Origin: Clostridia bacterium
Lineage (GTDB): Bacteria > Bacillota > Clostridia > Christensenellales > Aristaeellaceae
Length of the DNA: 38,914 nucleotides
Reading direction: 5' to 3'
NCBI GenBank assembly: GCA_017460585.1
Contig: JAFUAR010000373.1
Coordinates: 1-38,914, forward strand
Shown: positions 1 to 38,914 of the stretch, in pieces
Position numbering within the stretch: the first letter of the stretch is position 1
Layout of the letters: each line of letters starts with the position of its first letter
Notes under the pieces: generated by a model
Seen by the model: the letters and a program-made list of their open reading frames with translations, nothing else
What the model was told of the DNA's origin: nothing
Databases searched by the model: none
Position numbers and translations under genes: made by a program

Positions 1-964
1 GAATGCGAATGAGCGCGGAGCGGTTGCTGGCGGACCAGCTCAAATAGCACGGCGCTTCATAGCCCGGCACCAGCCGCTTGTAGCTGTTGACCAGAGGGTT
101 GGTGATCGCCGCCATACCGCGAATGTGCGCGAGCAATCCGGCGATAAAGCTGTACGCCTCTTTGGAAAGCCCCTTTTCGCCATCGGGATCGGCAAAAATG
201 TTTTTACCGTTCTTGAACAGCGACATATTGGTGTGCATACCGCTTCCGTTAATGCCAAACAGCGGCTTGGGCATAAACGTGGCGTGCAGACCGTTCTTCT
301 GGGCAATGGTCTTGACCGCCAGCTTGAAGGTCATAATGTTATCCGCGGTCTCCAGCGCCTCCGCGTACTTGAAGTCGATTTCGTGCTGTCCGGCGGCGAC
401 CTCGTGATGGCTCGCCTCAATTTCGAAGCCCATCTGTTCCAGCATCATGCATATTTCGCGGCGCGTGCTCTCGCCATGGTCGAGGGGACCTAAATCGAAG
501 TAACCCGCTTCATCTCCGGTTTCAGTGGTGGGGCGACCCGCATCGTCGGTTTGGAACAGGAAGAATTCGCATTCCGGACCTACGTTGAACGAATAGCCCA
601 TATCCGCCGCCTTCTTCAATACGCGCTTGAGCGCGCCGCGCGGATCGCCTACGAACGGCGTGCCGTCCGGATTGTATACATCGCAAATGAGCCTTGCGAC
701 TTTGCCCTGCTGCGGGCGCCAAGGCAGTACGGCGAAGGAATCCAGATCGGGACGCAGGTATTGGTCCGATTCATTGATGCGCACGAAGCCCTCTATGGAG
801 CTGCCATCGATCATGATCTGGTTATTGACCGCCTTTTCAATTTGCGAGGCGGTAATCGCTACGTTTTTGAGCGTTCCGAATATATCGGTAAACTGCATGC
901 GGATGAATTCAACATCTTCCTCGCGCACTCTGCGAATAATATCTTCCTTCGTGTACTTACTCAT
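1..964 (-). CDS. glnA: Glutamine synthetase type I (N-terminal ~321 codons; 3' end lies beyond the window edge)
   Basis: Minus-strand translation from ATG (964-962) reads [46 protein letters not shown]...GPECEFFLF...[15 protein letters not shown]...[12 protein letters not shown]...[13 protein letters not shown]. These are conserved GS-I motifs. GGAGGA lies 8 nt upstream. The gene is absent from the ORF track because the frame stays open to position 1. Confidence 0.93.
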
Positions 965-986
965 GGCGTTCGTCCTCCATAGCGTG

Positions 987-1034
987 ATAAAATGAAAAGC
1001 GCGAGGGAGCCCTTCCATCAAGGCTCCCTCGCGC
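987..1034 (-). promoter_or_regulatory. 5'-proximal stem-loop plus U-tract in the glnA leader (terminator-like)
   Basis: Perfect 13-bp inverted repeat GCGCGAGGGAGCC (999-1011) / GGCTCCCTCGCGC (1022-1034) with a 10-nt loop. On the minus strand it is followed by TTTTCATTTTAT. It begins only a few nt after the predicted transcription start. Confidence 0.5.
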
Positions 1035-1044
1035 TGACAGGGGT

Positions 1045-1073
1045 ATTATAGTACCGATTCAGTGCGCTGTCAA
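1045..1073 (-). promoter_or_regulatory. Sigma-A type promoter of glnA
   Basis: Minus strand reads TTGACA (1073-1068), a 17-nt spacer, then TATAAT (1050-1045). Both hexamers are perfect consensus, about 80 nt upstream of the glnA ATG. Confidence 0.65.
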
Positions 1074-1088
1074 TAGCTTAAAATGAAT

Positions 1089-1128
1089 ATTCAAAGCATT
1101 TTAACATTCAAATTCTGATCAAATTCAA
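1089..1128. repeat. Three ATTCAA(A) direct repeats at 17-bp phasing in the AT-rich glnA / WXG divergent region
   Basis: ATTCAAA at 1089-1095 and 1106-1112, ATTCAA at 1123-1128, with start-to-start spacing of 17 and 17 nt. They lie upstream of the glnA -35 element. Confidence 0.4.
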
Positions 1129-1298
1129 GGAGGAAACATCGATAATATGAATGAACTGATATGCAATATTTCAAATCGACCGACTGAACTTATTGTATGT
1201 TGATCGCGGCGCGAAACGCGCCGTTCGCGCCGTCAACGACCATTCACGCCAAAAAACAGACCGTTCGTCGCAAAGTGTGGCGCGGATGGGCGGTTGCC

Positions 1299-1306
1299 TG
1301 TATAAT
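1299..1306 (+). promoter_or_regulatory. Candidate -10 element for the WXG100 operon
   Basis: TGTATAAT lies about 60 nt upstream of the first WXG100 ATG. No convincing -35 is present, so this is weak. Confidence 0.3.
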
Positions 1307-1364
1307 GCAAACTGTCAACAGGAACAAAGCGTTCCACAAAAACGAACCGAAAGGGGAAAGCAAT

Positions 1365-1661
1365 ATGGGAATGAAATTATTTGTTCAGATGGTCGAACTG
1401 CTTCAGGCTTCCGCGAAGATGAACGAGGCAATGGAGCGCTACAATGAGGCGAAGGAAGCCGTGCAGAAGGCGGCTGAAACGCTGGCAAGCAACTGGGAAG
1501 GCGACGCCCGCGAAGCATTCTGGGCGAATCAGCAGGAAGCCTACGGCTGGTATTCGCAGATTATGCTGGTGGTGCTGGAGATCATCGATCTGGTCAAGAA
1601 GGTCGCGCAGGAATATCGCGACGCGGAAGACCGCATCAAGAGCATTGTTTCCGGTGGCTGA
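1365..1661 (+). CDS. WXG100 / ESAT-6-like protein (98 aa)
   Basis: All-helical small protein with the central motif SNWEGDAREAF (W-x-G) and a C-terminal YRDAE. The ATG follows AAAGGGGAAAG. ORF-track frame 1197..1661 was trimmed to this RBS-supported start. Confidence 0.85.
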   Translation: MGMKLFVQMVELLQASAKMNEAMERYNEAKEAVQKAAETLASNWEGDAREAFWANQQEAYGWYSQIMLVVLEIIDLVKKVAQEYRDAEDRIKSIVSGG

Positions 1662-1697
1662 TAGAATACGAATATAACGTTTAAGGAGGATATAGCA

Positions 1698-2024
1698 ATG
1701 GCAGCGGATAAGATTAAGGTTTCAACTTCAGAGATGCAGACCTGCATTTCCAATTACCAGCAGGCGCGCAGCACGCTGGCGGACGCCTTTAGCGCGCTGG
1801 ATCAGGCCAAGAGCCACATCGACAGCTGCTGGGATGGTCCCGCGAAGACCGTGTACATGATGCGCTGGAACAACATCAACGCGAACCTGCGCCGCACAGA
1901 TAACGTGATTGAGCAGTCCATAAACGGCTTGAACAACATTATCAATACCATGGATAATGCTGAAAACACTATCGGCAGCACCGCCGCTTCATTGGATGTG
2001 GGCACCACGCCGCCGATCTTCTAA
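1698..2024 (+). CDS. WXG100-like small helical protein (108 aa), cassette 1 member A
   Basis: AAGGAGGA lies 7 nt upstream. Central CWDGPAK (W-x-G). Paralog of 3382..3708, sharing I(S)xYQQ near the N-terminus and a G(T)TTPxxF C-terminus. Confidence 0.85.
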   Translation: MAADKIKVSTSEMQTCISNYQQARSTLADAFSALDQAKSHIDSCWDGPAKTVYMMRWNNINANLRRTDNVIEQSINGLNNIINTMDNAENTIGSTAASLDVGTTPPIF

Positions 2025-2055
2025 GCAATACGACTTCCGGGAGGTGTAAGAACCT

Positions 2056-2346
2056 GTGGCGGGAATTTACGATACCGCAAAGCTCCGCGACGCCGCAAGG
2101 CAGGTGCGTCGGGTCGCCGATCATCTGGATGAGGACGCGGTGTTCGGCATGAGGCGCGCCGAAGAGTCCATGGAGGGCTGGAACGGCAAAGCCGCGGACG
2201 CGCTCATGGAGCGGATATTGGAGGAAGCCCGGAGCCTCCGCACCGAGGTACAGCAAATGGCGGATGTTTCCGCAAAGCTCAGGGCGTACGCCGATTTGTT
2301 GGATGAGGCGGACAGCCGACTGGCAGCCCTGATGGGCGGGAGGTGA
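2056..2346 (+). CDS. WXG100-like small helical protein (96 aa), cassette 1 member B
   Basis: GTG start 11 nt after GGGAGG. Contains MEGWNGKAADAL (W-x-G). Paralog of 3753..4043, with the same YD(T/S)..(R)..AA..V start and the same central MEG. Confidence 0.75.
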   Translation: MAGIYDTAKLRDAARQVRRVADHLDEDAVFGMRRAEESMEGWNGKAADALMERILEEARSLRTEVQQMADVSAKLRAYADLLDEADSRLAALMGGR

Positions 2347-2846
2347 TTCGCTTGGATATACGCTGGAGTTCGGAATCGGCGGCGGAGGTGATCCGTTGGC
2401 TGAAGGACACGCAGCAGCGTCTGGGCGATTGCCTGAGCGAGGCGGCGGCGGCGCGAAGCGCCGTAGAGGATGCGAAGCCCTCCGAGGACAGCAGAGCGAT
2501 TGAAATATTGCTGACCCGCTACGACGAAACGGTCGAGCGGATGCGCAAATCGCAGGAAGCGGTCGAGGCGCTCGCCAAGCGCACAGAGGAGGCGCGCCAG
2601 CGCTTTGAGGATGCAGAGAATACCATTTCCCGTATGCTGGAAGCTGTTGCGCAGGAGGCGGAAAGGGACCCAAACGCCGTATACGCCGAAATCGAGTATC
2701 GCAATCCGCCCATACTCACTAGAAGCGCGCAAATTCAGGCGCCCATCATTCTTCCGGAAATGCGCGTTACGCAGAGCGTGATGGTTCCGGATTGGCTGCA
2801 GGCGCTCATGAACGACGACAGCCTGTTTCAGGAATGGAATATCTAA
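2343..2846 (+). CDS. Helical protein resembling the N-terminal targeting domain of the downstream effector, with no toxin domain (167 aa)
   Basis: Shares L.I..W..E.A and ARQRFEDAE / AARRFEDAQ blocks with residues 1-110 of the 4144..5832 product. The start is uncertain. GTG 2343 overlaps the upstream stop, while TTG 2352 is better spaced from GGGAGG (2338-2343). Confidence 0.65.
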   Translation: MIRLDIRWSSESAAEVIRWLKDTQQRLGDCLSEAAAARSAVEDAKPSEDSRAIEILLTRYDETVERMRKSQEAVEALAKRTEEARQRFEDAENTISRMLEAVAQEAERDPNAVYAEIEYRNPPILTRSAQIQAPIILPEMRVTQSVMVPDWLQALMNDDSLFQEWNI

Positions 2847-2870
2847 ACCGAAGATAGGGAGGAAAATACA

Positions 2871-3164
2871 ATGGCAGAATTTCAGGTAACATTGTCCGAT
2901 TTAACCAATGCGGCGAGTAAAATGCGCCAGTATATCGAGGACTTCAAGAACGCGGCAAACGAGCTGAACAGCGCAACTCAAACGCTCACGACCTCCGCCG
3001 ACGGGTGGGACGCCGAGTCCTCTAAGATTTTTGCCGAGAATATTCAGGAAGCGAATAAATGGATGCAGCAGATGGGCGCGGTTGCCGAGCAGTACGCCGC
3101 TACGCTGGATAAGGCGCGCCAGACCTATCAGGAAGCGGACGAAACTTCCGCAAAGAACTTCTAA
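2871..3164 (+). CDS. EsxA-like WXG100 protein (97 aa) with W-x-A in place of W-x-G
   Basis: GGGAGG lies 8 nt upstream. Starts MAEFQVTLSDL, has central ADGWDAESSKIF and a C-terminal YQEAD...SAKNF that recalls the firmicute EsxA C-terminus. Confidence 0.85.
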   Translation: MAEFQVTLSDLTNAASKMRQYIEDFKNAANELNSATQTLTTSADGWDAESSKIFAENIQEANKWMQQMGAVAEQYAATLDKARQTYQEADETSAKNF

Positions 3165-3169
3165 GCGCC

Positions 3170-3367
3170 ATGGATAAGTCCATGGAGGAGCTCCTAAAGG
3201 GCTTGCAGGAAGCGATTGACGATGTGAAGGGGATTCGCCCCGACGAGTCCGAAGCGCCGCAGGAGGCTCAGGTATTTGCAGATCTCACACAGCAGCTGCT
3301 TCGCATGAAGCAGAATTTGGAAAAAATGACGCCGCCCGAGGGCGCGCAGCCGACCAATGAAGAATAA
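3170..3367 (+). CDS. Small acidic hypothetical protein (65 aa)
   Basis: ATG lies 5 nt after the upstream stop, suggesting coupling, with no strong SD. Helical, charged, coding-like composition. Confidence 0.5.
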   Translation: MDKSMEELLKGLQEAIDDVKGIRPDESEAPQEAQVFADLTQQLLRMKQNLEKMTPPEGAQPTNEE

Positions 3368-3381
3368 CGGAGGGAAATAAA

Positions 3382-3708
3382 ATGGCAGAAGGAATTAGAG
3401 TATCAATACCTGCATTGCAGGATGCGATTAGCACCTATCAGCAGAAGCGCGACGAGCTCAAAATGGCCTATATGAGCATTAACGACGAAGTAACCAAGGC
3501 GCACTCTACTTGGACCGGCGACGCCGCCAACAAGTTTGTGGAGCAGTTCGCCCAGATGTACCGCAACCTGTCCGAGACCGATGTGCAGATGGAAGGCGCC
3601 ATTGCCAAGCTGAACAAGGTTATGGAAGAATACGAAGCCGTTGAAAGCCGCACGCGTTCCTTGATGGAGAGCGCTCAGGAAGGCACCACGCCCACCGTAT
3701 TCGGCTAA
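3382..3708 (+). CDS. WXG100-like small helical protein (108 aa), cassette 2 member A
   Basis: GGAGGG lies 7 nt upstream. Contains STWTGDAANKF (W-x-G), YEAVE near the C-terminus, and ends GTTPTVFG. Paralog of 1698..2024. Confidence 0.85.
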   Translation: MAEGIRVSIPALQDAISTYQQKRDELKMAYMSINDEVTKAHSTWTGDAANKFVEQFAQMYRNLSETDVQMEGAIAKLNKVMEEYEAVESRTRSLMESAQEGTTPTVFG

Positions 3709-3752
3709 GAAGAACGCCACTATTGTAAAGCACGAAGGGAGCGACTGCGAGC

Positions 3753-4043
3753 ATGGGCTCTGTAACGACGTATGATTCAACCGCCGTTCGGCGGGCGGCG
3801 CAGACCGTCGCAGGCAGCGCGGAGGTAATATCGACCTCGGCACAGCCGAAGCTGAACCGGATTCGCTCCACGCTGGGGGAAAACATGGAGGGCGATACGG
3901 CGCGCGCGCTTGCGGAAAGACTGCGTCAGGCGGATCAGGACATTGCGCGATTGCAATCCACGCTGGATGCGCTAAGTCGGGCGCTGTACCGATTCGCAGC
4001 GGAGATTGACGCGGCGGACGCGCGCATTAAGAACGCCCTGTAG
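3753..4043 (+). CDS. WXG100-like small helical protein (96 aa), cassette 2 member B (W replaced)
   Basis: GAAGGGAG lies 11 nt upstream. Paralog of 2056..2346, but the W-x-G position reads NMEGDTA. Confidence 0.75.
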   Translation: MGSVTTYDSTAVRRAAQTVAGSAEVISTSAQPKLNRIRSTLGENMEGDTARALAERLRQADQDIARLQSTLDALSRALYRFAAEIDAADARIKNAL

Positions 4044-4050
4044 CCTCCCT

Positions 4051-4094
4051 TTGAAGGGCATCCCCGTGAAAGCACGCGCAGGGATGCCCTTCAA
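4051..4094 (+). promoter_or_regulatory. Intercistronic stem-loop between the helper genes and the effector gene
   Basis: Perfect 14-bp inverted repeat TTGAAGGGCATCCC (4051-4064) / GGGATGCCCTTCAA (4081-4094) with a 16-nt loop. No U-tract follows. Confidence 0.5.
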
Positions 4095-4143
4095 ACGCGG
4101 GAGCGTTCACCGGCGAATTTGGGCAATGGAAGGAGAAACGGCA

Positions 4144-5832
4144 ATGGCGGACAAATTGCATATCACGACCGAGTGGCTGGAGGAAACGGCAACGCAGCTG
4201 AGTGAAGTGCAGCGAGCGCTCAACGACGCCGCGCGCCGTCTAGGCAACGTGACTCTGCGCGACGACGAAGGCGGCGAAATGACCTACCGGCTGAGCGGCA
4301 CCTTCGGCGGAAGGGGCGTGTCCGCCGGTACTGTGCGTCAGGCGATTACCGCGCTGCGCGCGGCGAGCGGAGCAGTGGGCGACGATGCCAACGATATATC
4401 CAAGGCGAGCCGCACCGCCGCGCGTCGTTTTGAAGACGCGCAGCGTGAAATCGAACGGCGGATACAGGAATTGACCGAGGGCATGGCGGCGAGCAACGCC
4501 GCAGGTCGCGGCGCTTCCGGAGCACGGTCGTCGGGAGAAAACAGAACGGGAGCGGACGAAGGCGACAGCACGAGCATACTGAATTGGATCAGCCCGAACG
4601 GGAAGCTTATTGATCCAAGAGCATTTATACTGATTCCGCCCCATGCACCGACCTATCCGTATAAATCAGTACTGATTCCAAGTGATTGGAAAGATGGATT
4701 TGATCCAGATGAGAAACAAACAAAACTAAAAGCGTTGACCATGCTGCTGCACTATCCGGAGGATACCAGCAAATGGACGAAGGAAATGCGCGAGGAATAC
4801 CTGAAAAAGCTCGCTAACACCTACACCTATACGGATGAAAAGGGCAGAACGAGCTACGTATTCGATGATGGCAGCGTGACCATTATGAGCGCAACCGGCG
4901 TGGTTTTGGCAACGACAAGGTACGCTTTTACACCCACCTCGCAAACGATGACGCGTACCGCGAGTGCGGGCGACGGCGGACCGTATACCAAACAGGAGGT
5001 TACGGTGGGTCCTTCTCAGCTCGGGTACCAAAACGACGATATGTTTGGTGTAAAGGATGCTGCGAAGAGCCTAAAAAAAGATATCGGAACACCGACGAAA
5101 AATTATTACCAGAATGGTCAAAAAGTAAAGGAAGTCAAAATGCCGGAACGTAGGGCGACGATTTACGAAACCGGCGTAGACTATTCAGATAGCGTATCTG
5201 TATTGCATACCGAAGGCGTCAGAAAGGATGGCAAGACGACCACCAGCGTAACTGCGGATGTGGGTAAAGCGAGCTTTTCCGCAGGTGGGCACGGCGGGTT
5301 TTATTCCTATAAAATAGATCAGGAGACCGGTCAAGCGAAACGCTATTTTGCTCCCGGAGTCAGCGCGGATGCGGGCGTGAGTATATCCGCGATTGAGGGG
5401 AAGGCAACCAAATCATACAGTGTGAACGATTCTGTGAAAGTAAACGGTGAAATCGGCACCAAGATGATGAGCGGAGGCGTAAAAGCGCAGGGTCAATTTG
5501 GATATGTCAACAAGTCGATTGCCGCCGGCGGCGGTGTGAGCGCAGAAATGAATGTTGCCGAAGTGAATGGAAGCGTTGGCGGCGAGGCATTTGGCGTAGA
5601 AGGCAAGATTGGCGGCAAGGTGACGTTTGGCGTTGGCGGACACGCGAACGTAGGTTATTACGATGGAACGTTTAAAGTCGATATCGGTGTGAGTGCAGGA
5701 ATCGGCGCGGGGGTCAGCATGGAAGTAAATGCTACCAAGCTGATTGATAATATTATTGAAGGTTCTATGAATTCTATGAATAATCTTATTACTTCCGCAC
5801 GAGGTACCGCAAGATCGCTGTTTAATTGGTAA
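4144..5832 (+). CDS. Putative T7SS-exported effector: helical N-terminal domain plus Gly-rich C-terminal domain (562 aa)
   Basis: ATG follows GGAAGGAG (4127-4134); the longer ORF-track start at 4006 overlaps the upstream gene and the hairpin. The first ~140 aa are helical. The C-terminus is rich in G-x-x-x-G-type runs such as AAGGGVSAEMNVAEVNGSVGGEAFGVEGKIGGKVTFGVGGHANVG and DIGVSAGIGAGVSMEV. It lies directly after two small helical partner genes. Confidence 0.7.
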   Translation: MADKLHITTEWLEETATQLSEVQRALNDAARRLGNVTLRDDEGGEMTYRLSGTFGGRGVSAGTVRQAITALRAASGAVGDDANDISKASRTAARRFEDAQREIERRIQELTEGMAASNAAGRGASGARSSGENRTGADEGDSTSILNWISPNGKLIDPRAFILIPPHAPTYPYKSVLIPSDWKDGFDPDEKQTKLKALTMLLHYPEDTSKWTKEMREEYLKKLANTYTYTDEKGRTSYVFDDGSVTIMSATGVVLATTRYAFTPTSQTMTRTASAGDGGPYTKQEVTVGPSQLGYQNDDMFGVKDAAKSLKKDIGTPTKNYYQNGQKVKEVKMPERRATIYETGVDYSDSVSVLHTEGVRKDGKTTTSVTADVGKASFSAGGHGGFYSYKIDQETGQAKRYFAPGVSADAGVSISAIEGKATKSYSVNDSVKVNGEIGTKMMSGGVKAQGQFGYVNKSIAAGGGVSAEMNVAEVNGSVGGEAFGVEGKIGGKVTFGVGGHANVGYYDGTFKVDIGVSAGIGAGVSMEVNATKLIDNIIEGSMNSMNNLITSARGTARSLFNW

Positions 5833-5835
5833 GCT

Positions 5836-6270
5836 ATGGAAAATACGCAGTGGATACTTCGCTGTGCGCTATGTCTGATGTCGGTGGTGTTTATCGTAAT
5901 CGGCATTGTACTGCTGGCGGGCAGAGATAATAGCGGACGAGGCTTTAAACGAACAAAAGCGCGAATTGTGGGCAGAACGACAGGTAAGGCGATTCACAGC
6001 GTTTGCCTATTTGTGGAATTTGAGGCGGATGGGCGGCTGGAGCGTCACAACTGCGCTGAATTTTCGGACGCGGATTTTGCATTGAATACTGGCGATGAGT
6101 TGGATATTTTCTATCGGCATGATTTGGTCGCGGGTGTAGATACGTGGACGGTGATTGCGGATAACGGAAGAAATGAATTGACCGCAAGAGTACGTGCTCG
6201 AACGATTTATGGAATATTGATGCTGATCATTGCACTGCTCATTTTAGTACTGACATTTCAATGGTTTTGA
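5836..6270 (+). CDS. Two-TM membrane protein, DUF3592-like architecture; candidate immunity protein (144 aa)
   Basis: ATG lies 3 nt after the effector stop. N-terminal TM is LCLMSVVFIVIGIVLLAG and C-terminal TM is IYGILMLIIALLILVLTF, with a beta-rich middle between them. Confidence 0.6.
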   Translation: MENTQWILRCALCLMSVVFIVIGIVLLAGRDNSGRGFKRTKARIVGRTTGKAIHSVCLFVEFEADGRLERHNCAEFSDADFALNTGDELDIFYRHDLVAGVDTWTVIADNGRNELTARVRARTIYGILMLIIALLILVLTFQWF

Positions 6271-6306
6271 TGTATAATGGATACAGTTTGATAGGAGGAA
6301 TTGGTT

Positions 6307-6606
6307 ATGACGATTACAGGACTGCTTCCGATCGGTTCCGTGGTACTGCTGAAGGACAGCACCAAGCGCGTGATGATTACGGGCGTATGTCAGGAAGGGA
6401 CTACGGAAAATGGCACCAAGCTGTATGATTATGTCGGCTGCGCGTTTCCGGAGGGATATTTGAGCGCGGATCAGAATTATCTGTTCAATAACGCGCAGAT
6501 TGATAGACTGTACGCCATTGGTTATCAGGATGAGGAATCGCTGCTGTTCAAAGAGCGTGTAGACGAGCTCATTGTTCAGCTTCGCGCGGAGCGCGGCGAA
6601 GAGTAA
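6307..6606 (+). CDS. DUF4176 family protein (T7SSb-associated)
   Basis: GGAGGA lies 8 nt upstream of ATG 6307. LLPIGSVVLLKDSTKRVMITG...YDYVGCAFPEGY...LFNNAQIDRLYAIGYQDEE matches the DUF4176 pattern found in firmicute T7SS loci. Confidence 0.85.
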   Translation: MTITGLLPIGSVVLLKDSTKRVMITGVCQEGTTENGTKLYDYVGCAFPEGYLSADQNYLFNNAQIDRLYAIGYQDEESLLFKERVDELIVQLRAERGEE

Positions 6607-6623
6607 CTTATGCTCTTACAGTA

Positions 6624-6654
6624 TAAAAAAAGCTGGAGTTATCTCCGGCTTTTT
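6624..6654. terminator. Bidirectional intrinsic terminator between convergent operons
   Basis: AGCTGGAG TTAT CTCCGGCT (6630-6649, one G.U pair) is flanked by an A-run (6624-6630) and a T-run (6650-6654), so a U-tract follows the hairpin on either strand. Confidence 0.75.
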
Positions 6655-6670
6655 CTATATACACCTTTTC

Positions 6671-6922
6671 TTAAACCAGCATGAGCCGACTACTGTCGTG
6701 AATGCCGGTTTCGGCGATATACGCGTTGGGCTTGAGCGGCACGCCGTGCTCCAAATCGCACAGCATGGGCATTTCCTTATCGAATTCCAGATTTTGCTGG
6801 GTGGCTTCCAGAATGCGCACAATTTCCGCCACCGTATCGCATACGCGCCCCGTGGCGGGTATGGAAAAATCAAAGGTAGAAGATATGGCGGGTACGTACA
6901 ATTCGACGATGATGGTTTCCAT
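6671..6922 (-). CDS. esaB: EsaB / YukD-like ubiquitin-fold T7SS protein (83 aa)
   Basis: METIIVELYVPAISSTFDFSIPATGRVCDTVAEIV...AETGIHDSSRLMLV. Size, the 'D(F/L)xxP' start and the C-terminal G-x-x-D-x-x-x-L-x-L pattern match EsaB/YukD. GGGAAGAGG RBS present. The longer ORF-track frame was trimmed to this ATG. Confidence 0.75.
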   Translation of the reverse strand: METIIVELYVPAISSTFDFSIPATGRVCDTVAEIVRILEATQQNLEFDKEMPMLCDLEHGVPLKPNAYIAETGIHDSSRLMLV

Positions 6923-6948
6923 ATTGCACCTCTTCCCAGTTTCTGATG

Positions 6949-7425
6949 CTACAATTCTCCTTCCCGCTCGGCGAGCGTTTGAAGCAGCGTCGCCATTGGC
7001 GGGTCGGGTTCCACAATATGACCGGATAAGTCCTTGTGATTGAGCGCATCCTGCAGCGCGCGGCGCGCGGCTGCCGCATCGCGTATCGGAGTGAGCGTAA
7101 TTGCGCCGGATTTGGGAAACTCTCCCAGCACGAACAGTGCGCTTCCGCGCCAGAGCACCACGGTGCGATCCGCGGCGCGGGCGGTCACGTGGTAGCGGCA
7201 ATGGGCGGCGTTGCTCAATAGCAGCGCGTTCAGGCGATTTACGCCGTAGCCCTCTCCAGCGGATAGCACGATGCCCGCCTCAATCAACTCCTCTGCCGCG
7301 TTTTGCGCCAGCGCCTCCGTGAGCTCCGGTAGCGGCGCGTCCGGCGGGTTGGGCAGGCGCAATATCGCCAGCAGCGTGGCGAGCTCAATGGGTTCATAGC
7401 GATAGCCGATGCTTTCCGCGTTCAT
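6949..7425 (-). CDS. Hypothetical soluble protein (158 aa), translationally coupled to the LytTR gene
   Basis: Its ATG overlaps the upstream stop (ATGA). No TM segment and no recognisable motif. Confidence 0.6.
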   Translation of the reverse strand: MNAESIGYRYEPIELATLLAILRLPNPPDAPLPELTEALAQNAAEELIEAGIVLSAGEGYGVNRLNALLLSNAAHCRYHVTARAADRTVVLWRGSALFVLGEFPKSGAITLTPIRDAAAARRALQDALNHKDLSGHIVEPDPPMATLLQTLAEREGEL

Positions 7426-8168
7426 GCGCCGTTCCCCCTTTGCGTCATTTGTTGCCTGAGTCCGTCGCGGCTCGAACGCGATATGGGCAGGCGTTCGCCG
7501 CTCTCCAGCGTGAGTTCCATCGCGCTGAAATCCGTTTCCCGAATGCGCTGTACGTTCACCACATAGGAGCGGTGGCAGCGGTAGAACTGTTCCGGCAGGT
7601 CGCCTAGCAGCGTGCTCAGCGTGGCGCGCACGGTGATAGTCTGCCTGCGAGTGTAGATATTCAGCTTTTTATCCAGCGCCTCGATATATCGAATTTGATC
7701 GAACGGTATGCGGTGGGTGGTGGCGCCTACGTTGAGCAGCAGCGTGCCCTGCGGCGCCTGCTCGGAGTTGAGGGCATCGTAATCCAAAACGATGCGGGTG
7801 AGGCATTCCTCCATTTGCGCCTGTGGAAAGGGCGTGAGCAGTATACCCGCGGGGCGCGAGCAGACGCCCAGCACCGCGCCGAGATCATCCAAATCGTGAA
7901 TCAGGTACACGGTATAGCTATCGCGGCTGCGGCGCATCAACGCTTCTCCCAGCTGCAGGCACTTTTCCCGATTATTTTTGGGGCGAAGCGTGCAGCCGAA
8001 TATGGCGAGCACAATGCCGGTTTCCGCTTGTAGATAGCGCTCCATGTCGTCTACGGAGGAGGTCGTTGCCGCGATTTTGAGCGCAAAACGCTCGGACAGC
8101 GCTTCCAGCTGAGCGAGAAGCATTGCCCGAATGCGTTCGTTGGGCTCGCAAATCATCACAGAGAGCAT
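7422..8168 (-). CDS. LytTR-family DNA-binding protein with a degenerate (pseudo-)receiver domain (248 aa)
   Basis: C-terminal THRIPFDQIRYIEALDKKLNIYT...FYRCHRSYVVNVQRIRE is a typical LytTR pattern. The N-terminal receiver-like fold has EP in place of the acidic pair (VMICEPNE), no Asp at the phospho-acceptor position (IVLAIFGC) and T in place of the conserved Lys (LLTPF). GGGAGG RBS present. Confidence 0.8.
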   Translation of the reverse strand: MLSVMICEPNERIRAMLLAQLEALSERFALKIAATTSSVDDMERYLQAETGIVLAIFGCTLRPKNNREKCLQLGEALMRRSRDSYTVYLIHDLDDLGAVLGVCSRPAGILLTPFPQAQMEECLTRIVLDYDALNSEQAPQGTLLLNVGATTHRIPFDQIRYIEALDKKLNIYTRRQTITVRATLSTLLGDLPEQFYRCHRSYVVNVQRIRETDFSAMELTLESGERLPISRSSRDGLRQQMTQRGNGA

Positions 8169-8201
8169 ACGGTTCCTCCCAATCGACGATCGTGGTTTGA
8201 C

Positions 8202-11200
8202 TTACTCTTCTTCCGCGTCCGTGAGCGGCACGCGAATTTGCGTCACCTTGCCGTCGGCGAGCATATAGCCGTAGCCGCTCGGCAGCGCCTTGCTGCGGGA
8301 TTGCAGGGGCAGACCCGCGCCGATGCCCAGCGGGTCGTTTTCGTTGAATTTACCGCCCAGCGCGATGCCGCGCTGCTGCGCAATGAGCGATTTGAGCGGT
8401 TCGGACCGTTCTTGCATACGCTCCGCCGAAGACATGGCGATAAATAGGAACAGGTTGTATAGGTCGCCCTTGCCCGCCATTTGCCCAAATACATCGCAGA
8501 TGTAATTCTTTGCGGGAACATTGCGGTTGGGATCCTGCCCCGGGGCGAGCTCCGCCGCGGTCTTGACCTGCGGTACCGGTTCGCCCGCTTCCTGCGCGGC
8601 GGGGGCCGCCGCTTCCGATTCCTTTGCCAGCATCACGGGGCTCTTGACAAAGCGCGGCGCGTTGAAATCGCGCGGCAGGCGCTCGGCGTTATCAATCAAT
8701 ATGACGCACGGCTTGAATTCCAGCGCCTGCTTGCGCGCCGCCGCCTTGCCCTGCGCCAGCGCCGCTTCACGCTTTGCTCTGCGCTTGCCAGGATATTCGC
8801 GCACGAACATATCCATGAATATGGCGATTTCGTCCTCGGTTGCATACAGGTGGGCGCCAAGCTCGTCCGCTAAGGTTTTCCAGTTCGCATCGCCGATAAT
8901 ATGAATATCCGCTCCGCGCTCGGCGAACAGTCGCGCAGTCAGCTTGAGGAAGTTGGTCAACCCGCTCTTCTTGGGACCGGTGACGTACATGGAATAGTTC
9001 TTCTCCAAATCCAGCGTTGCCAGACTGCCCTTGGTCATATCGTAACCGATGGGCAGCTGATAGGGGCTGCGCTGCGCATCCGTAAAGCCGTCGACCACGC
9101 GGAACTGCTCCAAGGTGGGTTCTTCCGGAATTCTGGGAATTCTTGCGGGGCGAGCGCCCTTCCAAGCTTCGTCCATCGCCTTGGCTTCGGCAATGATGCG
9201 CGCGCTGCGCTCTACGTCGGTCAAGCCTTCAAACGGCGGGAAAGCCGCGTTCAGGCAGTAGGGTTCAATATCGTTCAAGTCGGCAAACGGCGCGTCGGGT
9301 GCGTCAATGCTCACGCCGCCCAGCGCAATTTGCAGCTCGTAGGGCACGTTGTCTTCTCCCACCAAACCGAGCGCGCGACCCGGGGTCGCCATGAGCGGCG
9401 GCATATCGTAGGGTACGCGTTTGCCGAGTACGTCCGTGTAGTCCGCGCGTTCGCGCAGCTGCAGCGCGATGCCGCTAAAGAAGGAGTGCAGGCGCCCGGG
9501 AATTTCGTTCTTCGCCAGCGCGGTAACAATGAAATGAATGCCGCGCCCGCTGCCCTCGCGCAAGAGCTGTTGAATGCGCGCGGTGTAAAAATCGTCATTG
9601 GCGAACATATTCTTGAGCTGCTCGTAGCGATCTACAAATACCACGATCGCCGGAACGCCCTTTTTGTTTTCCAAACGGCAGGCGCGGTTGTATTCAATGA
9701 AGCTATCCGTGGAGACCTGCGCGAACATATCGCTTCTGCGCTGCTCCTCCTCGAAGAGCATATTGATAAAGCGCTTGATCTCAATCACATCCTGCTCAAA
9801 GGCGATATCGCCCACCTGCGGGAACGCGATGAGGTTGCCCAGCGTCTGGCTGGTCAGGCTCAGTATGTACATTTGCACGTGTTCCGCATCGTACTGGCTG
9901 GCGATGGCGGTTACGATGGATTGCACGGCGGTGGTCTTTCCCGTGCCCGCCAGACCCACGATCATTAAATTGCGCATCTGGGTCAGGTTCACGGTAAAGG
10001 GAATATAGCGCTGCTGCGCTACGTCGTCCGCCATGCCCAGCAGGAACTGAACGCCTTCCGGCGCGTTGGCGTAGTCATTGCCGCGGCGGAAAAGCGCCTG
10101 CGCCATGGGCATATGACCGAAGTAGAGCTGGGAAGTGAGCTGCGGAAGCCACATTTGCTTGGTATGCAGCAGATCGTGTTCGCCGGCGACCTCGCGAATG
10201 CGCTCCAGCACGGCGTCCATTTGAGTTTTTTCCTTGCGTTTTTCTTCTACGCTCTTGCGCTTTTTCGCCACGCGGATGGCTTCGCCGGTATCGCCCAACA
10301 GGTGCGGCATTTCCTCCGCCCTCGGTTCGTTGGGGTTGTAGGCGAGTCCGGAATAGCTGGTTTGCACCTGCTCGAACAGCTCGTCGTTGCCGATTTGAAT
10401 GAAGCAGCGCCCCATGCCCTTGATGTAGGCCGCGTCGGGTCGCTTGAGCATTTCCATGGAATCGCTGCGGGTCTGCACGCGCAGGCACAGGTGGAAGCGG
10501 GAGTTCGCCCATATTTCATCGCTGACGGAGTTGGAAGGCTTCTGGGTAGCCAATATCAGGTGGACGCCCAGCGAACGACCTACGCGCGACGCGCTGACCA
10601 GCTCGCGCATGAAATCCGGCTGGTCGCTCTTGAGCTCGGCGAATTCGTCAACAATAATAATGAGGTGCGGCAGCTTCGGTTCGGCGGGATCGCTTCCAAA
10701 GAGCTGCGTGTAGTCGTTGATGCTGCTCACATCGTGCGCCTTAAATATGCGCTCGCGGCGATGGATTTCGCCGTTGAGCGAAGCCAGCGCGCGGTTGATC
10801 ACCAGCTCGCCCTGCAGGTTATCGATAATGCCAGCCACATGGGGCAGCGTGCGGAAGGCGTCCGCCATGCCGCCGCCCTTGTAGTCGATCAGTATAAACT
10901 GCACCTGATCGGGGCTGTAGTTGAGCGCCAGAGAGAGAATATAGGTTTGCAGCATGACCGATTTGCCCGAACCTGTAGTGCCCGCGATGAGCCCGTGAGG
11001 TCCGTGGTATTTATCGGAAATATCCAGTATGAAGGGCTGGGAGCCCGCGGCGTAGCCTATGGTGGAGCGCAGTCCGTCGTAGGTGTGGTTTTCCGTCCAC
11101 ATACGCCACACATCCAGATCTTCGGTGCGGCGCACGCCGTAGATATCGAGGAACGATACCAGCGAGGGGATCGCGGCGTTCTCCGCCGCGTCGCGCACGC

Positions 11201-13100
11201 GCAACGGCGCGATCTGCGAGGCGAAGGTTTGAAGCAGGTTGCGGTTGGGTACCTCGAAGTCGATCTGAGTGGTTTCGCCTTCGGAGGTGTGCAGGTAACC
11301 CGGCTTGGCGGCTACGTTGAATATCAGCCTGCATTCCTTGGGCAGCATTTCCATGCTGGGCGCGAGCATGATGAGCGTCATGCCCAGACGATTGGTGAGC
11401 AGCTGCTTGAGAATCGGCTCGTTTTCCAGCAGGCGATTGTCCGTGCAGAATATAATGTAATGCGGCAGCGGGCGCGCATCCTCGCCTTGCTCCTCGTCCT
11501 GCGAGGAGGAATGCTCCTCCATGCTGGAGCGGCGCATGGTCAATACGTCGCTTACGTGGCTCATTACATCATGAATGGCGCTGGGGCGAGATACGACCAT
11601 ACGCATTTCGCGGTCCTCGCTGGCGAACACGTGCGGCAGCCAGCGCGCCCAGCTCCACTGGGATACTGTGGTTTCGCGCGTGAGCACGGCGATGCGCACA
11701 TCGTGGTAGGAGTGCAGCGAGGCGATTTGCATGAGCAGCCCTTGCGCGAACAACGTGGCCTCGTCGCCGCCCAGTATGCCGACCACGGATTCGGAGCGCA
11801 GCCCTACGGTATACGGCGCGTCGGCGATAATGGAGTATACGTTTTTCAGCCGCTCCGGTTCGTTGCGCAGCGGATCATCTATAATGGAAAGCTTCTGTTT
11901 CGGTACTTCGATTTCGCTGGGCAGGTTTACCTGACCAATGCCCAAACGCACGTGCAGAAAGTCCGAATGCGTGGGCATACGATTCCACAGGCGGTAGGTA
12001 TTGTCTGTGGGCAGCGTAACGCATTCGCCAATGTTGGGATAGGTGTTGACCAGCCGATCGTATTCCTGATTGTTGAGTCCGCGCAGCTGCTGCTCCGTCT
12101 CCTCAATGTATTGTTGATACATTTGTATGCGGCGGGTTTCGTTTTCCGCCTCCTGACGGGCGCGGTAGCGCCGGTTGATGACGCCCCACATGACCGCCAA
12201 AGCCGAGGATGTACCCACCATGACCAGACCCGACGCCATCATAGCGGCGCTTCGACCGGCGGCAACGCCCACCATGGTGCCCGCCATCATGGGCAGCATC
12301 ATAGTGGCGGAGGGACCCAGCTGCTGCCACATGGGCGCGGTCTCCTTCGCCTGCTTGGCGATGGGCGGTTCAATTTCAATGGATTCGGAGTGAGGCTTTT
12401 GCAATATGCGCGGCGCGCGGTGGTATTCGCGGTACAGACTGGGAAGGTGCTCCGGCGGGTTCTGCATGGGGCGAATGGCTTCCGGCTGCGCCTTTTGCAG
12501 CTTGACCTTCTGCAAACTGGCAATCTGATTGAATGCCAGTATGTTGCCCAGATAAATCATTTTCAGACCGGAAGGGAAGGTGAGCACATCGCCAAAGGTG
12601 ATGCGCACGGTGTTGTTCATAATGCGGCGACCGTTCAGATAGGTGCCGTTTACGGATTTATCGGTATATTCGCAGCTGGCGCCGTTGGCGGTGATGTAGC
12701 CGTGCATACCGGAAATATTCTGGTCGATATCGGTCACGACGCACTGCTCGCTGCGCCCGATGGTCACCGATCCGCCATGGAAGGCGTACTTCACGAAGCT
12801 GAGCGATTTGCGGTCCAGCTTAGTGGGAATAATGCTGATGCTGCCGTTGTAGGGCGTGTGCAGCGTATAGCTTTCCTCCAGCGCGATGGGGCGCTCGTTG
12901 CCCGAGGAGCCGCCCGCCCAGCGGAAGCCCGGCGGAGGCAGAAGGAATATGCTCCCGCCCAGCGCGCGCACCTGAAACACGCAGTCCGAGGGCCAGCCGG
13001 ATTCATCCTGCGCGATGGTGGTTTGGCTGGTCCAGTTTTCCGCGTCCGGAAAGTATACGTCCTTAAAGCGGTCGCCGAAAAATAACCAGGCTGCGTACAT
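8202..13100 (-). CDS. essC: EssC / YukB-type T7SS FtsK-SpoIIIE ATPase (1632 aa)
   Basis: N-terminal tandem FHA region (IGRSEQC...ISGMHG...SVNGTYLNG), then two TM helices (about aa 256-308), then three P-loop domains. Walker A motifs are GTTGSGKS (10959-10982), GLAGTGKT and a degenerate GPKKSGLT (8955-8978). Walker B is LIIIVDEF. GAGGAGGAG RBS present. Confidence 0.95.
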   Translation of the reverse strand: MYAAWLFFGDRFKDVYFPDAENWTSQTTIAQDESGWPSDCVFQVRALGGSIFLLPPPGFRWAGGSSGNERPIALEESYTLHTPYNGSISIIPTKLDRKSLSFVKYAFHGGSVTIGRSEQCVVTDIDQNISGMHGYITANGASCEYTDKSVNGTYLNGRRIMNNTVRITFGDVLTFPSGLKMIYLGNILAFNQIASLQKVKLQKAQPEAIRPMQNPPEHLPSLYREYHRAPRILQKPHSESIEIEPPIAKQAKETAPMWQQLGPSATMMLPMMAGTMVGVAAGRSAAMMASGLVMVGTSSALAVMWGVINRRYRARQEAENETRRIQMYQQYIEETEQQLRGLNNQEYDRLVNTYPNIGECVTLPTDNTYRLWNRMPTHSDFLHVRLGIGQVNLPSEIEVPKQKLSIIDDPLRNEPERLKNVYSIIADAPYTVGLRSESVVGILGGDEATLFAQGLLMQIASLHSYHDVRIAVLTRETTVSQWSWARWLPHVFASEDREMRMVVSRPSAIHDVMSHVSDVLTMRRSSMEEHSSSQDEEQGEDARPLPHYIIFCTDNRLLENEPILKQLLTNRLGMTLIMLAPSMEMLPKECRLIFNVAAKPGYLHTSEGETTQIDFEVPNRNLLQTFASQIAPLRVRDAAENAAIPSLVSFLDIYGVRRTEDLDVWRMWTENHTYDGLRSTIGYAAGSQPFILDISDKYHGPHGLIAGTTGSGKSVMLQTYILSLALNYSPDQVQFILIDYKGGGMADAFRTLPHVAGIIDNLQGELVINRALASLNGEIHRRERIFKAHDVSSINDYTQLFGSDPAEPKLPHLIIIVDEFAELKSDQPDFMRELVSASRVGRSLGVHLILATQKPSNSVSDEIWANSRFHLCLRVQTRSDSMEMLKRPDAAYIKGMGRCFIQIGNDELFEQVQTSYSGLAYNPNEPRAEEMPHLLGDTGEAIRVAKKRKSVEEKRKEKTQMDAVLERIREVAGEHDLLHTKQMWLPQLTSQLYFGHMPMAQALFRRGNDYANAPEGVQFLLGMADDVAQQRYIPFTVNLTQMRNLMIVGLAGTGKTTAVQSIVTAIASQYDAEHVQMYILSLTSQTLGNLIAFPQVGDIAFEQDVIEIKRFINMLFEEEQRRSDMFAQVSTDSFIEYNRACRLENKKGVPAIVVFVDRYEQLKNMFANDDFYTARIQQLLREGSGRGIHFIVTALAKNEIPGRLHSFFSGIALQLRERADYTDVLGKRVPYDMPPLMATPGRALGLVGEDNVPYELQIALGGVSIDAPDAPFADLNDIEPYCLNAAFPPFEGLTDVERSARIIAEAKAMDEAWKGARPARIPRIPEEPTLEQFRVVDGFTDAQRSPYQLPIGYDMTKGSLATLDLEKNYSMYVTGPKKSGLTNFLKLTARLFAERGADIHIIGDANWKTLADELGAHLYATEDEIAIFMDMFVREYPGKRRAKREAALAQGKAAARKQALEFKPCVILIDNAERLPRDFNAPRFVKSPVMLAKESEAAAPAAQEAGEPVPQVKTAAELAPGQDPNRNVPAKNYICDVFGQMAGKGDLYNLFLFIAMSSAERMQERSEPLKSLIAQQRGIALGGKFNENDPLGIGAGLPLQSRSKALPSGYGYMLADGKVTQIRVPLTDAEEE

Positions 13101-13150
13101 TTTGTCTCCTCCTCAATGGGATATCCGGATGCGCTTTGGCAAATACAATA

Positions 13151-13732
13151 TCAGTAGTGCGCGTATTCCACGTTGAACGCGATGCCAGCGATTTGTAGGC
13201 TGTCGCCCTGACGCATGACCCGGCGCTCGCCCTTGGGCAGGCGTTCGTTGTTGAGCCAAGTGCCGTTGCGCGAGCTGTCGGTTACGTAGCAGAGCTTCTC
13301 CTGTGCGTCGTAATCGATGGTGAGATGCCGACCGGATACGTATTCATCGTGAATCTGGAAATTGCAGCGCTCTGATTGACCGATCACGAAGGGGCTGAGA
13401 TTGACGGAAATAGAGTATTGATTGGAAGCGTTCAACCCTACGAGCGTTACATAGGTGCGCTGCGCATCCAAGTGAACGGGCGGGGTATCCGAGCGCGAGC
13501 TGGGTATATTGCGTTCGCGCGGCGCTTCCTTTTGAAACGCCTGAAACAGCGCGGGCTTGCTGCGCTTCAACGCGCCGATGCCCACCACCAGCGCCAATAT
13601 GAGCAATAGTGAAACGAGGGGCGATCCCAAAAGCAATCCCGCTACAATAATGATGAACAATATCGGCAGCAGAACCGCGATGAGCAGCAGTATCGCCTGT
13701 TTGCGCGAGGGATTGGGATCGGTATTGGGCAT
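13151..13732 (-). CDS. Two-TM membrane protein with C-terminal cytoplasmic FHA domain (193 aa)
   Basis: TM segments AILLLIAVLLPILFIIIVAGLLLG and LVSLLLILALVVGIGAL. FHA region reads FVIGQSERCNFQIHDEYVSGRHLTI...SSRNGTWLNNERL, with Q where the canonical GR arginine sits. Confidence 0.85.
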   Translation of the reverse strand: MPNTDPNPSRKQAILLLIAVLLPILFIIIVAGLLLGSPLVSLLLILALVVGIGALKRSKPALFQAFQKEAPRERNIPSSRSDTPPVHLDAQRTYVTLVGLNASNQYSISVNLSPFVIGQSERCNFQIHDEYVSGRHLTIDYDAQEKLCYVTDSSRNGTWLNNERLPKGERRVMRQGDSLQIAGIAFNVEYAHY

Positions 13733-13781
13733 GGCGAACCAACTCCCCTTTCAGAAATAAATGAAAGACCGTGTGCGAATA

Positions 13782-14945
13782 TCAGTAATCGATCTTGATT
13801 AAATGCTCGCTGATTCGAATGGTGGAGCCCTTATGCAGCACGCAGGAGGTATTGCTGATCTGCTTGCCGTCTACAATGGTGCCGTTCGCGGAGTAGTCGC
13901 GCAGCATGAGCTCCCTGCCTTGATAGAATATTTCGCAATGCTTTCTGGAAATGCCGCGGTCGTCCATATTCAACGGGAAGGAGCCTACGTTTCTGCCGAT
14001 CTTGATTGTGTTTCCAATGGGTCGGGAATACTGTTCGGTATGCCCGTGATAGGTAATTTCAAATTGGAGCTCTTTTTCGTTAATAAAGGCGTTTCTGCCG
14101 CCCTTGCGCTGGGAGCCGTTTGAACCGAAGAAATACACCAGCGCGAAAATGATGGCGGCGATCAGCACTATGGCGATGAGTCCCGCCGCGAAGCGGGGAA
14201 GCTCCAAGCCGAATACATCACTATCTTCCGTGAGCCATGCCCGCGCCTTTTCCGTGCCGCTCAAAGGAGCGGGCGTGGGGCTGGGCTCCGGCGTGGGTTC
14301 GGGTTCCGGAGTAGGCATGGAGTTCCAGTCGTCGCGGGAGAGTATGGTCGCCTGAATTTCCGGGGTCAACCCCTTGTTATCCTCGCGTTGGTCGTACGCC
14401 AAAGGATTATAGCGGAAGAAATCGTCCAGCGCTTCTATGGTCGCTTGGTCGTAGATATCGTTCTGCATTCCTTCCTTTATATAGCCCAGCTCCGCAAGCT
14501 TTTTTTGTATGGGCCAAACGCCGCTGCCGCCGTAAACGATGCGCGAATAGACGGGCGCGTCGGAAGCGTCCGGTTCCGGTGTAGAAAGGTTTTGAATGAG
14601 ATTTTGATAGTAGTCGAGCTTTGCCCAAGTCTCCTGAAGAATGCCGCCTTCGTCGTATACCAGCCCCTCGAGGTTGCGGTTGGTATCGCAGCAATTTTTA
14701 ACGGCGTACATGGTCTGGTCGTCCAGAGTGGGGTCGCCCAGCGATTCTACATCGACCGTGGAAAGGTAATAACCGTGCGTGTACAAAAATTCTTTGAGCT
14801 TCATCAGCTCCGGTTTGGCGTTGGAGTACTTTTCCACCGCATATTCTTTCGCGGCAATGGCGGGAAATGAGGTTCCGCAGAAAATGAAAACGAGCAGCAT
14901 GACGGCAATCAGCCGCTTCGCATTTCGATAAGCGTTTTGAAGCAT
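13782..14945 (-). CDS. Signal peptide, 2 peptidoglycan-binding-like repeats, PT linker, TM and cytoplasmic FHA domain (387 aa)
   Basis: Start trimmed to MLQNAYRNAKRLIAVMLLVFIFCGTSFPAIAAKE (GAAGGGG RBS). LKEFLYTHGYY and IQKKLAELGYIKEG..IYDQATIEALDDFFRYN resemble PG_binding_1. Then PTPEPEPTPEPSPTPAP, TM LIAIVLIAAIIFALVYFF and FHA IKIGRNVGS...ISRKHCEI...SANGTIVDG. Confidence 0.85.
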   Translation of the reverse strand: MLQNAYRNAKRLIAVMLLVFIFCGTSFPAIAAKEYAVEKYSNAKPELMKLKEFLYTHGYYLSTVDVESLGDPTLDDQTMYAVKNCCDTNRNLEGLVYDEGGILQETWAKLDYYQNLIQNLSTPEPDASDAPVYSRIVYGGSGVWPIQKKLAELGYIKEGMQNDIYDQATIEALDDFFRYNPLAYDQREDNKGLTPEIQATILSRDDWNSMPTPEPEPTPEPSPTPAPLSGTEKARAWLTEDSDVFGLELPRFAAGLIAIVLIAAIIFALVYFFGSNGSQRKGGRNAFINEKELQFEITYHGHTEQYSRPIGNTIKIGRNVGSFPLNMDDRGISRKHCEIFYQGRELMLRDYSANGTIVDGKQISNTSCVLHKGSTIRISEHLIKIDY

Positions 14946-15006
14946 GGAAAAGACCCCTTCGTATAAAAAAGGTAAGAATATGGCGTTATTAAGGTATATC
15001 AGGCGT

Positions 15007-15035
15007 ATTATAGCATAAAAACAATTAACACACAA
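15007..15035 (-). promoter_or_regulatory. Candidate sigma-A promoter of the FHA-essC operon
   Basis: Minus strand reads TTGTGT (15035-15030), a 17-nt spacer, then TGc-TATAAT (extended -10; TATAAT at 15012-15007). This is about 60 nt upstream of ATG 14945. Confidence 0.55.
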
Positions 15036-15038
15036 CGT

Positions 15039-15051
15039 AAAAAAAAAAAAA
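15039..15051. repeat. A13 / T13 homopolymer between the divergent promoters
   Basis: Thirteen consecutive A residues on the plus strand, immediately upstream of the minus-strand -35 element. Confidence 0.9.
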
Positions 15052-15076
15052 CCATAAAGTAAACAAAATAATCGGC

Positions 15077-15105
15077 TTGACGATACCCCCTACTTGCGGT
15101 AGAAT
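15077..15105 (+). promoter_or_regulatory. Candidate sigma-A promoter of the 23.5-kb surface-protein / FHA / PP2C / kinase operon
   Basis: TTGACG (15077-15082), a 17-nt spacer, then TAGAAT (15100-15105). This is about 68 nt upstream of ATG 15173. Confidence 0.6.
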
Positions 15106-15172
15106 GATAAACAGTAAAAAGGGCGAAGTATGCTTTTTTTCGAAACGGAGAATTTGGAAAGAGGGATTCTAC

Positions 15173-18100
15173 ATGACACTCAAGCGGTTGTTCAGGTTGC
15201 TTCTGGCGGCTGTGCTGGTCGTTGCCATCGCAGTGCCCGCGGGGCTCGTGTTCGCGGAGGGCGACGAGGGCGCGCAGCGCCACCGTCTGCAGTCTGTGGT
15301 AGAGGCGGAGAAGAAGGAAGGGACGAAAAAGTCCAGCCGTTCTGAGCCTCAGAACGTACAGGCTAAAGCGCCTACCGAGGTAGATCCGGACGCGGAAGAG
15401 ATTGCTTCAGAGCAAACGAGCTCTTCCACAATTTATATCGTTCCCAATAGCGCATCCAAGCAGCCGGGAGACGTGGATCCCATGCTCACGGCAATGGTGC
15501 TTGGCGCGGACGGCGCGGACGTGCAATATGTGCTGTATCGCGCTGAAGGCGAAGAGATTGGTCAATACCCCATTTTCGTAACGGTGGTATCGGCTCCAAG
15601 CGGCTACAATGTGGTCGCGCAGCAGGGCGTATTCACCATTGGCGATGCGGAGGATTCCCTCTCGATCTCCTCTGGCAGTACGCATCTCACTTATAACGGC
15701 AAGCCGCAGTCTTACGCGGAATATCGCGCAGTGTATAACGGCACCGAGCTCAAGCCGGATGAATCCGGTTTGGTGTATACGCTGCCCACTGGCGATACGC
15801 TGACCATCAGCAAGGCGGCTACGCTCACCCATGTCAATGAAAGCGCGGCTGCAAATAATACCTTCTCTTATACCCTGAGCAACAAAGAACTCGAAGCGAA
15901 GGTGCATGTGGCATATGGCACAATCACCATTGATCCCGTGCCGCTCACCATTACCGCCAGAAATCAGGATTTCCTGCTCGTAGAGCCCGGCTCGACCGTG
16001 GGCGAGAATTTGGCGACCTATGATGATCCTGAGGTGATCGAAAAGAAGATCATTGTGGAAGGTCTGCAGAACGGCGATACGGTTACGAAGGTGACCTTGG
16101 ACGGTCTGGCTTCCTTCCACGGCAGCTATGAGCTGCGTGTGATCGACGCGGAGGTTTCCGCACCCGATGGCGATTATGAAATTGAGCTGCTTCCCGGCAA
16201 GCTGAATGTTGTAACCGAGATTCCGGATATCCGCATCTCCTCCCTCTCCACCAGCGATCTTTCCGACGCGGAGCAGGCAGGCTGGGTGTACGATGGCAAG
16301 GCGCATTCCCTCAAGCACGCGATCGTGACCTACGGCGGCGAGACGCTTGCGGGCAACGACAATACCTATGTGCTGCCCACCGGCGATACGCTGACGCTCA
16401 CCGGCTTTGCCGCGATCACCAACGCGGGCACGAAGGAAAATACCTTCACCTATACCGTAACGAATCCCGATTTCTATGAAGGACATATTTCCGTAGATAC
16501 CGGCATCCTCACGCTGCGCAAGGCCAATCTGAACGTCAGCGCCAACCGCGTAAAGGAATACAACGGCTCCTATCAGGGACCGAGCGCGGATATGAGCATT
16601 GAAGAGCTGCGCGAGTGGGTCACCCTGAACGGCATTGGCGAGGGAGATCAGCTCTCGGCGGCGAACGTGACCATGGCGGAAGAAGGCGGCGTTCAGGCGG
16701 GTACATACGCGCTGCAGGTCAGCAACATTCGCATTTCCCGCGATGGCGAGGACGCGACCGACAATTACGATATTACCGTAAGCGACGGCGTGCTCACCAT
16801 ACTTCCCCGACCGGTAACGCTGACTCTGAGCAGCACGATTTCGCTCTTCTACGGTGAGAATGATACCGTAAAGGCGAGCGATTACGCTTCTAATATCACC
16901 ATTTCCTCCAACGGCGAGGCTCTGGAGGATGCGCTGACTGCCGAGGTGCTGGGCAACACTACCCTTACGCCCGCCTATCCCAACGGTTACACCGTGGGCA
17001 CCTTCGGCGCGATTGGCAGCTGCGCGAACTTTGATATTACCGTAGACGGCAGCATTCAGATTTTGGATGATACCGGTTTGCGCATTGGCGGAATTGATTC
17101 CCGCGACGCGAGTATTACGCTGAGTCGCGAAAATGTGAAGCTGCCCATCACCTATTCCGTGAGCGTAGCGCTGCCGGAGGGCAAGTACTGCGTGGATTCC
17201 GCGAAGAGCTACGATAATGTCACCGTAGAAACGGGCGCTTCCATTTCCGTAGGAAGCTATCACTACAGCGCTTCCGGACAGAGCTGGGAAGCGGGTCTTC
17301 CCGCGGGCACGGTCATTACCGTAACCCCGATCGTGGAAGGCGAAAGCCTGAAGTCCGCGACTCAGACTGTGGCGCAGAGCAGCGCGACCTTGGCGGCGAG
17401 CATTGAAAAGCCGTTCATTGGTCAGAGCCTCACGCTGGATGTGGAAGTGAACGTTCAGTCTAAGCAGGCCGAGGTTGTAAAGATCGAACTGGTCGAAGGC
17501 AGTATTTCCAAGACCTTCTACGAGACGGTTGGCAATAGCAAGACGGTGCATCTCACCAATTTGGGCGATTTCCCCGATGGCGAAGATATTAAGGCGACTG
17601 TTTCCCTGTTGGACAGCAACGTAAACCTGATCGATGTAGCCGCGGTAACGATCTCCGGTATTTCCAAGTATACCGGCAGCTTTGGCGGCACGGTATCGTT
17701 TGAGAACCGCGGAGATGTAGCGACCATCACCTTGGAGCAGGATGCTGTAGAGATTACCAGCGTGACGATTGACGGGTTTAGTTCTGAAACCTCTGAGCCG
17801 AGTGGTTCCGGTAAGAACTGGACGTATGCCTTGGAGAATTGGAAGAACAATCCGACCAACCTGCCCCCGAAGAGCTCTACCGCCACCGTAAAGTATGTAG
17901 ACAAGTATGGCAATGAAGGCACCGCTACCGGTACCTCTACCATGAGCACCGGCAAGAGCATTACCATTACCTACGCGCAGCCCACCATGGTGCGCGAGAA
18001 CGGTCGACTGGTCGGCATGGAGCTGCGCCTGTCCGGTCAGGGCACCGCGTACGAAAAGATGACCCTGAACGTAAACGGTCGCTCCTATCCGGTGCAGATT

Positions 18101-19108
18101 AGCGGCAGCCGCGGCACTTACGATCTGGAAGCGCGTGGTCAGTGGAGCAAGGATGTCAGCCTGGATGATATCGATCTTGCCGGCGATTCCGTGCGCATCA
18201 GCGCCAAGTACGACAACATCAATGGTTCCGGCTCCGCCGATCCCATCACCTACCGCAAGCTTTACCAGCCCACGCTGGCGGGTTCTCCCGAGCTCATGCG
18301 TTATGATATGGTCTACGGCTTTGCCGATCCCGACGCGACCATCATTATTGAAGTGACCCGCGAGGTGGATGGTCAGACGCAGGTTACCCGCTACGATAGC
18401 GAAACCAATAAGGATATGTTCCAGACCGGCATTACCGGCGGAACGAAGTACTACGTATTCGAGCTTCCGGAGCGCTTCCAGCCCGGCGACCGCGTGGATG
18501 TGTGGTATCGCGACGCGAATGGCGTAGAGGATCTCGCCTCTAAGTATACCTTGATCATTCCCGAAGAGGTCTATGGTCAGACGATGGCGGAGGCGCTTGG
18601 CGCCAATATCATCGATTGGAGCGCGAGCGAGGGACAGAGCGCGGAGCATCACTTCGTCGTACCGGTAAAGGTGGACGAGCTGACCGCGGCGGAAGACCAC
18701 AGCATGACCGTGCCGATTCTGGCGTTCGACGGCTATGTGGTGGGTCACCTCACCCTCACCTTGGAGGGCTCTGAACTCAAGACCACCTGCGATCTGGATC
18801 CGGAATGCGTATACGACGGCGCGGGATATATCCTCCGCTATTACGATACCAAGCCCACCATCGCTCAGCTGGCGGCGGATACTTCCATGAACGACATGAA
18901 CGTGCCGATCGATGTAACGCCTTATGGCAATACCCTGTGGGTATACGCCGGCTTTGAGGTTGAGGTCGATCCGAGCCGCGTGGTATCCATGAACGATTTC
19001 GTGGCGCTCTACGCCGAAAAGAACGAGGAGAGCAAGGTGAATATCGATCCTATGGATCCTGAACTGTACGCCTTGTATATGCAGTTCCAGCAGGTAGAGG
19101 ACGATTAA
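15173..19108 (+). CDS. Large secreted repeat protein with MBG-like and Ig-like modules (1311 aa)
   Basis: Start trimmed to MTLKRLFRLLLAAVLVVAIAVPAGLVFAEG (signal peptide; GGAAAGAGGGA RBS). Recurrent (Y/N)(D/N)GK...Y(T/V)LPTGDTLT(I/L) and ...GxYxI...(D/A)NYDITVxxGxLTI blocks are typical of MBG-type adhesin repeats. No C-terminal TM or sortase motif was seen. Confidence 0.8.
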   Translation: MTLKRLFRLLLAAVLVVAIAVPAGLVFAEGDEGAQRHRLQSVVEAEKKEGTKKSSRSEPQNVQAKAPTEVDPDAEEIASEQTSSSTIYIVPNSASKQPGDVDPMLTAMVLGADGADVQYVLYRAEGEEIGQYPIFVTVVSAPSGYNVVAQQGVFTIGDAEDSLSISSGSTHLTYNGKPQSYAEYRAVYNGTELKPDESGLVYTLPTGDTLTISKAATLTHVNESAAANNTFSYTLSNKELEAKVHVAYGTITIDPVPLTITARNQDFLLVEPGSTVGENLATYDDPEVIEKKIIVEGLQNGDTVTKVTLDGLASFHGSYELRVIDAEVSAPDGDYEIELLPGKLNVVTEIPDIRISSLSTSDLSDAEQAGWVYDGKAHSLKHAIVTYGGETLAGNDNTYVLPTGDTLTLTGFAAITNAGTKENTFTYTVTNPDFYEGHISVDTGILTLRKANLNVSANRVKEYNGSYQGPSADMSIEELREWVTLNGIGEGDQLSAANVTMAEEGGVQAGTYALQVSNIRISRDGEDATDNYDITVSDGVLTILPRPVTLTLSSTISLFYGENDTVKASDYASNITISSNGEALEDALTAEVLGNTTLTPAYPNGYTVGTFGAIGSCANFDITVDGSIQILDDTGLRIGGIDSRDASITLSRENVKLPITYSVSVALPEGKYCVDSAKSYDNVTVETGASISVGSYHYSASGQSWEAGLPAGTVITVTPIVEGESLKSATQTVAQSSATLAASIEKPFIGQSLTLDVEVNVQSKQAEVVKIELVEGSISKTFYETVGNSKTVHLTNLGDFPDGEDIKATVSLLDSNVNLIDVAAVTISGISKYTGSFGGTVSFENRGDVATITLEQDAVEITSVTIDGFSSETSEPSGSGKNWTYALENWKNNPTNLPPKSSTATVKYVDKYGNEGTATGTSTMSTGKSITITYAQPTMVRENGRLVGMELRLSGQGTAYEKMTLNVNGRSYPVQISGSRGTYDLEARGQWSKDVSLDDIDLAGDSVRISAKYDNINGSGSADPITYRKLYQPTLAGSPELMRYDMVYGFADPDATIIIEVTREVDGQTQVTRYDSETNKDMFQTGITGGTKYYVFELPERFQPGDRVDVWYRDANGVEDLASKYTLIIPEEVYGQTMAEALGANIIDWSASEGQSAEHHFVVPVKVDELTAAEDHSMTVPILAFDGYVVGHLTLTLEGSELKTTCDLDPECVYDGAGYILRYYDTKPTIAQLAADTSMNDMNVPIDVTPYGNTLWVYAGFEVEVDPSRVVSMNDFVALYAEKNEESKVNIDPMDPELYALYMQFQQVEDD

Positions 19109-19148
19109 AGCATTGAAGGTTAATCGGCAATCATCATAGCAATGGGCG

Positions 19149-19180
19149 AAGCCGCCCCGGATACAAACGGGGCGGCTTTT
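19149..19180 (+). terminator. Terminator-like hairpin after the 1311-aa gene (possible partial terminator)
   Basis: 11-bp stem AAGCCGCCCCG (19149-19159) / CGGGGCGGCTT (19168-19178) followed by TT. Confidence 0.5.
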
Positions 19181-19201
19181 CCTGAATCGGGGGCGCATGG
19201 A

Positions 19202-20257
19202 ATGCGGAGAAACGACCGAAAAGCAGGCGGACGAGCGCGCGGGAGAGCCAGAAAGCGTAAGCTCTGGGTTTCCGTGGGCGTCGTCTGCCTGTTTCTCATT
19301 GTAGCGCTGCTCATTGGGCGAGCGGTGCAAGACTTTCAACATATGAATGCGCAGACACCCGAGACGCAACCGGTAGAAATGCCCGATCTTAGCGGCGCGT
19401 CAGATGCGAAAGCGCCTGCGGTGGATGAGACCAGCGCATCCGCTAAGACCATATTGACCCATGCGGACGCGCTGCTGCGCATCGCCGCATCGGCGGATAA
19501 TTCCGGTTGGATCAGCGGCGGGCAGGCAACCGTAGTGGGCAAGAACGACGCGGGACAATGCCTTACGGACGATTGGACGGATATCGCGCAGCTTCGGCTG
19601 GGCGACGCGCACGCCATCGCCCTTTCGGCGGATGGACGGCTATTGTTCTCCGGAAGCAACGCGCAGGGACAGCTTGAGCTGGACGCCGGTGGAGAGCCGG
19701 TGCGCTACGTAGAGGCGGGACCCTATGCCAGCTACGCGGTGCTGATGAACGGCACGGCGATCATGGCGGGCGCGGGTCCGGCGACCTCAACCCAGCTCAT
19801 GGCGCAGCGCAATCTACTTGCCCTTGCCGCGAGCGAGAGCCATATCGCATTGCTTTATGCAGACGGCACGGTTGCGTTGCTGACGGATGGCGATGACGCG
19901 CAGGCGGACGTGTCCAGCTGGGAGCATATCGTCGCGATCGACTGCGGATATGGATATACCATCGCTTTGGATGAAAGCGGCACGGTGCGCTTCGCCGGAG
20001 AGGATCGCTACGGTCTGGGCGGTATAGACGGGCTGAAACAGGTTCAGTCCATCGCCGCGGGGGTGAATACCTGCTATGCGGTAATGAACGACGGCACAGT
20101 GCGCGCGTTTGGTTCGAACGGTTCGGGTCAGGCGGAGGTATCCGGTTGGACGAACGTTTCGGCGGTCGCCGCGGGCTATATGCACGCCATTGCCCTTACA
20201 GGGGATATGCGCTTGCTCGGCGCGGGCAGCGCGGCAAACGGTCGGCTGGGAAGGTAG
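19202..20257 (+). CDS. N-terminally membrane-anchored RCC1-like beta-propeller repeat protein (351 aa)
   Basis: MRRNDRKAGGRARGRARKRK followed by TM LWVSVGVVCLFLIVALLIG. Repeated ...HAIALSADGRLLFSGSNAQGQLE..., ...YTIALDESGTVRFAGEDRYGLG..., ...CYAVMNDGTVRAFGSNGSGQAE... and ...HAIALTGDMRLLGAGSAANGRLG blocks. Start chosen downstream of the hairpin; the alternative at 19142 has no RBS. Confidence 0.7.
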   Translation: MRRNDRKAGGRARGRARKRKLWVSVGVVCLFLIVALLIGRAVQDFQHMNAQTPETQPVEMPDLSGASDAKAPAVDETSASAKTILTHADALLRIAASADNSGWISGGQATVVGKNDAGQCLTDDWTDIAQLRLGDAHAIALSADGRLLFSGSNAQGQLELDAGGEPVRYVEAGPYASYAVLMNGTAIMAGAGPATSTQLMAQRNLLALAASESHIALLYADGTVALLTDGDDAQADVSSWEHIVAIDCGYGYTIALDESGTVRFAGEDRYGLGGIDGLKQVQSIAAGVNTCYAVMNDGTVRAFGSNGSGQAEVSGWTNVSAVAAGYMHAIALTGDMRLLGAGSAANGRLGR

Positions 20258-20329
20258 GCTGCGTACGGGGTAAAGCACCCATGGCGCAACCAGAGGAACC
20301 GATGAATGGATAAGGGAAGGGAAGCTGGA

Positions 20330-23300
20330 ATGAAGAAAATCCTGAAAGCAATGCTGGTTTTGGCGCTCGCCCTCGCGCTGCTGCTGCCCGAATGGGCGCT
20401 GGCAGCGGAATCCGGCTACCTGAGCATTGCCGAAATGCATCAGGACAACGACAATAGCGGCAGGGTCTATCTGTATCTCACCTATGTGGAATACAACTGG
20501 CTGGCTCCGAGGGATAATCTCCATTCCGAGGACTTTTATACCCTGACCATGGATTCAAAGCAGATACCGGTGTACAATCCGGTGCTGTATTCCCGCACGG
20601 GCGGTCGCGTGCACTACGTACTGTGCGTGGATGTATCCAAATCCATTAAGGATACCGAACGCCCCAAGGTGAAGGAAGCGCTCACGAACTTTGTGGATAA
20701 TCTGCAAAGCAACGAGATGGTCACCATTATTACCTTCGGCGATAATGTGCAGACCGTCGCCAATGCCTTGAGCGACAAGAACCAGCTGCGCAGCCGGATC
20801 GATTCCATCGATTGGACCGGCAACACTACGCAGCTGTACGAGGGTGTGAAGACCGCCATGGACGCCGCCAGCGTGAAGCGCATGGAGGACGCTCAGGTGG
20901 GGCGCACCGCCGTAGTGCTCATTACCGACGGCGTAGACGAGACCAGCGAGACCAGCAAATATACCCCGAGCGCGGTGTTGGACGCCATTATCAATACCAA
21001 TGTGCCGGTATATGTGCTGTATTTTGACCGCAGCGGCAAGGATCAGCAGAGCATTACCGAACTGAACAGCTTTGTCAACGCTTCGGGCGGCTTGTTCAAA
21101 ATGCTGGATGCGCCCTCTCTGCAGACCATACTTAAGAATATTGGCGATCTCACGCGCAATTGCGTACAGATTTCCACCCAGCTCGTCAATGAGGGACAGG
21201 GCGCGACGCAGCCCGATTCGGGCTATCCCTTTCAGGTGACGGAGGGCAACGGCAAGAAATCCGCGGAGCATAATTTCATAGTGGACTTCCAGCGCCTGCC
21301 CGATCCTACGCCCGAACCCGATCTCGCCGTAGACGAGACCACCATCGTACCCATTACCGAGGATTTTGAAGCCATCACCGTCCGCACGGAGCCCAACTCC
21401 ACCGTAACCATTTCCCGCAAGGGGCAGACGCTCTATCAGGATACCTCCAACGGTTCGGGCGAGCTGACTTGGCATTTTGACGCGGAGACCGTGAAGCTGC
21501 GCAAGGGCGAGACCATTTCCGTAGACGTGGAGGATCCCTCCCATAACCGGCTGCCGGAGCCTGTAACCGCGGAGGTGGGCGAATCGTCGCGCGAGCAGAT
21601 TACCAAGCTGGAAATCGACGGCATGGACGGCGACAACGTAATTTACGGGTCGAACTTTACCATTACCGGCTACGCCGAGCCCGATGCACAGGTGCTTGTG
21701 AGCTGGGTGAACAACAACGCCGGCGGCGCGCTGCACGAGGATGTCATTTCCGTAAAGAGCAACGGCTACTTTGAGGCGACGCTGGATTATGGTACCTCCA
21801 ATAATCCCGATACCACCATGGCGCGTGGCTATGTGGATGTGAAGTACGCGGATTATCTCGCCTACAGCCGTTGGTCGAGCACGAGCGGGCAGATCGCTTG
21901 GTACCGTGATCCCAAGCCGGAGATTGACGACCATATCGACCGCTTTGAAGTCGATCCCATTACGGAAGATACGGATGTGCTGCGCGCGGATACGGAGGCG
22001 AACTCCACCGTATACGTAAGCTGGCAGGGCTTTGAGGATCATTCGCAGGCGAACGAACAGGGCGTATGGGAATATCCCATTCGCCGCCTCAAGCCGGATA
22101 CGCAGGTGGTGCTCTACGCGATTGATCCCGCGGGCAACCGCAGCGAAAACGTGACCAAGGTGGTCAATCCGTCTACACGCGATAAGATTACCATGAACAT
22201 CTCCGAGCTGGGAGAAGGCGGCACCGTGAATTCGGAAACGCTGACCGTGACCGGCAACGCCGAACCCGGCGAGATAGTGCGCGTTACTTGGATGTCGGAC
22301 AGCGAGCCTGTACCGCGCCCCAAGAAGTGCGAGGTGAATGAATACGGGCACTATCGCGCGGTCTTTACCAACGAGGAGTGCGCTGGCGGCGAGGGATACT
22401 TTACCGCCATTTACGACGACGGCAACGCCAGCAGCAAGCGCGCGGACGATCGGCAGGTGGTGTGGAACAACGCCCCGCCCACGCCCGTGCCCACGGAGGT
22501 ACCCGTAACTGAAGCGCCTACGCCCGTACCCAGTCCCACGCCCAGCGAAGCGCCCACGGCGACTCCCGCACCGACCATTCCGGCAACGCCGGAACCCACG
22601 CCGGAACCTACCGCCGAACCCACGCCGGAGCCCACGGCGACTCCCGCGCCATGGCCGCAGAACTGGATCATCAGTTTTACCGATTATTTCGGCGGACCGG
22701 ACGAGATGCTGGAGAATCCGCGCTTCTGGATACTCGCGGCGGCGGTGCTGCTGTTCATCGCGCTCATCGTGCTGCTGATCGTGCTGCTCGCCAAACGCGG
22801 GCGCAAGCGCACGCGTACGCCCGGTATGGACGCGGCGGAGGATATGCCCCGCAAGGATGGCGGCGCGGCAAGTCAGGCGGGCACCATCCGTCAGGGCGGC
22901 GCGCCGAGCGGACCGGATTCGGGCATGACCCTGCCCAGAAACGCCACGCCTCCCGCAGGCGGATTTGATCTGAATTCTACCATCCCCATGCAGCCTTCGA
23001 CCGGCACGGTGCGCATTGAAAAGAAACAGAATGTAATGCCGACCGGTACGGTGCGCATCCGCAAAAACGGTCCCGCGCCCATTCAGCTGGATATACTGGA
23101 AACGAGGAGCTTCGCGGGCATATCCAATGAACGCACCGCAGCGCTGGCGACGGAGCTGATCGTAGGTCGCGATCAGAGCTGCGCGTTCCCCGTACAGGAT
23201 GAGACCGTGTCGACGCGCCATTTGAAGCTGGAGCGCGATGGTTCGGCGGTGTTCGTTACCGACCTGAACTCCTCCAACGGCACCAAGCTGAACGGGACGC

Positions 23301-23386
23301 CGGTAACCGAAAAGACCCCCTTGAACAGCGGCGATACGCTGGAGATCGGTCGCACGACTCTGTTAATTCGCTTTAACGCGCAATAA
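20330..23386 (+). CDS. Single-pass membrane protein: signal peptide, extracellular vWA head, Ig-like A-B-A-B stalk, PT linker, TM and cytoplasmic FHA (1018 aa)
   Basis: MKKILKAMLVLALALALLLP signal peptide. vWA/MIDAS signatures HYVLCVDVSKSI (D-x-S-x-S), VTIITFGD and AVVLITDGVDET. TM FWILAAAVLLFIALIVLLIVLLA (about 22724-22792). FHA LIVGRDQSCAFPVQDETVSTRHLKL...LNSSNGTKLNG. Confidence 0.88.
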   Translation: MKKILKAMLVLALALALLLPEWALAAESGYLSIAEMHQDNDNSGRVYLYLTYVEYNWLAPRDNLHSEDFYTLTMDSKQIPVYNPVLYSRTGGRVHYVLCVDVSKSIKDTERPKVKEALTNFVDNLQSNEMVTIITFGDNVQTVANALSDKNQLRSRIDSIDWTGNTTQLYEGVKTAMDAASVKRMEDAQVGRTAVVLITDGVDETSETSKYTPSAVLDAIINTNVPVYVLYFDRSGKDQQSITELNSFVNASGGLFKMLDAPSLQTILKNIGDLTRNCVQISTQLVNEGQGATQPDSGYPFQVTEGNGKKSAEHNFIVDFQRLPDPTPEPDLAVDETTIVPITEDFEAITVRTEPNSTVTISRKGQTLYQDTSNGSGELTWHFDAETVKLRKGETISVDVEDPSHNRLPEPVTAEVGESSREQITKLEIDGMDGDNVIYGSNFTITGYAEPDAQVLVSWVNNNAGGALHEDVISVKSNGYFEATLDYGTSNNPDTTMARGYVDVKYADYLAYSRWSSTSGQIAWYRDPKPEIDDHIDRFEVDPITEDTDVLRADTEANSTVYVSWQGFEDHSQANEQGVWEYPIRRLKPDTQVVLYAIDPAGNRSENVTKVVNPSTRDKITMNISELGEGGTVNSETLTVTGNAEPGEIVRVTWMSDSEPVPRPKKCEVNEYGHYRAVFTNEECAGGEGYFTAIYDDGNASSKRADDRQVVWNNAPPTPVPTEVPVTEAPTPVPSPTPSEAPTATPAPTIPATPEPTPEPTAEPTPEPTATPAPWPQNWIISFTDYFGGPDEMLENPRFWILAAAVLLFIALIVLLIVLLAKRGRKRTRTPGMDAAEDMPRKDGGAASQAGTIRQGGAPSGPDSGMTLPRNATPPAGGFDLNSTIPMQPSTGTVRIEKKQNVMPTGTVRIRKNGPAPIQLDILETRSFAGISNERTAALATELIVGRDQSCAFPVQDETVSTRHLKLERDGSAVFVTDLNSSNGTKLNGTPVTEKTPLNSGDTLEIGRTTLLIRFNAQ

Positions 23387-23445
23387 GAACAATCAATCGC
23401 CCGAAAGGAGAGCATCCCTTCGGGCACAAGTGGGAGTGAGCTTTT

Positions 23446-26400
23446 ATGAAGCGTGTGTGGATATTATGTCTGGCATTGGCGCTGTTTCTGTTGAGTGCGA
23501 CCGCCTTGGCGGATACGCAGGTGACAGATCTGAGCGGGCTGTTCGGCGGCGCAGGCGCTACGGAAACGCAGACGCTGCAGGCGGACCTGAGCAAGGATCT
23601 GAGCCTTGAATTGTGGGATCTGCCATACGGCGGTCGCTGGATCATTTATTCCGATGATATCCCGCGCTTTGCAGCCAACGGCGGATTGTCCACGGAGATG
23701 AGCACCAGTCAGGAGCTGCATAAGGACAAGATCGATATCTGGGCGGACGAAATGGACGGTCTGGATGAGATCGATCTTGAAGTGAAGCTCAGCCTGAACG
23801 GATACAACAACAATACCCCCGCGATTGTGTGGAAGGGTCATATCGTCAACGACGCCATGGCGGGTCGTAAGACCATTACGCTGGAAGCGATTCGCGTAAG
23901 CAAGCAGGGCGGCGCGGAAATTGTGTTTACAGAACAGGGATTTGCCGAGGGCACGTTTGAATCGAGCGATACCGTTGTAATCGAGCTGGCGCAGGGCGTG
24001 CATTTGGATGAGAGCTCTTTGGGCGCGCCCGTAACGCAAAGTGCGGAGGGCGTGTACGAAATGCCGCTTTCCAATGTATCTTCCGGCGAATATCGCTTTC
24101 AGACGGCGGAAATGGACGCATATGGCGTAAGCTATATGGCGTTTCGCCAGCTCACCATGAGCATAGTTGGCGCTTCGCAGCCGGTAGCGGAAGCGCCAAT
24201 TGTGGAGCAGCCTGCGGAATCTCAGCAAACCGTCGTTTCCGTTTCGCCGGCAGAGGAAGCCACGATTCCGCAAGAAGCGATCGCTCCGGAGACTGACGCG
24301 GCGCAGAGCGCGGCGGATCTTTCCAGCTGGGATTTGAATGCGGGAACGCAGGGCGCTTCCGGTGCAATTTTGGTACAGATCGACCCCGTGAGCGAGGATA
24401 GCGGTGTGATTATTGTGCGCACGGAGGCGTACGCCGAGGTTACGCTCATGCAGGGCGCTGCGGAAATCGATTTGGGCATCGCGGATGGCGAAGGCGTATA
24501 TACGTATAATGTCGCTGAAAACGGGCTGAAGCTGAGCGAGGGTCAGGAGATTCGCGCCCGCGCTTCGGACGGATACGATCGAAGTGAGGAAGCGTCCACA
24601 ACCGTAGGTATGTCGGAACGCGCGTTGATTCGAGTGTCCGTAGACGGCGTGTCCGAAGGGGCGTGCTATAGTCCCGTATTGCAAATCGAGGGCAGCGCAG
24701 ATCCGGATCAAATGATTCGCGTACAGTGGTTCCCAGATGGTTTGACCGCGCCCGAACCTATAGTGGTGCAAGCGGCGGGGAACGGCAGCTTTACCGCGGA
24801 AGTGCGCTTTGACGATGCGCATCCCGCGCTTGAATCGGTGACCGGACACGTGAGCGCGGCATATGCCGACGGGCTCGCCGCCAGCCGTTCGGGCGACAGC
24901 GGTAGTTTCCTATGGGCGCGCGAAGTGCCCGTGCCGCCGGATACGGAGCTGAGCGGACTGCTCGTGCTCCCCGTGACCGAAGACAGCGCTGAAATTGTAG
25001 TGCAAACGGAAGAAAATGCGCACATCGTCATCGCGCAGGATGGTGCGACGCTCGCCGAGGGCGACGCGGATGACAATGGCGATTGGCGTTGGACGCTGCC
25101 GGATGGTTACGCGTTGCCCGCGAAGCAGACGCTTAGCGTGACGGCTACCGACGAGGCGGGCAACAGCGGCAGCGCGGAGGTCGCGGTAGGCGTATCCACC
25201 CGCGAAGCCATCGTGCTGTCCGTGCGCAACGTGGATGGCGCGCAGCATTTGCTGAACCGTGAAACCATGACCGTAGTGGGGCGTTCACAGGAAAACGAGC
25301 CCGTACGCGTGGGCTGGTATACGCCCGAGGGCGTGCTGCTGGCGGAAGAGACCGTGCAGGAAGGCGGAAACTGGAAGGTGGAGCTGGAGGGCGATCTGGA
25401 TACCGACGGAGAGGGCTATGTAGCGGCGGTATACGCCGATGGACGCGCAAAGAGCAAGAGTACGCGTTCGGAATCCTTTACATGGGATCACGCGCTGCCT
25501 ACGCCCGAACCCACCGCGGAGCCCACGCCTGAACCCACCGCGGAACCTACGCCCGAACCTACCGAAGCGCCTACGCCCGAGCCCACCATTCCGCCGGCAA
25601 CGGAAGCGCCCACCGCGGAACCCGAGCCGGAACCCACGGAGGAGCCTGCGCAGGAACCGGATATCGTGGATTTGACGAACGATTCGACGCCTTCGCCGGA
25701 TGCGCCTATTGAAGACGAAGGCTTTATTGAGGAGTGGAAAGAGCGTTTCGAGGATGAACCCATGCTTCTGGTTGGCGCGATTGCCGCTTTGCTGGCGGTA
25801 ATCGGCGGTATTGTCGCTGCAATTGTTCTTTCCGGAAAGAAGCGCAAGGCCGCAAGGCGTAAGCAGGATTTTCTGGTGCGCGCCAGCGAGGATGCGCCGC
25901 GACCGGTGAGCGAACAGTCTGTCAGCCAGACGGTGCGCCAAAATAATCCCGCGGGCGGCGTGCAGGGAACAATAATATCGCCCATAAACGGCGTGACGAA
26001 TGCTGCGCCGCAGCAGACGTTCGTGCCCCAGCCGACCGCGCCCATATCGCATATTCCCACGCCTCCCGCGGGCGGCACGGGAACCACGCGAATCGGGCAG
26101 ATCAATCTGGACCAGACCCGAGAGATTGGCGGAGGCGGCACTGTGCGCCTTGGCACGCAGGCGATTCAAATGAAGTTTGAGGAGCGCAGAGATTTTGCGG
26201 GTGTGCTCAACCACCGCACCGCGCCTTTGGTAGACGGTATGGTGCTGGGGCGCGACGCGGGTTGCGACTTTGTGATTACGGATGAGACCGTGTCGTCCAG
26301 ACACGCGCGCATTACGCGCGAAGGTCCCATGGTATTTGTGGAGGATCTGCATTCGTCCAACGGTACTACGCTGAACGGGCAGGATGTTCTCGCGAAGATG

Positions 26401-26460
26401 GAGCTGCACTCCGGCGACGTGCTGGAGGTTGGCAGAACCGTGTTGAAGGTTCAGTTTTAG
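23446..26460 (+). CDS. Single-pass membrane protein: signal peptide, unknown head, Ig-like A-B-A-B stalk, PT linker, TM and cytoplasmic FHA (1004 aa)
   Basis: MKRVWILCLALALFLLSATALA signal peptide. TM LLVGAIAALLAVIGGIVAAIVLSG (about 25762-25836). FHA MVLGRDAGCDFVITDETVSSRHARI...LHSSNGTTLNG. The C-terminal ~650 aa are colinear with the 20330..23386 product. Confidence 0.88.
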   Translation: MKRVWILCLALALFLLSATALADTQVTDLSGLFGGAGATETQTLQADLSKDLSLELWDLPYGGRWIIYSDDIPRFAANGGLSTEMSTSQELHKDKIDIWADEMDGLDEIDLEVKLSLNGYNNNTPAIVWKGHIVNDAMAGRKTITLEAIRVSKQGGAEIVFTEQGFAEGTFESSDTVVIELAQGVHLDESSLGAPVTQSAEGVYEMPLSNVSSGEYRFQTAEMDAYGVSYMAFRQLTMSIVGASQPVAEAPIVEQPAESQQTVVSVSPAEEATIPQEAIAPETDAAQSAADLSSWDLNAGTQGASGAILVQIDPVSEDSGVIIVRTEAYAEVTLMQGAAEIDLGIADGEGVYTYNVAENGLKLSEGQEIRARASDGYDRSEEASTTVGMSERALIRVSVDGVSEGACYSPVLQIEGSADPDQMIRVQWFPDGLTAPEPIVVQAAGNGSFTAEVRFDDAHPALESVTGHVSAAYADGLAASRSGDSGSFLWAREVPVPPDTELSGLLVLPVTEDSAEIVVQTEENAHIVIAQDGATLAEGDADDNGDWRWTLPDGYALPAKQTLSVTATDEAGNSGSAEVAVGVSTREAIVLSVRNVDGAQHLLNRETMTVVGRSQENEPVRVGWYTPEGVLLAEETVQEGGNWKVELEGDLDTDGEGYVAAVYADGRAKSKSTRSESFTWDHALPTPEPTAEPTPEPTAEPTPEPTEAPTPEPTIPPATEAPTAEPEPEPTEEPAQEPDIVDLTNDSTPSPDAPIEDEGFIEEWKERFEDEPMLLVGAIAALLAVIGGIVAAIVLSGKKRKAARRKQDFLVRASEDAPRPVSEQSVSQTVRQNNPAGGVQGTIISPINGVTNAAPQQTFVPQPTAPISHIPTPPAGGTGTTRIGQINLDQTREIGGGGTVRLGTQAIQMKFEERRDFAGVLNHRTAPLVDGMVLGRDAGCDFVITDETVSSRHARITREGPMVFVEDLHSSNGTTLNGQDVLAKMELHSGDVLEVGRTVLKVQF
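25498..25593 (+). repeat. Four tandem 24-nt repeats encoding (PTPEPTAE)n in the juxtamembrane linker
   Basis: Units at 25498-25521, 25522-25545, 25546-25569 and 25570-25593: cctacgcccgaacccaccgcggag and three close variants. Confidence 0.85.
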
Positions 26461-26540
26461 CGTTTGATCGAAGCATGGAAAGCCGGGGTGGCATCGCTCC
26501 GGCTTTCTATGGAAAATGTACATCGATGGGGGAAACGGGT

Positions 26541-29500
26541 ATGAGGTATGGGCTGAAAGGTTTAGGAATTTTGCTGCTTGCGGTACTGCTGGTTTGCGCG
26601 CCCGCGCTGGGCGAGGAAGCTGCACCGACAAGTGTTCCACTTGCGTCGGTTATAGGCAATATCGAAGCACCAGTACCCGTGAAGCCCCATTATGCCCTCT
26701 ATGATTGGAGCGCCGTGTGCGAATTGTCGGAAGAGCTCTCGCAGGATGCTCCGATTGAATGTGATTTCTCGCAGGATATCCGTTTTGTATTCAACGATAT
26801 ACCGAAAGAATTTGGTATTGAGATAGAAATAGACGGACAGCAGAGGGAACAACTCGAAAGCAGAGAATACACGCTTGCCGTTGGATCTATTCCAACGGAC
26901 AATGTGGTTGTGGCTGTATATCTCGCTGCCTCTGAATGGAGTGAGCCCAAGCCGATTTGGAGGGGCACGCTGCAGAGCGGCGGCGAGATAAAGGATATTC
27001 ATCTGTATTTGCTCTATACCCTGCAGAATGATACCGTACTGGAGGAGAAGGAACCGGTTATAGATGGAAGAATTCCCGTTTCCGCTGAAGCGGAACAGGA
27101 ATCGGTAGAGTTATCCGTGTGGTTGGCAAAAGGGTTGCAACTAGAAGGACCTTTGGCGATCAACTCAGGAAGCGATGGGAACTATACCGTTGTTTGGAAT
27201 AAGAATAATCTGTTCTTTTCACTGTATTCCAACGAGGGCTATGGCGATCAAGACCGCAAATGGGTAGAGCACCGTTACGCATTGGTTGAAGATGGTGAGG
27301 ACAAAATCAGTTCTGAATCCACGATTGCTCCTTCGGATGAATTCACGGATGAACCCAGTGCCTCTCCCGAGCCGCAGGATACGAGCGCGATTGTAGATAC
27401 GGCGTCTCCTTCCCCCGCGCCTACGCCCATACCCGTAGCATTGGAAATTTACTTAAAGGGAAAAGAGAATGCAATTCAGCTGATGCCCTCAATGGATCAG
27501 CGAGTGATCAGCGGAATATATGCGTTGGAGATTCGTACCTCGAGCGATATTGACTGGACACAGGTAAATGTATTGGTTTCAGGCGTTCCGGCAACCATTG
27601 AAGAGATCGACGGCAGCAGAATCGTCGAATTGACTGTGGAACACCATTCCGCAACGGAAATCCAAGTGTTTTATCAAGCCAAACCTCAGGGAACCTATAG
27701 TTTAAAAGGCTATCAGCCAATCCGCATTACGAATAAGGAAGAGGTTACAGAAGAATATCGTCAGGGAAGCAAAAGCGCAGATATTTCGTTTACTATAGAC
27801 GATGGCTATTTGAACGGAAATAAAGATGTCGATATCCGCATTGAAGAGGGATTGGAGGGCGATTTTCTGGTTCCCAAAACCCTCGATAATATGACGCTTA
27901 TTGATTCTGGAAATTATAGCTATACACTGAATATTCCGGAAAGAGTAGAGGGAATCTATACTTTTTCGATTCGATATGTCGCTTCGAGGGAGTACGTCGA
28001 GCCGCGAGAGCAGCTTGAAGGAATTGAGGACGCATCTTCCATTCATCTTACGGTCGATACGAAGGCACCACAGTGCATTGGCGTTCAAATCAACGATACG
28101 GAGATTGATAAATTAAATGAAGCCCTCAAAGCGGAAGTATATGCCAATACGAAACAGGCGGAGGTATCCGTAACCTTCGATGAGTCGGTGGAATTGTATG
28201 TGAACGGCGAAAAGCAGGCGGGTGAAGCCAAAGCGAAGTGGAATATTTCCGTTGATATTCCGCAGGATGGCGCGCCGGTACGAATTTCGGCAAAGGACGG
28301 TTTTGGCAATGAGACCAAAGCGCCTGTGGAAATTGGATTTGATATTATAGACCCAATTGGAAATGTGACGCTAATGGATCAATCGTCCGGAGAGACGCTA
28401 GGCGGCGAATTGCTGGAAGGGAAAAAGGATATTTCGCTCCATATAGAGGGGTCGAAGGGGCATACGCCGGAGGGCAGCTACCATTTTGACGACGAACCGG
28501 AAGAAACCATTAAGCCCGTAAGATCGTCCATAGGCGAGGGGTGGGATGTCTTCATTCCGCTCGAGGGTGTAAGCAATGCGTGTAAGACCCTCACCCTCAC
28601 GCTCGCGGGGGAGGATACGCCCTATAAGTGGATTATCGATTTGGAACCGCCCGAGGCGCAGGTTCAGTCGATTACCGCCGAAGAAGGCGGCAAATCGACT
28701 TACAGTGCGCAGAAGAACGCGCTCACTTGGTTGAGCGGTGAAGCGCTTAGCGTTACGCTGGACAATCCCAAGGGCGATGTTGAGCGCGTCGAGCTGAACA
28801 ATGCGCCGATCTGGGTTCGGGAACAAGGAGGCATTGAGAAGGAATCCTCTTCCCAAATTGAGTTTACCCTAGATGCCGAGCGCGTAAATGGAGCGGAATC
28901 CATTGTCTTTGATCTGTTCGATGAATACAATAATTCCAGCAACACAAAGCCCATCTCTGTACGGGCTTTTGTGCCCGCTCCCATTGAGATTGCCTTGGAA
29001 GAAGACGAACAACAGGTCGCGTTTGGCGGGACAAAGGCTCTCGAACTGAATGGTAGTGCCGAATCCGGTTGGGCGCTGATTGCAAAGCTGGGCGAAGCAG
29101 AGGGAATCTCTATTGCGGTGGATGAAAATGGCGAATGGACGCAGACATTTGAACCGGAGCAGTATCCCGAAAGCGAGACGACGCTGACGCTCTCCTATGA
29201 AAACGGACTGGGAGAGACAAAAGACATTGACGTAACAATTGATCAAACGTGCGAGATTGACTTCCCCGAATCCGTGACCGAAGGGGACGACTTTATCGAA
29301 TTAGAGGCGCTGGAGGACGGCGTTACGGTCATCGTGAAGCTGAATTCTGAAGTTGTATCGCGCTTTGCCGAAGGGGAAGCGGGGGAGGTTCTGCTCACTG
29401 CGGAAGGAAAGAACAAAGTCGAGATCACCCAAAGCGCGAAATTGGGCGATGAATATCTCATCCAAGCGATCGACCAATATGGCAATGAGAAGACGACCGA

Positions 29501-30605
29501 CGAACCCATTCGCGTAGTCGCTAAAGAAGGAGACATTAAGGACTTTGCATTGACTGCCAACGGCAATTCCATAGTAAGCGGAGCGTTCATTCAGTACGAT
29601 GGCGGTCCCATCGCCTTTACGGGCACTCCCAATCCGGAAGGAAGGCTAACCGTGGAAGTGACGAAGGACGGTGCGCAGATCGAAGTATCGGAGCAAACCG
29701 GCGCGTTTGCGCTGGAAAACGCCGAAGACGGCGAATATAGCGTAATGGCGAGGCTCGCGGACTACCAGAATATCCACTCGGAGCCGATCATATTCACCAT
29801 AGACAACACCAAGCCCGTCGTTCAATGCGCCTCCGATATTTCCGACCTCGCGGCGCAGCTCGAGCTTTCCGCCGATGAAGACAGTAAATTCAAAGTGGAA
29901 ATTGATGGAGCGCTCGCGTATGAGAGCGAAGACTTCGAAAACGGAGCGATCGTATCGATCGATTGGGAGAAAGACGTACTTTGGCAGGCGAAGGAGATCG
30001 CCATTATTGCAATGGATCGCGCGGGCAATATTTCCGAAACGAAGAAAGTCGCAATTACGCCCACGGACGCGTACAGAGTATGGCTCGATACCGCGCCGGA
30101 ACGCGTGGAGCAGGGGCAGATGATTACCGTAACGGGTACGCTAGCCTACCGAGGCGCGGATCGACCGACGGTGCAGGCGCAGCTGCTCTCCGCGGAGGAT
30201 AAACCGCTTCGGGACAGCAAGGGCGGCGAGCTTCAACCTGTAGAAGTAGAGTGGGGCGAGGAAGCGCCGGTTAACGAGGCGTCTATTGAAGGAATGCGCG
30301 CCGACCATTTGCAGAAGTTTTCCGCCGCGTTCCGCGCGGAGGACTATCCGAGGGGCGAAGCGAAGGTGCGATTGATCGTGAAAGAGGCGCAGGAGCTCAC
30401 CGATCGGAGCGTGCAAATCGATCTGAACAGCGGAAAGCGCACGCGTTATATCGCCATAATCGCCGCGCTGGGCGTTGCGCTGATCGTAGTGCTGATCGCT
30501 TTGGCAATCGTCAGCAAAAAGATTTCCGCGCTCAAGGACGCGGAGATCGATCGCCGCAGCCGCGCGAGTAACCTGACCATCCGACAGAAGGGCGGTCGCC
30601 CGTAA
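26541..30605 (+). CDS. Large surface protein with signal peptide, repeat-rich ectodomain, C-terminal TM and a 27-aa cytoplasmic tail (1354 aa)
   Basis: Start trimmed to MRYGLKGLGILLLAVLLVCAPALGEE (GGGGGA RBS). TM YIAIIAALGVALIVVLIALAIV, then tail SKKISALKDAEIDRRSRASNLTIRQKGGRP. Visibly lower GC than neighbouring genes. Confidence 0.8.
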   Translation: MRYGLKGLGILLLAVLLVCAPALGEEAAPTSVPLASVIGNIEAPVPVKPHYALYDWSAVCELSEELSQDAPIECDFSQDIRFVFNDIPKEFGIEIEIDGQQREQLESREYTLAVGSIPTDNVVVAVYLAASEWSEPKPIWRGTLQSGGEIKDIHLYLLYTLQNDTVLEEKEPVIDGRIPVSAEAEQESVELSVWLAKGLQLEGPLAINSGSDGNYTVVWNKNNLFFSLYSNEGYGDQDRKWVEHRYALVEDGEDKISSESTIAPSDEFTDEPSASPEPQDTSAIVDTASPSPAPTPIPVALEIYLKGKENAIQLMPSMDQRVISGIYALEIRTSSDIDWTQVNVLVSGVPATIEEIDGSRIVELTVEHHSATEIQVFYQAKPQGTYSLKGYQPIRITNKEEVTEEYRQGSKSADISFTIDDGYLNGNKDVDIRIEEGLEGDFLVPKTLDNMTLIDSGNYSYTLNIPERVEGIYTFSIRYVASREYVEPREQLEGIEDASSIHLTVDTKAPQCIGVQINDTEIDKLNEALKAEVYANTKQAEVSVTFDESVELYVNGEKQAGEAKAKWNISVDIPQDGAPVRISAKDGFGNETKAPVEIGFDIIDPIGNVTLMDQSSGETLGGELLEGKKDISLHIEGSKGHTPEGSYHFDDEPEETIKPVRSSIGEGWDVFIPLEGVSNACKTLTLTLAGEDTPYKWIIDLEPPEAQVQSITAEEGGKSTYSAQKNALTWLSGEALSVTLDNPKGDVERVELNNAPIWVREQGGIEKESSSQIEFTLDAERVNGAESIVFDLFDEYNNSSNTKPISVRAFVPAPIEIALEEDEQQVAFGGTKALELNGSAESGWALIAKLGEAEGISIAVDENGEWTQTFEPEQYPESETTLTLSYENGLGETKDIDVTIDQTCEIDFPESVTEGDDFIELEALEDGVTVIVKLNSEVVSRFAEGEAGEVLLTAEGKNKVEITQSAKLGDEYLIQAIDQYGNEKTTDEPIRVVAKEGDIKDFALTANGNSIVSGAFIQYDGGPIAFTGTPNPEGRLTVEVTKDGAQIEVSEQTGAFALENAEDGEYSVMARLADYQNIHSEPIIFTIDNTKPVVQCASDISDLAAQLELSADEDSKFKVEIDGALAYESEDFENGAIVSIDWEKDVLWQAKEIAIIAMDRAGNISETKKVAITPTDAYRVWLDTAPERVEQGQMITVTGTLAYRGADRPTVQAQLLSAEDKPLRDSKGGELQPVEVEWGEEAPVNEASIEGMRADHLQKFSAAFRAEDYPRGEAKVRLIVKEAQELTDRSVQIDLNSGKRTRYIAIIAALGVALIVVLIALAIVSKKISALKDAEIDRRSRASNLTIRQKGGRP

Positions 30606-30626
30606 ACCGCGCAGAGGGGGAGCATT

Positions 30627-31580
30627 ATGGGTCTGAAAATAGATACCGCCGTATACAGCCATATCGGGCGGCGCAAGAATAACGAGGATAATTTCTTTTT
30701 GGACGGGCTCTATATGGAGCGCGACCAAATGAACAAGGGCGGTCAATACCACGCCGTGAAGAAGGGCGACGAGCAGATCTACGCCGTTTGCGACGGTATG
30801 GGCGGCGCGGAGTTCGGCGAGGAGGCCTCTTTGCGCGCGGTGCAGCGCCTGAAGGAATACAAAGAAAAGTGCCGTCAGCCGGACAACACGGGCAATCTCA
30901 ACCAAATGATTGACGAGGCGTCCCGCTGGATTGACGATATTTCTCTCGCCAAGGGTATGGAGTCCGGCTCGTCCGGCTCTACCATCGCCATGCTCATTAT
31001 GAAGGATTGGTATTTCCGCACGGTGAACGTGGGCGATAGCCGCGTATATCGCCTGCGCGGGGGCTTGCTGGAGCGCATGACCAAGGATGATTCCGAGGTA
31101 CAGCAAATGGTGGATCGCGGCGAGATTACTTTGGATCAGGCTTGGCAGCATCCGCGCAAGAACGTGATCACCCGCCACTTGGGTATGCCCATGGAAGGGG
31201 AGGCGTTGATGCCTTCGGTATCCATGCGCTTGGATTTGAACCAAGGCGACCGCTTTCTGATCTGTTCGGATGGTTTGAGCGATTCGCTGCACGATTCTGT
31301 CATTCGCAGAATTCTTACCGAACAGCATACCCCGCAGGCAACCGCGGCGCAGCTGGTGCGCACGGCGCTTTCGGAAGCGGACAACATGGGCGTGGCATCG
31401 GATAATATTACCGTAATTGTACTGGATGTGCTGGAGGCGGGCGGACAGGATGCGGATGTGAAGCGCATTCGCAAGCTTTCCGCGGCGCGCGCGGGTTTGG
31501 CGGCGGCGAGCGTGCTGCTGGCGGGCGGAATCGGGTACGAGGTATTCCAGCTCATTCAATTTCTGAATAGTTCCTATTGA
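30627..31580 (+). CDS. PP2C (PPM) Ser/Thr phosphatase with C-terminal membrane anchor (317 aa)
   Basis: Motifs GRRKNNEDNF, AVCDGMGGAEFGEEAS, GSTIAM, VNVGDSRVY, ICSDGL and DNITVIVLDV. C-terminal hydrophobic segment GLAAASVLLAGGIGYEVFQLIQFL. GGGGGAG RBS present. Confidence 0.9.
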   Translation: MGLKIDTAVYSHIGRRKNNEDNFFLDGLYMERDQMNKGGQYHAVKKGDEQIYAVCDGMGGAEFGEEASLRAVQRLKEYKEKCRQPDNTGNLNQMIDEASRWIDDISLAKGMESGSSGSTIAMLIMKDWYFRTVNVGDSRVYRLRGGLLERMTKDDSEVQQMVDRGEITLDQAWQHPRKNVITRHLGMPMEGEALMPSVSMRLDLNQGDRFLICSDGLSDSLHDSVIRRILTEQHTPQATAAQLVRTALSEADNMGVASDNITVIVLDVLEAGGQDADVKRIRKLSAARAGLAAASVLLAGGIGYEVFQLIQFLNSSY

Positions 31581-31609
31581 TATAGATGGTTGTGGCATAA
31601 GGAGCAGGC

Positions 31610-34600
31610 ATGGAGAACTTGGAACAGCGCATACGGCAATACGAACCCTTCTTCGGCAGGTGGAAGCTGAACGATCCGCCGGAGATCCTTGGGCGCGGCA
31701 ATTCCGGCGTGGTCTATCGGGTGCACGACCCGGAAAACGCGGCGGACGCGGCGCTCAAGGTCATACCCATACCGAGGGATGAGGGTGTGCTCGAGCAATG
31801 GCGGCGGGAATGCGGCGGTAACGAGAGCATGGTGCGCGCCATGATCGATCAGGAATATCGCTATGCGCAAACTGAGATCGATATTATGCACCGTTTGAAG
31901 AGCGACAGCAATATCGTATGCTTTGAGGATGCGAAAATCTATAAGCGCTCCGATACCTACGGTTACGATGTGGTCATCCGCATGGAGCGGTTGATTCGCT
32001 TGGACAGCTTTTTTCAGAATCCGGGCAAATACGGCTATGGTCACAATATGGAGACCTACCTGATTATCTGGATGCACTTAACCCGCGGTTTGGCGTTCTG
32101 CGAGCGCAGCGGCATTGTCCATTTGGATATCAAGCCGGACAATATATTCTATGCCGAACCCTCCCGAGACGCGTTCAAGGTGGGCGATTTCGGCGTGTCC
32201 ATTCGCAGCGATAACGGCAAGTCTGTGGGCGTGGGCATGGTGGTCGGCACGCGCGATTATATGGCTCCCGAAGTGTATCGCGGCGAGGGCGGCGATATTC
32301 GTTCGGATATTTACAGCCTCGGCGTGGTGATGTACAGCCTGTTCAACGGCGATCGTTTGCCCTTTTTGCCCGCGCACGGTCGAGTGAGCGAGGAGGACAA
32401 CAACGTAGCGCGAGATCAGCGGCTTTCCGGAAAGGAGGTACCGCCCATTAAGGGAATGGATCCGCTGCTTTCGGAAATATTGCTCAAGTGCCTGCGCTAT
32501 CGCCCGCAGGATCGCTACCAGAGCATGGAGACCCTGAACAACGATATTACCCGTTACTACTATATGTGGCTGGATGAGGGCGGCAAGCGCGGCGGCGCGG
32601 GCGGTTCCTCGCGGACGCTTCCCATCGTAATCGGCACGGCGGCGGTCGGTCTGGTGAGCATCATCGCGTTCATACTGTGGCAGATGCTGCATTCCGGATC
32701 GGGTTCTGTAGAGCAGGAGCAGCCTACCGCAACGCCGATGGATGAAAACACCGCGCGGCCCACGGAATTGCTTCCGGAGCCCACCGCGCAGGAGGAAACG
32801 AGCGCGCCGACCGCTTTGCTCGAATCCACCGATACGCCCGAACTCACCGAAGCGCCCACTCCCGCGCCTACGCTCATGCTGAACCCAGATTTTGTCAGCG
32901 CGGGCGAACAAGGCGTGGTGGTGATGAACGCCGACAATCGAAACGATCCCATCACGCTGTACGGCGCGGCGGGCAGCTCGCTAATGGGCGCGTGGATGTT
33001 CGAAGGGCAGCTGGTCAAATCCGAATTTGTTGAATTCGATGAGAGAGGCGAGGCGACCATTACCGTGCCGTATTCGCAGGACGGCGAATATACGCTGCGC
33101 TGCGGCTATGACGGCGCGAACGCCTCGGAATATGAAACGTTCACCTTCCGGATCGATACCGTAGCGCCGGAACTCACCTTCCTGCACGTACCCTACGCGG
33201 AGGTGGGCAACCAGACGCTTGAGGTGCAAACCGATCCCTATGCCCGCGTGCGCGTGTTCGATGAGGCGGGCAATCCCATTGTGGAAACAACCGATGCCGA
33301 CGAGTACGGCAGGGCAAACATATCCATTGTCGAGCCGTTGGAAAGCGACGCGACCTATTTCGTGCGCGCGCAGGATAGCGCGGGCAATGCCAGCGCTTCG
33401 TTCAGCGCATCCATACCGCCGGTTATGCTGTCGCTCGCGCATCCGGTCTCCATGGGCGATACTGAAATTGAGATTCTGACCGACGCGCATAATGACATTA
33501 CCGTGACCAACGGCGAGCAGTATATGGTGACCCCGATCGGCGACGACGATGGCGACGGCGCGGTACTGTGGAGCTTGGACGCGCCCGCGGGGTTTGGCGA
33601 TACGTACTACATCAGCGCCATTACGCCCGATGGACGCGTGCATATGATCTCGGCACAGGTGGAGACGTGGCGAAGGATCGAGCTGGAGGAGATTAACCGA
33701 GCCGAGGCGGAGCACAGCCGCAGCATACAGGTTAACGGCGTTGCGCAGCCCAATCAGGAGGTCGTGCTCACGTGGAAGGGTACTGCGGTGGAAGCCGCCC
33801 GCAGGCGCGCGGACGGCGAAGGTGCGTTTTCCATTGAGCTGAATCCCGAGGATTGCGGCGTAGACCCGTCTGGCGATGTTGGCGCCATCGGCGCGGTGTA
33901 CGCCGGCGCGGAGGGCGAAGCGGCGACTGCGGCGGAGCCCATTGAGGACGTTCAGTGGAGCCCTGAGGCGAACGCTTCCATCCCCGCCGCCGTGGGTGAA
34001 GGCGATTTGGAGTTGCGAATTATCGCGCCGGAAGCTGAGCGTGTAACGGTAAACGGTTCCGAGGCGGGCTTGGAGCACGAGGAAGGCTCGAGCGAGTATT
34101 ACTACCGGCCGGAGGGCGGCGCGTTCGATCCGGATGTGGAATATGTGGTTTCCGTGCGCGATGCGGCGGGTTACGAAAAGACGCAGTCCGTCGTGGTGGA
34201 TATGCTGGAGCGCGTACCCATTCAGATGGCATTGGGGCAAGGCTATTTATCGGAAGGGAAACGGTTTATCGGCGAAAAAATGACCGTTCGCGCCGAGGCG
34301 TCGCCCGGGCGGGAAATTGAAATAGCGTGGATTGATCACAAAGATGACTCCATTCTGCTATGGACCGGCGAGGCGGACGAAAATGGCAATATCAGGGCGC
34401 AAATCGACGCGGGCATTGTATTTGGGAATAGCGGAGATAACGTATACCTGAAATCGGGCACGATTCGCGTAGCGTATGCGGGCAGTGTAGCGCAGGATAA
34501 CGCGGCGAAGCTCAGTATTCGCTGGTATCTGCGACCTGTATTAACCATTCGCCCCAATACGGTTACCGAAACGACTGAACAGTTAATCGTCAGCGCAAAT

Positions 34601-37600
34601 ACTGGCGCGACGGTATCCGCGTATATCAACGGAACACTCGTGGTCAATGACGATGCGCTGGACGCCTACGATACGGCGAAGATTTTGCTCGAAGAGATAA
34701 AAGCAGGCGACGAAATCGTTGTGCGCGTCGAACTGGTAGACGACGAAGGCAACGTGCTGTCGCGTGAATCTGAGCCCATGGTGGTTCAGGAGGTCGAACG
34801 GCAGCCCATTACGCTTCAAACGGATGAGGAGGCGCGCGGCGACCAATTGCGCGGTACGTTCTCGGCGGAGCCCGGTTGCGCTGTGGCGCTCTATTGGAAC
34901 GGCGAATGGATTTCTTCATTTGAAGCGGAAGAAGGCGATACGCGTTTCTTCGTTATGGAGGAAGAGATTGGCGATTTCGTTGAAACCGAGGGTTGGCTAT
35001 CCGCGCGTTACGCGGACGGCAAGGCGGAGAGCGCAGCGTCGGAAGGCACATATGTGCACTGGATTTCGCGTACGGAGCTGGAGCTGCTGACCGACGATGT
35101 GACCGAGGATGATTCTACCATTATCGTTCATACGGGAAAGGATGCGCACGTCAACGTCGTGATTGGCAATACCGATCTTGGCGAGCGCGAAGCGGACGAC
35201 TCCGGCAATTTCGTGTGGAATTTAGAGGAGCTTGGCGTACGTTTGCGCGTAGGAGATCGAATTGAATACACCGCGTATGATGATTACGGCAATTCCGCAA
35301 CCATTACCGACACAGTGCAGGCATCCTCGCGCGAAGAAATTCGAGCAACCATTAAAAACCTGCAGGGCGGCATGATCGTGGGCGGAGCGGCGAAGCTGAG
35401 CGGCAGCGCAAGCCCCAATTATGAGCTGCAGGCGTATTGGAACGATATGCCGGTGGGCGGAATCATTCGAACCGATTCGCAGGGCGATTTCAGCGCGGTG
35501 CTGTCGGAAAACGAAATTCAGGGCGGTGGCACGCTCTATCTGAGGTATGCGGATGGTCTGGGCAACAGCCGTCAGTTCAGCGTGCCGATTACCGGTTTGG
35601 TGGGCGAGCTGGAGGAAGCGCGGCTGGAAGAGCCGATTTATGAGGACGCCGAGCAACTCGCGGTGCATACCGCCTCGGGCGCGCAGGTGGATTTCTATCT
35701 GAACGGCAGACTGATGGGCAGCGCAACCGCCAATGGCGACGGCGTTGCGGTTTACGATTTGGCGGGACAGGCGCTGAGCGCGGACGACCGAATCTATGCC
35801 ATCGCCTCAGATGGATACACGAAGAAACGCGGCGATCAGGTGCTGGTGCAGCCCGAGGAGCGTATGCCCATCGATATTACGGTGCGCGCTGTGTCTTCAG
35901 AGGGGCGCGTGTACGATGAAAGTATGCTGGTAATCGTATGGGCGCAAATGAATAAGGGCATTGAGGTGCTGTGGAACGACGTTCCGATCGAGTGGACGCA
36001 GACCAGCGTGTACAATGAGAACAACGTCGCCATACGCATCGATATGCCGCAGAATTTCGAACAGGGCTGGGGCACGCTGACCGTGCGCTACGCGGACGGC
36101 AAGGGCGAAGCGGCAGTGCAGGACGTGGATTGGAGACTCAATGTAGAGCTTCCCGTATCCATCGATACACTGAGCGAGGATAGCGCTACGCTGACCGTGC
36201 ATGGTCCCGTAGGCGCGGTTGTGCGGCTGGAGGATGCGAACGGCGCATTTGTTGCCGATGGTTTGCTTCGCGCCTTGGATTCGACCGGCGAAGGAATGTG
36301 GAAGTATCCGACCGCGCAGGGCTTTACGGAGGGCGAAGTCTATCGCGCCATCGTGACCGATGGAGAGGGCAACGAAGGCAGCGCCACCGCGCGCGTGGAA
36401 GCCTCGCAGCTGGCGTTTATTGAGGCGCGGGTCGGCGGAGGCGATTTCCTGCTGCCTATCGAGATCAACGCCGAGCCGAACAGCGAAGTTGTGTTGCGGG
36501 TCAATGGCGCGGTGAACGCGGTGGCGAGCATTGGCGGCGACGGCAGCGCAAATATAGCCCTTGCGCCGAACGGAGCAATGGTGAACCATACGCAAACGGT
36601 CTCCATTTCTGTGGAGTATGCCGACAATGTGGCGCGCAGCCGCGCGACCGAGGTTGTTCAGGAATGGACGCCTTTGCTCACCGTGCGCCTGAGCAGCGAG
36701 GAAATTCCTGCTGAGAAGCACCAGATTGAGGTATTTGCGCCCGTTGTAGACGGCGTTGCGGTGTTTGGAGAGCTGGGCGGAGAGGTGCGCCAAGCGAGTT
36801 ATTCGCGCGGAAACGGCGCCTATCTGCTCGATTTGGGCGATGAGGTCTCCGCGGGCGAAACCGTGACCATTTGGGCGGAATACGACGGCGCTGAAAGCGA
36901 ACGCGTGGAAGCGCACATTGCCCGCAGAAGCATTGCCGCGATTATTACCGGCAAAGAGCTGAACACGCCGACGGTCGAATTGATGGGATACGCACAGCGC
37001 AATTCTTCCATTCAGGTCGCGGCGCAATTTGAGGGCGTCGCTCCGGAAGAAACCGCCGTATACGTGCAGTTGGAAAATAGCGATACCTTCCAAACGAGTC
37101 TTGATTTGGCGTTTGTACCCTTGAGAAGCGGCGATTATCCGTTTACGCTGGTCGCGCGGTACGAGGGCGAGAGCGAATGGCTGGAGGTGGGCAGCGCGAG
37201 CTATGTGCTGCACGCCGACCTTCCAGAGGAACCTGTTTTACTCACCGCGCCGATTACAGCGGACGATGCGGGCGTGGTCTACGCGGTGTCGGATGATGTG
37301 CGCTACGCGAGGCTTTTCCTCAATGGAGTGCCAGAGAGTTCGATCGAGCTGACGGAAGGGACGACTACCGCGCAGTTCGATGTGGAGCTGCGCGAGGGCG
37401 ATGAGATTGAAGTGCTGCTGTATAATGAAGCAGGATGGTATATCGTGAGCGAGCCTGTATGGGTCGGCGCGGCGGCAACGCCCGCGCCCACAGATACGCC
37501 GATTCTCACACCGGAACCTACGGCAATACCCACGCTAGAACCCACAGCGGTACCTACGCCGATTCCCACGGCGGTACCTACGCCGATTCCTACGGCAGTA

Positions 37601-38683
37601 CCTACGCCCATTCCCACGCAAGCGCCTACTCCGATGCCGACTGAGGCGCCCACGCCGGAGCCTACGGCGGTACCCACGCCCGTGCCTACGGAGCAGCCTA
37701 CGCAGGTTCCTTTCACGGAAGCGCCTGCGCCGACGAGCGTGCCGTTGGCGCCCCAGTCCGATCTGGACGGCGCAATTGAGATCATCAACAACTTCCTGCC
37801 GGTGGGCTCCGATTTGGATATTGTAGGTCAATATAGCGGAGACGTTCGCCAAAAGGAACTCACGCTGTATGCGCAAGATATCGGCAAGGAACTGCTGCCG
37901 AGCAGCGTTGAATGGAATGGGAATAGCTTCCACATGACTGTGAAGACGGTTGGTCTGCCGGAGGGAATGCATTCCGTCTATTTGGCGGCGTATGATTGGG
38001 GTACGGATAGCTATACGCAGCTTTCCAATACGCAGCCGTTCTCGCTGTATCCGGAAAACGTTACCTCCGAACCCACGGCTTCCCCCGTACCTACGCCCAT
38101 TCCCATCCAAAAGGATGTGCCCGATGCCGAAGCGTACGTGCTGGGCGGTTTTGTGAACGGCATGGAAATCGATCCGTTTGCCGCGGGCGTAGACGTGCCG
38201 GAGAATACCGCGTTCCGACCGGATCAGCTGTTGCTGACCATGTGGATTTATAAATCCTACGATTTTGCGCCCTCCATCGGCGATATTACGGTGCTGGATG
38301 CAAATGACAACGCGGTCGCGCATATCCCAATGGATGTGGAGCAGGATACTAAAAATTATAATCCTGCAATCGTTCAGCCCAATATAGCCTTTAGAACCTA
38401 TCGCAATACGCAGGGCTTGAATTATGAAAGCCTGAATAAAGTGCGGGATAAGGTGACGAATGAAAACGATGTTGAGGCGGGCATGATTCTTTGGCTCGAT
38501 CTCACGCAGGCGAACGCAAACCTGCCGGACGGCAAGTATACGCTGCGTATCAATGTACATGTGTCGGGCGAGCCGGTATATGTGGACGCTCCGGTACAGC
38601 TGGTGGGCGTATGGCCCGAGCGCGATATGCGGGCGGATATTCAACAGATCGTGAACGAATGGGAGAGCGAACAACCGGAATAA
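31610..38683 (+). CDS. Giant Hanks-type Ser/Thr protein kinase: cytoplasmic kinase domain, one TM and a ~2000-aa ectodomain (2357 aa)
   Basis: Motifs LGRGNSGVVYRV (Gly loop), AALKVIP (Lys), HLDIKPDN (catalytic loop, non-RD; Asp codon 32126-32128), VGDFGVS and GTRDYMAPE. TM LPIVIGTAAVGLVSIIAFILWQML (about 32615-32686). The ectodomain has about 8 A-B module pairs, a PT linker and a ~310-aa terminal domain, with no PASTA repeats. AAGGAG RBS present. Confidence 0.92.
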   Translation: MENLEQRIRQYEPFFGRWKLNDPPEILGRGNSGVVYRVHDPENAADAALKVIPIPRDEGVLEQWRRECGGNESMVRAMIDQEYRYAQTEIDIMHRLKSDSNIVCFEDAKIYKRSDTYGYDVVIRMERLIRLDSFFQNPGKYGYGHNMETYLIIWMHLTRGLAFCERSGIVHLDIKPDNIFYAEPSRDAFKVGDFGVSIRSDNGKSVGVGMVVGTRDYMAPEVYRGEGGDIRSDIYSLGVVMYSLFNGDRLPFLPAHGRVSEEDNNVARDQRLSGKEVPPIKGMDPLLSEILLKCLRYRPQDRYQSMETLNNDITRYYYMWLDEGGKRGGAGGSSRTLPIVIGTAAVGLVSIIAFILWQMLHSGSGSVEQEQPTATPMDENTARPTELLPEPTAQEETSAPTALLESTDTPELTEAPTPAPTLMLNPDFVSAGEQGVVVMNADNRNDPITLYGAAGSSLMGAWMFEGQLVKSEFVEFDERGEATITVPYSQDGEYTLRCGYDGANASEYETFTFRIDTVAPELTFLHVPYAEVGNQTLEVQTDPYARVRVFDEAGNPIVETTDADEYGRANISIVEPLESDATYFVRAQDSAGNASASFSASIPPVMLSLAHPVSMGDTEIEILTDAHNDITVTNGEQYMVTPIGDDDGDGAVLWSLDAPAGFGDTYYISAITPDGRVHMISAQVETWRRIELEEINRAEAEHSRSIQVNGVAQPNQEVVLTWKGTAVEAARRRADGEGAFSIELNPEDCGVDPSGDVGAIGAVYAGAEGEAATAAEPIEDVQWSPEANASIPAAVGEGDLELRIIAPEAERVTVNGSEAGLEHEEGSSEYYYRPEGGAFDPDVEYVVSVRDAAGYEKTQSVVVDMLERVPIQMALGQGYLSEGKRFIGEKMTVRAEASPGREIEIAWIDHKDDSILLWTGEADENGNIRAQIDAGIVFGNSGDNVYLKSGTIRVAYAGSVAQDNAAKLSIRWYLRPVLTIRPNTVTETTEQLIVSANTGATVSAYINGTLVVNDDALDAYDTAKILLEEIKAGDEIVVRVELVDDEGNVLSRESEPMVVQEVERQPITLQTDEEARGDQLRGTFSAEPGCAVALYWNGEWISSFEAEEGDTRFFVMEEEIGDFVETEGWLSARYADGKAESAASEGTYVHWISRTELELLTDDVTEDDSTIIVHTGKDAHVNVVIGNTDLGEREADDSGNFVWNLEELGVRLRVGDRIEYTAYDDYGNSATITDTVQASSREEIRATIKNLQGGMIVGGAAKLSGSASPNYELQAYWNDMPVGGIIRTDSQGDFSAVLSENEIQGGGTLYLRYADGLGNSRQFSVPITGLVGELEEARLEEPIYEDAEQLAVHTASGAQVDFYLNGRLMGSATANGDGVAVYDLAGQALSADDRIYAIASDGYTKKRGDQVLVQPEERMPIDITVRAVSSEGRVYDESMLVIVWAQMNKGIEVLWNDVPIEWTQTSVYNENNVAIRIDMPQNFEQGWGTLTVRYADGKGEAAVQDVDWRLNVELPVSIDTLSEDSATLTVHGPVGAVVRLEDANGAFVADGLLRALDSTGEGMWKYPTAQGFTEGEVYRAIVTDGEGNEGSATARVEASQLAFIEARVGGGDFLLPIEINAEPNSEVVLRVNGAVNAVASIGGDGSANIALAPNGAMVNHTQTVSISVEYADNVARSRATEVVQEWTPLLTVRLSSEEIPAEKHQIEVFAPVVDGVAVFGELGGEVRQASYSRGNGAYLLDLGDEVSAGETVTIWAEYDGAESERVEAHIARRSIAAIITGKELNTPTVELMGYAQRNSSIQVAAQFEGVAPEETAVYVQLENSDTFQTSLDLAFVPLRSGDYPFTLVARYEGESEWLEVGSASYVLHADLPEEPVLLTAPITADDAGVVYAVSDDVRYARLFLNGVPESSIELTEGTTTAQFDVELREGDEIEVLLYNEAGWYIVSEPVWVGAAATPAPTDTPILTPEPTAIPTLEPTAVPTPIPTAVPTPIPTAVPTPIPTQAPTPMPTEAPTPEPTAVPTPVPTEQPTQVPFTEAPAPTSVPLAPQSDLDGAIEIINNFLPVGSDLDIVGQYSGDVRQKELTLYAQDIGKELLPSSVEWNGNSFHMTVKTVGLPEGMHSVYLAAYDWGTDSYTQLSNTQPFSLYPENVTSEPTASPVPTPIPIQKDVPDAEAYVLGGFVNGMEIDPFAAGVDVPENTAFRPDQLLLTMWIYKSYDFAPSIGDITVLDANDNAVAHIPMDVEQDTKNYNPAIVQPNIAFRTYRNTQGLNYESLNKVRDKVTNENDVEAGMILWLDLTQANANLPDGKYTLRINVHVSGEPVYVDAPVQLVGVWPERDMRADIQQIVNEWESEQPE
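37544..37615 (+). repeat. Three tandem 24-nt repeats encoding (TAVPTPIP)n within the kinase distal PT linker
   Basis: acagcggtacctacgccgattccc (37544-37567), acggcggtacctacgccgattcct (37568-37591) and acggcagtacctacgcccattccc (37592-37615). Confidence 0.85.
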
Positions 38684-38690
38684 ACAATCT

Positions 38691-38727
38691 AAAAAAATGG
38701 GGCTGGAGGTTCAAATTGACCTCCAGC
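38691..38727. terminator. Intrinsic terminator; canonical on the minus strand, and it also ends the plus-strand kinase operon
   Basis: 9-bp stem GCTGGAGGT (38702-38710) / ACCTCCAGC (38719-38727). On the minus strand the hairpin is followed by CCCATTTTTTT (A-run 38691-38697 on plus). The plus strand has no U-tract. Confidence 0.65.
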
Positions 38728-38734
38728 ATTACTA

Positions 38735-38914
38735 TTCACCCATGGGGGTGTCGGGGGTCGCAATCCCCGACTTTCAATCCGCAGCGGCGGCGTGTACGCC
38801 GCGAGGACGCGGACCAAGTGTCCGCTTCCTTGCAGGTTTTGCGCCCGAAAACCGTGCAGCGGTTTTAGCAAAACCTGAGGGGGTGGCAGTGGCGGGGGAC
38901 GTGTCCCCCGTCCA
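38735..38914 (+). other. GC-rich non-coding segment with a dense series of nested hairpins; unassigned structured RNA or repeat element, truncated by the window edge
   Basis: Hairpins are GTCGGGG-N8-CCCCGAC, GCGGCG-TGTA-CGCCGC and GCGAGGACGCGGAC-CAAGT-GTCCGCTTCCTTGC. A fourth is CAGGTTTTGC...[AAAACCG-TGCAG-CGGTTTT]...GCAAAACCTG, and a fifth is CGGGGGA-CGTG-TCCCCCG. No credible ORF overlaps the region. Confidence 0.25.

Follow-up and report, generated by a model that had tools for sequence, protein, structure and literature searches.

[quoted passage not shown] The phospho-threonine (pThr) motif is conserved in TsdC, TseC and TsjC, an analogy with T6SS threonine phosphorylation was drawn, and phospho-regulation was proposed for T7SSd, T7SSe and T7SSj (PMC11217815). 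In T7SSb, EssC FHA2 no longer has its GR/SxxH/NG residues, and its tip is contacted by the YukC pseudokinase (PMC11217815, PMC12637312). A bioRxiv preprint of September 2026 presents experiments on Actinomycetes in which Esx secretion is under the control of Esr, a threat-sensing pathway made up of surface sensors, vWA, kinase, phosphatase and FHA proteins; in Schaalia the response depends on phosphorylation of a threonine that precedes the EsrG1 FHA domain, in a disordered stretch, and Esr2, the pathway linked to Esx, controls secretion at the post-translational level (PMC13622651).

The DNA analysed here (38,914 nucleotides, hereafter the window) had been presented in a preliminary description as a T7SSb-type locus apparently wired to a kinase, phosphatase and FHA array in a manner not known to have been described before. 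T7SSc–j with such components and the T6SS analogy were already in PMC11217815, and the Actinomycete Esr is in PMC13622651; kinase/FHA wiring of a T7SS has been on record since 2024, and the locus is a variant, not a new principle. The T7SSb label is not apt either, because T7SSb is defined by EssB, EssA and EsaA, which were not found in the window. On our reading the window holds a complete T7SS locus of a non-a, non-b variant, whose hosts are uncultured Oscillospirales-like Clostridia of the gut and rumen; its relatives are MAGs throughout. What looks new is an EssC clade outside the published subtype representatives, the lack of DUF6382, a LytTR regulator with a dead receiver and the GT[V/T]R[I/L] repeats in receptor linkers.

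Results

Nearly all items of the preliminary inventory were present at the coordinates given there (Table 1), between a minus-strand glnA gene that runs off the left edge of the window and a hairpin with a 10-bp stem that follows the kinase stop codon at the right border. Several starts in the raw ORF list were over-extended, the true ones lying at about 14945, 15173 and 4144. The conserved core of the variant comprises EssC, which begins with two FHA domains in tandem, a YukD-like protein, and WXG100-like proteins accompanied by DUF4176 and a toxin cassette. A pair of membrane FHA proteins, a LytTR regulator whose receiver is dead and a 158-aa protein also belong to it, as does a co-inherited threonine-phosphorylation module (membrane Hanks kinase, PP2C and one or two FHA receptor-like proteins). 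In this module the kinase ectodomain is large and variable, and the receptor-like proteins join an extracellular vWA or Ig region to a cytoplasmic FHA domain. As the preliminary description had remarked, EssB, EsaA and EssA are missing: Pfam and NCBIfam profile searches gave no match to YukC/EssB, EssA or EsaA among the ORFs of the 39-kb window, and no gene called in related loci bears these labels.

Table 1. Features of the T7SS locus in the window
Feature	Position	Strand	Basis
WXG100-like protein a, WEG motif	1365..1661	+	PF06013 31.8 bits, above cut-off; start agrees with the preliminary description
WXG100-like protein b	1698..2024	+	PF06013 38.5 bits
WXG100-like protein c	2056..2346	+	PF06013 26.8 bits, just under 27.3 cut-off
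167-aa helical protein, possibly Lap-like targeting partner	2343..2846	+	No significant family match; kept in L008 and L010
WXG100/EspC-like protein d	2871..3164	+	PF06013 27.9 bits, PF10824 28.9 bits
WXG100-like protein e	3382..3708	+	PF06013 41.9 bits
WXG100-like protein f	3753..4043	+	PF06013 26.5 bits, just under cut-off
Putative secreted effector, 563 aa: helical EspC/LXG-like N-terminus, glycine-rich C-terminal domain	4144..5832	+	Weak PF10824, E=3.4e-4
Putative immunity protein, 144 aa, 2-TM	5836..6270	+	Two hydrophobic helices; directly after effector gene
DUF4176 protein	6301..6606	+	PF13780 E=2.2e-27
YukD/EsaB-like ubiquitin-fold protein, 83 aa	6671..6922	-	PF08817 E=5e-4, 21 bits, under gathering score 27
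158-aa conserved protein, subtype-specific	6949..7425	-	Syntenic in L001, L006-L011, L021
LytTR DNA-binding regulator, pseudo-receiver N-terminal domain	7422..8168	-	PF04397 E=1.7e-24
EssC-family T7SS ATPase, 1632 aa	8202..13100	-	TIGR03928 964 bits vs cut-off 778 (NCBI curated)
EssC FHA2 with GR/SxxH/NG pThr-binding residues	12576..12767	-	Motif comparison
193-aa membrane protein, C-terminal FHA, two adjacent hydrophobic segments	13151..13732	-	PF00498 E=1.4e-15
417-aa bitopic protein: extracellular PG_binding-like region, TM helix, cytoplasmic FHA	13782..14945	-	PF00498 E=1.5e-13; weak PG_binding_1; TM segments
Divergent promoter region, essC operon vs sensor/kinase operon	14946..15172	.	Two back-to-back sigma-70-like sites vs 0.4 expected
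Large secreted/anchored surface protein, MBG_2 domains	15173..19108	+	PF18676; N-terminal signal/anchor
RCC1 beta-propeller protein, extracellular, N-terminally anchored	19142..20257	+	RCC1_2 E=5e-20; TM helix residues 41-59
Receptor-like protein 1: signal peptide, extracellular vWA + Big_6, TM helix, disordered linker, cytoplasmic FHA	20306..23386	+	Domain and TM analysis
Two GTVRI motifs (pT+3 = Ile), cytoplasmic linker of vWA-FHA receptor	23003..23059	+	Predicted phospho-acceptor/FHA-docking sites
Receptor-like protein 2: signal peptide, Big_6/Ig ectodomain, TM helix, linker, FHA	23446..26460	+	Domain and TM analysis
GTTRI + GTVRL, cytoplasmic linker of second FHA receptor	26080..26151	+	Motif scan
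1376-aa Ig-like envelope protein, TsxI-like: signal peptide, C-terminal TM helix	26475..30605	+	Weak Big_13, Big_7, Calycin_like; TM helices at both ends
PP2C/PPM phosphatase, hydrophobic C-terminal tail	30627..31580	+	PP2C_2 E=3.8e-13; Stp1/IreP model E=5.8e-48
Hanks-type Ser/Thr kinase, 2357 aa: cytoplasmic domain, TM helix residues 339-357, Ig-like ectodomain ~2000 aa	31610..38683	+	Pkinase E=2.8e-32; Big_6
Terminator-like hairpin closing kinase operon	38702..38727	.	z = -2.95

The secretion genes proper were correctly recognised at first reading for EssC, the YukD-like protein and DUF4176, but the small WXG100-like ORFs number six instead of five, four above the Pfam cut-off and two slightly under it. 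EssC has FtsK_SpoIIIE and FHA profile matches, and the model of its N-terminus (pLDDT 91) adopts a tandem FHA fold with best matches to 5FWH, 9QKS and 1WV3, all EssC/YukB tandem FHA structures. In FHA2, G115 is invariant and R116 at least 90% conserved among 53 family members; the retained residues suggest that this domain is competent for pThr binding. The YukD-like orthologues, 35–80% identical and in the same position across all loci, give unmarked PF08817 matches in relatives. The proposed effector/immunity pair holds as to gene order, the 2-TM partner and a weak EspC-like N-terminus, and the pairing itself is plausible. The 563-aa protein has no NCBIfam match, and its C-terminal region is 30–31% identical in L001 and L003 (related loci are numbered with the prefix L); L001 and L007 have a weak homologue of the 144-aa protein at the corresponding place. 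The 158-aa protein, with no Pfam, NCBIfam or PDB-profile match, has 39 representatives among 1.84 billion clusters. The LytTR regulator lacks the phospho-acceptor Asp in the window and in all ten orthologues; in most loci its gene directly follows essC, with no accompanying histidine kinase.

Both membrane FHA proteins said to open the essC operon were found upstream of essC. The 193-aa protein has GQ in the window, the phosphate-binding Arg being replaced by Gln, versus GR in 7/7 orthologues; the 417-aa protein has orthologues in eight loci, several without the Asn of NG. DUF6382 was not detected in any window FHA protein even at E<=5, nor in related loci. The divergent 23.5-kb operon (15173–38683) contains, as reported, two receptors with C-terminal FHA domains, a PP2C and a kinase. 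Homologues of its MBG_2 surface protein come first in the operon in L001, L018 and L019, and the RCC1 propeller protein has orthologues in L001/L017, L007, L013 and L019. The vWA-FHA receptor, in which the DxSxS of the vWA domain is intact, has orthologues in L007, L008, L010, L013, L015 and L017–L020.

The kinase had been called active-looking, and all its catalytic motifs are there: Lys, Glu, HxD, DFG and APE are intact in the window and in 8–9 orthologues. The phosphatase, with more than 100 orthologues at 44–69% identity, is a PP2C as proposed, but the membrane anchor attributed to it is a moderately hydrophobic C-terminal tail, under the hydropathy threshold used. Judged by these motifs, both enzymes look catalytically competent.

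The idea that STK, PP2C, FHA and vWA domains are assembled around a T7SS is borne out by the neighbourhoods of essC homologues, as kinase, PP2C and FHA genes adjoin essC, despite gene-order shuffling, in all ten related loci with enough flanking DNA (the window, L001 and L017 on one contig, L003, L008, L010, L013, L015, L020, L021 and L022). Among these loci EssC is 40–64% identical and at least five gene orders occur. At least 12 PP2C orthologue clusters share their longest-contig size with an EssC orthologue cluster. In L012, kinase and PP2C genes are absent from the 8 kb upstream and the 5 kb downstream of essC. The linkage of kinase, PP2C, FHA and vWA to this essC lineage is not due to chance. 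The divergent transcription of the two operons, and the presence of MBG, Ig and RCC1 surface proteins without a known T7SS role, would fit an unrelated adhesion or signalling system that happens to lie beside the T7SS island, but this is very improbable, since the association outlasts repeated rearrangement in ten loci, including L013, L021 and L022, where T7SS and kinase genes form single co-directional operons, and L003 and L010, where a kinase–PP2C pair lies directly upstream of essC.

The receptor linkers carry four GT[VT]R[IL] motifs in 249 residues, a count reached in none of 20,000 shuffles; elsewhere, about 11,950 residues contain four looser T[VITQ]R[ILV] matches, one of them preceded by Gly. 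The small membrane FHA proteins and EssC have none of these GT[VT]R[IL] motifs. Similar repeats occur in the receptor orthologues of L007 and L008; the exact site is not universal, because L010 and L015 carry other T-x-x-L motifs in its place. In TseJ, the FHA domain is preceded by a comparable GTTVL pair (Fig. S4, PMC11217815). The linker repeats are likely phospho-sites.

Discussion

T7SSe and T7SSj, and also actinobacterial T7SSd, share with the window an EssC-type ATPase whose FHA domain has GR/SxxH/NG, a membrane Ser/Thr kinase whose active site is intact and a PPM/PP2C phosphatase. Further features in common are separate FHA protein(s), a large Ig-like protein that is exported by Sec and has a TM helix at its C-terminus, a YukD-like protein, multiple WXG100 proteins and the lack of EssB, EssA and EsaA. 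A LytTR-family regulator, TsiN, is present in the T7SSi cluster of Vallitalea. Given the parts in common with T7SSe/j (TsxA, B, C, the kinase D, the PPM phosphatase F and the Ig-like I with its C-terminal TM helix) and the LytTR regulator in common with T7SSi, there is a real, if minor, possibility that the locus is a divergent member of one of these three subtypes. BLAST of the window EssC against TsiC, TsfC, TseC and TsjC, with one representative per subtype rebuilt from OCR text, also gives similar bit scores (29–35% identity, TsiC highest). However, the FHA proteins of the window lack DUF6382, the hallmark of TseJ, TsfJ and TsjJ (PMC11217815), and are membrane-bound, two of them with a large extracellular vWA or Ig region; the kinase ectodomain is an Ig-like array of about 2000 aa and not helical/TPR; the LytTR pseudo-receiver, the RCC1 propeller and the 158-aa protein are conserved extras; and TseK- or TseH-like genes were not recognised in the window. 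The ParA-like TsiM and EspG-like TsiG of T7SSi were not found in the window either, and T7SSi has poor pThr motifs in TsiC and no PPM phosphatase, Hanks kinase or FHA proteins. The EssC clade is monophyletic (100% bootstrap) in a rough NJ tree and branches outside all nine reference sequences; the window EssC is placed neither within the TseC/TsdC pair nor near TsjC. Finally, the relatives are all MAG records, absent from a RefSeq-only survey.

Compared with T7SSb (S. aureus Ess, B. subtilis Yuk/Yue), the window has in common a tandem-FHA EssC above the TIGR03928 cut-off with the 5FWH/9QKS fold, YukD-like and WXG100 proteins, an LXG-like effector cassette and DUF4176, but the EssB/YukC pseudokinase, EssA/YueC and EsaA/YueB are missing, FHA2 keeps its pThr-binding residues, and an active-looking kinase with EssB-like topology is present instead. 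Like the window, Esr has Ig-repeat and beta-propeller surface sensors, vWA, kinase, phosphatase and FHA output beside T7SS genes, and a threonine site in a disordered region upstream of an FHA domain, phosphorylated in Esr and predicted in the window. For Esr, experiments support post-translational control over part of the Esx substrates. According to its authors Esr is essentially confined to Actinomycetes (PMC13622651); it needs MoxR and a transglutaminase, neither of which is in the window. There a TM helix joins an extracellular vWA domain to FHA within one protein, and the propeller is an RCC1 domain on its own small anchored protein. The H1-T6SS of P. aeruginosa (PpkA/PppA/Fha1) and the T6SS of A. 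tumefaciens also combine Hanks kinase, PP2C, FHA and vWA, and their pathway, from surface cue through threonine phosphorylation and FHA docking to activation of the secretion ATPase complex, resembles the one proposed below. This likeness is an analogy only, already drawn in PMC11217815: the machines are unrelated, and vWA is on the kinase in PpkA but on an FHA receptor in the window.

From the observed gene content, catalytic and binding motifs, co-inheritance and motif recurrence, we infer each phosphorylation and binding step of the following scheme, which as a whole has in our view a little better than an even chance of being right. Sensing of a surface cue would fall to the kinase ectodomain, perhaps with help from the surface proteins that carry vWA, RCC1-propeller and Ig-like domains; the cue might be cell–cell contact or a damaged envelope. 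The kinase would then phosphorylate the threonines of the GT[V/T]R[I/L] motifs that recur in the disordered linkers on the cytoplasmic side of the FHA receptors, and the resulting pThr-x-x-I/L sites would be bound by FHA domains, including FHA2 at the tip of EssC and the two small membrane FHA proteins. Such docking, replacing the phospho-independent contact between the EssB pseudokinase and FHA2 in T7SSb, may nucleate or open the EssC complex for export of the WXG100 partners and the toxin. PP2C would reset the system, and the LytTR pseudo-receiver protein is probably its transcriptional arm. Weighing against the scheme are the Gln in the 193-aa FHA protein of the window, the missing Asn in several orthologues of the 417-aa protein, the variable linker site, the lack of linker-type motifs in EssC and the small FHA proteins, and the L012 neighbourhood.

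The module could instead alter only the expression of T7SS and toxin genes, through LytTR or another factor, and leave the machine itself untouched. Such control would resemble the Esr1 arm of Schaalia or IreK of Enterococcus. A LytTR protein without phospho-acceptor Asp, encoded next to essC in most loci with no histidine kinase, is consistent with it, as are the transcriptional action of Esr1 through a phosphorylated FHA protein (PMC13622651) and the IreK-dependent transcriptional activation of T7SSb cited in the discussion of PMC11217815. We nevertheless regard control by transcription alone as unlikely: in L013 and L020, where the genes for kinase, PP2C and FHA proteins persist, essC has no LytTR gene beside it, the promoter regions yielded no repeated operator of the LytTR type, and a pThr-competent EssC FHA2 with four membrane-embedded FHA proteins would fit assembly at the membrane better.

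A scaffold that works without phosphorylation, in which the membrane FHA proteins, the Ig-like proteins and the kinase are structural stand-ins for EssB, EsaA and EssA, appears decidedly unlikely. The kinase and PP2C activities would on this reading serve another purpose (e.g. envelope homeostasis) or be vestigial. It draws on the phosphorylation-independent binding of the EssB pseudokinase by T7SSb FHA domains (PMC11217815, PMC12637312), on the topology that the kinase shares with EssB, on the proposal of the TsxI-like Ig protein as an EsaA-like conduit (PMC11217815), and on the loss of Arg in the 193-aa FHA protein of the window and of Asn in several orthologues of the 417-aa protein. The phosphorylation scheme is favoured over such a scaffold by the conserved pT-x-x-I/L repeats, which would be hard to explain otherwise, and by the retention, across orthologues 40–70% divergent, of the kinase residues, the PP2C metal-binding motifs and the GR/SxxH of EssC FHA2 and of both receptor FHA domains, a maintenance that argues for selection on catalysis and pThr binding.

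Results

Gene organization and secretion core

The 38.9-kb window has a G+C content of ~57% and comprises three transcription units, whose genes are listed in the table below.

Features of the window, with position, strand and main characteristics
Feature	Position	Strand	Remarks
Type I glutamine synthetase gene, 5' part	runs off left edge	−	
WXG100/DUF4176 unit	1365–6606	+	from WXG100-like genes to DUF4176
Six small WXG100-like genes	within 1365–6606	+	Pfam PF06013: four above cut-off, two slightly under
167-aa helical protein	within 1365–6606	+	
563-aa protein	within 1365–6606	+	glycine-rich C-terminus; N-terminus helical, weakly EspC-like
144-aa protein	within 1365–6606	+	2 TM
DUF4176 gene	within 1365–6606	+	
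essC operon	14945 down to 6671	−	converges on WXG100 unit
Bitopic 417-aa protein	first of essC operon	−	extracellular peptidoglycan-binding-like region, cytoplasmic FHA domain
193-aa membrane FHA protein	13151–13732	−	essC operon
EssC, 1632 aa	essC operon	−	
LytTR DNA-binding protein	7422–8168	−	downstream of essC
158-aa protein	6949–7425	−	no detectable family; between LytTR and YukD genes
YukD-like protein, 83 aa	last gene of essC operon	−	
Intergenic gap, 227 bp	between essC and sensor-kinase operons		two back-to-back sigma-70-like promoters
Sensor-kinase operon	15173–38683	+	23.5 kb
Large MBG-domain surface protein	first in 23.5-kb operon	+	
Anchored RCC1 beta-propeller protein	23.5-kb operon	+	
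vWA-FHA receptor-like protein	20306–23386	+	signal peptide, vWA (DxSxS intact), Big_6, TM helix, linker, FHA
Second FHA receptor-like protein	23446–26460	+	Ig ectodomain, TM helix, linker, FHA
Ig-like protein, 1376 aa	23.5-kb operon	+	C-terminal TM helix
PP2C	23.5-kb operon, before kinase	+	
Hanks kinase, 2357 aa	31610–38683	+	one TM helix, ectodomain ~2000 aa
Hairpin	38702–38727		ends 23.5-kb operon

The window encodes the two elements that define a T7SS in general, an EssC/EccC ATPase and nearby WXG100 proteins. EssC scores 964 bits against the NCBI EssC model TIGR03928 (curated cut-off 778) and matches PF01580 with E=1.5e-55, hence is an FtsK/SpoIIIE-family ATPase, in agreement with the preliminary description of this DNA. 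The gene inventory of that description is correct overall, except that the WXG100-like genes are six and not five. For the YukD protein it had proposed, the window copy is a candidate that scores under the Pfam cut-off (PF08817, E=5e-4, 21 bits for a cut-off of 27; no NCBIfam match); its syntenic orthologues in relatives bear PF08817 labels. Neither Pfam nor NCBIfam gives a match to EssB/YukC, EssA or EsaA for any ORF of the window, in line with the first reading, and EssA/YueC and EsaA/YueB do not appear among the Pfam labels of the related loci. The sole kinase-fold protein of the window has intact catalytic motifs, unlike the pseudokinase EssB/YukC.

Outside these genes, a run of 13 A at 15040–15052 lies in the divergent promoter region and could be slippage-prone, and a perfect 14-bp inverted repeat at 998–1035, in the leader upstream of glnA (− strand), has no Rfam match; no Rfam family was matched anywhere in the window, and no tRNA genes were found in it. 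Long antisense ORFs (15407–19369, −; 10113–13085, +; 20555–23221, −; up to 1320 aa) were rejected as genes: they overlap real genes and are shadow ORFs of the kind expected in coding DNA that is GC-rich.

FHA domains of EssC and of the membrane proteins

The AlphaFold (AF2) model of the EssC N-terminus, built on 53 homologues (pLDDT 91), consists of two beta-sandwich domains, that is, the tandem FHA arrangement of T7SSb, and Foldseek ranks the tandem FHA structures of EssC/YukB (5FWH, 9QKS_H and 1WV3) as closest to it, over ~217 columns. FHA2 bears the GR, SxxH and NG motifs used to recognize pThr binding in TsxC proteins (x stands for the subtype letter), and among the 53 homologues G115 is invariant and R116 at least 90% conserved. 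In contrast, T7SSb EssC has lost the GR/SxxH/NG residues (Garrett et al., 2024; PMC11217815), and in the Bacillus subtilis T7SSb structure it is the EssB/YukC pseudokinase dimer that sits on the FHA2 tip (PMC12637312).

The FHA domains of both receptor-like proteins are canonical. The 417-aa protein retains GR and SxxH, the Asn of NG being missing in several orthologues, and the 193-aa protein has GQ in the window versus GR in seven of seven orthologues; with Gln replacing the phosphate-binding Arg, the window copy may be impaired in pThr binding. With its Big_6, TM helix, linker and FHA parts, the second receptor is similar to the C-terminal two-thirds of the vWA-FHA receptor; only one gene of this kind exists in each of the related loci L017, L018 and L019, which suggests a recent partial duplication. 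A homologue search with the vWA-FHA receptor, dominated by low-complexity words, returned three matches only.

Conservation of the kinase module next to essC

EssC homologues at 39–71% identity all come from metagenomes or MAGs, labelled Clostridia, Oscillospiraceae, Lawsonibacter, Candidatus Faecivicinus or Ca. Ornithocaccomicrobium and sampled from goat, buffalo, rabbit, bird and human; a scan of genome contigs for EssC yielded seven loci, again all MAGs. The window proteins were mapped onto 22 related loci (designated L). Closer relatives conserve the string TM-FHA, membrane FHA, EssC, LytTR, 158-aa protein and YukD. In all ten loci with sufficient flanking DNA, genes for a Hanks kinase, a PP2C and a vWA/Ig-TM-FHA protein adjoin essC; at least five gene orders are represented. 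This supports the co-occurrence with essC that the preliminary description had put forward for testing. The entire window architecture is repeated in L001 and L017, which lie on one 70.6-kb contig; L008 and L020 have a compact divergent kinase-PP2C-vWA_FHA operon; in L003, L010 and L022 PP2C and kinase are immediately upstream of essC, L010 having a second kinase/PP2C set downstream; L013 is one co-directional operon (kinase, RCC1, PP2C, FHA and essC), and in L015 and L021 the module is downstream of essC. No module was found within 8 kb upstream and 5 kb downstream of essC in L012, and L006, L007, L009 and L011 are uninformative because a contig end or the 10-kb limit on flanks truncates them. 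The reverse test, starting from PP2C orthologues, leads to the same operon (L017–L019), and for at least 12 PP2C clusters the longest contig is equal in size to that of an EssC cluster. Because the neighbourhood is conserved through rearrangement, these genomic data are strong evidence that the module is functionally coupled to the T7SS. Some genomes may nevertheless carry the module in the absence of essC.

Kinase, phosphatase and receptor linkers

The kinase retains the glycine loop, the catalytic Lys, the αC Glu, HxD...N, DFG and APE, as do 8–9 orthologues, in keeping with the initial impression of an active-looking enzyme. In the closest clade it is non-RD; HLD is read in the window, L017, L008 and L003. 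The kinases of L013, L015 and L019 are RD (HRD), as is one L010 kinase, the second L010 kinase being CRD and that of L018 HAD. Its ectodomain is highly variable among relatives (Ig arrays, LRR+Big_2, SLH), as expected of a diversifying sensor. In the PP2C the usual motifs with Asp are present, and the Stp1/IreP model is matched; it had been taken for a membrane protein, and its anchor is no more than a moderately hydrophobic tail.

The disordered cytoplasmic linkers of the two receptors, directly upstream of their FHA domains, contain GTVRI twice, GTTRI and GTVRL. All four fit the preference of FHA domains for pT-x-x-I/L. These four GT[V/T]R[I/L] motifs lie within 249 linker residues, while the looser pattern T[VITQ]R[ILV] has four further matches in the other ~11,950 residues, one of them with a preceding Gly; in 20,000 shuffles a count of four linker motifs was never attained. 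Orthologues in L007 and L008 have two to four similar repeats in linkers that are otherwise unalignable, and those in L010 and L015 have other T-x-x-L repeats. TseJ carries a GTTVL pair at the equivalent place (Garrett et al., 2024, Fig. S4; PMC11217815). We infer that the linker motifs are target sites of the kinase and docking sites for FHA domains. The juxtamembrane 'SRTLPI' of the kinase was rejected as a docking site because it is located at the start of the TM helix.

LytTR regulator and 158-aa protein

The phospho-acceptor Asp is missing from the receiver-like domain of the LytTR protein, both in the window copy and in 10 of 10 orthologues: the column of AgrA D59 is Gly or Ala in every member (window; L001, L003, L006–L012, L015). 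As no histidine kinase is encoded near the gene either, this domain is a conserved pseudo-receiver. The protein is a candidate transcriptional output; no convincing repeated operator of the LytTR type was found in the divergent promoter or in the DNA preceding the WXG genes. The 158-aa protein has 39 representatives in 1.84 billion clusters and no family in Pfam or NCBIfam; its best match in a PDB profile search has E=0.17, and its single-sequence AF2 model (pLDDT 47) is unusable.

Discussion

The wiring of a T7SS to threonine phosphorylation, which the preliminary description considered undescribed, has in fact been published, so that the novelty of the principle is not upheld and the locus opens no new one. 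A survey of RefSeq defined T7SSc–j, in which TsxD are membrane kinases of EssB-like topology with intact active sites, TsxF are PPM phosphatases, TsxI are Ig-like envelope proteins and TsxJ are separate FHA proteins with DUF6382; pThr motifs are conserved in TsdC, TseC and TsjC, and an explicit parallel with T6SS threonine phosphorylation was drawn (Garrett et al., 2024; PMC11217815). Experimental support exists in Actinomycetes. The Esr pathway, tested in Schaalia (preprint of September 2026; PMC13622651), comprises MoxR, vWA, kinase, phosphatase and FHA proteins together with a surface sensor of the Ig/beta-propeller type; it answers epibionts by phosphorylating a Thr in a disordered region upstream of the FHA domain, and Esr2, the copy linked to Esx, acts on secretion at the post-translational level. 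Its authors report Esr as confined to Actinomycetes. What stays of interest here is a variant, apparently unclassified, that occurs in uncultured Clostridia of gut and rumen.

The locus could merely be a divergent T7SSe, T7SSj or T7SSi. Like the first two, it has a membrane Ser/Thr kinase (TsxD) and a PPM phosphatase (TsxF), and its 1376-aa protein resembles TsxI in having a Sec signal, Ig-like repeats (weak Big_13/Big_7 matches) and a C-terminal TM helix (TM helices at residues 27–45 and 1328–1346). Like T7SSi with its TsiN, it has a LytTR protein. Unlike T7SSe and T7SSj, however, the window lacks the TsxJ architecture of DUF6382 followed by a C-terminal FHA domain: DUF6382 was found neither in the small FHA proteins at E≤5, nor in any window ORF at E≤0.01, nor in the labels of related loci, and the 193-aa FHA protein is only 27% identical to the TM and FHA part of TsfJ. 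For TseK (1-TM, zinc-ribbon-like) and TseH (1-TM), the window offers no obvious candidates. No ParA/MinD-like (TsiM) or EspG-like (TsiG) ORF, as in T7SSi, is present in the window. No published subtype includes the vWA/Ig-TM-FHA receptors, the RCC1 propeller, the LytTR pseudo-receiver or the 158-aa protein. Window EssC is 29–37% identical to every Bacillota-type reference, with best scores for TsiC, TsfC, TseC and TsjC, while identity within its own clade is at least 39–40%; the ten reference TsxC sequences were rebuilt from the OCR text of Fig. S2 of Garrett et al. and are partial, with OCR errors. The resulting neighbour-joining tree (908 columns, 200 bootstraps), which is only indicative because of these references, places the EssC clade as monophyletic (100% bootstrap) outside all nine non-EccC references, and pairs TseC with TsdC (95.5%). 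All relatives have GenBank MAG accessions, versus RefSeq WP numbers in Supplementary Data 5 of that study, and being MAG records they are unmatched to its lists. Among the later papers searched, none names a further T7SS subtype. Given the tree placement, with one noisy partial reference per subtype, the gene content and the silence of these papers, the locus is probably an additional T7SS subtype rather than a diverged member of a known one, and the published catalogue would extend to uncultured gut and rumen Clostridia missed by a RefSeq-based survey.

The locus is like Esr in that kinase, phosphatase, FHA, vWA and surface Ig/beta-propeller proteins are encoded beside esx genes. It differs in that its vWA is extracellular and fused to FHA and its RCC1 propeller is a separate protein; the MoxR AAA+ ATPase and the transglutaminase EsrD of Esr have no Pfam match in the window. 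The T6SS pathway of PpkA, PppA and Fha1 (TagH) serves only as a functional analogy: the window has no T6SS genes, and matches to the TagH FHA are weak and at the domain level.

In the mechanism that we propose, a surface cue would be sensed by the kinase, probably aided by the vWA, propeller and Ig proteins. Threonines in the linkers of the FHA receptors would then be phosphorylated by the kinase. The FHA domains binding the phosphorylated sites would include FHA2 of EssC and those of the two small membrane proteins, and this docking would nucleate or open the EssC complex. PP2C would reverse the phosphorylation, and the LytTR protein would add transcriptional control. Chance adjacency of the module and the T7SS is largely excluded, as the comparative data of related loci oppose it. 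Control might also be purely transcriptional, for which the LytTR protein offers a candidate agent; on the other side stand the pThr-competent FHA2 of EssC and the lack of a convincing LytTR-type operator in the promoter regions. Alternatively, the FHA proteins might be structural and phospho-independent, as the GQ of the 193-aa protein would allow, a possibility to be set against the canonical FHA domains of the receptors and the recurrence of their linker motifs.

The proposed phosphorylation switch can be combined with the classification in a single reading, which we put forward tentatively, holding it somewhat less probable than its negation: the Oscillospirales clade would be an eleventh, unnamed T7SS subtype, in which single-pass receptors with extracellular vWA/Ig domains carry their own GT[V/T]R[I/L] docking repeats and FHA, and ligand binding outside the cell would lead directly, via a dedicated kinase/PP2C pair, to recruitment of the EssC FHA2 tip. 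If so, the module would replace the EssB pseudokinase by something active and switchable, and would be a Bacillota counterpart of Esr, independently assembled without MoxR or transglutaminase. The locus bears on how T7SSb-like machines are switched on and on the role of EssC FHA domains. It offers a natural comparison with T7SSb, since the FHA2 tip keeps its pThr pocket and the pseudokinase is missing; this pThr-competent tip is co-inherited with an active kinase, with a phosphatase and with receptor-like FHA proteins in which phospho-sites are predicted. Testable predictions follow on the identity of the phosphorylated threonines and of the FHA domains that recognize them. The receptor-FHA fusions, their predicted phospho-sites and the pseudo-receiver LytTR regulator are distinctive of the variant.

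Some copies of the T7SS variant may be carried by integrative or mobilisable elements, judging from their neighbours at L003 1–4938 and L013 20764–23281: a compact copy in L003 is beside resolvase/recombinase and MobA_MobL genes, and in L013 relaxase, NikA and DnaB-like genes lie beside another compact copy.

Follow-up and report, generated by a model that had tools for sequence, protein, structure and literature searches.

The gene neighborhood analyzed here raises the question of whether the motor ATPase of a type VII secretion system (T7SS) can read phosphothreonine (pThr) and thereby be placed under the control of a kinase encoded beside it. How T7SS motors are switched is poorly understood, and the FHA domains of the best-studied subtype, T7SSb, are phospho-blind. 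The window, by which we mean the whole stretch of 38,914 nucleotides (table 1), encodes an EssC-like ATPase of a family known solely from MAGs of uncultured Clostridia. What we observe directly is the fold and motifs of its N-terminal region, their conservation, and the gene set around them. Judging from sequence, pThr-dependent control of the ATPase, as suggested by a preliminary description of this DNA, is likely; on sequence, structural models, and analogy, we lean toward the more specific view that the first FHA domain (FHA1) is degenerate and that the second (FHA2) is a working pThr reader gating the secretion ATPase through the kinase and PP2C phosphatase of the locus.

Table 1. Features of the window referred to in the text, by position
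Feature	Position (nt)	Strand	Basis or remark
Substrate arm	1197..6606	+	Pfam matches
Six WXG100-type genes	1197-1661, 1698-2024, 2056-2346, 2871-3164, 3382-3708, 3753-4043	+	Pfam
608-aa protein, EspC/WXG-like N-terminus	4006-5832	+	Pfam
DUF4176 gene	6301-6606	+	Pfam
YukD/EsaB-like ubiquitin-fold protein (TsxB), 83 aa	6671..6922	-	Pfam YukD E 5e-4, below cut-off
158-aa protein	6949..7425	-	4-nt overlap with LytTR gene
LytTR DNA-binding protein, 33 nt downstream of essC	7422..8168	-	Pfam LytTR 1.7e-24
EssC-like T7SS ATPase, 1632 aa	8202..13100	-	Tandem FHA, membrane segment, FtsK/SpoIIIE ATPase domains
Hydrophobic membrane segment of EssC, residues about 255-310	12171..12338	-	Hydropathy scan: residues 285-308
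FHA2, residues 100-192, canonical FHA domain	12525..12803	-	Pfam, family profile, Foldseek
S149-V-N151-G152	12645..12656	-	Codon-level coordinates
S130-G-M-H133 (S-x-x-H)	12702..12713	-	Codon-level coordinates
G115-R116	12753..12758	-	Codon-level coordinates
FHA1-like beta-sandwich, residues 1-97, degenerate, without pThr motifs	12810..13100	-	
193-aa membrane-anchored FHA protein, immediately upstream of essC	13151..13732	-	Pfam FHA 1.4e-15
Protein with PG-binding-like ectodomain, TM helix, cytoplasmic FHA	13782..15035	-	Pfam FHA 1.5e-13; PG_binding_1 weak
1343-aa surface protein, MBG domains; opens the divergent plus-strand operon	15077..19108	+	Pfam MBG_2 4.4e-8
RCC1 beta-propeller protein, 371 aa, N-terminally anchored	19142..20257	+	Pfam RCC1_2 5.1e-20
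VWA-Big-FHA receptor-like protein	20306..23386	+	Pfam matches, topology
Big-FHA receptor-like protein	23446..26460	+	Signal/TM, Big_6, TM helix, linker, canonical FHA
Ig-like protein, 1376 aa	26475..30605	+	Weak Big_13 and Big_7 matches
PP2C/PPM Ser/Thr phosphatase, 317 aa	30627..31580	+	Pfam PP2C_2 3.8e-13
Receptor Ser/Thr kinase, 2357 aa	31610..38683	+	Pfam Pkinase 2.8e-32

FHA Domains of the EssC-Like ATPase

The ATPase scores 964 bits against the equivalog model TIGR03928 (cut-off 778) and matches the P-loop domain family FtsK_SpoIIIE (PF01580) at 1.5e-55. Its N-terminal start, MYAAWLFF, is kept among homologs, and in alignments its membrane segment falls on the TM region of TseC and TsiC. 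Foldseek aligns the model of residues 1–235, as a whole, to the tandem-FHA EssC-N structures 5fwh, 1wv3, and 9qks_H. Within this module, the FHA1-like region (residues 1–97) has no Pfam FHA match and is beta-rich in the AlphaFold (AF2) model with a pLDDT >90. In FHA2, the Pfam FHA domain (PF00498) covers residues 112–175 (E 4.6e-10; 40.2 bits, cut-off 20.7), and residues 108–185, which correspond exactly to nt 12546–12779, translate as HGGSVTIGRSEQCVVTDIDQNISGMHGYITANGASCEYTDKSVNGTYLNGRRIMNNTVRITFGDVLTFPSGLKMIYLG. Translation, Pfam match, and profile alignments all bear out the G-R, S-x-x-H, and N-G signature that had been read from this stretch.

A family profile for FHA2, built from 27 homologs, matches solved domains that bind pThr (Dun1, 2.7e-11; Rv1747 FHA-2, 1.2e-10; Rad53 FHA1, 1.8e-8), with no T7SSb EssC among the matches, and the alignments to these three place GR, SxxH, and NG in the canonical columns. 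G115-R116 is equivalent to G69-R70 of Rad53 FHA1, S130...H133 to S85...H88, and S149-V-N151-G152 to S105-T106-N107-G108. The positions of Rad53 N86 and T106 are occupied in FHA2 by G131 and V150, both of which vary across the family. In the AF2 model of the N-terminal region (pLDDT 90.7), a beta-sandwich, the motifs lie in three inter-strand loops, as the preliminary description had presumed: R116 begins the loop after strand 111–115, S130-G-M-H133 lies in the loop preceding strand 134–139, and S149-V-N151-G152 lies in the loop between strands 142–147 and 153–155. Foldseek matches FHA2 to Rv1747 FHA-2 (6cah) with a TM-score, normalized to the target, of 0.64 and an rmsd of 2.1; the matches ranking after the EssC-N tandem FHA structures (DgcB, FhaA, GarA/OdhI, Rv1747, and EmbR) are FHA domains whose structures were determined with pThr peptides or partners. 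[quoted passage not shown]

The T7SSb ATPases differ at exactly these positions. Zoltner (2016; PMC4925161), citing Tanaka (2007), describes EssC-N as lacking the residues for pThr recognition, Table S1 of Garrett, Higginson and Palmer (2024; PMC11217815) gives the motifs of T7SSb EssC at 0/0/21% (100 TsbC sequences), and hhalign of our family against Bacillus subtilis YukB places S-S at GR, A at S, S at H, and a gap/T at NG. The absence of these residues from EssC/YukB FHA domains, mentioned in the preliminary description, is thus documented.

Conservation of the FHA2 Pocket

All six pocket residues are intact in 54 of the 56 closest homologs, which share about 50–70% overall identity. G115, H133, N151, and G152 are 100% conserved in this set and R116 is 96% conserved; the mean majority-residue frequency of FHA2 is 0.62, and the six residues rank with the best-conserved positions of the domain. 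Given that this retention would otherwise be hard to explain at such identities, the alignment argues for purifying selection on the pocket in close relatives, which we count as support for its use. Across 114 homologs, G115 is present in 100%, R116 in 89%, S or T at S130 in 98%, H133 in 80% (with Q in the remaining 20%), S149 in 98%, N151 in 90%, and G152 in 97%. Relatives at 39–47% identity keep the full signature in only 14 of 58 cases; the residues seen instead are S for R, Q for H, and F, L, or H for N. All three distant-group loci examined (L010, L012, and L013) still encode the kinase, PP2C, and FHA proteins, and because these loci retain the kinase and PP2C alongside replaced residues, the ATPase pocket is dispensable in some lineages and not obligatory for such systems.

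Gene Neighborhood of the ATPase

The receptor kinase comprises an N-terminal cytoplasmic kinase domain, a TM helix (residues 334–363), and an Ig-rich ectodomain of about 2000 aa. It is a non-RD kinase whose catalytic motifs (GRGNSGV, ALK, HLDIKPDN, DFG, and APE) are intact, and no ORF of the window or of the syntenic loci has a Pfam or NCBIfam match for EssB/YukC, EsaA, or EssA; a real kinase and no EssB, as first proposed for this locus, is what we find. The phosphatase matches the NCBIfam model of Stp1/IreP-type enzymes at 5.8e-48, under the equivalog cut-off. The window ends 231 nt past the kinase gene, and gene content is known to that point. Three other products of the plus-strand genes carry signal-like or TM-like stretches: the MBG protein has a signal-like stretch at residues 31–63; the RCC1 protein has a TM stretch at residues 38–66 and is kept in L002, L003, and L008; and the 1376-aa Ig-like protein has TM-like stretches at residues 22–51 (N-terminal signal) and 1322–1355 (C-terminal TM helix), a topology that agrees with the description of TsxI (TsdI/TseI).

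Besides the ATPase, the window encodes four further FHA proteins, all predicted to be membrane anchored. The 193-aa protein has a TM-like stretch at residues 8–58 and reads G-Q in place of G-R, followed by S-G-R-H and N-G; orthologs lie upstream of essC in L001–L009, L012, and L013. Its neighbor with the PG-binding-like ectodomain has GR, SRKH, and NG and is conserved in L001–L005, L007–L009, L012, and L013. The VWA-Big-FHA protein consists of a signal/TM segment, extracellular VWA and Big_6 domains, a TM helix, a cytoplasmic linker, and a canonical FHA domain. Its linker, like that of the Big-FHA protein, contains GT[VT]R[IL] two times: as GTVRI repeats at 23003–23017 and 23045–23059 in the former and as GTTRI at 26080–26094 and GTVRL at 26137–26151 in the latter. 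The motif is conserved in nine of nine representative-library matches that run unbroken through the linker, among them P0188, the Big-FHA paralog of the window itself; these carry one to three full copies, eight of them two or three, and the motif is also found in L002 and L003. We regard this repeated [SG]GT[VI]R[IL] motif as a new lead, a candidate pThr ligand on the strength of its sequence.

On the minus strand, the two FHA genes, essC, lytTR, the 158-aa gene, and yukD run in the same direction with gaps of at most 50 nt. The 158-aa protein has no Pfam or NCBIfam family match and has homologs in L001–L006, L008, and L009; the YukD assignment is supported by synteny, as 83-aa YukD genes lie shortly downstream of essC in L008, L010, and L012.

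Possible Phosphothreonine Gating and Its Alternatives

In the mechanism that we favor, the receptor kinase would place pThr marks on stretches of system components that lie in the cytoplasm and the PP2C phosphatase would remove them, while FHA2 of the ATPase would bind the mark, such that the motor is recruited, assembled, or activated only with the kinase on. Such gating would be post-translational, akin to the PpkA/PppA/Fha pathway of the T6SS, and would stand in place of the phospho-independent docking of FHA2 on a pseudokinase in T7SSb. The most likely FHA2 ligands would be the [SG]GT[VI]R[IL] repeats, of pT-x-x-I/L form, found in the two linkers of the VWA-Big-FHA and Big-FHA proteins; the FHA domains of these two proteins could themselves recognize such marks and build a multivalent cluster. 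We infer each of the three links in this scheme, namely pThr binding by FHA2, the pairing of kinase and substrate, and the effect on secretion. Counted in its favor are the canonical motif and fold of FHA2, the presence of a kinase with intact catalytic motifs and of PP2C, the co-directional arrangement of essC with two FHA genes, the lack of an EssB-type partner in the window, and the conserved linker repeats. Counted against it are the G-Q of the 193-aa FHA protein, the variable equivalents of Rad53 N86 and T106, and the loss of the signature in distant relatives.

We are cautious about the retained motif, which alone is no proof of phospho-dependent binding; the T7SSb FHA2 docks a kinase fold without phosphorylation. 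The pseudokinase docking mentioned in the preliminary description is indeed seen in Tassinari (2022) and a 2025 cryo-EM paper, which show YukC bound to YukB FHA2 and both YukC and YukD touching the YukB FHA domains, with phosphorylation not involved; we count binding of a kinase-fold protein by this homologous domain against pThr gating. FHA2 of the window could accordingly hold the cytoplasmic domain of the kinase, or another partner such as the YukD-like protein, constitutively, as a scaffold, with its canonical residues an ancestral leftover or a matter of fold stability. The N-terminal module as a whole is structurally nearest to T7SSb EssC-N and YukB, the sub-clades that lose R116, H133, or N151 still have the kinase, and the topology of the window kinase is the same as that of EssB, a likeness that Garrett et al. 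remarked on for TscD (PMC11217815), all of which suits such docking. We nevertheless consider it unlikely, given that the phospho-independent T7SSb EssC has lost the motifs entirely, that close relatives of the window ATPase keep all six residues, and that the family profile scores best with FHA domains that bind pThr experimentally.

The pocket could also be functional and read marks that a housekeeping kinase (PrkC/IreK-like) places on targets outside the locus, the kinase, PP2C, and FHA-receptor cluster being a separate surface signaling module and a mere neighbor of the T7SS. The kinase, PP2C, and receptor genes form a divergent operon separate from that of essC, gene order from essC to the kinase varies between loci, and Garrett et al. 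cite IreK-dependent regulation of a T7SSb, as this reading would have it. Against it, kinase and PP2C accompany essC in every one of the six distinct loci whose flanks are long enough (the window, L003, L005, L010, L012, and L013), which span about 40–65% ATPase identity and have undergone rearrangements; the essC operon itself includes two FHA genes; and Table S1 of Garrett et al. links the motifs to a locus kinase. We judge it improbable. Least probable is that phospho-signaling acts mainly on transcription through the LytTR regulator, with no relevant output from the EssC FHA domain. In its favor, most loci (L001–L011 and L013) have the LytTR gene immediately after essC, the N-terminal 140 aa of its product have no receiver-domain match, the window has no histidine kinase, and the Esr1 pathway of Actinobacteria is transcriptional (PMC13622651), but this reading leaves the conservation of the ATPase pocket unexplained, L012 has the kinase, PP2C, and FHA set without a LytTR gene, and transcriptional and post-translational outputs, both of which PMC13622651 describes, are compatible.

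Comparison with Known Systems

The likeness to T7SSb EssC/YukB (Staphylococcus aureus, Geobacillus thermodenitrificans, and B. subtilis; PDB 1wv3, 5fwh, and 9qks) extends to the tandem FHA domains, membrane segment, and FtsK-type ATPase, to a TIGR03928 score above cut-off, to the best structural matches of the N-terminal module, and to YukD and WXG100/LXG-type neighbors. The pThr residues are missing from the FHA domains of T7SSb, whose partner is the EssB/YukC pseudokinase, whereas the window has the residues and an active-looking kinase. The absence of EssB/YukC, EsaA, and EssA and the presence of the pThr residues set the locus apart from T7SSb, only YukD and WXG100 being in common.

T7SSd, T7SSe, and T7SSj are more alike: their ATPases have N-terminal FHA domains with conserved GR, SxxH, and NG, and their loci encode a single-pass Ser/Thr kinase, a PPM phosphatase, separate FHA proteins, and YukD-like and WXG100 proteins, with no EssB. 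Garrett et al. (2024; PMC11217815, Table S1) found the motifs in 90–100% of TsdC, TseC, and TsjC, which are the three FHA-bearing ATPase types, of six tabulated, with a kinase, and proposed phospho-control for these subtypes. We count this correlation of motifs with kinase across T7SS subtypes in support of pThr gating. The novelty that the preliminary description implied for a canonical pocket next to a kinase does not stand, as motifs, kinase, and the general idea of a pThr-pocket ATPase under kinase control were in print in 2024; its proposed refutation, that typical EssC proteins conserve these residues, holds for the non-T7SSb subtypes and fails for T7SSb.

The window's family does not clearly belong to any published subtype. 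Its members, all MAG proteins, are absent from the RefSeq accession lists of PMC11217815. In comparisons with OCR-derived reference sequences from the supplement of that paper, the window ATPase is about 25% identical to the TseC representative in the N-terminal 330 aa and about 45% identical in the ATPase blocks, and is no closer to TseC than to TshC, TsiC, or TsgC: TseC leads TsiC by a narrow margin in the N-terminal region (102 bits at 25% identity against 98 bits), TshC and TsiC are nearest for the ATPase D1 block, and TseC is nearest for D2. A crude NJ tree from the same OCR-derived references places the window clade, and likewise a second clade of distant relatives (P0099 and P0113), outside every published representative. 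The T7SSe component set is present in the form of an FHA-motif ATPase, a TseD-type kinase, a TseF PPM phosphatase, a TseB YukD-like protein, two WXG100 proteins, and a TseI-like protein. All T7SSe loci also encode the cytoplasmic TseJ (N-terminal DUF6382 and C-terminal FHA; PMC11217815), and the window has no DUF6382 match even at E up to 10; its four extra FHA proteins differ from TseJ in their predicted membrane anchoring and N-terminal parts. Genes conserved here beyond those of T7SSd/e/j encode the LytTR protein, the 158-aa protein, the four membrane-anchored FHA proteins, and the RCC1 and MBG surface proteins. The window adds a widespread, gut- and rumen-associated, uncultured lineage to the ATPases with a pThr pocket and offers, in the GT[VI]R[IL] linker repeat, a concrete candidate ligand. 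An ATPase with a real pThr pocket and a kinase/phosphatase pair gives direct access to the post-translational gating of type VII secretion, for which culturable T7SSe or T7SSj hosts are the better experimental entry points.

In the threonine-phosphorylation pathway of the T6SS, the kinase PpkA, the PP2C phosphatase PppA, and the FHA protein Fha1/TagH gate assembly post-translationally. The Agrobacterium version is cited in PMC11217815. A membrane receptor kinase, a PP2C phosphatase, and an FHA reader beside a secretion machine are common to both systems, and the NCBIfam TagH model gives weak, sub-threshold matches to FHA domains of the window; the machine is a different one, and its FHA reader is a separate scaffold protein, not fused to the motor ATPase. 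Mycobacterium tuberculosis Rv1747, among the best FHA2 matches, does combine FHA with a membrane ATPase under a Ser/Thr kinase; it is an ABC exporter with two FHA domains, not a T7SS ATPase, and it carries its pThr sites itself, in the linker between the two FHA domains.

The Esr threat-sensing pathway (bioRxiv 2026 preprint; PMC13622651), reported as effectively confined to Actinomycetes, is linked to Esx, with 40% of loci adjoining esx genes. Its FHA output protein EsrG is phosphorylated on Thr and is sometimes fused to EccC, and deletion of the sensor gene esrA2 shows that the Esr2 pathway of Actinobacteria controls Esx secretion post-translationally; we count this precedent for a Thr-phosphorylated FHA output and post-translational Esx control in support of pThr gating. 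A complete Esr set consists of the EsrA beta-propeller filament, a MoxR ATPase, vWA, a transglutaminase, a kinase, a phosphatase, and an FHA output (PMC13622651). The window, up to its end, has no match to MoxR/AAA_3 or transglutaminase, and its VWA domain differs in being predicted extracellular and fused to an FHA domain. Of the Esr components it does have the kinase, the phosphatase, FHA, VWA, and, as an RCC1 protein, the beta-propeller, and the likeness lies in surface sensors of the beta-propeller and Ig-filament kinds, a vWA protein together with a phosphatase and a Ser/Thr kinase, and an FHA output. We tentatively raise the possibility, though we would not call it probable, that this Oscillospirales-type locus represents a T7SS subtype not yet classified, in which a transmembrane array of the giant kinase, PP2C, the anchored beta-propeller, and the four FHA proteins, with the conserved [SG]GT[VI]R[IL] repeats as phospho-acceptors in the two largest of these, gates the ATPase through FHA2, as a Bacillota counterpart of the Esr–Esx logic, and that the FHA2–pseudokinase contact of T7SSb is a degenerate relic of such a kinase–FHA circuit.

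The EssC FHA2 Domain and Its Predicted Phosphothreonine Pocket

The product of the essC gene is an EssC-type T7SS ATPase, with a score of 964 bits against TIGR03928 (cut-off 778) and a Pfam FtsK_SpoIIIE match at 1.5e-55. The phosphothreonine (pThr)-binding signature G-R, S-x-x-H, and N-G that the preliminary description had read at EssC residues ~108–185 (HGGSVTIGRSEQCVVTDIDQNISGMHGYITANGASCEYTDKSVNGTYLNGRR) is borne out by the translation, by the codon positions, and by a Pfam FHA match that exceeds its threshold over residues 112–175 (E = 4.6e-10).

Positions of features in the window (nt)
Feature	Position	Strand	Remark
608-aa protein	4006–5832	plus	EspC/WXG-like N-terminus, Gly-rich C-terminal half; WXG100 genes precede
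DUF4176 gene	6301–6606	plus	Two genes downstream of the 608-aa protein gene
YukD-like gene	6671–6922	minus	Last of the minus-strand order
158-aa protein	6949–7425	minus	No family match; 4-nt overlap with LytTR gene
LytTR DNA-binding protein	7422–8168	minus	Next after essC
EssC-type ATPase, 1632 aa	8202–13100	minus	Translated ORF
EssC residues 108–185	12546–12779	minus	Exact correspondence
S149-V-N151-G152 codons	12645–12656	minus	Codon mapping
S130-G-M-H133 codons	12702–12713	minus	Codon mapping
G115-R116 codons	12753–12758	minus	Codon mapping
Small TM-anchored FHA protein	13151–13732	minus	Directly upstream of essC
PG-binding/TM/FHA protein	13782–15035	minus	First in the essC-group order
Divergent seven-gene operon	15077–38683	plus
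G-T-[VT]-R-[IL], VWA-Big-FHA protein	23003–23017, 23045–23059	plus	Cytoplasmic linker, TM helix to FHA
G-T-[VT]-R-[IL], Big-FHA protein	26080–26094, 26137–26151	plus	Cytoplasmic linker, TM helix to FHA

A single-sequence phmmer search of PDB sequences with EssC residues 1–250 was too weak, giving marginal FHA matches (E 0.026–0.08), so a profile was required, built from an alignment (A1) of the EssC N-terminal 235 residues and 26 homologs (27 sequences). This profile matches solved pThr-binding FHA domains, including Dun1 (2.7e-11), Rv1747 FHA-2 (1.2e-10), Rad53 FHA1 (1.8e-8), and CHFR; no T7SSb EssC is among its matches up to E 1. The alignment with Rad53 FHA1 places GR, SxxH, and NG on the canonical pThr columns, Rad53 G69-R70, S85...H88, and N107-G108; the more variable contact positions N86 and T106 are G131 and V150 in the window EssC. 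An AlphaFold2 model of residues 1–235 (pLDDT 90.7, pTM 0.80) has two β-sandwich domains, with strand 111–115 ending at G115 and R116 starting the loop after it, SxxH in the loop preceding strand 134–139, and S-x-N-G in the loop joining strands 142–147 and 153–155. The first Foldseek ranks in the PDB are tandem-FHA N-terminal modules of T7SSb ATPases, namely B. subtilis YukB (9qks_H), G. thermodenitrificans (5fwh), and S. aureus (1wv3), followed by single FHA domains, many of them solved with phosphopeptides or phospho-partners (DgcB, FhaA, GarA/OdhI, Rv1747, EmbR). Based on the profile, model, and Foldseek results, we conclude that the module is homologous to EssC-N, the corresponding T7SSb module, with a predicted degenerate FHA1 (residues 1–97) and a predicted canonical pocket retained in FHA2 (residues 100–192).

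Phosphothreonine Reading or T7SSb-Like Docking

An interpretation of the EssC pocket in terms of pThr control is reasonable; the best-supported reading, which we consider probable, is that FHA2 genuinely reads pThr. The locus kinase would write pThr marks, the PP2C phosphatase would erase them, and FHA2 would read them and couple the ATPase to them, such that assembly or activity is gated.

Two statements on the literature in the preliminary description are correct: EssC-N lacks the residues implicated in pThr recognition (Zoltner et al. 2016, PMC4925161), as Tanaka et al. had reported earlier according to the account in that article, and YukB contacts the YukC pseudokinase domain through its FHA region (Tassinari et al. 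2022), with YukC sitting on FHA2 and YukD stabilizing the FHA domains in a 2025 cryo-EM structure. When A1 was compared by hhalign with the B. subtilis YukB N-terminus, taken as OCR text from the PMC11217815 supplement (93.6% probability), YukB had S-S in place of GR, A for S130, S for H133, and a gap or T for N-G; the family profile compared with S. aureus EssC-N aligned only part of FHA1 (13.8% probability). Phospho-independent docking of this kind has its precedent in the structurally similar T7SSb modules; we regard it as unlikely. The window has no match anywhere to EssB/YukC, EsaA, or EssA.

Gene Content of the Locus

The genes of the essC group are codirectional, with gaps of at most 50 nt. 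The divergent operon encodes, in order, a surface protein with MBG domains, an RCC1 β-propeller with a membrane anchor, two receptor-FHA proteins (VWA-Big-TM-FHA, then Big-TM-FHA), an Ig-like protein of 1376 aa (signal, C-terminal TM helix), a PP2C phosphatase, and a receptor kinase of 2357 aa with an ectodomain of ~2000 aa. The window ends 231 nt past the kinase gene. Its products are almost all surface-exposed or single-pass, with MBG, the RCC1 propeller, an extracellular VWA, and many Ig domains. Because the Gly-rich loop, the AxK lysine, HLDIKPDN, DFG, and APE are all retained, the kinase looks active; it is of the non-RD type. We rejected an assignment as an EssB-like pseudokinase, given the intact catalytic motifs and no YukC Pfam match.

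The small FHA protein encoded upstream of essC has G-Q in the window and G-R in its orthologs in the related loci L008, L012, and L013. The codon is one nucleotide from an Arg codon; the arginine that contacts pThr may truly have been lost, or the MAG consensus may be in error at this site.

Upstream, the window also contains six WXG100-type genes, a gene for a putative 608-aa substrate, and a DUF4176 gene. The 608-aa/DUF4176 region, homologs of which are found in L008 and L010, is probably a T7SS substrate/toxin module, and the annotated TTG start of the 608-aa protein is probably too far upstream.

Conservation of the Pocket and of the Phospho-Signaling Genes

The window ATPase has 236 homologs at E < 1e-10; those that are named are MAG-encoded and belong to Clostridia, Oscillospiraceae, Lawsonibacter, and Candidatus Ornithocaccomicrobium. 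Seven related genomic loci were obtained from gut MAGs (goat, buffalo, rabbit, and others), Candidatus Faecivicinus among them. Counted position by position over 114 full-length homologs, the pocket residues are conserved at G115 (100%), R116 (89%), S/T130 (98%), H133 (80%, otherwise Q), N151 (90%), and G152 (97%). The complete signature is found in 54/56 of the closest homologs, in which the six residues are among the best-conserved positions of the FHA domain, versus 14/58 of the more distant ones. In distant ATPase sub-clades (homologs P0059–P0120; L010, L012, and L013), R116 is replaced by S, H133 by Q, or N151 by F, L, or H, and these three loci retain genes for the kinase, PP2C, and FHA proteins.

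Synteny is conserved: L008 has the gene order of the window, and in L003 the kinase and PP2C genes are accompanied by the two receptor-FHA genes, the two FHA genes upstream of essC, LytTR, and RCC1. The kinase and PP2C genes occur together in 6/6 distinct loci with enough flank, and they are retained beside altered ATPase pockets (G-S in L010, S-x-x-Q in L012, and L-G in L013); the phospho-signaling set is therefore a stable part of the system, but an intact ATPase pocket is not universal. A rule by which the pocket is intact if and only if there is a locus kinase was rejected, as the R-to-S, H-to-Q, and N-to-L variants keep kinase and PP2C.

Alternatively, the marks could come from a housekeeping kinase, with the neighboring cluster unrelated; the recurrence of kinase and PP2C across the loci speaks against this, and we consider it quite improbable. 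A mainly transcriptional output via LytTR seems very improbable. In most related loci the LytTR and 158-aa genes follow essC directly, and L012 has neither. No receiver-domain match was obtained for the first 140 aa of the LytTR protein, and no histidine kinase was seen within the window.

The L010 kinase has DWG in place of DFG. At positions 1–4938 of L010, the T7SS locus, of the P0099 ATPase type, adjoins resolvase/recombinase, ALP_N (actin-like segregation), and MobA/MobL relaxase genes and for this reason may be carried on a mobile element.

A Candidate Ligand Motif

Each receptor-FHA protein has two copies of G-T-[VT]-R-[IL] in its cytoplasmic linker. A word-indexed search for homologs of the VWA-FHA cytoplasmic tail gave a single match, and linker homologs were taken from an exhaustive representative search, the top ranks of which are mostly unrelated multi-FHA proteins. 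Nine representative matches run through the linker as one stretch, including P0188, the Big-FHA paralog from the window itself. Complete [SG]GT[VI]R[ILV] copies immediately before the FHA domain number one to three in 9/9 and two or three in 8/9; the motif is also present in the L002 and L003 homologs, and L013 has the relaxed form TV[RA]M. The ligand pattern typical of many FHA domains is pT-x-x-I/L. Because their shape fits this pattern, the repeats are candidate phospho-acceptors and putative FHA ligands.

Comparison with Known Systems

Garrett, Higginson, and Palmer (2024, PMC11217815) defined T7SSc to T7SSj and tabulated GR/SxxH/NG at 0/0/21% in TsbC (the T7SSb EssC, no locus kinase), 100/98/90% in TsdC, 98/99/90% in TseC, and 100/100/100% in TsjC, the latter three with a locus kinase. 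Since control of assembly or activity by phosphorylation was also explicitly raised there, the main idea behind the FHA-pocket finding is already in print; searching the literature for experiments that followed up on T7SSd, T7SSe, or T7SSj turned up only this original article. New here are a further MAG-only lineage with its own accessory gene set, evidence of pocket decay in some sub-clades whose loci keep the kinase, and a candidate phospho-acceptor motif that is conserved.

Compared with OCR-derived representatives, the window EssC is ~25% identical to TseC and TsiC in its N-terminal region and ~45% identical to several subtypes in its ATPase blocks, and BLAST and neighbor joining (NJ) gave no clear nearest subtype for the ATPase. 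A crude NJ tree sets two clades apart from all the published representatives: that of the window and a separate, distant one (P0099/P0113). The accessions recovered for ten clusters looked up are all GenBank MAG proteins, none among the RefSeq-derived WP_ accessions of Supplementary Data 5. Like T7SSe, the window has a kinase, a PPM phosphatase, YukD, WXG100 genes in pairs, and an Ig protein resembling TsxI. It lacks the DUF6382-FHA protein TseJ of T7SSe and has in addition LytTR, otherwise a T7SSi feature (PMC11217815), the 158-aa protein, and four FHA proteins with membrane anchors.

The proposed gating would be analogous to the PpkA/PppA/Fha pathway of the T6SS. The right arm of the window is alike in logic to threat sensing by the Esr pathway of Actinomycetes (2026 preprint, PMC13622651), which combines a β-propeller filament sensor with MoxR, vWA, transglutaminase, kinase, and phosphatase components and with an FHA output that is phosphorylated on Thr and sometimes fused to EccC, and which often adjoins esx genes. 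MoxR and the transglutaminase are absent from the window, and we suggest only tentatively, as a less probable reading, that the window represents a distinct, Esr-like T7SS variant in Bacillota.

Follow-up and report, generated by a model that had tools for sequence, protein, structure and literature searches.

Genes A and B, two adjacent genes in the window (the whole stretch of 38,914 nucleotides that was analysed), encode paralogous proteins in which an extracellular head on an Ig-like stalk is predicted to be joined through a single TM segment to a cytoplasmic FHA domain, and judged by the surrounding genes they belong to an atypical type VII secretion system (T7SS) in a gut or rumen member of the Clostridiales that has not been cultured. 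The reading favoured here, with a confidence slightly better than even, is that A and B act as an integrin-like outside-in coupler for this T7SS, in which linker phosphorylation and FHA domains would tie receptor, kinase and EssC together. The theme of kinase, phosphatase and FHA protein is itself already known for T7SS and T6SS. Positions of all features are given in Table 1.

Table 1. Genes A and B, their parts and neighbouring genes in the window (res, residues).
Feature	Positions	Strand	Support
EssC-type T7SS ATPase, N-terminal FHA (res 112-175)	8202..13100	-	TIGR03928 964 bits; Pfam FHA 4.6e-10
Small TM-anchored FHA protein, FhaB/FipA-like architecture (FHA193)	13151..13732	-	
Two-TM protein, weak PG-binding match outside, C-terminal FHA inside (FHA417)	13782..15035	-	
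RCC1-type beta-propeller, N-terminal TM anchor, predicted outward-facing	19142..20257	+	
Gene A: signal peptide, beta-sandwich + vWA head, a-b-a-b Ig stalk, PT linker, TM, linker, FHA	20330..23386	+	
A head (res 35-339): vWA inserted in small beta-sandwich	20408..21322	+	Pfam, AF2, Foldseek
A stalk (res 340-722): a-b-a-b Big_6-like Ig modules	21323..22471	+	Pfam, BLASTP
A Pro/Thr-rich linker	22472..22675	+	sequence
A TM (res 805-829), then KRGRKRTR	22718..22792	+	hydropathy
A disordered cytoplasmic linker: AGTIR 22877-22891; TGTVR 23000-23014 and 23042-23056	22793..23080	+	
A FHA with pThr-binding residues G-R, S-x-x-H, N-G	23081..23383	+	Pfam 3.2e-17, alignment
Gene B: signal peptide, orphan head, acidic linker, a-b-a-b stalk, PT/PE linker, TM, linker, FHA	23446..26460	+	
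B head (res 23-245, beta-rich) and 60-aa acidic Pro/Gln/Glu linker	23512..24357	+	no known family
B stalk (res 305-682)	24358..25491	+	BLASTP repeat
B TM (res 775-797), then KKRKAARRK	25768..25836	+	hydropathy
B cytoplasmic linker: SQTVR 25924-25938, TGTTR 26077-26091, GGTVR 26134-26148	25837..26160	+	
B FHA	26161..26457	+	Pfam 1.4e-18
TsxI-like protein: signal peptide, Ig-rich ectodomain, C-terminal TM	26475..30605	+	
PP2C/PPM phosphatase, cytoplasmic	30627..31580	+	PP2C_2 3.8e-13; motifs intact
Membrane Ser/Thr kinase, 2357 aa	31610..38683	+	Pkinase 2.8e-32

ORF A (20306-23386) and ORF B encode 1026 and 1004 aa, respectively. Gene A probably starts at 20330 (M9), although its ORF opens at 20306, since a purine-rich GGGAAGGGAAG stretch lies upstream and the residues from M9 (MKKILK...) match the N-termini of homologues. 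When residues 347-1023 of A were aligned with 312-1004 of B by BLASTP, 31% identity was found over 750 columns (~680 aa, E 1e-77), which identifies A and B as paralogues at the level of sequence. Additional off-diagonal matches between them (E 1e-15 and 5e-13) point to an internal a-b-a-b repeat. Pfam identified VWA (105-276, 1.6e-14), Big_6 and FHA (952-1015) in A, and Big_6 and FHA (933-996) in B.

Each protein carries one cleavable-looking signal peptide, with the junction between ..ALA and AE in A and between ..ALA and DT in B, and a single hydrophobic segment beyond it, which is preceded on its outer side by a Pro/Thr/Glu-rich linker. In A, this linker is presumed to span the cell wall. 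Only 1-2 K/R residues are found upstream of the TM segment and 6-8 downstream, so that, by the hydropathy and charge (positive-inside) rules from which the topology was derived, the C-terminus is placed in the cytoplasm and both proteins are predicted to be type-I single-pass proteins with the head outside. The first-pass annotation had described the start of gene A, a paralogous pair colinear over the C-terminal ~650 aa, A-B-A-B Ig-like modules, a PT/PE linker, one TM segment, a Thr/Gly/Pro-rich cytoplasmic linker, a canonical C-terminal FHA and an outside-head, inside-FHA topology; all of these were recovered here, and the extracellular FHA that it had considered as a counter-case is at odds with the topology rules.

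The MIDAS of A (D109-x-S111-x-S113) is present as DVSKS exactly at 20630-20644, together with T175 (20828-20830) and D208 (20927-20929), and DxSxS, T and D are invariant in an alignment of 13 A-type orthologue sequences. The AF2 model of the head (pLDDT 81, pTM 0.78) was matched by Foldseek to ITIH1 (3.7e-13), ArnB (4.6e-12), integrin I domains and the pilus-tip adhesins SpaC, Mfa5 and PilB; ArnB (8s05), the fourth structural match, was also the best sequence-level PDB match. Profile and model thus identify a true vWA domain with a complete MIDAS, as had been read from the letters, and the worry that the vWA call might be spurious is answered by both. The head of B could not be assigned then and resisted assignment again: residues 23-305 gave no Pfam match even at E<=10, no PDB match or database homologue of the head was found, and its single-sequence AF2 model was poor. 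Apart from a weak local match to the N-terminus of a TsxI-like protein in L003, the B head is a lineage-specific orphan domain.

Like integrins and Gram-positive pilus-tip adhesins (SpaC, RrgA-type, PilB, Mfa5), A would hold a MIDAS vWA head on Ig-like legs away from the cell, and with integrins it would share, besides the single TM, an adaptor-recruiting cytoplasmic tail. However, there is no sequence-level orthology to either group, the adhesins are sortase-linked and have neither TM nor FHA, and integrin tails bind talin/kindlin instead of pThr. The FHA-vWA partnership under Ser/Thr phosphorylation recalls Sulfolobus ArnA (FHA) and ArnB (vWA) (PMC6509490, PMC12852372), but these form a cytoplasmic two-protein complex regulating archaellum expression, with vWA and FHA on the same side of the membrane.

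The locus also contains WXG100 genes, a YukD-like gene and DUF4176, and EssA, EssB and EsaA were not found in the system. With EssC, YukD-like and WXG100 present and these three absent, the T7SS is placed closest to the T7SSd/e/j group. T7SSd, T7SSe and T7SSj (Garrett, Higginson and Palmer 2024; TsxC, TsxD kinase, TsxF PPM, TsxI, TsxJ; PMC11217815) have in common with it an EssC whose N-terminal FHA is pThr-competent, a membrane kinase with extracellular C-terminus, a PPM, YukD-like and WXG100 proteins, a protein with signal peptide, Ig domains and C-terminal TM, and separate FHA proteins. A component with signal peptide, vWA, Ig, TM and FHA is not described there, the only vWA protein being the cytoplasmic TscE of T7SSc; furthermore, their FHA component TsxJ carries DUF6382, whereas the FHA proteins here are TM-anchored and DUF6382 is absent, and their kinase ectodomains are helical or TPR instead of Ig-rich (PMC11217815). 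The kinase of the window consists of an N-terminal cytoplasmic kinase domain with intact catalytic motifs (non-RD, HLD), a TM at 339-357 and a ~2000-aa ectodomain, of which residues ~786-1680 contain the same a-b stalk modules as A and B (E 3e-17 and 1e-12). Among 1.84 billion representatives, the stalk profile gave full-length matches only to A-type proteins and such kinases. The 30-aa tail of the TsxI-like protein carries a conserved ..LTI[RK]K.. motif.

The A-type family is tiny, with about 8 clusters at 50% identity, 5 genome loci and 1 JGI fragment, and all of its sequences are from metagenomes or MAGs. Nine loci were compared (the window, L004-L008, L010, L013 and L015), all of them from uncultured Clostridia (from ruminants where named), and the A-type gene is syntenic throughout; one locus has been rearranged so that its genes share a strand, and a TsxI-like gene is missing from one. 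The A-type gene adjoins the EssC/TM-FHA block in 7/9 loci and PP2C in 6/9, with the kinase as well in 5. That the kinase, PP2C and FHA-receptor genes are an independent cell-envelope or adhesion signalling module which merely adjoins the T7SS locus is considered very improbable. STK-PP2C-FHA modules, some with vWA, do occur in many unrelated contexts, such as the Deinococcus DRA0331-0334 operon and Sulfolobus ArnA/ArnB. However, in all nine loci where the flank is long enough, one of them differing in gene order, the A-type gene has EssC, TM-FHA or PP2C/STK genes as neighbours. EssC and the small TM-FHA genes form one contiguous run, and no A-type protein was found in any other context.

The cytoplasmic linkers of A and B (~100 aa) are disordered and contain conserved T-[V/I]-R motifs. 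T[VIT]R was counted 42 times in ~1840 aa of cytoplasmic linkers versus 13 times in ~11500 aa of ectodomains, and in shuffle tests p was <=0.001 for ten of the 13 proteins and <=0.0065 for a further two, with the L007 paralogue having a single motif (p 0.053). All family members but this paralogue (12/13) have a tandem GTVR[ILM] pair. FHA domains commonly prefer pT-x-x-I/L, and the G-T-V-R-[I/L/M] motifs are consistent with this preference. Membrane-associated FHA kinase substrates with a phospho-Thr in the linker before a C-terminal FHA are known from mycobacteria as FhaB/FipA (Rv0019c) and FhaA (Rv0020c); unlike A and B, they have no large ectodomain, no vWA and no known T7SS role. NCBIfam FhaB_Rv0019c matched the C-termini of A, B and FHA193 (3e-18 to 6e-12), all below cutoff (63-66 against an equivalog cutoff of 125 bits).

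The motifs also bear on an alternative that is thought unlikely, namely that A and B are purely structural, as a wall-spanning stator, conduit or adhesin like EsaA (T7SSb) or TsxI (T7SSd/e/j), with an FHA that would anchor constitutively, without need of phosphorylation, to EssC or the kinase, and with GTVR as beta-strand extensions or docking strands. The second GTVR copy lies only ~8 residues ahead of FHA strand beta1, and beta-like hydrophobic segments occupy the equivalent position in EssC and FHA417, so that a structural role is conceivable for this copy instead of one as a phospho-site. The EssC FHA domains of canonical T7SSb function without phosphothreonine and bind the EssB pseudokinase (PMC11217815), and the vWA head of A is moderately conserved (mean identity 34%) instead of hypervariable, a level compatible with a foreign ligand but also with a constant partner. 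On the other hand, the FHAs of the A/B family, EssC and FHA417 have all kept the residues that bind pThr (G-R, S-x-x-H and N-G), an active-looking kinase and PP2C are co-encoded with A-type genes, motif copies occur far from the FHA (in one member seven are scattered along a 224-aa linker), and a separate TsxI-like gene is usually present alongside A.

In the favoured coupler model, the wall-spanning Pro/Thr linker and the four Ig modules would hold the distal head beyond the cell wall, where engagement of a ligand or partner may bring the stalk-sharing kinase together with A and B. The kinase would then phosphorylate linker threonines, and the resulting pT-x-x-[I/L/M] sites could be read by the FHAs of the cluster, i.e., those of A and B in trans, the EssC N-terminus and the two small TM-FHA proteins. 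Cross-linking of receptor, kinase and EssC would assemble or activate the secretion ATPase, and the PP2C phosphatase would reset the system. For T7SSc-j, which have kinases, phosphatases and FHA proteins, pThr control has been hypothesised (PMC11217815).

Such a coupler would be the T7SS counterpart of the T6SS PpkA/PppA/Fha1 pathway, in which the kinase PpkA has an extracellular vWA sensor domain and acts via Fha1, an FHA protein, and the phosphatase PppA (PMC3224232). In the H1-T6SS of P. aeruginosa, as proposed here, a membrane Hanks kinase, a PP2C and FHA control a secretion machine, and the extracellular vWA is the presumed sensor (PMC3224232; PMC11217815). The resemblance to PpkA suggested in the first-pass annotation therefore stands for this shared logic (PMC3224232) but not for its parts: the machine here is the T7SS of a monoderm, the vWA is carried by a single-pass, Ig-stalked FHA protein, and the kinase has a 2000-aa Ig ectodomain without vWA.

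In Actinomycetes, experiments demonstrated a route that leads from a surface sensor through a kinase to pThr in the disordered part of an FHA protein, and on to Esx control (PMC13622651). This Esr epibiont-sensing pathway (bioRxiv 2026, PMC13622651) likewise has filamentous Ig-rich surface sensors, a Ser/Thr kinase and a phosphatase, and its FHA output protein is phosphorylated on a Thr within a disordered stretch that precedes the C-terminal FHA. The pathway is genetically linked to esx and sometimes fused to EccC; its sensors have a beta-propeller head, and here an RCC1 propeller gene adjoins A. However, Esr is described as restricted to Actinomycetes, the vWA there is accompanied by a MoxR ATPase and a transglutaminase, neither of which was found here, and sensing and FHA output are divided between two proteins, EsrA and EsrG (PMC13622651), whereas A and B fuse ectodomain and FHA across the membrane. 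By analogy with Esr1, A and B might be sensors with transcriptional output, the FHA/pThr relay ending on a LytTR protein, so that T7SS and effector genes would be induced and the machine itself would not be gated. The LytTR protein, with a non-canonical N-terminal domain, adjoins EssC in all loci with enough flank, and the Schaalia Esr1 sensor-kinase-FHA pathway acts on transcription (PMC13622651). This reading is nevertheless regarded as improbable: a link between LytTR and FHA or kinase is not visible in the sequence, EssC has its own pThr-competent FHA, the Esx-adjacent Esr2 pathway is post-translational (PMC13622651), and the membrane-tethered A would need a further soluble relay.

A and B also matched Pfam Yop-YscD_cpl (2e-13 and 8e-14) and, weakly, NCBIfam GltG. 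In T3SS YscD/PrgH and Myxococcus GltG-type proteins, a single TM likewise connects a cytoplasmic FHA with an envelope-spanning domain as part of a trans-envelope machine, but with opposite polarity (FHA N-terminal, N-in) and with periplasmic ring-building domains unrelated to the Ig/vWA ectodomain.

Both open reading frames that the first-pass annotation had described as a paralogous pair are real and as described: A, with its vWA head, and B, with an orphan head, each run from a signal peptide through the head, an a-b-a-b stalk of Ig-like modules, a transmembrane (TM) segment and a linker to an FHA domain. The true start of A is probably 20330, as was read before, because a purine-rich ribosome-binding stretch precedes it and the N-termini of homologues match. 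By BLASTP, residues 347-1023 of A aligned with 312-1004 of B (31% identity, E 1e-77), which confirmed the paralogy, and off-diagonal matches of 1e-15 and 5e-13 bore out the internal a-b-a-b repeat. The 59-nt gap between both genes holds an imperfect hairpin, GCCCGAAAGG-N8-CCTTCGGGC; since no T-run follows, it may act in RNA stability or processing and not as a terminator.

Features of the A/B locus and of two related loci (positions in the window unless a locus is named; pThr, phosphothreonine)
Feature	Position	Strand	Remarks
Substrate-like region	1197-6606		six WXG100-like small ORFs plus the 608-aa, 144-aa and DUF4176 proteins
608-aa protein, EspC/LXG-like	4006-5832		EspC/WXG-like N-terminus, glycine-rich C-terminus
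144-aa two-TM protein	5836-6270		within the substrate-like region
DUF4176 protein	6301-6606		2e-27
158-aa protein	6949-7425	-	no family
LytTR DNA-binding protein	7422-8168	-	N-terminal 140 aa without receiver or other Pfam match
EssC	8202-13100	-	T7SS ATPase
FHA193	13151-13732	-	small TM-FHA protein
FHA417	13782-15035	-	two-TM FHA protein
MBG (YGX-type) protein	15077-19108		1343 aa; N-terminal hydrophobic anchor or signal
RCC1-type beta-propeller	19142-20257		371 aa; immediately upstream of A; N-terminal TM with 9 K/R before it
A	20306-23386	+	1026 aa; Pfam VWA 105-276 (1.6e-14), Big_6, FHA 952-1015 (3e-17); pThr-binding residues G954-R, S969-T-R-H, N991-G; linker motifs AGTIRQ, TGTVRIE, TGTVRIR
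MIDAS of A	20630-20644		DVSKS
Hairpin in A-B gap	23399-23425
B	23446-26460	+	1004 aa; Pfam Big_6, FHA 933-996 (1.4e-18); pThr-binding residues G935-R, S950-S-R-H, N972-G; linker motifs SQTVRQ, TGTTRIG, GGTVRLG
Motif in B head	23581-23640		residues 46-65
TsxI-like protein	26475-30605	+	signal peptide, Ig, C-terminal TM
TsxI-like cytoplasmic tail	30513-30602		30 aa
PP2C	30627-31580	+	phosphatase
Kinase	31610-38683	+	membrane Ser/Thr kinase, 2357 aa
Kinase a-b modules	33965-36649		residues ~786-1680
B-type paralogue in L007	L007 9069-11948		959 aa; signal peptide, different Ig-like ectodomain, TM, FHA
TsxI-like N-terminus in L003	L003 4326-5570		local match to B head

The vWA assignment of the head of A was upheld with 55 bits against a cutoff of 23.8 (PF00092), and the metal site (MIDAS) lies exactly where it had been read. 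D109, S111, S113, T175 and D208 are all invariant among 13 orthologues, so that the site is intact, and metal binding is predicted. An AF2 model of residues 1-360, built on an 8-sequence alignment, reached a pLDDT of 81 and a pTM of 0.78 and showed a classic alternating beta/alpha vWA fold (101-292) with flanking strands on the N-terminal (38-89) and C-terminal (307-324) sides. Foldseek searches of the PDB gave a probability of 1.0 for many vWA structures. The matches include inter-alpha-inhibitor heavy chain 1 (3.7e-13) and ArnB, the vWA protein of the ArnAB complex (4.6e-12), as well as integrin I domains, BatB, a vWA protein from Catenulispora and, among pilus adhesins, SpaC, Mfa5 and PilB. 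ArnB was also the sole PDB match at the sequence level. The head of B (residues 23-305) stays unassigned, as before: it had no Pfam match even at E<=10, no match in a PDB sequence search and no homologue in a word-indexed protein database search. Its single-sequence AF2 model (pLDDT 41) was unusable.

Both proteins start with a signal-peptide-like segment ending in A-L-A and contain exactly one further hydrophobic segment (805-829 in A, 775-797 in B); K/R number 1-2 within the 15 residues ahead of this segment and 6-8 behind it. Under the positive-inside rule, head, stalk and Pro/Thr linker are therefore predicted to lie outside, and the C-terminal linker and FHA in the cytoplasm. The layout of the kinase agrees with this, as its N-terminal catalytic domain is followed by a TM, a Pro/Thr-rich segment and a ~2000-aa ectodomain, and the phosphatase PP2C has no TM, in line with the cytoplasmic side of the A/B tails. 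The proposed topology with the head outside and the FHA inside is thus supported. An extracellular FHA was rejected: the same charge rule speaks against it, the wall linker is on the opposite side, and kinase and PP2C are cytoplasmic. A and B were also rejected as T7SS substrates, because Sec signal peptides and stop-transfer TM segments are present.

The FHA domains scored 63.2 (A) and 67.5 bits (B) against a cutoff of 20.7 (PF00498). They are canonical, as had been claimed, with the pThr-binding G-R (beta3-4 loop), S-x-x-H (beta4-5) and N-G (beta6-7) all present and conserved throughout the 13-member family. The FHA domains of EssC and FHA417 also keep these residues. In FHA193, G-Q replaces the phosphate-binding G-R while S-x-x-H and N-G are retained, and it may bind in another way than the remaining FHA domains of the locus.

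The linkers of A and B each contain three T-[V/I/T]-R motifs, which, FHA cores and ectodomains aside, were found in none of the remaining window proteins. Across the 13 family members the motif occurs 42 times in ~1840 linker residues versus 13 times in ~11500 ectodomain residues, with a maximum of seven copies over 224 residues in one member. In composition-preserving shuffles, p was <=0.001 for 10 members and <=0.0065 for 2 more; for the B-type paralogue of locus L007, which has a single motif, p was 0.053. Directly upstream of the FHA, a tandem G-T-V-R-[I/L/M] pair spaced by 14-16 residues could be identified in all members except this paralogue (12/13). Position +3, counted from the Thr, holds I, L or M; pT+3 is the main specificity position of FHA domains and a hydrophobic residue is commonly preferred there. 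GTVR[I/L/M] is a conserved candidate phospho-motif. The second copy could be structural, because strand beta1 follows ~8 residues after it and segments of beta-like character stand at that site in EssC and FHA417.

The surroundings of A and B, absent from the first-pass annotation, are a type VII secretion locus. EssC, with an FHA at its N-terminus, scored 964 bits against a cutoff of 778 (TIGR03928), WXG100 was above cutoff in several small ORFs of the window, and the YukD-like protein stayed below cutoff (21 vs 27 bits), yet it is syntenic in seven other loci. The cluster thus holds the FtsK/SpoIIIE EssC ATPase, WXG100 and YukD-like ubiquitin-fold protein by which an EssC-type T7SS is recognized. 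EssA, EssB (pseudokinase) and EsaA had no Pfam or NCBIfam match among ORFs of at least 150 aa in the 39-kb window, and the locus, as far as the window covers it, is therefore not a canonical T7SSb. In the substrate-like region, the two-TM protein could be an immunity factor. The genes for the LytTR and 158-aa proteins are syntenic with those for EssC and the YukD-like protein in all related loci with sufficient flank. The window also encodes FHA193 and FHA417, both small and membrane-anchored. The MBG gene is the first in the operon containing A, and its orthologues reach up to ~2000 aa in several related loci. The RCC1 propeller, predicted to face outward, was found in three of the related loci; it is reminiscent of the head of EsrA, the Esr sensor, which is likewise a beta-propeller.

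A whole-protein word-indexed search with A gave almost no matches, probably because low-complexity Pro/Thr words crowded its 8000 candidates; the same search with the linker and FHA of A returned two short fragments only and was uninformative on other ectodomains bearing this tail. Homologues were therefore collected with a HMMER profile of the A and B stalks among 1.84 billion representative proteins. The 840 matches are mostly giant Big_6 adhesins. Only two kinds of protein, however, matched a-b-a-b over the full length: A-like proteins with vWA head, TM, linker and FHA (P0006, P0014, P0017, P0024, P0025, P0030 and the truncated P0023) and membrane kinases homologous to that of the window (P0035, P0052, P0054, P0058). 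A and B might also be purely structural conduits or adhesins with the FHA as a constitutive anchor; with the pThr-binding residues conserved, this is considered unlikely.

When one genome was scanned for each species, five A-type loci were identified, all in uncultured Clostridiales/Clostridia MAGs, with rumen or ruminant-gut assembly names in four. Four representatives were additionally located by exact sequence, and a JGI metagenome scan added one fragment. The A-type family is rare and has up to now been found in uncultured Clostridia only, with most of the named assemblies ruminant-associated. Gene order was assessed where the flanks permit. In nine loci with sufficient flank the A-type gene adjoins the EssC/TM-FHA block, PP2C and kinase, or both. 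One arm reads YukD-like, 158-180-aa protein, LytTR, EssC, FHA~190 and FHA~390; the divergent arm reads (MBG), (RCC1), A-type, (second FHA receptor), (TsxI-like), PP2C and kinase. All these genes lie on a single strand in L010, and PP2C follows A almost directly in L015. Because nine loci keep this neighbourhood, A-type proteins are, judged by gene order, a conserved component of this secretion system, and a signalling module unrelated to T7SS, placed next to it by chance of position, is very improbable. The output could also be transcriptional and run through the syntenic LytTR regulator; set beside the FHA domain on EssC itself, this is held to be improbable, though less so.

Family members differ in how many a-b modules they have, from 2 pairs to 5 or more. 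Besides the window species, only L007 was found to have a B-type second copy, there with a long, Gln/Pro/Gly-rich linker and one GGTVRL motif. Judged by the FHA region, the nearest relative of B is A (50% identity) and that of the L007 copy is the A-type protein of L007 (47%); by small margins, this fits independent duplications after which the heads were replaced.

The kinase retains glycine loop, AxK, HxD, DFG and APE motifs and is of the non-RD type (HLD), and PP2C retains its metal-binding motifs. Several a-b Ig modules in the kinase ectodomain are homologous to the A/B stalks (E 3e-17 and 1e-12), and kinases of other loci are full-length matches of the stalk profile. With T7SS context, synteny, kinase stalk and linker motif, the previous reading of A and B is supported and extended. 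In the best-supported reading, considered somewhat probable, A and B would be outside-in coupling subunits of the T7SS in a kinase/FHA circuit. It builds on the architecture, homology, synteny and motif conservation observed here, from which we infer phosphorylation, FHA binding, a ligand and an effect on secretion. The wall-spanning linker and Ig stalk would set the head beyond the peptidoglycan; upon engagement or clustering of the heads, the same-stalk kinase would phosphorylate linker threonines of A and B, and these sites would be read by FHA domains of the cluster, on A and B in trans, on EssC and on the small TM-FHA proteins. Such reading would link receptor, kinase and ATPase, so that EssC is assembled or activated, and PP2C would reset the system.

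Kinases, PPM phosphatases and FHA proteins were noted in the T7SSc-j catalogue of Garrett, Higginson and Palmer, with pThr-competent FHA domains on TsdC, TseC and TsjC and, as the sole vWA protein, the cytoplasmic TscE of T7SSc (PMC11217815). This catalogue drew on RefSeq (PMC11217815), whereas the A/B family occurs only in MAGs. TsxJ of T7SSe/f/j combines an N-terminal DUF6382 with a C-terminal FHA; DUF6382 had no match in A or B and none at E<=10 in FHA417 and FHA193, and this locus is without it. TsxI is a signal peptide, Ig and TM protein (PMC11217815), in T7SSd/e/j defined by a Sec signal peptide, Ig-like domains and a C-terminal TM helix that leaves a short tail. A and B contain signal peptide, Ig modules and TM but also a ~200-aa cytoplasmic linker and FHA, and the gene downstream of B fits the description better. 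In Schaalia, it was shown experimentally that Esr, consisting of a surface sensor of Ig-filament/beta-propeller type, kinases, a phosphatase and an FHA protein whose disordered region is phosphorylated, governs Esx; it is reported as Actinomycetes-only, with MoxR, vWA and transglutaminase partners (PMC13622651, 2026 preprint). MoxR/AAA_3 and transglutaminase had no match in the window ORFs, so that the full Esr set is not present. PpkA of the Pseudomonas T6SS, which works through Fha1 and PppA (PMC3224232), carries kinase and extracellular vWA on one polypeptide, whereas here a kinase domain is absent from A and a vWA match from the kinase. T3SS YscD/PrgH have an N-terminal, cytoplasmic FHA, a TM and periplasmic ring-building motifs, in contrast to the C-terminal FHA and vWA/Ig ectodomain (orphan head in B) found here, and the PF16697 match of A and B is confined to the FHA part. 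Assignments of A/B or the locus to canonical T7SSb, TsxJ, PpkA, Esr or YscD were thus rejected, as the defining features were looked for and not found. By analogy, A and B appear to resemble the T7SSc-j, Esr and PpkA systems in working and belong to none.

Control of specialised secretion by kinase, phosphatase and FHA is a known theme, to which the A/B locus adds a conserved candidate phospho-motif and a fused receptor architecture not described so far; no protein built as signal peptide-vWA-Ig-TM-FHA turned up in the literature searched. More tentatively, and rather doubtful as a whole, A-type proteins might form an undescribed, integrin-like class of single-chain outside-in receptors, in which the MIDAS vWA head, carried past the Gram-positive wall by the Ig stalk, senses contact with a target surface and the same polypeptide passes this to a G-pT-V-R-[I/L] code, written by the kinase and read by FHA domains, through which EssC is directly licensed to fire, while head-swapped copies (B, the L007 paralogue) widen recognition. 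The kinase, phosphatase and FHA genes of newly catalogued T7SS variants have so far prompted hypothesis only, and Esr, restricted to Actinomycetes, is their first experimental link to T7SS. The A/B locus offers a compact, testable Bacillota counterpart, with sensor-like ectodomain and phosphopeptide reader in a single protein, GTVR[I/L/M], a same-stalk kinase and a pThr-competent EssC FHA. If the coupling model holds, the locus would establish a receptor architecture of a new kind, together with a defined peptide code for the control of T7SS in gut/rumen Clostridia, and give a handle on what uncultured Clostridia recognise on neighbours. Rarity and confinement limit the reach, but the locus lends itself well to direct testing.

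The TsxI-like tail follows the pattern [RK]L[KR][DE]A.[IV]D....S.LTI[RK]K in 4/5 loci, and its Thr, kept in 5/5 (window, L004, L005, L007, L008), is a possible kinase/FHA target. The N-terminal heads of TsxI-like proteins are mostly unalignable from locus to locus. The head of B shares the 20-residue motif AD.SKD....LWDLP.G.RW with the L003 TsxI-like N-terminus, within a weak local match (28% identity over 164 aa). The motif shared between otherwise dissimilar heads hints that heads are shuffled among surface proteins of the A/B system.

Follow-up and report, generated by a model that had tools for sequence, protein, structure and literature searches.

[quoted passage not shown] Among the closest described systems is the Mycobacterium tuberculosis ABC transporter Rv1747, whose two FHA domains are connected through a disordered linker with the phosphorylated residues pT152 and pT210; its cognate membrane kinase, PknF, is encoded in the same operon, and phosphorylation leads to intra- and intermolecular association and to clustering (PMC8339232). 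In the PpkA/PppA/Fha pathway of Agrobacterium tumefaciens, the binding of TssL phosphorylated on Thr14 to Fha activates the T6SS (PMC3953482). FHA domains recognise pThr but not pSer (PMC3953482, PMC4157861), and their main specificity position is the +3 residue (PMC4157861, which states no more). EsrG1, an FHA protein linked to Esx, carries pT152 in a disordered region (PMC13622651). In 2024 Garrett, Higginson and Palmer described T7SS variants and speculated that the kinases, phosphatases and FHA domains encoded there work through threonine phosphorylation (PMC11217815).

The locus presented here lies on contig JAFUAR010000373.1 of a Clostridia bacterium, all 38,914 nucleotides of which were analysed and are called the window below. 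By the accessible text of PMC11217815, it resembles the variants T7SSd, T7SSe and T7SSj in its EssC/TsxC FHA domain with a pThr-binding consensus, its candidate YukD-like protein (TsxB, a ubiquitin-fold protein) and WXG100 proteins, its membrane kinase (TsxD) and PPM phosphatase (TsxF), and its large Ig-rich protein (TsxI) with a signal peptide as well as a C-terminal TM helix. The components that mark T7SSe and T7SSj in that text, namely the TsxD kinase, the TsxF PPM phosphatase, the Ig-rich TsxI and a pThr-competent EssC FHA domain, are all present. The DUF6382-FHA protein TsxJ is absent: none of the FHA proteins in the window matched DUF6382 in Pfam, and they instead possess two TM helices or ectodomains of the vWA, Ig or peptidoglycan (PG)-binding kind. 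The accessible part of PMC11217815 mentions neither vWA-TM-FHA nor PG-binding-TM-FHA proteins, and no phospho-acceptor motif. Because these proteins and the motif are unmentioned there and TsxJ is absent, the locus appears, within the bounds of that text, to be a further T7SS variant beyond T7SSd/e/j.

Proteins of the locus

The positions of the features are collected in Table 1. The vWA-FHA protein begins with a signal peptide, which is followed by a vWA domain and then by Ig-like repeats and a Pro/Thr-rich stalk. The vWA domain contains the MIDAS motif DVSKS (20630-20644) and is extracellular because the signal peptide precedes it. The translation contains ...NATPPAGGFDLNSTIPMQPSTGTVRIEKKQNVMPTGTVRIRKNG... 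in the cytoplasmic part. An RCC1 β-propeller protein is encoded beside this gene. Over 750 residues the paralog shares 31% identity with the vWA-FHA protein, and its translation contains ...TPPAGGTGTTRIGQINLDQTREIGGGGTVRLGTQ... The Ig-rich protein has weak Pfam Big_13 and Big_7 matches and its tail ends ...SNLTIRQKGGRP; translation agrees with the tail Thr codon given in the initial annotation.

Table 1. Positions of the features in the window
Feature	Position	Strand	Basis or remark
EssC, T7SS FtsK/SpoIIIE ATPase with N-terminal FHA domain (12576-12767)	8202..13100	-	Candidate reader
Small FHA protein with two TM helices; FHA domain 13190-13387	13151..13732	-	Pfam FHA
Membrane protein with PG-binding-like ectodomain and cytoplasmic FHA domain (13812-14006)	13782..15035	-	Candidate reader
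vWA-Ig-TM-linker-FHA membrane protein (vWA-FHA protein), 1026 aa	20306..23386	+	Translation; Pfam VWA, Big_6, FHA; family members
Its single TM helix, aa 807-829	22724..22792	+	Hydrophobic stretch FWILAAAVLLFIALIVLLIVLLA, then KRGRKR
Its cytoplasmic linker, aa 830-925, predicted disordered, rich in G, P, A, S, T	22793..23080	+	AlphaFold2; composition; alignment
Juxtamembrane motif G-T-I-R-Q, Thr860, codon 22883-22885	22880..22894	+	Family statistics
TPPAGG block	22946..22963	+	Second copy in paralog, 26059-26076; 16/18 nt identical between copies
Proximal motif 1 G-T-V-R-I, G900-I904, Thr901, codon 23006-23008	23003..23017	+	Family statistics; alignment
Proximal motif 2 G-T-V-R-I, G914-I918, Thr915, codon 23048-23050	23045..23059	+	Family statistics
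C-terminal FHA domain of the vWA-FHA protein, aa 926-1023	23081..23374	+	Pfam FHA, E = 3e-17
Paralog, 1004 aa: non-vWA N-terminal domain, Ig-like repeats, TM helix, linker, FHA	23446..26460	+	Translation; Pfam
Paralog juxtamembrane motif Q-T-V-R-Q, Thr829	25927..25941	+	
Paralog proximal motif 1 G-T-T-R-I, Thr880	26080..26094	+	
Paralog proximal motif 2 G-T-V-R-L, Thr899	26137..26151	+	
Ig-rich, TsxI-like protein: signal peptide, C-terminal TM helix, ~30-aa cytoplasmic tail	26475..30605	+	Translation
Its tail motif L-T-I-R-Q, Thr1368, codon 30576-30578, ~22 aa past TM helix	30573..30587	+	
PP2C/PPM phosphatase, C-terminal membrane anchor; proposed eraser	30627..31580	+	Pfam PP2C_2
Receptor-type Hanks Ser/Thr kinase, 2357 aa; proposed writer	31610..38683	+	Pfam Pkinase, E = 3e-32

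The kinase consists of an N-terminal cytoplasmic kinase domain (31682-32542) in which the motifs LGRGNSG, ALK, HLDIKPDN, DFG and APE are legible, a TM helix and an Ig-like ectodomain of about 2000 residues. The phosphatase also matches the NCBIfam Stp1/IreP-like model, below the curated cut-off. EssC scores 964 bits against TIGR03928 (cut-off 778), and WXG100 matches are located at 1197-1661, 1698-2024, 2871-3164 and 3382-3708; together they assign the system to the EssC type of T7SS. An 83-residue product encoded at ~6671-6922 on the reverse strand matches YukD with E = 5e-4, its 21 bits falling short of the gathering score (27), and the syntenic 83-residue gene of locus L163 likewise has a weak YukD match. 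Rfam gave no RNA family in the window.

The order vWA-FHA, Ig-rich, PP2C and Ser/Thr kinase is shared by the window and loci L001, L002, L164, L165, L166 and L167, so that the Ig-rich gene comes after the vWA-FHA gene in seven loci. EssC with its FHA domain, a YukD-like candidate, LytTR and other FHA proteins are found in the window, L001, L163 and L167, and WXG100 genes are annotated in the window and L167.

By sequence, five FHA domains can be recognised, with Pfam PF00498 scores (cut-off 20.7) of 63 bits in the vWA-FHA protein, 67.5 in the paralog, 51 in the 417-residue PG-binding protein, 58 in the 193-residue two-TM protein and 40 in EssC. The initial annotation had counted six. Support for a sixth, which would be a second domain in the N-terminal part of EssC, was not obtained: comparing this part with the FHA alignment in hhalign returned nothing, and a single-sequence AlphaFold2 model of EssC residues 1-235 has a mean pLDDT of 43, too low for a judgement. 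Aligned to Mycobacterium tuberculosis FhaA (3po8), the vWA-FHA protein, the paralog, the 417-residue protein and EssC have the GR, S-x-x-H and N-G-T elements. The closest solved structure to the FHA domain of the vWA-FHA protein, whose pThr-binding residues are intact by this alignment, is that same pThr-binding FhaA (Rv0020c; 3po8/3poa/3oun). The PG-binding protein has the full Arg-Ser-Arg triplet and lacks a conserved Thr motif; a Ser-containing G-S-x-R-K sequence beside its TM helix is present in the window and L001 and absent from L163 and L167. In the 193-residue protein the pThr-contacting Arg is replaced by Gln (Gly-Gln); the orthologue has Arg in L001 and Asn in L163.

Conserved threonine motifs in the cytoplasmic segments

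The initial annotation had drawn attention to G-T-V-R-[I/L] peptides in the linkers of both FHA proteins. Translation reproduces the sequence it quoted, with STGTVRI and PTGTVRI in the vWA-FHA protein and GTGTTRI and GGGTVRL in the paralog. A third copy, which it had missed, is found in the juxtamembrane region of both proteins (AGTIRQ and SQTVRQ, respectively).

The family used to judge conservation has 16 members, 32-48% identical, which were obtained by an exhaustive profile search and then contig look-ups. In the linkers the motif columns alone align, their flanks being compositionally biased and unalignable across the family. Columns that are invariant or nearly so (15/16) are confined to three Thr residues, the +2 Arg and the -1 Gly. 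Thr occupies each of the three sites in all 16 members (48/48) and Ser occupies none, which bears out the conservation that the initial annotation had asked of homologues. Arg at +2 is found in 14-16 and Gly at -1 in 13-15 of the 16 members, depending on the site.

The juxtamembrane site lies 28-34 residues past the TM helix in the family and has the consensus G-T-[VI]-R-x (Gly in 13, Thr in 16, Val or Ile in 13 and Arg in 14 members). Proximal motif 1 has Gly in 15 members, Thr in 16, Val in 13 or Thr in 3, Arg in 16, and Ile, Leu or Met in 10, 5 and 1, and it supplies the invariant columns T72 and R74 of alignment A2. The corresponding counts for proximal motif 2 are Gly 15, Thr 16, Val 15, Arg 14 with Leu in two members (P0116 and P0137), and Ile 12, Leu 3 and Met 1. 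The consensus of the proximal pair is thus G-T-V-R-[ILM], with Ile, Leu or Met at +3 in 32/32 cases. Motif 2 is about 11 residues upstream of the first FHA strand, and in the AlphaFold2 model the FHA fold begins 8 residues past it; its distance to the FHA DExVS sequence is fixed at 47-54 residues, and the spacing between motifs 1 and 2 is also fixed.

The Ig-rich protein carries a related motif in its short tail. The tails of the seven loci read LTIRQ, LTIRK, LTIKK, MTIKQ, LTIRK, LTISR and LTVRS, giving a consensus of L-T-[IV]-[RKS]-x with Thr in 7/7 and Q, K, R or S at +3. The tail Thr is about as far from the membrane as the juxtamembrane Thr of the vWA-FHA protein. The pT-x-x-I/L rule of FHA recognition, by which the initial annotation had interpreted the motifs, therefore describes the proximal pair, but not the juxtamembrane site, where the +3 residue is polar (Q/K/R/D and others), nor the tail. 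The most constant flanking residue overall is Arg or Lys at +2, which had escaped the initial annotation.

In the family linkers G-T-x-R outnumbers G-S-x-R by 46:1 and T-x-R outnumbers S-x-R by 61:6, whereas the overall T:S ratio is merely about 1.4:1. The motif is not a generic N-terminal extension of FHA domains, because, among 225 FHA-like domains in the loci listed, a paired motif upstream of the FHA domain occurs only in six, all family members. In the AlphaFold2 model, calculated from the family alignment without the L001 and L002 rows, residues 1 to about 90, the linker, are predicted with pLDDT of about 50 and no secondary structure. The motifs are modelled as coil (pLDDT about 50-62, with about 62 over motif 2), the FHA fold reaches about 97, and no motif is docked onto the FHA domain.

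Two other features named in the initial annotation fared less well. The TPPAGG block is common to the two paralogs of this genome (p ~0.002 by shuffling) and has no copy in any other family member; it is therefore not a family feature. The kinase juxtamembrane sequence SSRTLPI (32606-32626) has no conserved Thr: the orthologues read SRRSKLVPI, HKRSKLLPV, SNNLLKLL, SKNLGLI and HGKLLPM, and L164 alone keeps SSSKTLPI.

All known members of the family come from uncultured Clostridia. A word-indexed search with the 197-residue cytoplasmic region matched only two short metagenome fragments, the same search with the 16-sequence profile gave eight matches, few of them new, and the C-terminus of the Ig-rich protein gave none. 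True relatives in the genome-contig scan were only L001 and L002 among 80 loci. Among the 80 loci listed in the metagenome scan no family member was recognised, nearly all matches being to the FHA domain only, and the paired motif was present in none of the loci listed. A literature search on the motif peptide strings found nothing relevant.

A possible phospho-switch and its alternatives

The motifs are probably linear motifs that are phosphorylated by the kinase, bound by FHA domains and thereby drive T7SS assembly, in the manner of Rv1747 or of the TssL-Fha switch. The preference for Thr over Ser, the predicted disorder, the four canonical FHA domains and the co-conserved kinase and phosphatase are all consistent with kinase targets that serve as FHA docking sites. 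Phosphorylation, the pairing of FHA domains with sites, the effect on secretion and, as proposed in the initial annotation, head-to-tail oligomerisation and EssC recruitment are inferences. The kinase would sense a surface cue with its huge ectodomain and phosphorylate the invariant Thr residues. The phosphorylated motifs would then be bound by the canonical FHA domains, which may be the protein's own in trans or in cis, that of the PG-binding FHA protein or that of EssC. With three or more sites and a reader domain on every vWA-FHA protein, phosphorylation could result in multivalent clustering, bridging the surface receptors to the EssC ATPase and licensing T7SS assembly or activity. The membrane-anchored PP2C would reset the switch.

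That the repeat is a functionless product of chance in a low-complexity linker, or of a recent local duplication, is hardly credible. The linker is indeed compositionally biased, and at the DNA level there is a direct repeat in which 18/19 nucleotides match (22998-23016 and 23040-23058). The initial annotation had described near-identical 18-mers (23000-23017 and 23042-23059), which in fact match at 16/18 positions. The same peptides and the codon usage of the window alone predict 14.1/18, so the similarity of the DNA stems from the peptide and gives no sign of a recent tandem duplication; the orthologues have both copies as well. In composition-preserving shuffles T[VIT]R[ILQ], of which there are three per linker, is expected 0.02-0.05 times (p ≤ 1.5e-5), and GT.R[IL], which occurs twice, 0.01 times (p < 1e-4). 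The presence of both copies in all 16 relatives, at this level of divergence, refutes the chance explanation.

It is unlikely that the motifs work independently of phosphorylation, in the role of a structural or β-augmentation element that might form a hairpin on binding a partner, which could be the edge of the FHA sandwich, the ubiquitin fold of the YukD-like protein or EssC. The alternation of polar and hydrophobic residues in T-V-R-I is β-prone, the two copies are 14-20 residues apart, and the fixed spacings and the higher pLDDT over motif 2 are in its favour; the fixed short distance from motif 2 to the fold would suit a structural or cis-regulatory role too. However, a strand is predicted for neither motif, T-[VI]-R is retained in the juxtamembrane and tail copies, which are remote from any FHA fold and polar at +3, an absolute exclusion of Ser is not expected of a β-strand, and the co-conserved kinase and phosphatase would be left with no evident substrate. 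An improbable variant of the phosphorylation model retains the Thr residues as kinase substrates that are not FHA ligands and act through linker charge or conformation or through another partner, the FHA domains binding something else, such as the kinase activation loop. The invariant Arg at +2 with Val or Ile at +1 does resemble a kinase specificity signature, and the juxtamembrane and tail sites have no hydrophobic +3 residue. The dominance of Arg at +2 is not explained by the usual +3 rule of FHA domains, and may be due to kinase specificity or to another cause. A requirement imposed by the kinase alone usually tolerates Ser, and kinases of this class generally accept it, yet Ser is absent here. 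Furthermore, the proximal pair has the hydrophobic +3 residue that the initial annotation cited as an FHA preference, and the proteins that carry the motifs have canonical FHA domains of their own, in a locus whose readers include at least four that are, judged by their residues, probably competent.

An extension of the FHA-docking model can be put forward only tentatively. The vWA-FHA protein might be a self-reading, multi-site phospho-scaffold, in which activation of the kinase by surface contact leads to FHA-pThr polymerisation under a wiring code of two site classes. The receptors would polymerise into a cluster or condensate in the membrane. Sites with a hydrophobic +3 residue, beside the FHA fold, would mediate contacts between receptors, whereas those with a polar +3 residue, which keep a fixed distance to the membrane and occur in the Ig-rich tail as well, would serve to recruit EssC and the PG-binding FHA protein. 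This would amount to spatial licensing of an as yet unclassified T7SS variant of Clostridia from gut and rumen.

Relation to known systems

The motifs provide concrete candidate sites, namely three invariant Thr residues per receptor and one on the tail of a partner, together with five FHA domains as potential readers. With these defined, mutagenesis, peptide-binding and in vitro kinase assays can be designed directly. The proteins also define an integrin-like family of bacterial receptors, in which an extracellular MIDAS-containing vWA domain and an Ig stalk are linked through a TM helix to a putatively phospho-regulated tail; literature searches found no integrin-like bacterial receptor family of this build.

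Esr of Schaalia odontolytica (bioRxiv 10.64898/2026.09.08.750141) likewise combines Ig-repeat and β-propeller surface sensors with a vWA protein and a kinase/phosphatase pair; its FHA protein is phosphorylated on a Thr of the disordered region, and the pathway is linked to Esx/T7SS. Esr differs in being actinobacterial and MoxR-dependent, in its cytoplasmic FHA protein with a pseudophosphatase domain and in its characterised output, which is transcriptional. Here the vWA domain lies outside the cell and the FHA protein is anchored in the membrane. The combination of a MoxR AAA+ ATPase with a cytoplasmic vWA protein, typical of vWA-MoxR ternary systems and of Esr, is not found: among the 19 large ORFs scanned with Pfam there was no MoxR match, and the sole AAA-type matches were to EssC.

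Like the T6SS pathway, the locus has a membrane kinase, a PP2C phosphatase, an FHA protein and, in this case as a candidate, a pThr on the cytoplasmic segment of a membrane protein. The T6SS pathway gates a secretion machine, and in it the pThr on a bitopic component recruits Fha. In contrast to that pathway, the present locus is a T7SS of Gram-positive Clostridia with several candidate FHA readers, one of them in the secretion ATPase, with several candidate sites per putative substrate, and with a putative substrate that itself carries a reader domain.

With Rv1747 the vWA-FHA protein shares the FHA domain, the several conserved Thr residues in an adjoining linker that is predicted to be disordered, and a kinase in the same locus. 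It differs in having one FHA domain and no ABC domains, and is a single-pass, receptor-like protein with extracellular vWA and Ig domains; the relationship is one of analogy and not of membership. Its sites, known here from sequence alone, are stereotyped repeats of G-T-V-R-[ILM], and lie in a T7SS locus with a dedicated PP2C. If the clustering model is true, the logic of the Rv1747 and T6SS phospho-switches extends to the T7SS.

Threonine motifs in the cytoplasmic linkers

The initial annotation had proposed that G-T-V-R-[I/L] motifs in the linkers of the vWA-FHA protein and its paralog hold Thr residues that are candidate kinase targets and FHA docking sites. The linker sequence it quoted for the vWA-FHA protein matches the translation exactly. 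A third copy, overlooked there, is present near the membrane in both proteins (AGTIRQ and SQTVRQ). In composition-preserving shuffles of each linker, T[VIT]R[ILQ] is expected 0.02-0.05 times per linker and is observed three times (p <= 1.5e-5). The paralog gene adjoins the vWA-FHA gene, and its product is 31% identical over 750 aa, with a different N-terminal domain.

Selected features of the window
Feature	Position	Strand	Remark
WXG100-like genes			four to six
DUF4176 gene
Probable substrate	4006-5832	+	608 aa; EspC-like N-terminus
YukD-like gene			weak match
LytTR regulator	7422-8168	-
EssC	8202-13100	-
FHA membrane protein	13151-13732	-	193 aa; two TM helices; FHA 13190-13387; adjoins EssC
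FHA membrane protein	13782-15035	-	417 aa; PG-binding-like ectodomain; adjoins EssC
MBG-domain protein	15077-19108		1343 aa
RCC1 protein	19142-20257
vWA-FHA protein	20306-23386	+	1026 aa; signal peptide, extracellular vWA (D-x-S-x-S MIDAS motif), Ig-like repeats, Pro/Thr-rich stalk, TM, linker, FHA
Single TM helix	aa 807-829
Linker			~96 aa, between TM helix and C-terminal FHA domain
AGTIRQ	22880-22894	+	membrane-near copy
N-S-T-I-P-M	22973-22990	+	degenerate copy
G-T-V-R-I, proximal 1	23003-23017	+
G-T-V-R-I, proximal 2	23045-23059	+
Paralog	23446-26460	+
SQTVRQ	25927-25941	+	membrane-near copy
Q-G-T-I-I-S	25963-25980	+	degenerate copy
G-T-T-R-I	26080-26094	+
G-T-V-R-L	26137-26151	+
Ig-rich protein	26475-30605	+
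PP2C	30627-31580	+	3' of Ig-rich gene; probable C-terminal anchor
Hanks kinase	31610-38683	+	2357 aa, after PP2C; N-terminal cytoplasmic catalytic domain; Gly-rich loop, Lys, HLD, DFG and APE motifs readable

A repeat search finds a direct repeat of 18/19 nt (22998-23016 and 23040-23058), and the DNA copies of the motif share 16 of 18 bases. Identical hexapeptides and the codon usage of the window already predict 14.1 of 18, so that the similarity of the DNA is no independent evidence. Degenerate copies occur in both linkers, and relatives carry similarly decayed ones (GTVNV, GTISI, GTINR), a pattern that suggests turnover of repeat units inside the linker. The antisense ORF at 20555-23221 is most likely an artefact of the G+C-rich coding sequence, because the sense frame has domain matches throughout its length. 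No Rfam family was matched anywhere in the window.

Conservation and predicted structure of the linker

A word-indexed protein search returned only two fragments, whereas an exhaustive profile search retrieved further relatives with a match across linker and FHA domain, ten more of which were used. Two family members came from the genome contigs of L001 and L002 (L001, L002 and L163-L168 are the related loci compared here). All relatives share one architecture: signal peptide, vWA, zero to many Ig-like repeats, PT-rich stalk, TM helix, linker and FHA. The 16 cytoplasmic regions are 32-48% identical to that of the window vWA-FHA protein, and their linkers can be aligned only at the motifs. The columns that are invariant or nearly so in the linker are T31, G71, T72, R74, G85, T86 and V87 (query numbering).

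Residues at the three conserved sites (n = 16)
Site	-1	Thr	+1	+2	+3	Location
Juxtamembrane	G 13	16	V 7, I 6	R 14	Q 6, K 3, R 2, D 2	28-34 aa after TM helix
Proximal 1	G 15	16	V 13, T 3	R 16	I 10, L 5, M 1	14-20 aa before proximal 2
Proximal 2	G 15	16	V 15, I 1	R 14, L 2	I 12, L 3, M 1	47-54 aa before FHA DExVS

With additional, looser G-T-x-R copies some of the proteins total five or six. Counted over the 16 linkers, 46 G-T-x-R stand against a single G-S-x-R, and 61 T-x-R against six S-x-R, although T exceeds S only ~1.4:1 overall. Among the 225 FHA-like domains of all loci examined, only six, those of the family members represented there, have the paired motif upstream. One further match was discarded as unrelated, being a strand inside another FHA fold. 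We conclude with high confidence that the motifs are functionally constrained, Thr-centred linear motifs.

The TPPAGG block, also pointed out initially, is indeed common to both paralogs above chance (p ~0.002; 16/18 nt identical). It is a leftover of the paralogs' common origin, since no other family member has it, and does not characterise the family.

AlphaFold2 was given the cytoplasmic region of the window vWA-FHA protein and the 16-row alignment. The FHA sandwich is confident from model residue 97 (pLDDT ~97), and residues 1-90 are coil at pLDDT ~50, with 62 for the block holding proximal motif 2. On this prediction the motifs are linear motifs in a disordered tether, not strands of the FHA fold. 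None of them is docked onto the FHA domain in the model.

The type VII secretion locus

The window is a type VII secretion locus, in which EssC scores 964 bits against a TIGR03928 cut-off of 778. L001, L002, L164, L165, L166 and L167 have vWA-FHA, Ig-rich protein, PP2C and kinase in the same order as the window; EssC-FHA, the two further FHA proteins, LytTR and YukD are shared with L001, L163 and L167. The LytTR regulator is directly beside essC in the window, L163 (8176-8928) and L167 (2265-3014), which suggests a transcriptional input besides the kinase; a conserved ~160-180-aa protein without known family and the YukD-like gene follow it. The probable substrate begins with a helical EspC/WXG-like segment, and its C-terminal half is rich in Gly. 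Small WXG100-like genes lie on both sides of it, and a membrane protein and the DUF4176 gene come after it; the region is likely a T7SS effector cassette. Upstream of the vWA-FHA gene, L164 (112-3380), L166 (5578-9101) and L168 (117-3524) encode a membrane-anchored RCC1 beta-propeller protein, a ZorA-like/MotA-like protein and an OmpA/MotB-like protein with a long coiled coil, a stator-like ion-driven unit beside the T7SS kinase module. The window retains only the RCC1 protein of this trio, plus the MBG-domain protein.

Besides a signal peptide, the Ig-rich protein has a C-terminal TM helix and, after it, a tail of ~30 aa that ends ...SNLTIRQKGGRP; it lacks an FHA domain. Its tails in seven loci read LTIRQ, LTIRK, LTIKK, MTIKQ, LTIRK, LTISR and LTVRS, with the Thr, ~22 aa from the membrane, invariant in all seven, which supports the initial suggestion of a site here. 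That suggestion does not hold for the kinase juxtamembrane SSRTLPI: orthologues have SRRSKLVPI, HKRSKLLPV, SNNLLKLL, SKNLGLI and HGKLLPM, and Thr is kept only in L164. The kinase reads as a non-RD enzyme because its catalytic loop is H-L-D-I-K-P-D-N (aa 171-178, window 32120; HLDVKPEN in L001, HLDVKPDN in L002). Activation-loop phosphorylation is usually not required by such kinases. The hydrophobic C-terminal helix of PP2C is conserved (L001, L165-L167), so this protein is probably membrane-anchored; if so, the eraser would sit next to the membrane-proximal Thr sites.

By sequence, only five FHA domains can be detected, against six counted initially; no second one could be demonstrated in the EssC N-terminus. 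The closest solved structure is the FHA domain of FhaA (Rv0020c). In alignment to it the vWA-FHA protein, the paralog, EssC and the 417-aa protein keep the Gly-Arg, Ser-x-x-His and Asn-Gly that contact pThr. At the Gly-Arg position the 193-aa protein has Gly-Gln (Gly-Arg in L001, Gly-Asn in L163) and may be a degenerate or pThr-independent reader. After its TM helix, the PG-binding FHA protein has a Ser variant of the motif (G-S-Q-R-K in the window, G-S-V-R-K in the L001 gene at 5561-6820 (-)); it was rejected as a conserved site, being missing in L163 and L167. N-T-V-R-I within the EssC FHA domain (12600-12611 (-), aa 164-167; NTVRL in L163, NTVRV in L167) has the four-residue core of the linker motifs, probably by coincidence, as it is located in a folded, predicted late beta-strand.

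A proposed phosphorylation circuit and known systems

On the reading with the most support, the kinase would phosphorylate the invariant Thr residues of the vWA-FHA proteins and the Ig-rich tail, the FHA domains would bind the phosphorylated motifs and PP2C would remove the phosphate. Each receptor combines one reader with three or more sites, and its partner tail contributes a site but no reader; phosphorylation would therefore produce multivalent assemblies in trans, possibly linking surface receptors to EssC. The proximal sites may instead adopt a cis, GarA-like closed state. The full writer-reader model is considered moderately probable.

The proximal pair carries a hydrophobic +3 residue, a common FHA preference. 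PMC4157861 goes only as far as naming +3 the main FHA specificity position. The +3 rule leaves the invariant +2 Arg and +1 Val/Ile unaccounted for; they are provisionally ascribed to kinase specificity. What argues most strongly from the sequences for reading by FHA domains, and not for simple kinase targeting alone, is the total exclusion of Ser, because FHA domains discriminate pThr from pSer (PMC3953482, PMC4157861).

The T7SS variants reported by Garrett, Higginson and Palmer include kinases, PPM phosphatases, FHA proteins and the Ig-rich TsxI, and these authors raised pThr control as a possibility (PMC11217815). The sections of their article considered here name neither acceptor sites nor a vWA-TM-FHA component, and the DUF6382-FHA protein TsxJ of their variants is absent from the window locus. 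In the Esx-linked actinobacterial sensing pathway Esr (2026 preprint, PMC13622651) an FHA protein is phosphorylated in its disordered region; that system is MoxR-dependent and its FHA protein cytoplasmic. A text search with the peptide strings of the motifs gave nothing relevant, and motif and protein family are absent from the literature searched. The proposed receptor assembly has a parallel in Rv1747, which clusters upon phosphorylation (PMC8339232), and the model has another in the T6SS, where Fha bound to TssL-pT14 activates the system (PMC3953482). The finding, useful and directly testable, is a new variation on a known regulatory logic and conceptually incremental.

Follow-up and report, generated by a model that had tools for sequence, protein, structure and literature searches.

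Alternating Ig-like stalk modules shared by a Ser/Thr kinase and FHA receptors beside a type VII secretion locus in Clostridia

A Hanks-type Ser/Thr kinase, two FHA receptors, a TsxI-like protein and a PP2C phosphatase are encoded in one operon of a Clostridia bacterium, and the kinase and both receptors carry extracellular stalks built from the same alternating pair of Ig-like modules, A and B. The window, the whole 38,914-nt stretch of DNA analysed here, comes from contig JAFUAR010000373.1 of assembly GCA_017460585.1 (Christensenellales; Aristaeellaceae), and its features are collected in Table 1. The A–B repeats are old, and a small clade of Clostridia has kept the shared stalk. The explanation that we favour, with rather more confidence than doubt, is that A–B didomains form spacer stalks on four membrane proteins in a threonine-phosphorylation control of the adjoining type VII secretion system (T7SS). 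The source organism is an uncultured gut bacterium known from metagenome assemblies alone; its nearest genome, a Clostridia MAG, comes from goat jejunum (58% kinase identity).

Table 1. Positions of the genes and stalk modules in the window.
Feature	Position (nt)	Strand	Details
EssC-type T7SS ATPase, N-terminal FHA	8202–13100	-	1632 aa; FtsK_SpoIIIE 1.5e-55, FHA 4.6e-10
Small FHA protein, TsxJ-like	13151–13732	-	
Third single-pass FHA receptor	13782–15035	-	PG_binding-like ectodomain repeats
Operon gene 1, large secreted MBG_2-domain protein	15077–19108	+	Pfam
Operon gene 2, membrane-anchored RCC1 beta-propeller protein	19142–20257	+	Pfam
FHA receptor 1 (FHA1)	20306–23386	+	1026 aa; Pfam FHA 3.2e-17, VWA 1.6e-14, Big_6 3e-15
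FHA1 stalk, first pair	A 21341–21571, B 21578–21883	+	aa 346–422, 425–526
FHA1 stalk, second pair	A 21947–22162, B 22166–22450	+	aa 548–619, 621–715
FHA receptor 2 (FHA2)	23446–26460	+	1004 aa; Pfam FHA 1.4e-18, Big_6 2.6e-12
FHA2 stalk, first pair	A 24376–24606, B 24607–24900	+	aa 311–387, 388–485
FHA2 stalk, second pair	A 24961–25188, B 25189–25470	+	aa 506–581, 582–675
TsxI-like envelope protein	26475–30605	+	1376 aa
TsxI-like A/B modules (profiles)	B 28971–29234, A 29262–29510, A 29826–30053	+	B aa 834–920, A aa 930–1012, A aa 1119–1193
PP2C/PPM Ser/Thr phosphatase	30627–31580	+	317 aa; Pfam PP2C_2 3.8e-13
Hanks-type Ser/Thr kinase	31610–38683	+	2357 aa; Pfam Pkinase 2.8e-32, Big_6 4.4e-14
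Kinase, leading unpaired A	33200–33409	+	aa 531–600; independent profile 39.5 bits
Kinase, six A–B pairs	33434–36658	+	aa 609–1683; 14–53 bits, shuffle maximum 7.5
Kinase pairs 1, 2 (A/B)	33434–33661/33659–33937; 33983–34198/34199–34513	+	
Kinase pairs 3, 4 (A/B)	34550–34774/34787–35047; 35087–35317/35318–35584	+	
Kinase pairs 5, 6 (A/B)	35624–35848/35849–36127; 36158–36397/36410–36658	+	
Kinase, beta-rich Ig-like ectodomain beyond the A–B pairs	36659–37489	+	
Kinase, distal C-terminal head	37700–38683	+	Conserved in related kinases (alignment)

A common A–B unit was recovered by profile search across all three proteins, as an earlier note on this DNA had proposed, and all 12 peptides quoted in that note lie where it placed them in the three ORFs. 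Independent profiles, built solely from units of other loci and containing zero window sequence, returned the order A-B-A-B in each receptor; scores for window units were 14–64 bits (42–64 bits in FHA1 and 46–63 bits in FHA2), as compared with a shuffle maximum of 5.6–7.5 bits. HMMs built from the kinase units alone recovered all eight receptor units (14–39 bits), while receptor-built HMMs scored 9–45 bits against kinase units, their A model recovering only four kinase A units; the chance level for these window-built HMMs was a maximum of 6 bits in 400 shuffled proteins. The paired modules that the note had put at 21347–22440 in FHA1 and 24384–25465 in FHA2 span 21341–22450 and 24376–25470, and the proposed sizes of ∼75 aa for A and ∼95 aa for B agree with measured lengths of 70–83 and 87–105 aa. 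Both edges of B, an (S)xRxxI start and a YADG-type end, are visible in the unit alignment, in which V79, R84, W122, G163 and Y169 are invariant. Pairwise identity among A/B units is 11–36%, and there is no DNA-level repeat of these units, DNA tandem repeats occurring only in the Pro/Thr linkers.

The count of about eight kinase pairs across 33178–37470 needs revision: we find a leading A, six A–B pairs, in the last of which B lacks the N-terminal strand, and a seventh B of marginal score (aa 1761–1859, 8.2 bits), the remainder of that range being other Ig-like sequence, with a weak Big_15 match at aa 1893–1950. The kinase stalk is nevertheless far longer than those of the receptors, as had been claimed, with at least 13 recognizable A/B domains and more Ig-like sequence as compared with four domains per receptor, and the stalks of the three proteins are homologous in sharing these domains. 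The three carriers originally named stand, but the list was incomplete, because the TsxI-like protein, which lies within the range that the note covered, is a fourth.

Both modules are Ig-like domains of the Big_6 family and are thus not unrelated: A is canonical, of the Bap C-repeat type, whereas B is divergent, with an SxRxxI strand added at its N terminus and a YADG strand at its end. Big_6 scored above the Pfam gathering score in all three proteins, matching 6 of 13 A units and 5 of 10 B units, and NCBIfam Ig_like_BLP2 covered the second A–B pair of FHA2 (1e-12). The A–B profile matched the Bap C region (PDB 7dm0) with an E-value of 1.5e-17, module A aligning end to end, and the B profile alone did so at 2.6e-9. 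A confident AF2 model of the first FHA1 pair was all-beta with two domains (pLDDT 91.4, pTM 0.82); its top Foldseek match was again 7dm0, followed by tandem Ig/FnIII rods, the best structural match being two tandem C-repeats of the Bap C region (7dm0, 6m3a; Big_6 PF17936). Conservation extends to the junction from A to B, which is probably rigid, whereas the connectors from B to A vary. As in Bap and Acinetobacter Blp2, the domains form tandem extracellular arrays. In contrast to those proteins, two diverged subtypes alternate strictly, B has its added N-terminal strand and YADG end, and the arrays are short (2–6 pairs) and belong to single-pass signalling proteins, the kinase and FHA receptors, rather than to wall-anchored adhesins.

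The receptors have type I topology. FHA1 consists of a signal peptide, a vWA head (aa 105–276) with an intact DxSxS MIDAS metal-binding motif, A-B-A-B, a Pro/Thr linker, a transmembrane segment (TM) near aa 807, a cytoplasmic linker and, at the C terminus, an FHA domain (aa 952–1015). FHA2 comprises a signal peptide, a head at aa ∼25–300, A-B-A-B, a Pro/Thr linker, a TM near aa 773, a linker and an FHA domain (aa 933–996). Translations show the GR, SxxH and NG residues of the FHA domains to be intact. The cytoplasmic linkers contain three T[VI]R motifs in FHA1 and three T[VT]R motifs in FHA2, and nine receptor linkers together contain 20 T[VIT]R motifs as compared with 1.24 ± 1.1 in shuffles. 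The kinase has type II topology, with a cytoplasmic domain (aa 25–311) in whose translation the G-loop, catalytic Lys, HLD(x4)N, DFG and APE motifs are intact, a TM near aa 339 and an ectodomain of ∼2000 aa. Its distal head, which has no match in Pfam and was modelled by AF2 with a pLDDT of only 51, is preceded by a Pro/Thr linker corresponding to a DNA tandem repeat (37517–37711). Because the topologies are opposite, the A-to-B direction points to the membrane in the receptors but outwards from the membrane in the kinase. The distal heads differ, being vWA in FHA1, another domain in FHA2 and a kinase-specific C-terminal head. The TsxI-like protein has an N-terminal signal/anchor, many Ig-like domains, a C-terminal TM near aa 1325 and, on the cytoplasmic side, a short tail that ends LTIRQ. 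The phosphatase matched the NCBIfam Stp1/IreP-type family at 5.8e-48, below the family cut-off.

The neighbouring EssC scored 964 bits against NCBIfam TIGR03928 (cut-off 778), and six WXG100-like genes, an EspC/LXG-like protein and DUF4176 are also present at the locus. That the cluster belongs to a T7SS locus had escaped the note. Three further FHA domains lie beside the operon, in EssC, the small FHA protein and the third receptor, and profile search found no A–B stalk in the last of these. Relatives of the first two operon genes occupy the same position in loci L160, L161, L164 and L165. In a survey of 159 kinase-clade neighbourhoods, EssC was nearby in 26 and PP2C in 73. By its parts list, the locus is like T7SSd/e/j loci with threonine-phosphorylation control, which encode a membrane kinase (TsxD), a PPM phosphatase (TsxF), FHA proteins (TsxJ, and the EssC with FHA, TsxC) and a large Ig-like envelope protein, TsxI (Garrett et al., 2024, PMC11217815). 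Common to both are an EssC with N-terminal FHA, multiple WXG100 genes, a Ser/Thr kinase in the membrane, a phosphatase of the PPM type and a small FHA protein; the TsxI-like protein also matches TsdI/TseI in its described architecture, having a signal peptide, Ig-like domains and a C-terminal TM (PMC11217815). The kinase ectodomains there are described as helical or TPR, in contrast to the ∼2000-aa Ig-like stalk here, and that paper describes no single-pass vWA-stalk-TM-FHA receptors such as are present here (PMC11217815). The ubiquitin-like TsxB was not found within the window.

A further parallel is Esr, an epibiont-sensing pathway of Actinomycetes, reported as confined to them, in which an Ig-like surface filament, vWA, a kinase and a phosphorylated FHA protein are coupled to Esx (Wang et al., bioRxiv 2026; PMC13622651). 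Like this locus, it combines Ser/Thr kinases and a phosphatase with a vWA protein, a surface filament of Ig-like repeats that has a beta-propeller, and an FHA output protein, whose phosphorylated Thr in Esr lies in a disordered linker; the pathway is frequently found next to the T7SS ATPase or fused to it (PMC13622651). The present locus differs in coming from Clostridia, in fusing into one receptor the vWA, stalk, TM and FHA parts that are separate soluble or surface proteins in Esr, and in having the filament carried by the kinase itself; neither the MoxR ATPase nor the transglutaminase of Esr was seen in this window. Threonine phosphorylation also operates in the H1-T6SS of Pseudomonas aeruginosa, through PpkA (with a periplasmic vWA), PppA and Fha1. 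There too a membrane Hanks kinase, a PP2C, an FHA protein and an outer-face vWA provide post-translational control of secretion, but the secretion system is different, the envelope is Gram-negative, there is no Ig-like stalk, and vWA is on the kinase rather than on the FHA protein.

The A–B profile matched 4062 representative proteins, and architectures were taken from the best 150. Among these 150, the best-scoring stretch takes in the whole unit (to about position 165 or beyond) in 13 non-window proteins, namely six kinases and seven vWA-head proteins with A–B pairs, six of the latter being complete through TM and FHA; in one LPXTG-type adhesin (P0102) the match extends to position 154 and lacks the YADG end. 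Receptors among the relatives have 2, 3 or 5 pairs and kinases ∼5 to 8. The stalk grows by tandem A–B duplication: within a protein of locus L160, units are up to 76% identical and five pairs are spaced ∼202–211 aa apart. Sharing of the stalk between kinase and receptors recurs in L161 and L162, which makes it plausible that they are kinase–substrate partners.

Two meanings had been proposed for the shared stalk, lateral co-assembly and recognition of the same ligand, and the comparisons favour neither. Under co-assembly, the stalks of the kinase, FHA receptors and TsxI-like protein would bind side by side, keeping the kinase beside its substrates or forming a trans-wall bundle or T7SS conduit. 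This would accord with the presence of A–B in three or four co-encoded membrane proteins, kept together in L161 and L162, with the near confinement of the complete unit to these protein types among the best 150 matches, and with the proposal that TsdI/TseI span the envelope like EsaA (PMC11217815). We nevertheless think it unlikely. Identity between kinase and receptor units is no higher within a genome (22–23%) than between genomes (23.5–23.8%), and there is therefore no sign of kinase–receptor co-variation. In the sister loci L165 and L166, A/B modules persist in the kinase and in the TseI-like protein, but nothing more than a Pro/Thr-rich linker carries the vWA-like head of the FHA receptor, and in L088 the module was undetected in both receptor and kinase; matching stalks are therefore dispensable. 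The window's own third FHA receptor without A–B, the opposite chain polarity and the very unequal stalk lengths also argue against such binding. Given the lack of any same-genome excess and the linker-only receptors, the A–B stalk is most likely a length-adjustable spacer rather than a docking surface between proteins.

Alternatively, the arrays might be Bap-like sensing or adhesive surfaces, the kinase and receptors answering the same cue along their stalks through a common ligand (wall polymer, another cell or Ca2+). The Bap C region is indeed the closest solved relative, there are weak matches to a Ca2+-stabilized adhesin repeat and to Blp2, and B has a strongly conserved, surface-independent YADG signature. 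However, the conserved positions are few and lie at the A–B junction and in predicted strands of B (W122 in strand 117–124, G163 and Y169 in the last strand of the AF2 map), which points to a role in structure more than in ligand contact. The remaining sequence is as divergent as is typical of spacers, copy number varies freely, and each protein has a distinct distal head, such as the vWA with intact MIDAS, that is a more obvious ligand site; we consider this reading distinctly unlikely. It also seems distinctly unlikely that the modules are a common Gram-positive Big_6 block, spread by old shuffling among neighbouring genes and of no present functional significance. In favour of this, most of the 4062 matching proteins are giant Big_6 adhesins, and the units, ancient and diverged, show no concerted evolution; yet among the best 150 the complete SxRxxI/YADG unit in strict alternation is found almost only in kinases and vWA-FHA receptors, and the arrangement is kept across loci whose kinase domains are only 50–64% identical.

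A pure spacer role does not explain the length of the kinase stalk, which looks to be beyond what crossing the wall would need. In Bap-type proteins, Big_6 arrays themselves mediate adhesion or aggregation, and the A–B stalk may therefore not be passive; its conserved presence in three or four of the clade's proteins could reflect a shared partner.

According to the spacer-stalk explanation, A–B strings would form rod-like extracellular stalks on four single-pass membrane proteins of the operon, the kinase bearing its distal head on six pairs and extra Ig-like domains, and the receptors bearing theirs on two pairs, with FHA domains at their cytoplasmic ends. Tandem duplication would alter stalk length, and the heads would be held at or beyond the cell-wall surface. 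A surface cue would prompt the kinase to phosphorylate threonines within the repeated (G)T[VI]R[ILM] motifs of the receptor juxtamembrane linkers and perhaps in the LTIRQ tail of the TsxI-like protein. The receptors, the small FHA protein and EssC would bind these phosphothreonines through their FHA domains, and this binding would control whether the secretion system assembles or is active, with PP2C resetting the switch.

The alternating pair of Ig-like modules, an A module followed by a B module with a YADG end, is common to the 2357-aa kinase and to both membrane FHA receptors, FHA1 and FHA2. Iterative HMMs placed the units as listed in the table. Because self-trained HMMs flatter themselves, two control searches were run. 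In cross-searches, kinase-only HMMs recovered every receptor unit at 14–39 bits, and receptor-only HMMs recovered all five kinase B units and four kinase A units at 9–45 bits, as compared with a maximum of 6 bits among 400 shuffled proteins. Independent profiles were then made with other loci alone (41 A and 28 B units, none from the window). With shuffled sequences reaching at most 5.6 and 7.5 bits, these read FHA1 as A-B-A-B (42–64 bits), FHA2 likewise (46–63 bits) and the kinase as a leading A followed by six A-B pairs (aa 610–1682, 14–53 bits), with a marginal further B at aa 1761–1859 (8.2 bits). We therefore conclude that the common A-B unit is real. An earlier note had proposed such a unit, occurring twice in each receptor, and both points stand, as do the 12 of 12 peptides it quoted, each found where it had been placed. 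Its estimate of about eight pairs in the kinase was too high; the count is six, perhaps seven. The 1376-aa TsxI-like envelope protein, which falls inside the range given in that note and is not listed there, also carries A and B modules.

Features of the window and of its module-bearing proteins (nucleotide positions on the forward strand, unless given as aa)
Feature	Position	Strand	Remarks
WXG100-like ORFs	1197-1661, 1698-2024, 3382-3708		over gathering score
WXG100-like ORFs	2056-2346, 2871-3164, 3753-4043		at or near gathering score
EspC/LXG-like protein	4006-5832		608 aa
DUF4176	6301-6606		
LytTR regulator	7422-8168	-	
EssC ATPase	8202-13100	-	N-terminal FHA
Small FHA protein	13151-13732		
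Third FHA receptor	13782-15035	-	417 aa, single-pass
MBG_2 protein	15077-19108	+	1343 aa, secreted
RCC1-type propeller protein	19142-20257	+	371 aa, TM ~aa 41
FHA1	20306-23386	+	
FHA1 module A	aa 346-422, 548-619		iterative HMMs
FHA1 module B	aa 425-526, 621-715		iterative HMMs
FHA1 Pro/Thr linker repeat	22586-22636		DNA period 12/24 nt
FHA1 T[VIT]R motif linker	22880-23060		aa ~860-918
FHA2	23446-26460	+	
FHA2 module A	aa 311-387, 506-581		iterative HMMs
FHA2 module B	aa 388-485, 582-675		iterative HMMs
FHA2 Pro/Thr linker repeat	25497-25587		DNA period 12/24 nt
FHA2 T[VIT]R motif linker	25925-26150		aa ~829-902
TsxI-like protein	26475-30605	+	1376 aa
TsxI-like modules	B aa 834-920, A aa 930-1012, A aa 1119-1193		
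TsxI-like LTIRQ tail	30576-30590		
PP2C phosphatase	30627-31580	+	precedes kinase
Kinase	31610-38683	+	2357 aa
Kinase module A	aa 531-600, 609-684, 792-863, 981-1055, 1160-1236, 1339-1413, 1517-1596		iterative HMMs
Kinase module B	aa 684-776, 864-968, 1060-1146, 1237-1325, 1414-1506, ~1601-1683		iterative HMMs
Kinase Pro/Thr linker repeat	37517-37711		DNA period 12/24 nt
Kinase C-terminal head	37700-38683		distal

With whole-protein scores of 56.6, 47.3 and 52.9 bits, all three proteins exceed the gathering score of the Pfam family Big_6 (PF17936), 27.6 bits. Isolated A units matched the family in 6 of 13 cases (best E 9.5e-10) and isolated B units in 5 of 10 (best E 4.5e-5), with one B unit scoring 16.6 bits, under the gathering score; the strongest Big_6 stretch in FHA1 is nevertheless unit B2 (aa 640–711). 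The A-B profile matched the C region of the biofilm-associated protein Bap (PDB 7dm0) at E 1.5e-17, via its A half, and the B profile alone matched the same structure at E 2.6e-9 across its central ~50 residues; aligned with each other by hhalign, the A and B profiles gave a weak alignment (probability 47%). An AlphaFold2 model of FHA1 A1-B1, made from a nine-pair alignment, is all-beta and has two domains (pLDDT 91.4, pTM 0.82). Its top Foldseek match in the PDB was 7dm0, which comprises two tandem Bap C-repeats, followed by generic tandem Ig/FnIII rods. Module A, which has both the Pfam HMM score and the Bap C-repeat-like beta-sandwich fold, is a canonical Big_6 Ig-like domain. We read module B as a divergent Big_6-like relative rather than a clean member, with an extra N-terminal SxRxxI strand and the YADG last strand. 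On this reading, the two-module repeat would be made of two subtypes of a single fold in alternation. Across the nine-pair alignment five columns do not vary: two at the A-to-B junction (V79, R84) and three within B (W122, G163, Y169). That junction is both tight and conserved, and the B-to-A connectors, of 11–22 residues, are variable, a pattern consistent with a string of rigid didomains.

The plus-strand operon runs from the MBG_2 protein through the membrane-anchored RCC1 propeller, FHA1, FHA2, the TsxI-like protein and PP2C to the kinase, with gaps of 15–60 nt between the long ORFs of the region. Topology was predicted from hydrophobic segments and flanking basic residues. FHA1, FHA2 and the TsxI-like protein are predicted to be type I, with the head distal and a B module next to the membrane, and the kinase type II, with an A module proximal and its C-terminal head distal, after a Pro/Thr linker. 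The FHA1 head is a vWA domain with a DxSxS MIDAS motif. By BLASTP, the N-terminal head of FHA2 showed no homology to the corresponding end of the TsxI-like protein (E 0.57). The C-terminal kinase head had no Pfam match and gave a low-confidence AF2 model (pLDDT 51); it is kept in related kinases, for example in the motifs LLTGW and AGF..W...L.DG.Y. The TsxI-like protein itself has a signal peptide, Ig-like domains and a C-terminal TM helix, and resembles TsdI/TseI.

An exhaustive search with the A-B profile returned 4062 representative proteins, most of them giant Big_6 adhesins matched in the A half only. Among the best 150 of the 4062, the best-scoring stretch covered the whole A-B unit in 13 proteins from outside the window: six kinases of ~2000 aa, together with seven receptors of the form vWA-(A-B)n-TM-FHA, of which one is truncated. 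In the same set, the match in an LPXTG-type adhesin (P0102) reached position 154, without the YADG end. Contigs with whole-unit matches keep the gene order of the window. Thus one related locus, L161, has RCC1, a vWA-(A-B)3-TM-FHA receptor, a TsxI-like protein with B/A modules, PP2C, a kinase with ~6 pairs and a WXG100-lipase toxin, while L162 has a receptor with 2 pairs, TsxI-like, PP2C, kinase, small FHA and EssC genes. Receptors with 5 and 3 pairs accompany an MBG_2 protein in L160 and L164, respectively. The MBG_2 protein that opens the operon in the window has YGX-type domains, and its relatives lie 5′ of the FHA receptor in L160, L164 and L165; the position of the RCC1 gene is kept in L161 and L088, and that of the TsxI-like gene, between FHA receptor and PP2C, in L001, L090, L161, L162, L165 and L166. 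The L161 toxin (17743–19116), downstream of the related kinase, is 457 aa long and combines phospholipase/lipase domains with a WXG100-like domain at its C-terminus, resembling the 'reverse' T7SS lipase toxins mentioned in PMC11217815.

The closest genome, a goat jejunum Clostridia MAG (L001), has a kinase of 58% identity with ~7–8 pairs and a receptor with weak A matches only. Synteny is the same in two sister loci (L165 and L166), which have an FHA receptor, TsxI-like protein, PP2C, giant kinase, second kinase and YukD/WXG100 or EssC/LytTR genes, with an MBG_2 protein in L165. Here A/B modules occur in the kinase and TsxI-like protein, and the FHA receptor has a vWA-like head on a long Pro/Thr linker only, which stands in place of the A-B stalk. 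L088 encodes an 877-aa kinase and a 603-aa vWA-TM-FHA receptor, and A-B modules were detected in neither. Gut Lachnospiraceae and Oscillospiraceae commonly carry members of the wider kinase clade (~35% identity); among the 159 loci listed, PP2C is nearby in 73, EssC in 26 and any A/B module in only four. The matches listed in a metagenome scan with the kinase-domain alignment were all ~35% relatives, at least two of them with an A/B module. A second short membrane kinase (361–516 aa) lies beside the giant-stalk kinase in L001 (10001–19752), L165 (16715–17803) and L166 (16211–17296), as compared with the single kinase of the window. A word-index protein search returned only itself for full-length FHA2, a query probably dominated by the Pro/Thr linker, short fragments of 50–63% identity for the kinase domain and no matches for the B-module alignment.

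Identity among the units is 11–36%, and in 20000–38914 no DNA tandem repeats were found beyond the 12/24-nt repeats of the Pro/Thr linkers, which likely vary in length through slippage. The A-B repeats are therefore old, and we reject recent duplication or gene conversion between the proteins. Units of FHA1 B1 and B2 pair with FHA2 B1 and B2, respectively, so that FHA1 and FHA2 are paralogues descended from an A-B-A-B ancestor. Kinase and receptor units share 22–23% identity within a locus, as compared with 23.5–23.8% between loci, so there is no same-genome co-variation, and receptor units of different loci share ~27%. It follows that the common ancestor of these loci already had separate kinase and receptor arrays. 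Array length changes via tandem duplication of the whole pair; in the five-pair receptor of L160, where pairs lie ~202–211 aa apart, units of the one protein reach 76% identity.

What, then, does the stalk do? The earlier note held that kinase and receptors build homologous stalks, that of the kinase being far longer, and took this to fit lateral co-assembly in the wall or recognition of the same ligand. Homology and unequal length are both borne out, with a leading A and six pairs in the kinase as compared with two pairs per receptor. Co-assembly or a shared ligand is not supported, because kinase and receptor units show no excess of similarity within a genome, the receptors of sister loci lack the stalk, as does the third FHA receptor of the window, kinase and receptors have opposite chain polarity, and their heads differ. 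The data are best fitted by a modular, rod-like spacer on which the different heads would be held outside the wall.

The proteins bearing this spacer would belong to a transmembrane threonine-phosphorylation module attached to type VII secretion. The upstream genes are a Bacillota-type type VII secretion locus, with several WXG100-like proteins over the gathering score and an EssC that scores 964 bits with TIGR03928 (T7_EssCb_Firm; cut-off 778). Pfam matches to the canonical T7SSb parts EsaA, EssA, EssB (pseudokinase) and EsaB/YukD were absent among the window ORFs scanned; a YukD-like gene is present in L165. Judged by sequence, the kinase has the features of an active Hanks-type Ser/Thr kinase: a Pkinase score of 112.6 bits (cut-off 31.7) and complete catalytic motifs in translation (GRGNSGVV, AALKVI, HLDIKPDN, GDFG, MAPE), of the non-RD type (HLD). 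Likewise, the receptor FHA domains, at 63.2 (FHA1) and 67.5 bits (FHA2; cut-off 20.7), keep the GR, SxxH and NG binding-loop residues (VGRD...VSTRH...SSNGT and LGRD...VSSRH...SSNGT) and are predicted to bind phosphothreonine.

The cytoplasmic linkers between TM helix and FHA domain contain 20 (G)T[VIT]R[ILMQ] motifs in nine receptors (2–3 per linker), including those of L160, L161, L162, L164 and L001, as compared with 1.24 ± 1.1 T[VIT]R-type motifs, and a maximum of 6, in 2000 shuffles. FHA domains commonly prefer a hydrophobic residue at pT+3. Because of this preference, the motif enrichment and the LTIRQ tail of the TsxI-like protein, these threonines are candidate kinase sites and FHA ligands, and the locus has five FHA domains, that of EssC among them, which could read them. 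The third FHA receptor, whose ectodomain has weak PG_binding_1/2-like repeats and a Pro-rich linker, has a short linker free of T[VI]R motifs.

Kinase, PPM phosphatase, FHA and Ig-like TsxI components are also found in T7SSd/e/j (PMC11217815). Compared by description with these systems (Garrett et al., 2024), the window has counterparts of TsxD, TsxF, TsxJ and TsxI and a TsxC with FHA; no ubiquitin-like protein corresponding to TsxB was detected in the window. In the Actinomycete Esr system, threonine phosphorylation of an Esx-linked FHA protein is driven by kinases together with a vWA protein and a surface filament of Ig-like type (PMC13622651). The complete set comprises EsrA (Ig-like filament and WD40 propeller), vWA protein, MoxR ATPase, transglutaminase EsrD, kinase, phosphatase and FHA output protein (Wang et al., 2026; PMC13622651). 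Neither MoxR nor transglutaminase was found among the window ORFs scanned; moreover, the propeller of the window is of RCC1 type and on a separate small protein, and vWA and FHA are fused across the membrane. The operon is thus an analogue of Esr, not a member, and its RCC1 protein may be the counterpart of the propeller on the Esr filament. The T6SS of P. aeruginosa has a PpkA-PppA-Fha1 switch, and the logic of the window appears to parallel this switch as well as T7SSd/e/j and Esr. It is conceivable, if rather doubtful, that the operon is a Clostridial counterpart both of Actinomycete Esr threat sensing and of the threonine-phosphorylation switch of T6SS. Filament, vWA sensor and FHA output would then be fused in single-pass receptors, the kinase would have its own longer A-B filament, and stalks of unequal length would carry different heads to different distances from the wall. 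On meeting a competitor, phage or epibiont, the system would respond by (G)T[VI]R[ILM] phosphorylation and FHA-dependent T7SS activation.

Big_6 arrays, T7SS-linked kinase, phosphatase and FHA genes, and Ig-like TsxI proteins are already known. A literature search on Big_6 and stalks found nothing relevant, and four features appear undescribed in the literature searched: A and B modules in strict alternation, the B subtype being recognisable; the presence of this alternation in the ~2000-aa ectodomain of a kinase and in single-pass vWA-stalk-TM-FHA receptors; its conservation as the signature of one Clostridia clade; and the T[VI]R motif. The A-B didomain offers a convenient marker by which such systems can be found, and a natural experiment in stalk length, with receptors of 2, 3 or 5 pairs and Pro/Thr linkers in sister clades. 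Stalk sharing alone is a modest finding; the wiring of receptor, kinase and T7SS is the more valuable lead. Newly catalogued Bacillota T7SS variants carry kinases, phosphatases and FHA proteins, and this locus and its relatives show how outside may be wired to inside: extracellular heads, vWA and others, on Ig-like stalks, one membrane helix per stalk, a repeated threonine motif beside an FHA domain on the cytoplasmic side, and a giant-stalk kinase and PP2C phosphatase from the same operon. The locus supplies testable candidates for sensor, phospho-sites and readers in gut Clostridia, and would carry the concept of a T7SS-coupled threat sensor, demonstrated to date only in Actinomycetes, into another phylum.

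Follow-up and report, generated by a model that had tools for sequence, protein, structure and literature searches.

To our knowledge, the activation of T7SSb-like systems in Bacillota is poorly understood, and we know of no experimental follow-up within the phylum to the kinase/phosphatase/FHA variants described in 2024. In the T6SS, assembly is gated post-translationally by a membrane Hanks kinase whose sensor domain is extracytoplasmic, together with a PP2C and an FHA protein. T7SS variants in which FHA proteins and a PPM phosphatase accompany a membrane kinase with the topology of EssB have been known since 2024 (PMC11217815), and both the topological parallel with EssB, drawn for the T7SSc kinase TscD, and the hypothesis of control by phosphorylation were already put forward in that paper. 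The FHA motifs are 90-100% conserved in TsdC, TseC and TsjC, whose systems include the kinase, and the first two are 0-30% conserved in TsbC, TsfC and TsiC, whose systems do not (Table S1, PMC11217815). In published T7SSb the contact between EssB and EssC is independent of phosphorylation, and the FHA domain lacks the pThr residues. Experimental precedent for a kinase acting on Esx through phosphorylation of an FHA protein, at pT152, comes from the Esr pathway (doi 10.64898/2026.09.08.750141, PMC13622651).

Here we describe a locus from an uncultured lineage of Clostridia, outside the RefSeq-based survey of the 2024 variants (PMC11217815), that combines a T7SS island with a giant receptor kinase. 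The window (the whole stretch of DNA that was analysed, 38,914 nucleotides) is organized as follows:

1197..6606, + strand: substrate region with ~6 WXG100-like genes, a 608-aa LXG/EspC-like gene, a 2-TM protein and DUF4176
6671..6922, - strand: YukD/EsaB-like ubiquitin-fold ORF, 83 aa (Pfam YukD E 5e-4, below the gathering score)
7422..8168, - strand: LytTR-family regulator, TsiN-like (LytTR E 1.7e-24), directly downstream of EssC
8202..13100, - strand: EssC/TsxC FtsK-family T7SS ATPase, 1632 aa, with N-terminal FHA (FtsK_SpoIIIE E 1.5e-55, FHA E 4.6e-10)
13151..13732, - strand: small membrane-anchored FHA protein FHA193, 193 aa (FHA E 1.4e-15)
13782..15035, - strand: membrane FHA protein FHA417, 417 aa, with cytoplasmic C-terminal FHA (FHA E 1.5e-13, TM aa 282-300)
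15077..19108, + strand: MBG-domain surface protein, 1343 aa, opening the + strand operon (MBG_2 E 4.4e-8, N-terminal anchor)
19142..20257, + strand: membrane-anchored RCC1-repeat beta-propeller, 371 aa (RCC1_2 E 5.1e-20, N-terminal TM aa 41-59)
20306..23386, + strand: vWA and Big_6 domains, TM and cytoplasmic FHA in one protein, 1026 aa (VWA E 1.6e-14, FHA E 3.2e-17)
23446..26460, + strand: Big_6, TM and cytoplasmic FHA in one protein, 1004 aa (FHA E 1.4e-18, Big_6 E 2.6e-12)
26475..30605, + strand: surface protein, 1376 aa, TsxI-like (signal peptide, Ig-like ectodomain, C-terminal TM, 30-aa tail)
30627..31580, + strand: PP2C/PPM Ser/Thr phosphatase, 317 aa, C-terminal tail weakly hydrophobic (Pfam, NCBIfam)
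31610..38683, + strand: giant receptor Ser/Thr kinase gene, 2357 aa, last in the + strand operon

The operon that ends in the kinase gene diverges from one encoding the two FHA membrane proteins, EssC, the LytTR regulator and the YukD-like ORF, and the EssC gene lies ~18 kb from the kinase gene on the opposite strand. EssC scores 964 bits against NCBIfam TIGR03928 (T7_EssCb_Firm), above the equivalog cut-off of 778, and the substrate region has WXG100 matches at E 1e-6 to 1e-10 and a DUF4176 match at E 2.2e-27. A 158-aa ORF at 6949-7425 has no Pfam or NCBIfam match. These contents correspond to those of the loci encoding the TsxD kinases of T7SSc, T7SSd, T7SSe and T7SSj (Microlife 5:uqae013), which share with the present one TsxC and WXG100 proteins, the PPM phosphatase TsxF, one or more FHA proteins, a large Ig-like TsxI with signal peptide and C-terminal TM, a YukD-like protein and a TsxC FHA domain with conserved GR/SxxH/NG; the kinases themselves share an N-terminal cytoplasmic kinase domain with active-site motifs, one TM and an extracellular C terminus.

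Assignment to a subtype is less straightforward. In BLAST comparisons against one OCR-derived partial TsxC sequence per subtype, EssC is 29-37% identical to all Bacillota types, including TsiC (35%, 468 bits), TsfC (35%, 448 bits), TseC (32%, 425 bits) and TsjC (29%), so that by this measure the ATPase of the locus matches no published subtype closely, which is new here. As in T7SSi, where the LytTR protein TsiN lies next to TsiC, a LytTR gene directly follows EssC, and LytTR homologues also lie near EssC at three further loci (L028, L075, L081). However, T7SSi has poorly conserved pThr motifs and neither Hanks kinase nor phosphatase, whereas the present locus has the motifs, a kinase and a PP2C; the regulator, reported in T7SSi only, is here found in a kinase-bearing locus. 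Likewise, TseJ of T7SSe is a cytoplasmic protein with an N-terminal DUF6382 and a C-terminal FHA, and the present locus has none: DUF6382 is absent from FHA193 and FHA417 at E<=10, and both are membrane proteins. Where TsxD loci encode a DUF6382-FHA TsxJ, in this locus FHA domains are instead borne by vWA/Ig-like surface proteins, as part of their cytoplasmic tails.

The kinase gene is an ORF of 2357 codons without interruption, and its translation is identical to protein P0121 on ENA contig k141_806783. A Shine-Dalgarno sequence, AAGGAG, lies 7 nt 5' of the ATG, and a hairpin starts 19 nt past the stop codon. We delineated the following parts:

31610..32575, + strand: cytoplasmic Hanks-type kinase domain, aa 1-322, non-RD (motifs, AF2, Foldseek, hhalign)
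32624..32680, + strand: single transmembrane helix, aa 339-357 (Kyte-Doolittle 2.51, the only segment above threshold)
33434..37234, + strand: ~7 tandem ~180-aa units, aa 609-1875, with two Ig-like beta-sandwich domains each
37469..37756, + strand: Pro/Thr-rich linker, aa 1954-2049, 55% P+T (from the translation)
37757..38680, + strand: two distal extracellular domains with a short PT linker between them, aa 2152-2167 (from the translation)
38702..38727, + strand: hairpin with a 10-bp stem, probable intrinsic terminator of the operon (terminator scan)

Pfam Pkinase matches aa 25-311 (E 2.8e-32, 112.6 bits against a cut-off of 31.7). A preliminary description of this DNA had called the catalytic motifs complete and the catalytic loop non-RD, and both statements hold: the Gly-loop (G28-R-G-N-S-G33), the β3 lysine (A48-L-K50), the αC glutamate (E89), the catalytic loop H171-L-D173-I-K-P-D-N178, D193-F-G and A219-P-E are all found, with HLD at aa 171-173, and E89, D233 and R302 are also conserved in alignment A1/A2. 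An AF2 model of aa 1-340 (mean pLDDT 92.7, pTM 0.90) has the canonical bilobal fold, with an extra helix in an insertion of ~20 residues between β3 and αC, and its top Foldseek matches are active eukaryotic-type kinases such as CaMKII and Aurora (E ~1e-16). By motifs and predicted fold, then, this is a catalytically intact Hanks kinase, and its non-RD loop sets it apart from the TsxD kinases.

Also borne out is the earlier account of one TM segment followed by a ~2000-aa ectodomain free of PASTA repeats: the acidic ectodomain spans aa 358-2357, and a Pfam scan of the full protein finds no PASTA at E<=0.01. Its repeats were recovered by jackhmmer self-search and motif spacing, with an R/E-Y-A-D motif at aa 955, 1133, 1312, 1493 and 1669, and non-overlapping units align in register (alignment A4); self-BLAST of the protein gave no off-diagonal matches. 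Pfam finds Big_6 (E 4.4e-14), the AF2 model of the unit at 1162-1340 is all-beta (pLDDT 83.3), and the best Foldseek matches of a unit are the C-region of Bap (7DM0, 4.7e-8), MpIBP (4P99) and SiiE (2YN3). On these models the repeat region is predicted to form an adhesin-like rod of ~7 tandem double-Ig units, resembling the tandem Ig repeats of giant adhesins. Such a rod is new here; the C-terminal regions of TscD and TsdD are described as helical and TsjD as having a TPR domain (PMC11217815), unlike the ~2000 aa of tandem Ig-like sequence in the present kinase. The distal ectodomain, for which Pfam and NCBIfam scans return no match, weakly resembles the C termini of three other proteins (P0128, P0129, P0146), and its two domains are a candidate ligand- or contact-sensing tip.

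The phosphatase gene ends 29 nt upstream of the kinase gene. Its product matches PP2C_2 (E 3.8e-13) and the Stp1/IreP family (E 5.8e-48, below the family cut-off), and an orthologue 52-62% identical to it lies directly upstream of the kinase in each of L001, L085, L086 and L087. The preliminary description had the kinase paired with a membrane PP2C; the pairing stands, but support for "membrane" is weak and consists of a hydrophobic stretch near the C terminus that starts at aa 284 (Kyte-Doolittle 1.54).

Five FHA domains are encoded in the locus, and the pThr motifs GR/SxxH/NG are intact in four of them, those of EssC, FHA417 and the 1004-aa and 1026-aa proteins; FHA193 has GQ in place of GR. 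In EssC aa 85-190 the motifs read TIGR, SGMH and VNG. FHA417 additionally has an extracellular PG-binding-like segment with a weak PG_binding_1 match. The linkers between TM and FHA carry a short recurrent motif: GTVRI occurs twice in the 1026-aa vWA-FHA protein (nt 23003-23017 and 23045-23059), and GTTRI (nt 26080-26094) and GTVRL (nt 26137-26151) occur in the 1004-aa protein. Across the window proteins and their orthologues in L001, L085 and L087, GT[VTAI]R[ILM] is present two to five times in these linkers, and in L086 the variant GGTV[CS]L is seen. These repeated GTVR[IL] motifs (T-x-x-[I/L]) in the partner FHA proteins are candidate phospho-sites, new here.

A homologue search with the N-terminal 420 aa as query returned nothing beyond ~735 aa, but the full-length query recovered at least 25 protein clusters of giant kinases of 1528-2426 aa, and a member at a neighbour locus reaches 2719 aa. 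The kinase had been placed among the larger bacterial Hanks kinases, and large it is, but within this clade its size is not exceptional. By their sequences these giant non-RD kinases form a conserved clade, new here, within a wider family that is RD in 107 of 111 members. Between orthologues, kinase domains are 39-58% identical and ectodomains 23-26%, and conserved cytoplasmic parts with diverging ectodomains are the pattern expected of a surface sensor. The order of vWA-FHA protein, big Ig-like protein, PP2C and giant kinase is kept on four independent contigs, two of which have WXG100, LXG-like and DUF4176 genes downstream of the kinase (WXG100/DUF4176 in L085 and L086). Other surface genes also recur: the 1376-aa protein, with weak Big_13/Big_7 matches, is syntenic in L085 and L087, the RCC1-repeat protein has an orthologue in L085, and an MBG-domain homologue lies upstream in L086. 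In the orthologous loci EssC is not visible within flanks of 10 kb, and the link of the giant clade to EssC thus rests on the present window together with the WXG100/DUF4176 genes elsewhere. In the wider family, a strong EssC match lies within 10 kb at 15 of 80 genome loci, where we estimate a chance expectation below 1, and a PP2C does so at ~40 of the 80. From its sequence relatives, the kinase is a member of a Clostridia-specific family whose genes often adjoin those for EssC and PP2C.

Taken with the gene context and the parallel to TsxD loci, these features suggest that the gene product is probably the sensor kinase of a T7SS under phosphorylation control, a TsxD-type component in the nomenclature of Garrett et al. 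2024. The intact FHA pThr motifs and the phosphatase argue against a static scaffold of the EssB kind and for reversible signalling through pThr and FHA. Under such a scheme, the stalk would reach through and past the cell wall and report an external cue, perhaps contact, damage to the envelope or the surface of a competitor, to the kinase domain in the cytoplasm. The signal would probably pass by clustering or dimerization of the kinase, since the non-RD loop makes these likelier means of control than activation-loop phosphorylation. The active kinase would phosphorylate threonines of the partner membrane proteins, within their disordered cytoplasmic linkers, with G-T-V-R-[I/L] the best candidate sites because I/L at pT+3 suits FHA domains. 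The FHA domains of EssC and the accessory proteins may then bind these sites, leading to assembly or activation of the secretion machine, and the PP2C would reset the system.

Two described pathways resemble this scheme. PpkA-PppA-Fha1 of Pseudomonas aeruginosa and PpkA-TssL-Fha of Agrobacterium tumefaciens use the same kinase/phosphatase/FHA logic for the T6SS, and a vWA domain occurs in both modules, on the kinase itself in PpkA but on an FHA protein here; that pathway serves another secretion system in another envelope type, and homology is not evident beyond shared domain families. The other is Esr of the Actinomycetales, which shares filament or beta-propeller surface sensor proteins, a vWA protein, a Ser/Thr kinase and phosphatase, an FHA output protein whose linker Thr is phosphorylated there and a candidate here, linkage to T7SS genes and diverse surface parts. 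In our locus, by contrast, kinase and filament form one polypeptide, a small protein of its own carries the RCC1 propeller, none of the window genes encodes the MoxR AAA+ ATPase or the transglutaminase of the Esr cluster, and the host belongs to Bacillota rather than Actinomycetota; the likeness is one of component type.

A more specific version of the sensor function, which we put forward tentatively as a possibility that could well be wrong, is that the kinase detects contact or threat: the rod would meet a competitor, a phage or an envelope insult and fire the T7SS within seconds, through GTVR[I/L] pThr on the vWA/Ig-FHA proteins nucleating the EssC machine. If true, this would be a Gram-positive, post-translational analogue of the T6SS "tit-for-tat" operated by a non-RD receptor kinase, a kinase type otherwise linked with innate-immune receptors (PMC8463890).

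The strongest alternative to a phospho-regulatory sensor is that the kinase is a functional or evolutionary counterpart of EssB, a core subunit that docks on the FHA region of EssC and is an active protein related or ancestral to the pseudokinase. Garrett et al. (PMC11217815) count TsxD kinases as core and note the topological parallel, and the kinase does share with EssB/YukC (4ANN, 6Z0F, 2YNQ) a single membrane pass, an N-terminal cytoplasmic kinase-type fold, an extracellular C terminus and an EssC with N-terminal FHA in the locus. EssB was reported missing in the preliminary description, and within the window this is so: a Pfam YukC scan detected no YukC/EssB among all plausible window genes, while the positive control, Staphylococcus aureus EssB, scored 2.9e-123. 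At the 15 EssC-bearing loci of the wider family, a crude filter (250-650 aa, one central TM, no HxDxKPxN) left eight EssB-like ORF candidates, of which two showed no YukC on Pfam scanning and six were dismissed by eye.

Sequence comparison points the other way. Pfam YukC (PF10140) has no match in aa 1-357 of the kinase even at E<=10. The Foldseek match list is taken up by at least 2000 true kinases, which prevents a ranking of EssB against PknB, and we therefore turned to profile comparison: hhalign aligned the kinase-family profile to Mycobacterium tuberculosis PknB with a probability of 100% (E 4.7e-57) and to the EssB N-domain with one of 0.1% (E 0.48), the latter with the limited sensitivity of a single EssB sequence (validated against 4ANN). 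Detectable homology to EssB is thus limited to the generic kinase fold, and the shared topology is weak evidence because most receptor Hanks kinases have the same layout. The catalytic residues of EssB are degenerate whereas those here are intact, its ectodomain is helical whereas that of the kinase is ten times larger and all-beta, and the phosphorylation-independent contact of T7SSb contrasts in this locus with pThr-competent motifs, a dedicated phosphatase and, besides EssC, four FHA proteins. We consider a counterpart of EssB unlikely on this evidence, although scaffold and phospho-regulation roles are not mutually exclusive. Of the EssB niche first proposed for the kinase, the topology, intact catalysis motifs and T7SS locus remain and the specific affinity to EssB does not, and the suggestion that it illustrates how EssB arose is unsupported. 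The preliminary description had named a lack of affinity to EssB and a grouping with PrkC-type (PASTA) housekeeping kinases as findings that would speak against it; we observe the former and not the latter.

Less probable again, and in our judgement improbable, is that the operon is an independent surface adhesion or envelope-signalling module that merely adjoins the T7SS island and takes no part in secretion control. Such a module would accord with the resemblance of the ectodomain to giant adhesins such as Bap, MpIBP and SiiE, with the orthologous loci that show no EssC within 10 kb and with the many wider-family members, such as P0008, that have no T7SS genes nearby. Against it, T7SS genes flank the module on both sides in the window and follow it in L085 and L086, FHA membrane proteins share an operon with EssC, the pThr residues of the EssC FHA are kept, a trait that tracks with the kinase component in published subtypes, and EssC is enriched near members of the kinase family. 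PASTA kinases (PknB, PrkC, StkP) share the Hanks domain, the single TM and a partner PP2C of Stp1/IreP type, PknB is the closest PDB sequence (E 3.6e-22) and a PASTA-kinase model is the top NCBIfam match, but that match (NF033483, PknB_PASTA_kin) reaches 96 bits against a cut-off of 450, and with PASTA repeats missing, no cell-division neighbourhood in the window, a non-RD giant clade and the β3-αC insertion, we reject a PrkC/StkP/PknB-type housekeeping kinase for growth and division as highly improbable.

As a probable sensor kinase of the TsxD type, the protein described here carries a warning against taking every kinase-fold/TM protein in T7SS loci for an EssB equivalent. The locus is a clear test case, in which a single kinase and a single phosphatase accompany five FHA domains and short candidate phospho-motifs that recur, and its adhesin-like ectodomain suggests that antibacterial toxin secretion by gut Clostridia may be coupled to the sensing of their surroundings.

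The window is a type VII secretion system (T7SS) locus. Its EssC (1632 aa) scores 964 bits against the NCBIfam model T7_EssCb_Firm (cutoff, 778) and belongs to a co-directional minus-strand set with membrane FHA proteins of 417 and 193 aa, a LytTR regulator, a 158-aa protein, and an 83-aa YukD-like ORF. Upstream of this set lie plus-strand genes for about six WXG100-like proteins, a 608-aa LXG/EspC-like protein, and a DUF4176 protein. Divergent from the EssC set runs a plus-strand operon encoding, from 5' to 3', an MBG-domain surface protein, an RCC1 propeller, two large proteins with FHA domains on their C-terminal tails and, further downstream, a PP2C phosphatase and the giant kinase. The features discussed here are as follows:

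4006-5832 (+), 608-aa LXG/EspC-like protein
6949-7425 (-), 158-aa ORF
7422-8168 (-), LytTR-family regulator
13151-13732 (-), 193-aa membrane FHA protein
20306-23386 (+), vWA-Big_6-TM-FHA protein (1026 aa)
23003-23017 and 23045-23059, G-T-[VT]-R-[IL] motifs in its linker, just before the C-terminal FHA domain
23446-26460 (+), Big_6-TM-FHA protein (1004 aa)
26080-26094 and 26137-26151, G-T-[VT]-R-[IL] motifs in its linker, just before the C-terminal FHA domain
30627-31580 (+), PP2C phosphatase
31610-38683 (+), giant kinase
32681-38680 (+), ectodomain of the giant kinase
38702-38727, inverted repeat (hairpin)

The LytTR gene directly adjoins EssC, as it does in three kinase-bearing loci elsewhere (L028, L075, and L081). 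Between it and the YukD-like ORF, the 158-aa ORF drew no match from Pfam or NCBIfam; its location would be consistent with a chaperone-like protein of the EspG/TsxG type or another T7SS accessory factor. The 608-aa protein, which combines an EspC/WXG-like N terminus with a C-terminal region rich in Gly, probably represents a substrate or toxin of the T7SS. A homologue with 28% identity (L086:16617-18161) lies just 3' of a giant kinase, between WXG100 and DUF4176 genes.

The giant kinase is encoded by 2357 uninterrupted codons, with an AAGGAG ribosome-binding site 7 nt 5' of the start. Its Pfam protein-kinase domain spans aa 25-311 (E value, 2.8e-32; 112.6 bits against a cutoff of 31.7), and the catalytic motifs noted in the preliminary description are all intact: G28-G33, K50, H171-L-D173 with N178, D193-F-G, and A219-P-E. 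Alignments show that E89 of helix alphaC, D233, and R302 are conserved as well. A hydropathy scan identified one transmembrane (TM) helix, at aa 339-357, and the kinase is therefore cytoplasmic and followed by a 2000-aa ectodomain, in agreement with the architecture first proposed. An AlphaFold2 model of aa 1-340 was confident (pLDDT, 92.7), and its best fold matches were active kinases. The PP2C gene ends 29 nt 5' of the kinase gene, which bears out the pairing of the two, although the membrane anchoring originally ascribed to this phosphatase is only weakly indicated. A perfect 10-bp inverted repeat begins 19 nt 3' of the kinase stop codon and may be a bidirectional terminator, since the minus strand has the better T-run.

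Two identities had been considered for this protein. A PASTA-type housekeeping kinase of the PrkC kind can be rejected, as the Pfam scan found Big_6 bacterial Ig domains and no PASTA repeat C-terminal to the kinase domain, and NCBIfam evidence is also against it. The other proposal, an active counterpart of the pseudokinase EssB, fared better in part. The topology is EssB-like, and no window gene matches Pfam YukC (EssB), a model that recovers Staphylococcus aureus EssB at 2.9e-123. However, a profile of 68 kinase-family sequences showed no similarity to the S. aureus EssB N-domain (hhalign probability, 0.1%; E value, 0.48; EssB sequence validated against PDB 4ANN), whereas the same profile matched Mycobacterium tuberculosis PknB with 100% probability (E value, 4.7e-57). 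PknB is also the best PDB sequence match of the giant kinase. Judged by these profiles, the giant kinase is not a relative of EssB; most likely it acts as a regulator.

A full-length search recovered the window kinase itself on an ENA metagenome contig, together with about 25 clusters of Pkinase+Big_6 proteins of 1528-2426 aa, all metagenomic. A non-RD H-[LMFQ]-D loop occurs in 24 of 26 members of this giant clade, whereas 107/111 members of the wider Clostridia kinase family carry HRD, and the non-RD loop is therefore a conserved trait of the clade. Four independent contigs share the gene order vWA-FHA, big Ig-like protein, PP2C, and giant kinase, and on two of the four the kinase is followed by WXG100, LXG-like, and DUF4176 genes. 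Across orthologous loci, identity is 39-58% for kinase domains, 52-62% for PP2Cs, and 23-26% for ectodomains; compared with the cytoplasmic kinase domain, the ectodomain is diverging far faster. For the wider family, 80 genome loci were surveyed: a strong EssC match lies within 10 kb in 15 of them, and a PP2C in approximately 40.

Several relatives differ in architecture. The closest genome, GCA_017431365.1 (JAFRLF010000017.1; L001:10001-19752), carries two tandem kinase genes after the PP2C, one short (516 aa, with a 58% identical kinase domain and hydrophobic C-terminal segments) and one giant (2719 aa, with Big_6 domains); of these two forms, only the giant one occurs in the window. At another locus, a membrane protein (L028:17-1525, cut by the locus end) adjoins a LytTR gene and an EssC homologue (33% identity). 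Its degenerate kinase-like domain, with GDLNHDN for HRDxKPxN and a subthreshold Pkinase score of 26.5 bits, precedes a TM helix and an ectodomain rich in P and T, and the protein may represent a T7SS-locus pseudokinase. The full-length search also returned further giant bacterial kinases (P0144, P0145, P0170, and P0171), one pair of ~2480 aa being RD kinases with LRR-type ectodomains and the other, of ~2200 aa, kinases fused to FHA domains, so the diversity of giant receptor kinases in metagenomes exceeds what curated families would indicate.

The ectodomain contains about seven units of ~180 aa, in register, across aa 609-1875. One unit was modelled with AlphaFold2 (pLDDT, 83) as two Ig-like sandwiches, with tandem repeats of giant adhesins as the best structural matches (Bap 7DM0, MpIBP 4P99, and SiiE 2YN3). 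The repeats are followed by an ~80-aa segment, a 96-residue Pro/Thr linker, and two distal domains. The ectodomain is strongly acidic (330 D/E versus 115 K/R), and Cys is nearly absent (3 in 2000 aa). With 14 or more Ig domains, the rod and the linker together could plausibly reach across a Gram-positive wall and beyond it.

The GR, SxxH, and NG phosphothreonine-binding motifs are kept in four of the five FHA domains (EssC, the 417-aa protein, and the two large tail-FHA proteins), while the 193-aa protein has GQ in place of GR. These motifs are lost in T7SSb EssC, whose EssB binding is phosphorylation independent, and are retained in exactly those T7SS subtypes that have a kinase (Garrett et al. 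2024, PMC11217815). In both large tail-FHA proteins, the disordered cytoplasmic linker between TM helix and FHA domain contains two G-T-[VT]-R-[IL] motifs, for which we estimate a chance occurrence of ~1e-3 per linker. FHA domains usually prefer I or L three positions after the threonine. Because the motifs fit this preference, we propose them as candidate phosphoacceptor and FHA-docking sites that the kinase would target. Orthologues on other contigs (L001:1-814, L085:356-3997, and L087:194-3841) carry 2-5 copies of G-T-[VTAI]-R-[ILM], and another (L086:1959-5039) has a GGTV[CS]L variant.

Garrett, Higginson and Palmer (2024, PMC11217815) defined T7SSc-j and described TsxD membrane kinases with EssB-like topology and intact active sites, along with PPM phosphatases, FHA proteins, and large Ig-like TsxI; they had also proposed phosphorylation control by analogy to the T6SS. 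The central idea of the preliminary description was therefore already published. None of their subtypes matches this locus cleanly. Compared with partial representatives, one per subtype, the N-terminal 920 aa of EssC are 35% identical to TsiC, 35% to TsfC, 32% to TseC, 29% to TsjC, and 29% to TsdC. A LytTR regulator (TsiN) was reported only in T7SSi, and the kinase, phosphatase, and FHA module found here is typical of T7SSe and T7SSj; the window has no DUF6382-FHA protein. A 2026 preprint on Actinomycetales (PMC13622651) demonstrates by experiment an Esx-controlling pathway, built from surface-filament, vWA, kinase, and phosphatase components, that phosphorylates an FHA protein; its logic is the same as that proposed for this locus. 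The genuinely new details are a conserved clade of giant non-RD kinases, an adhesin-like rod, FHA domains on surface-protein tails, and GTVR[IL] repeats; with them, a phosphorylation-gated T7SS becomes directly testable.
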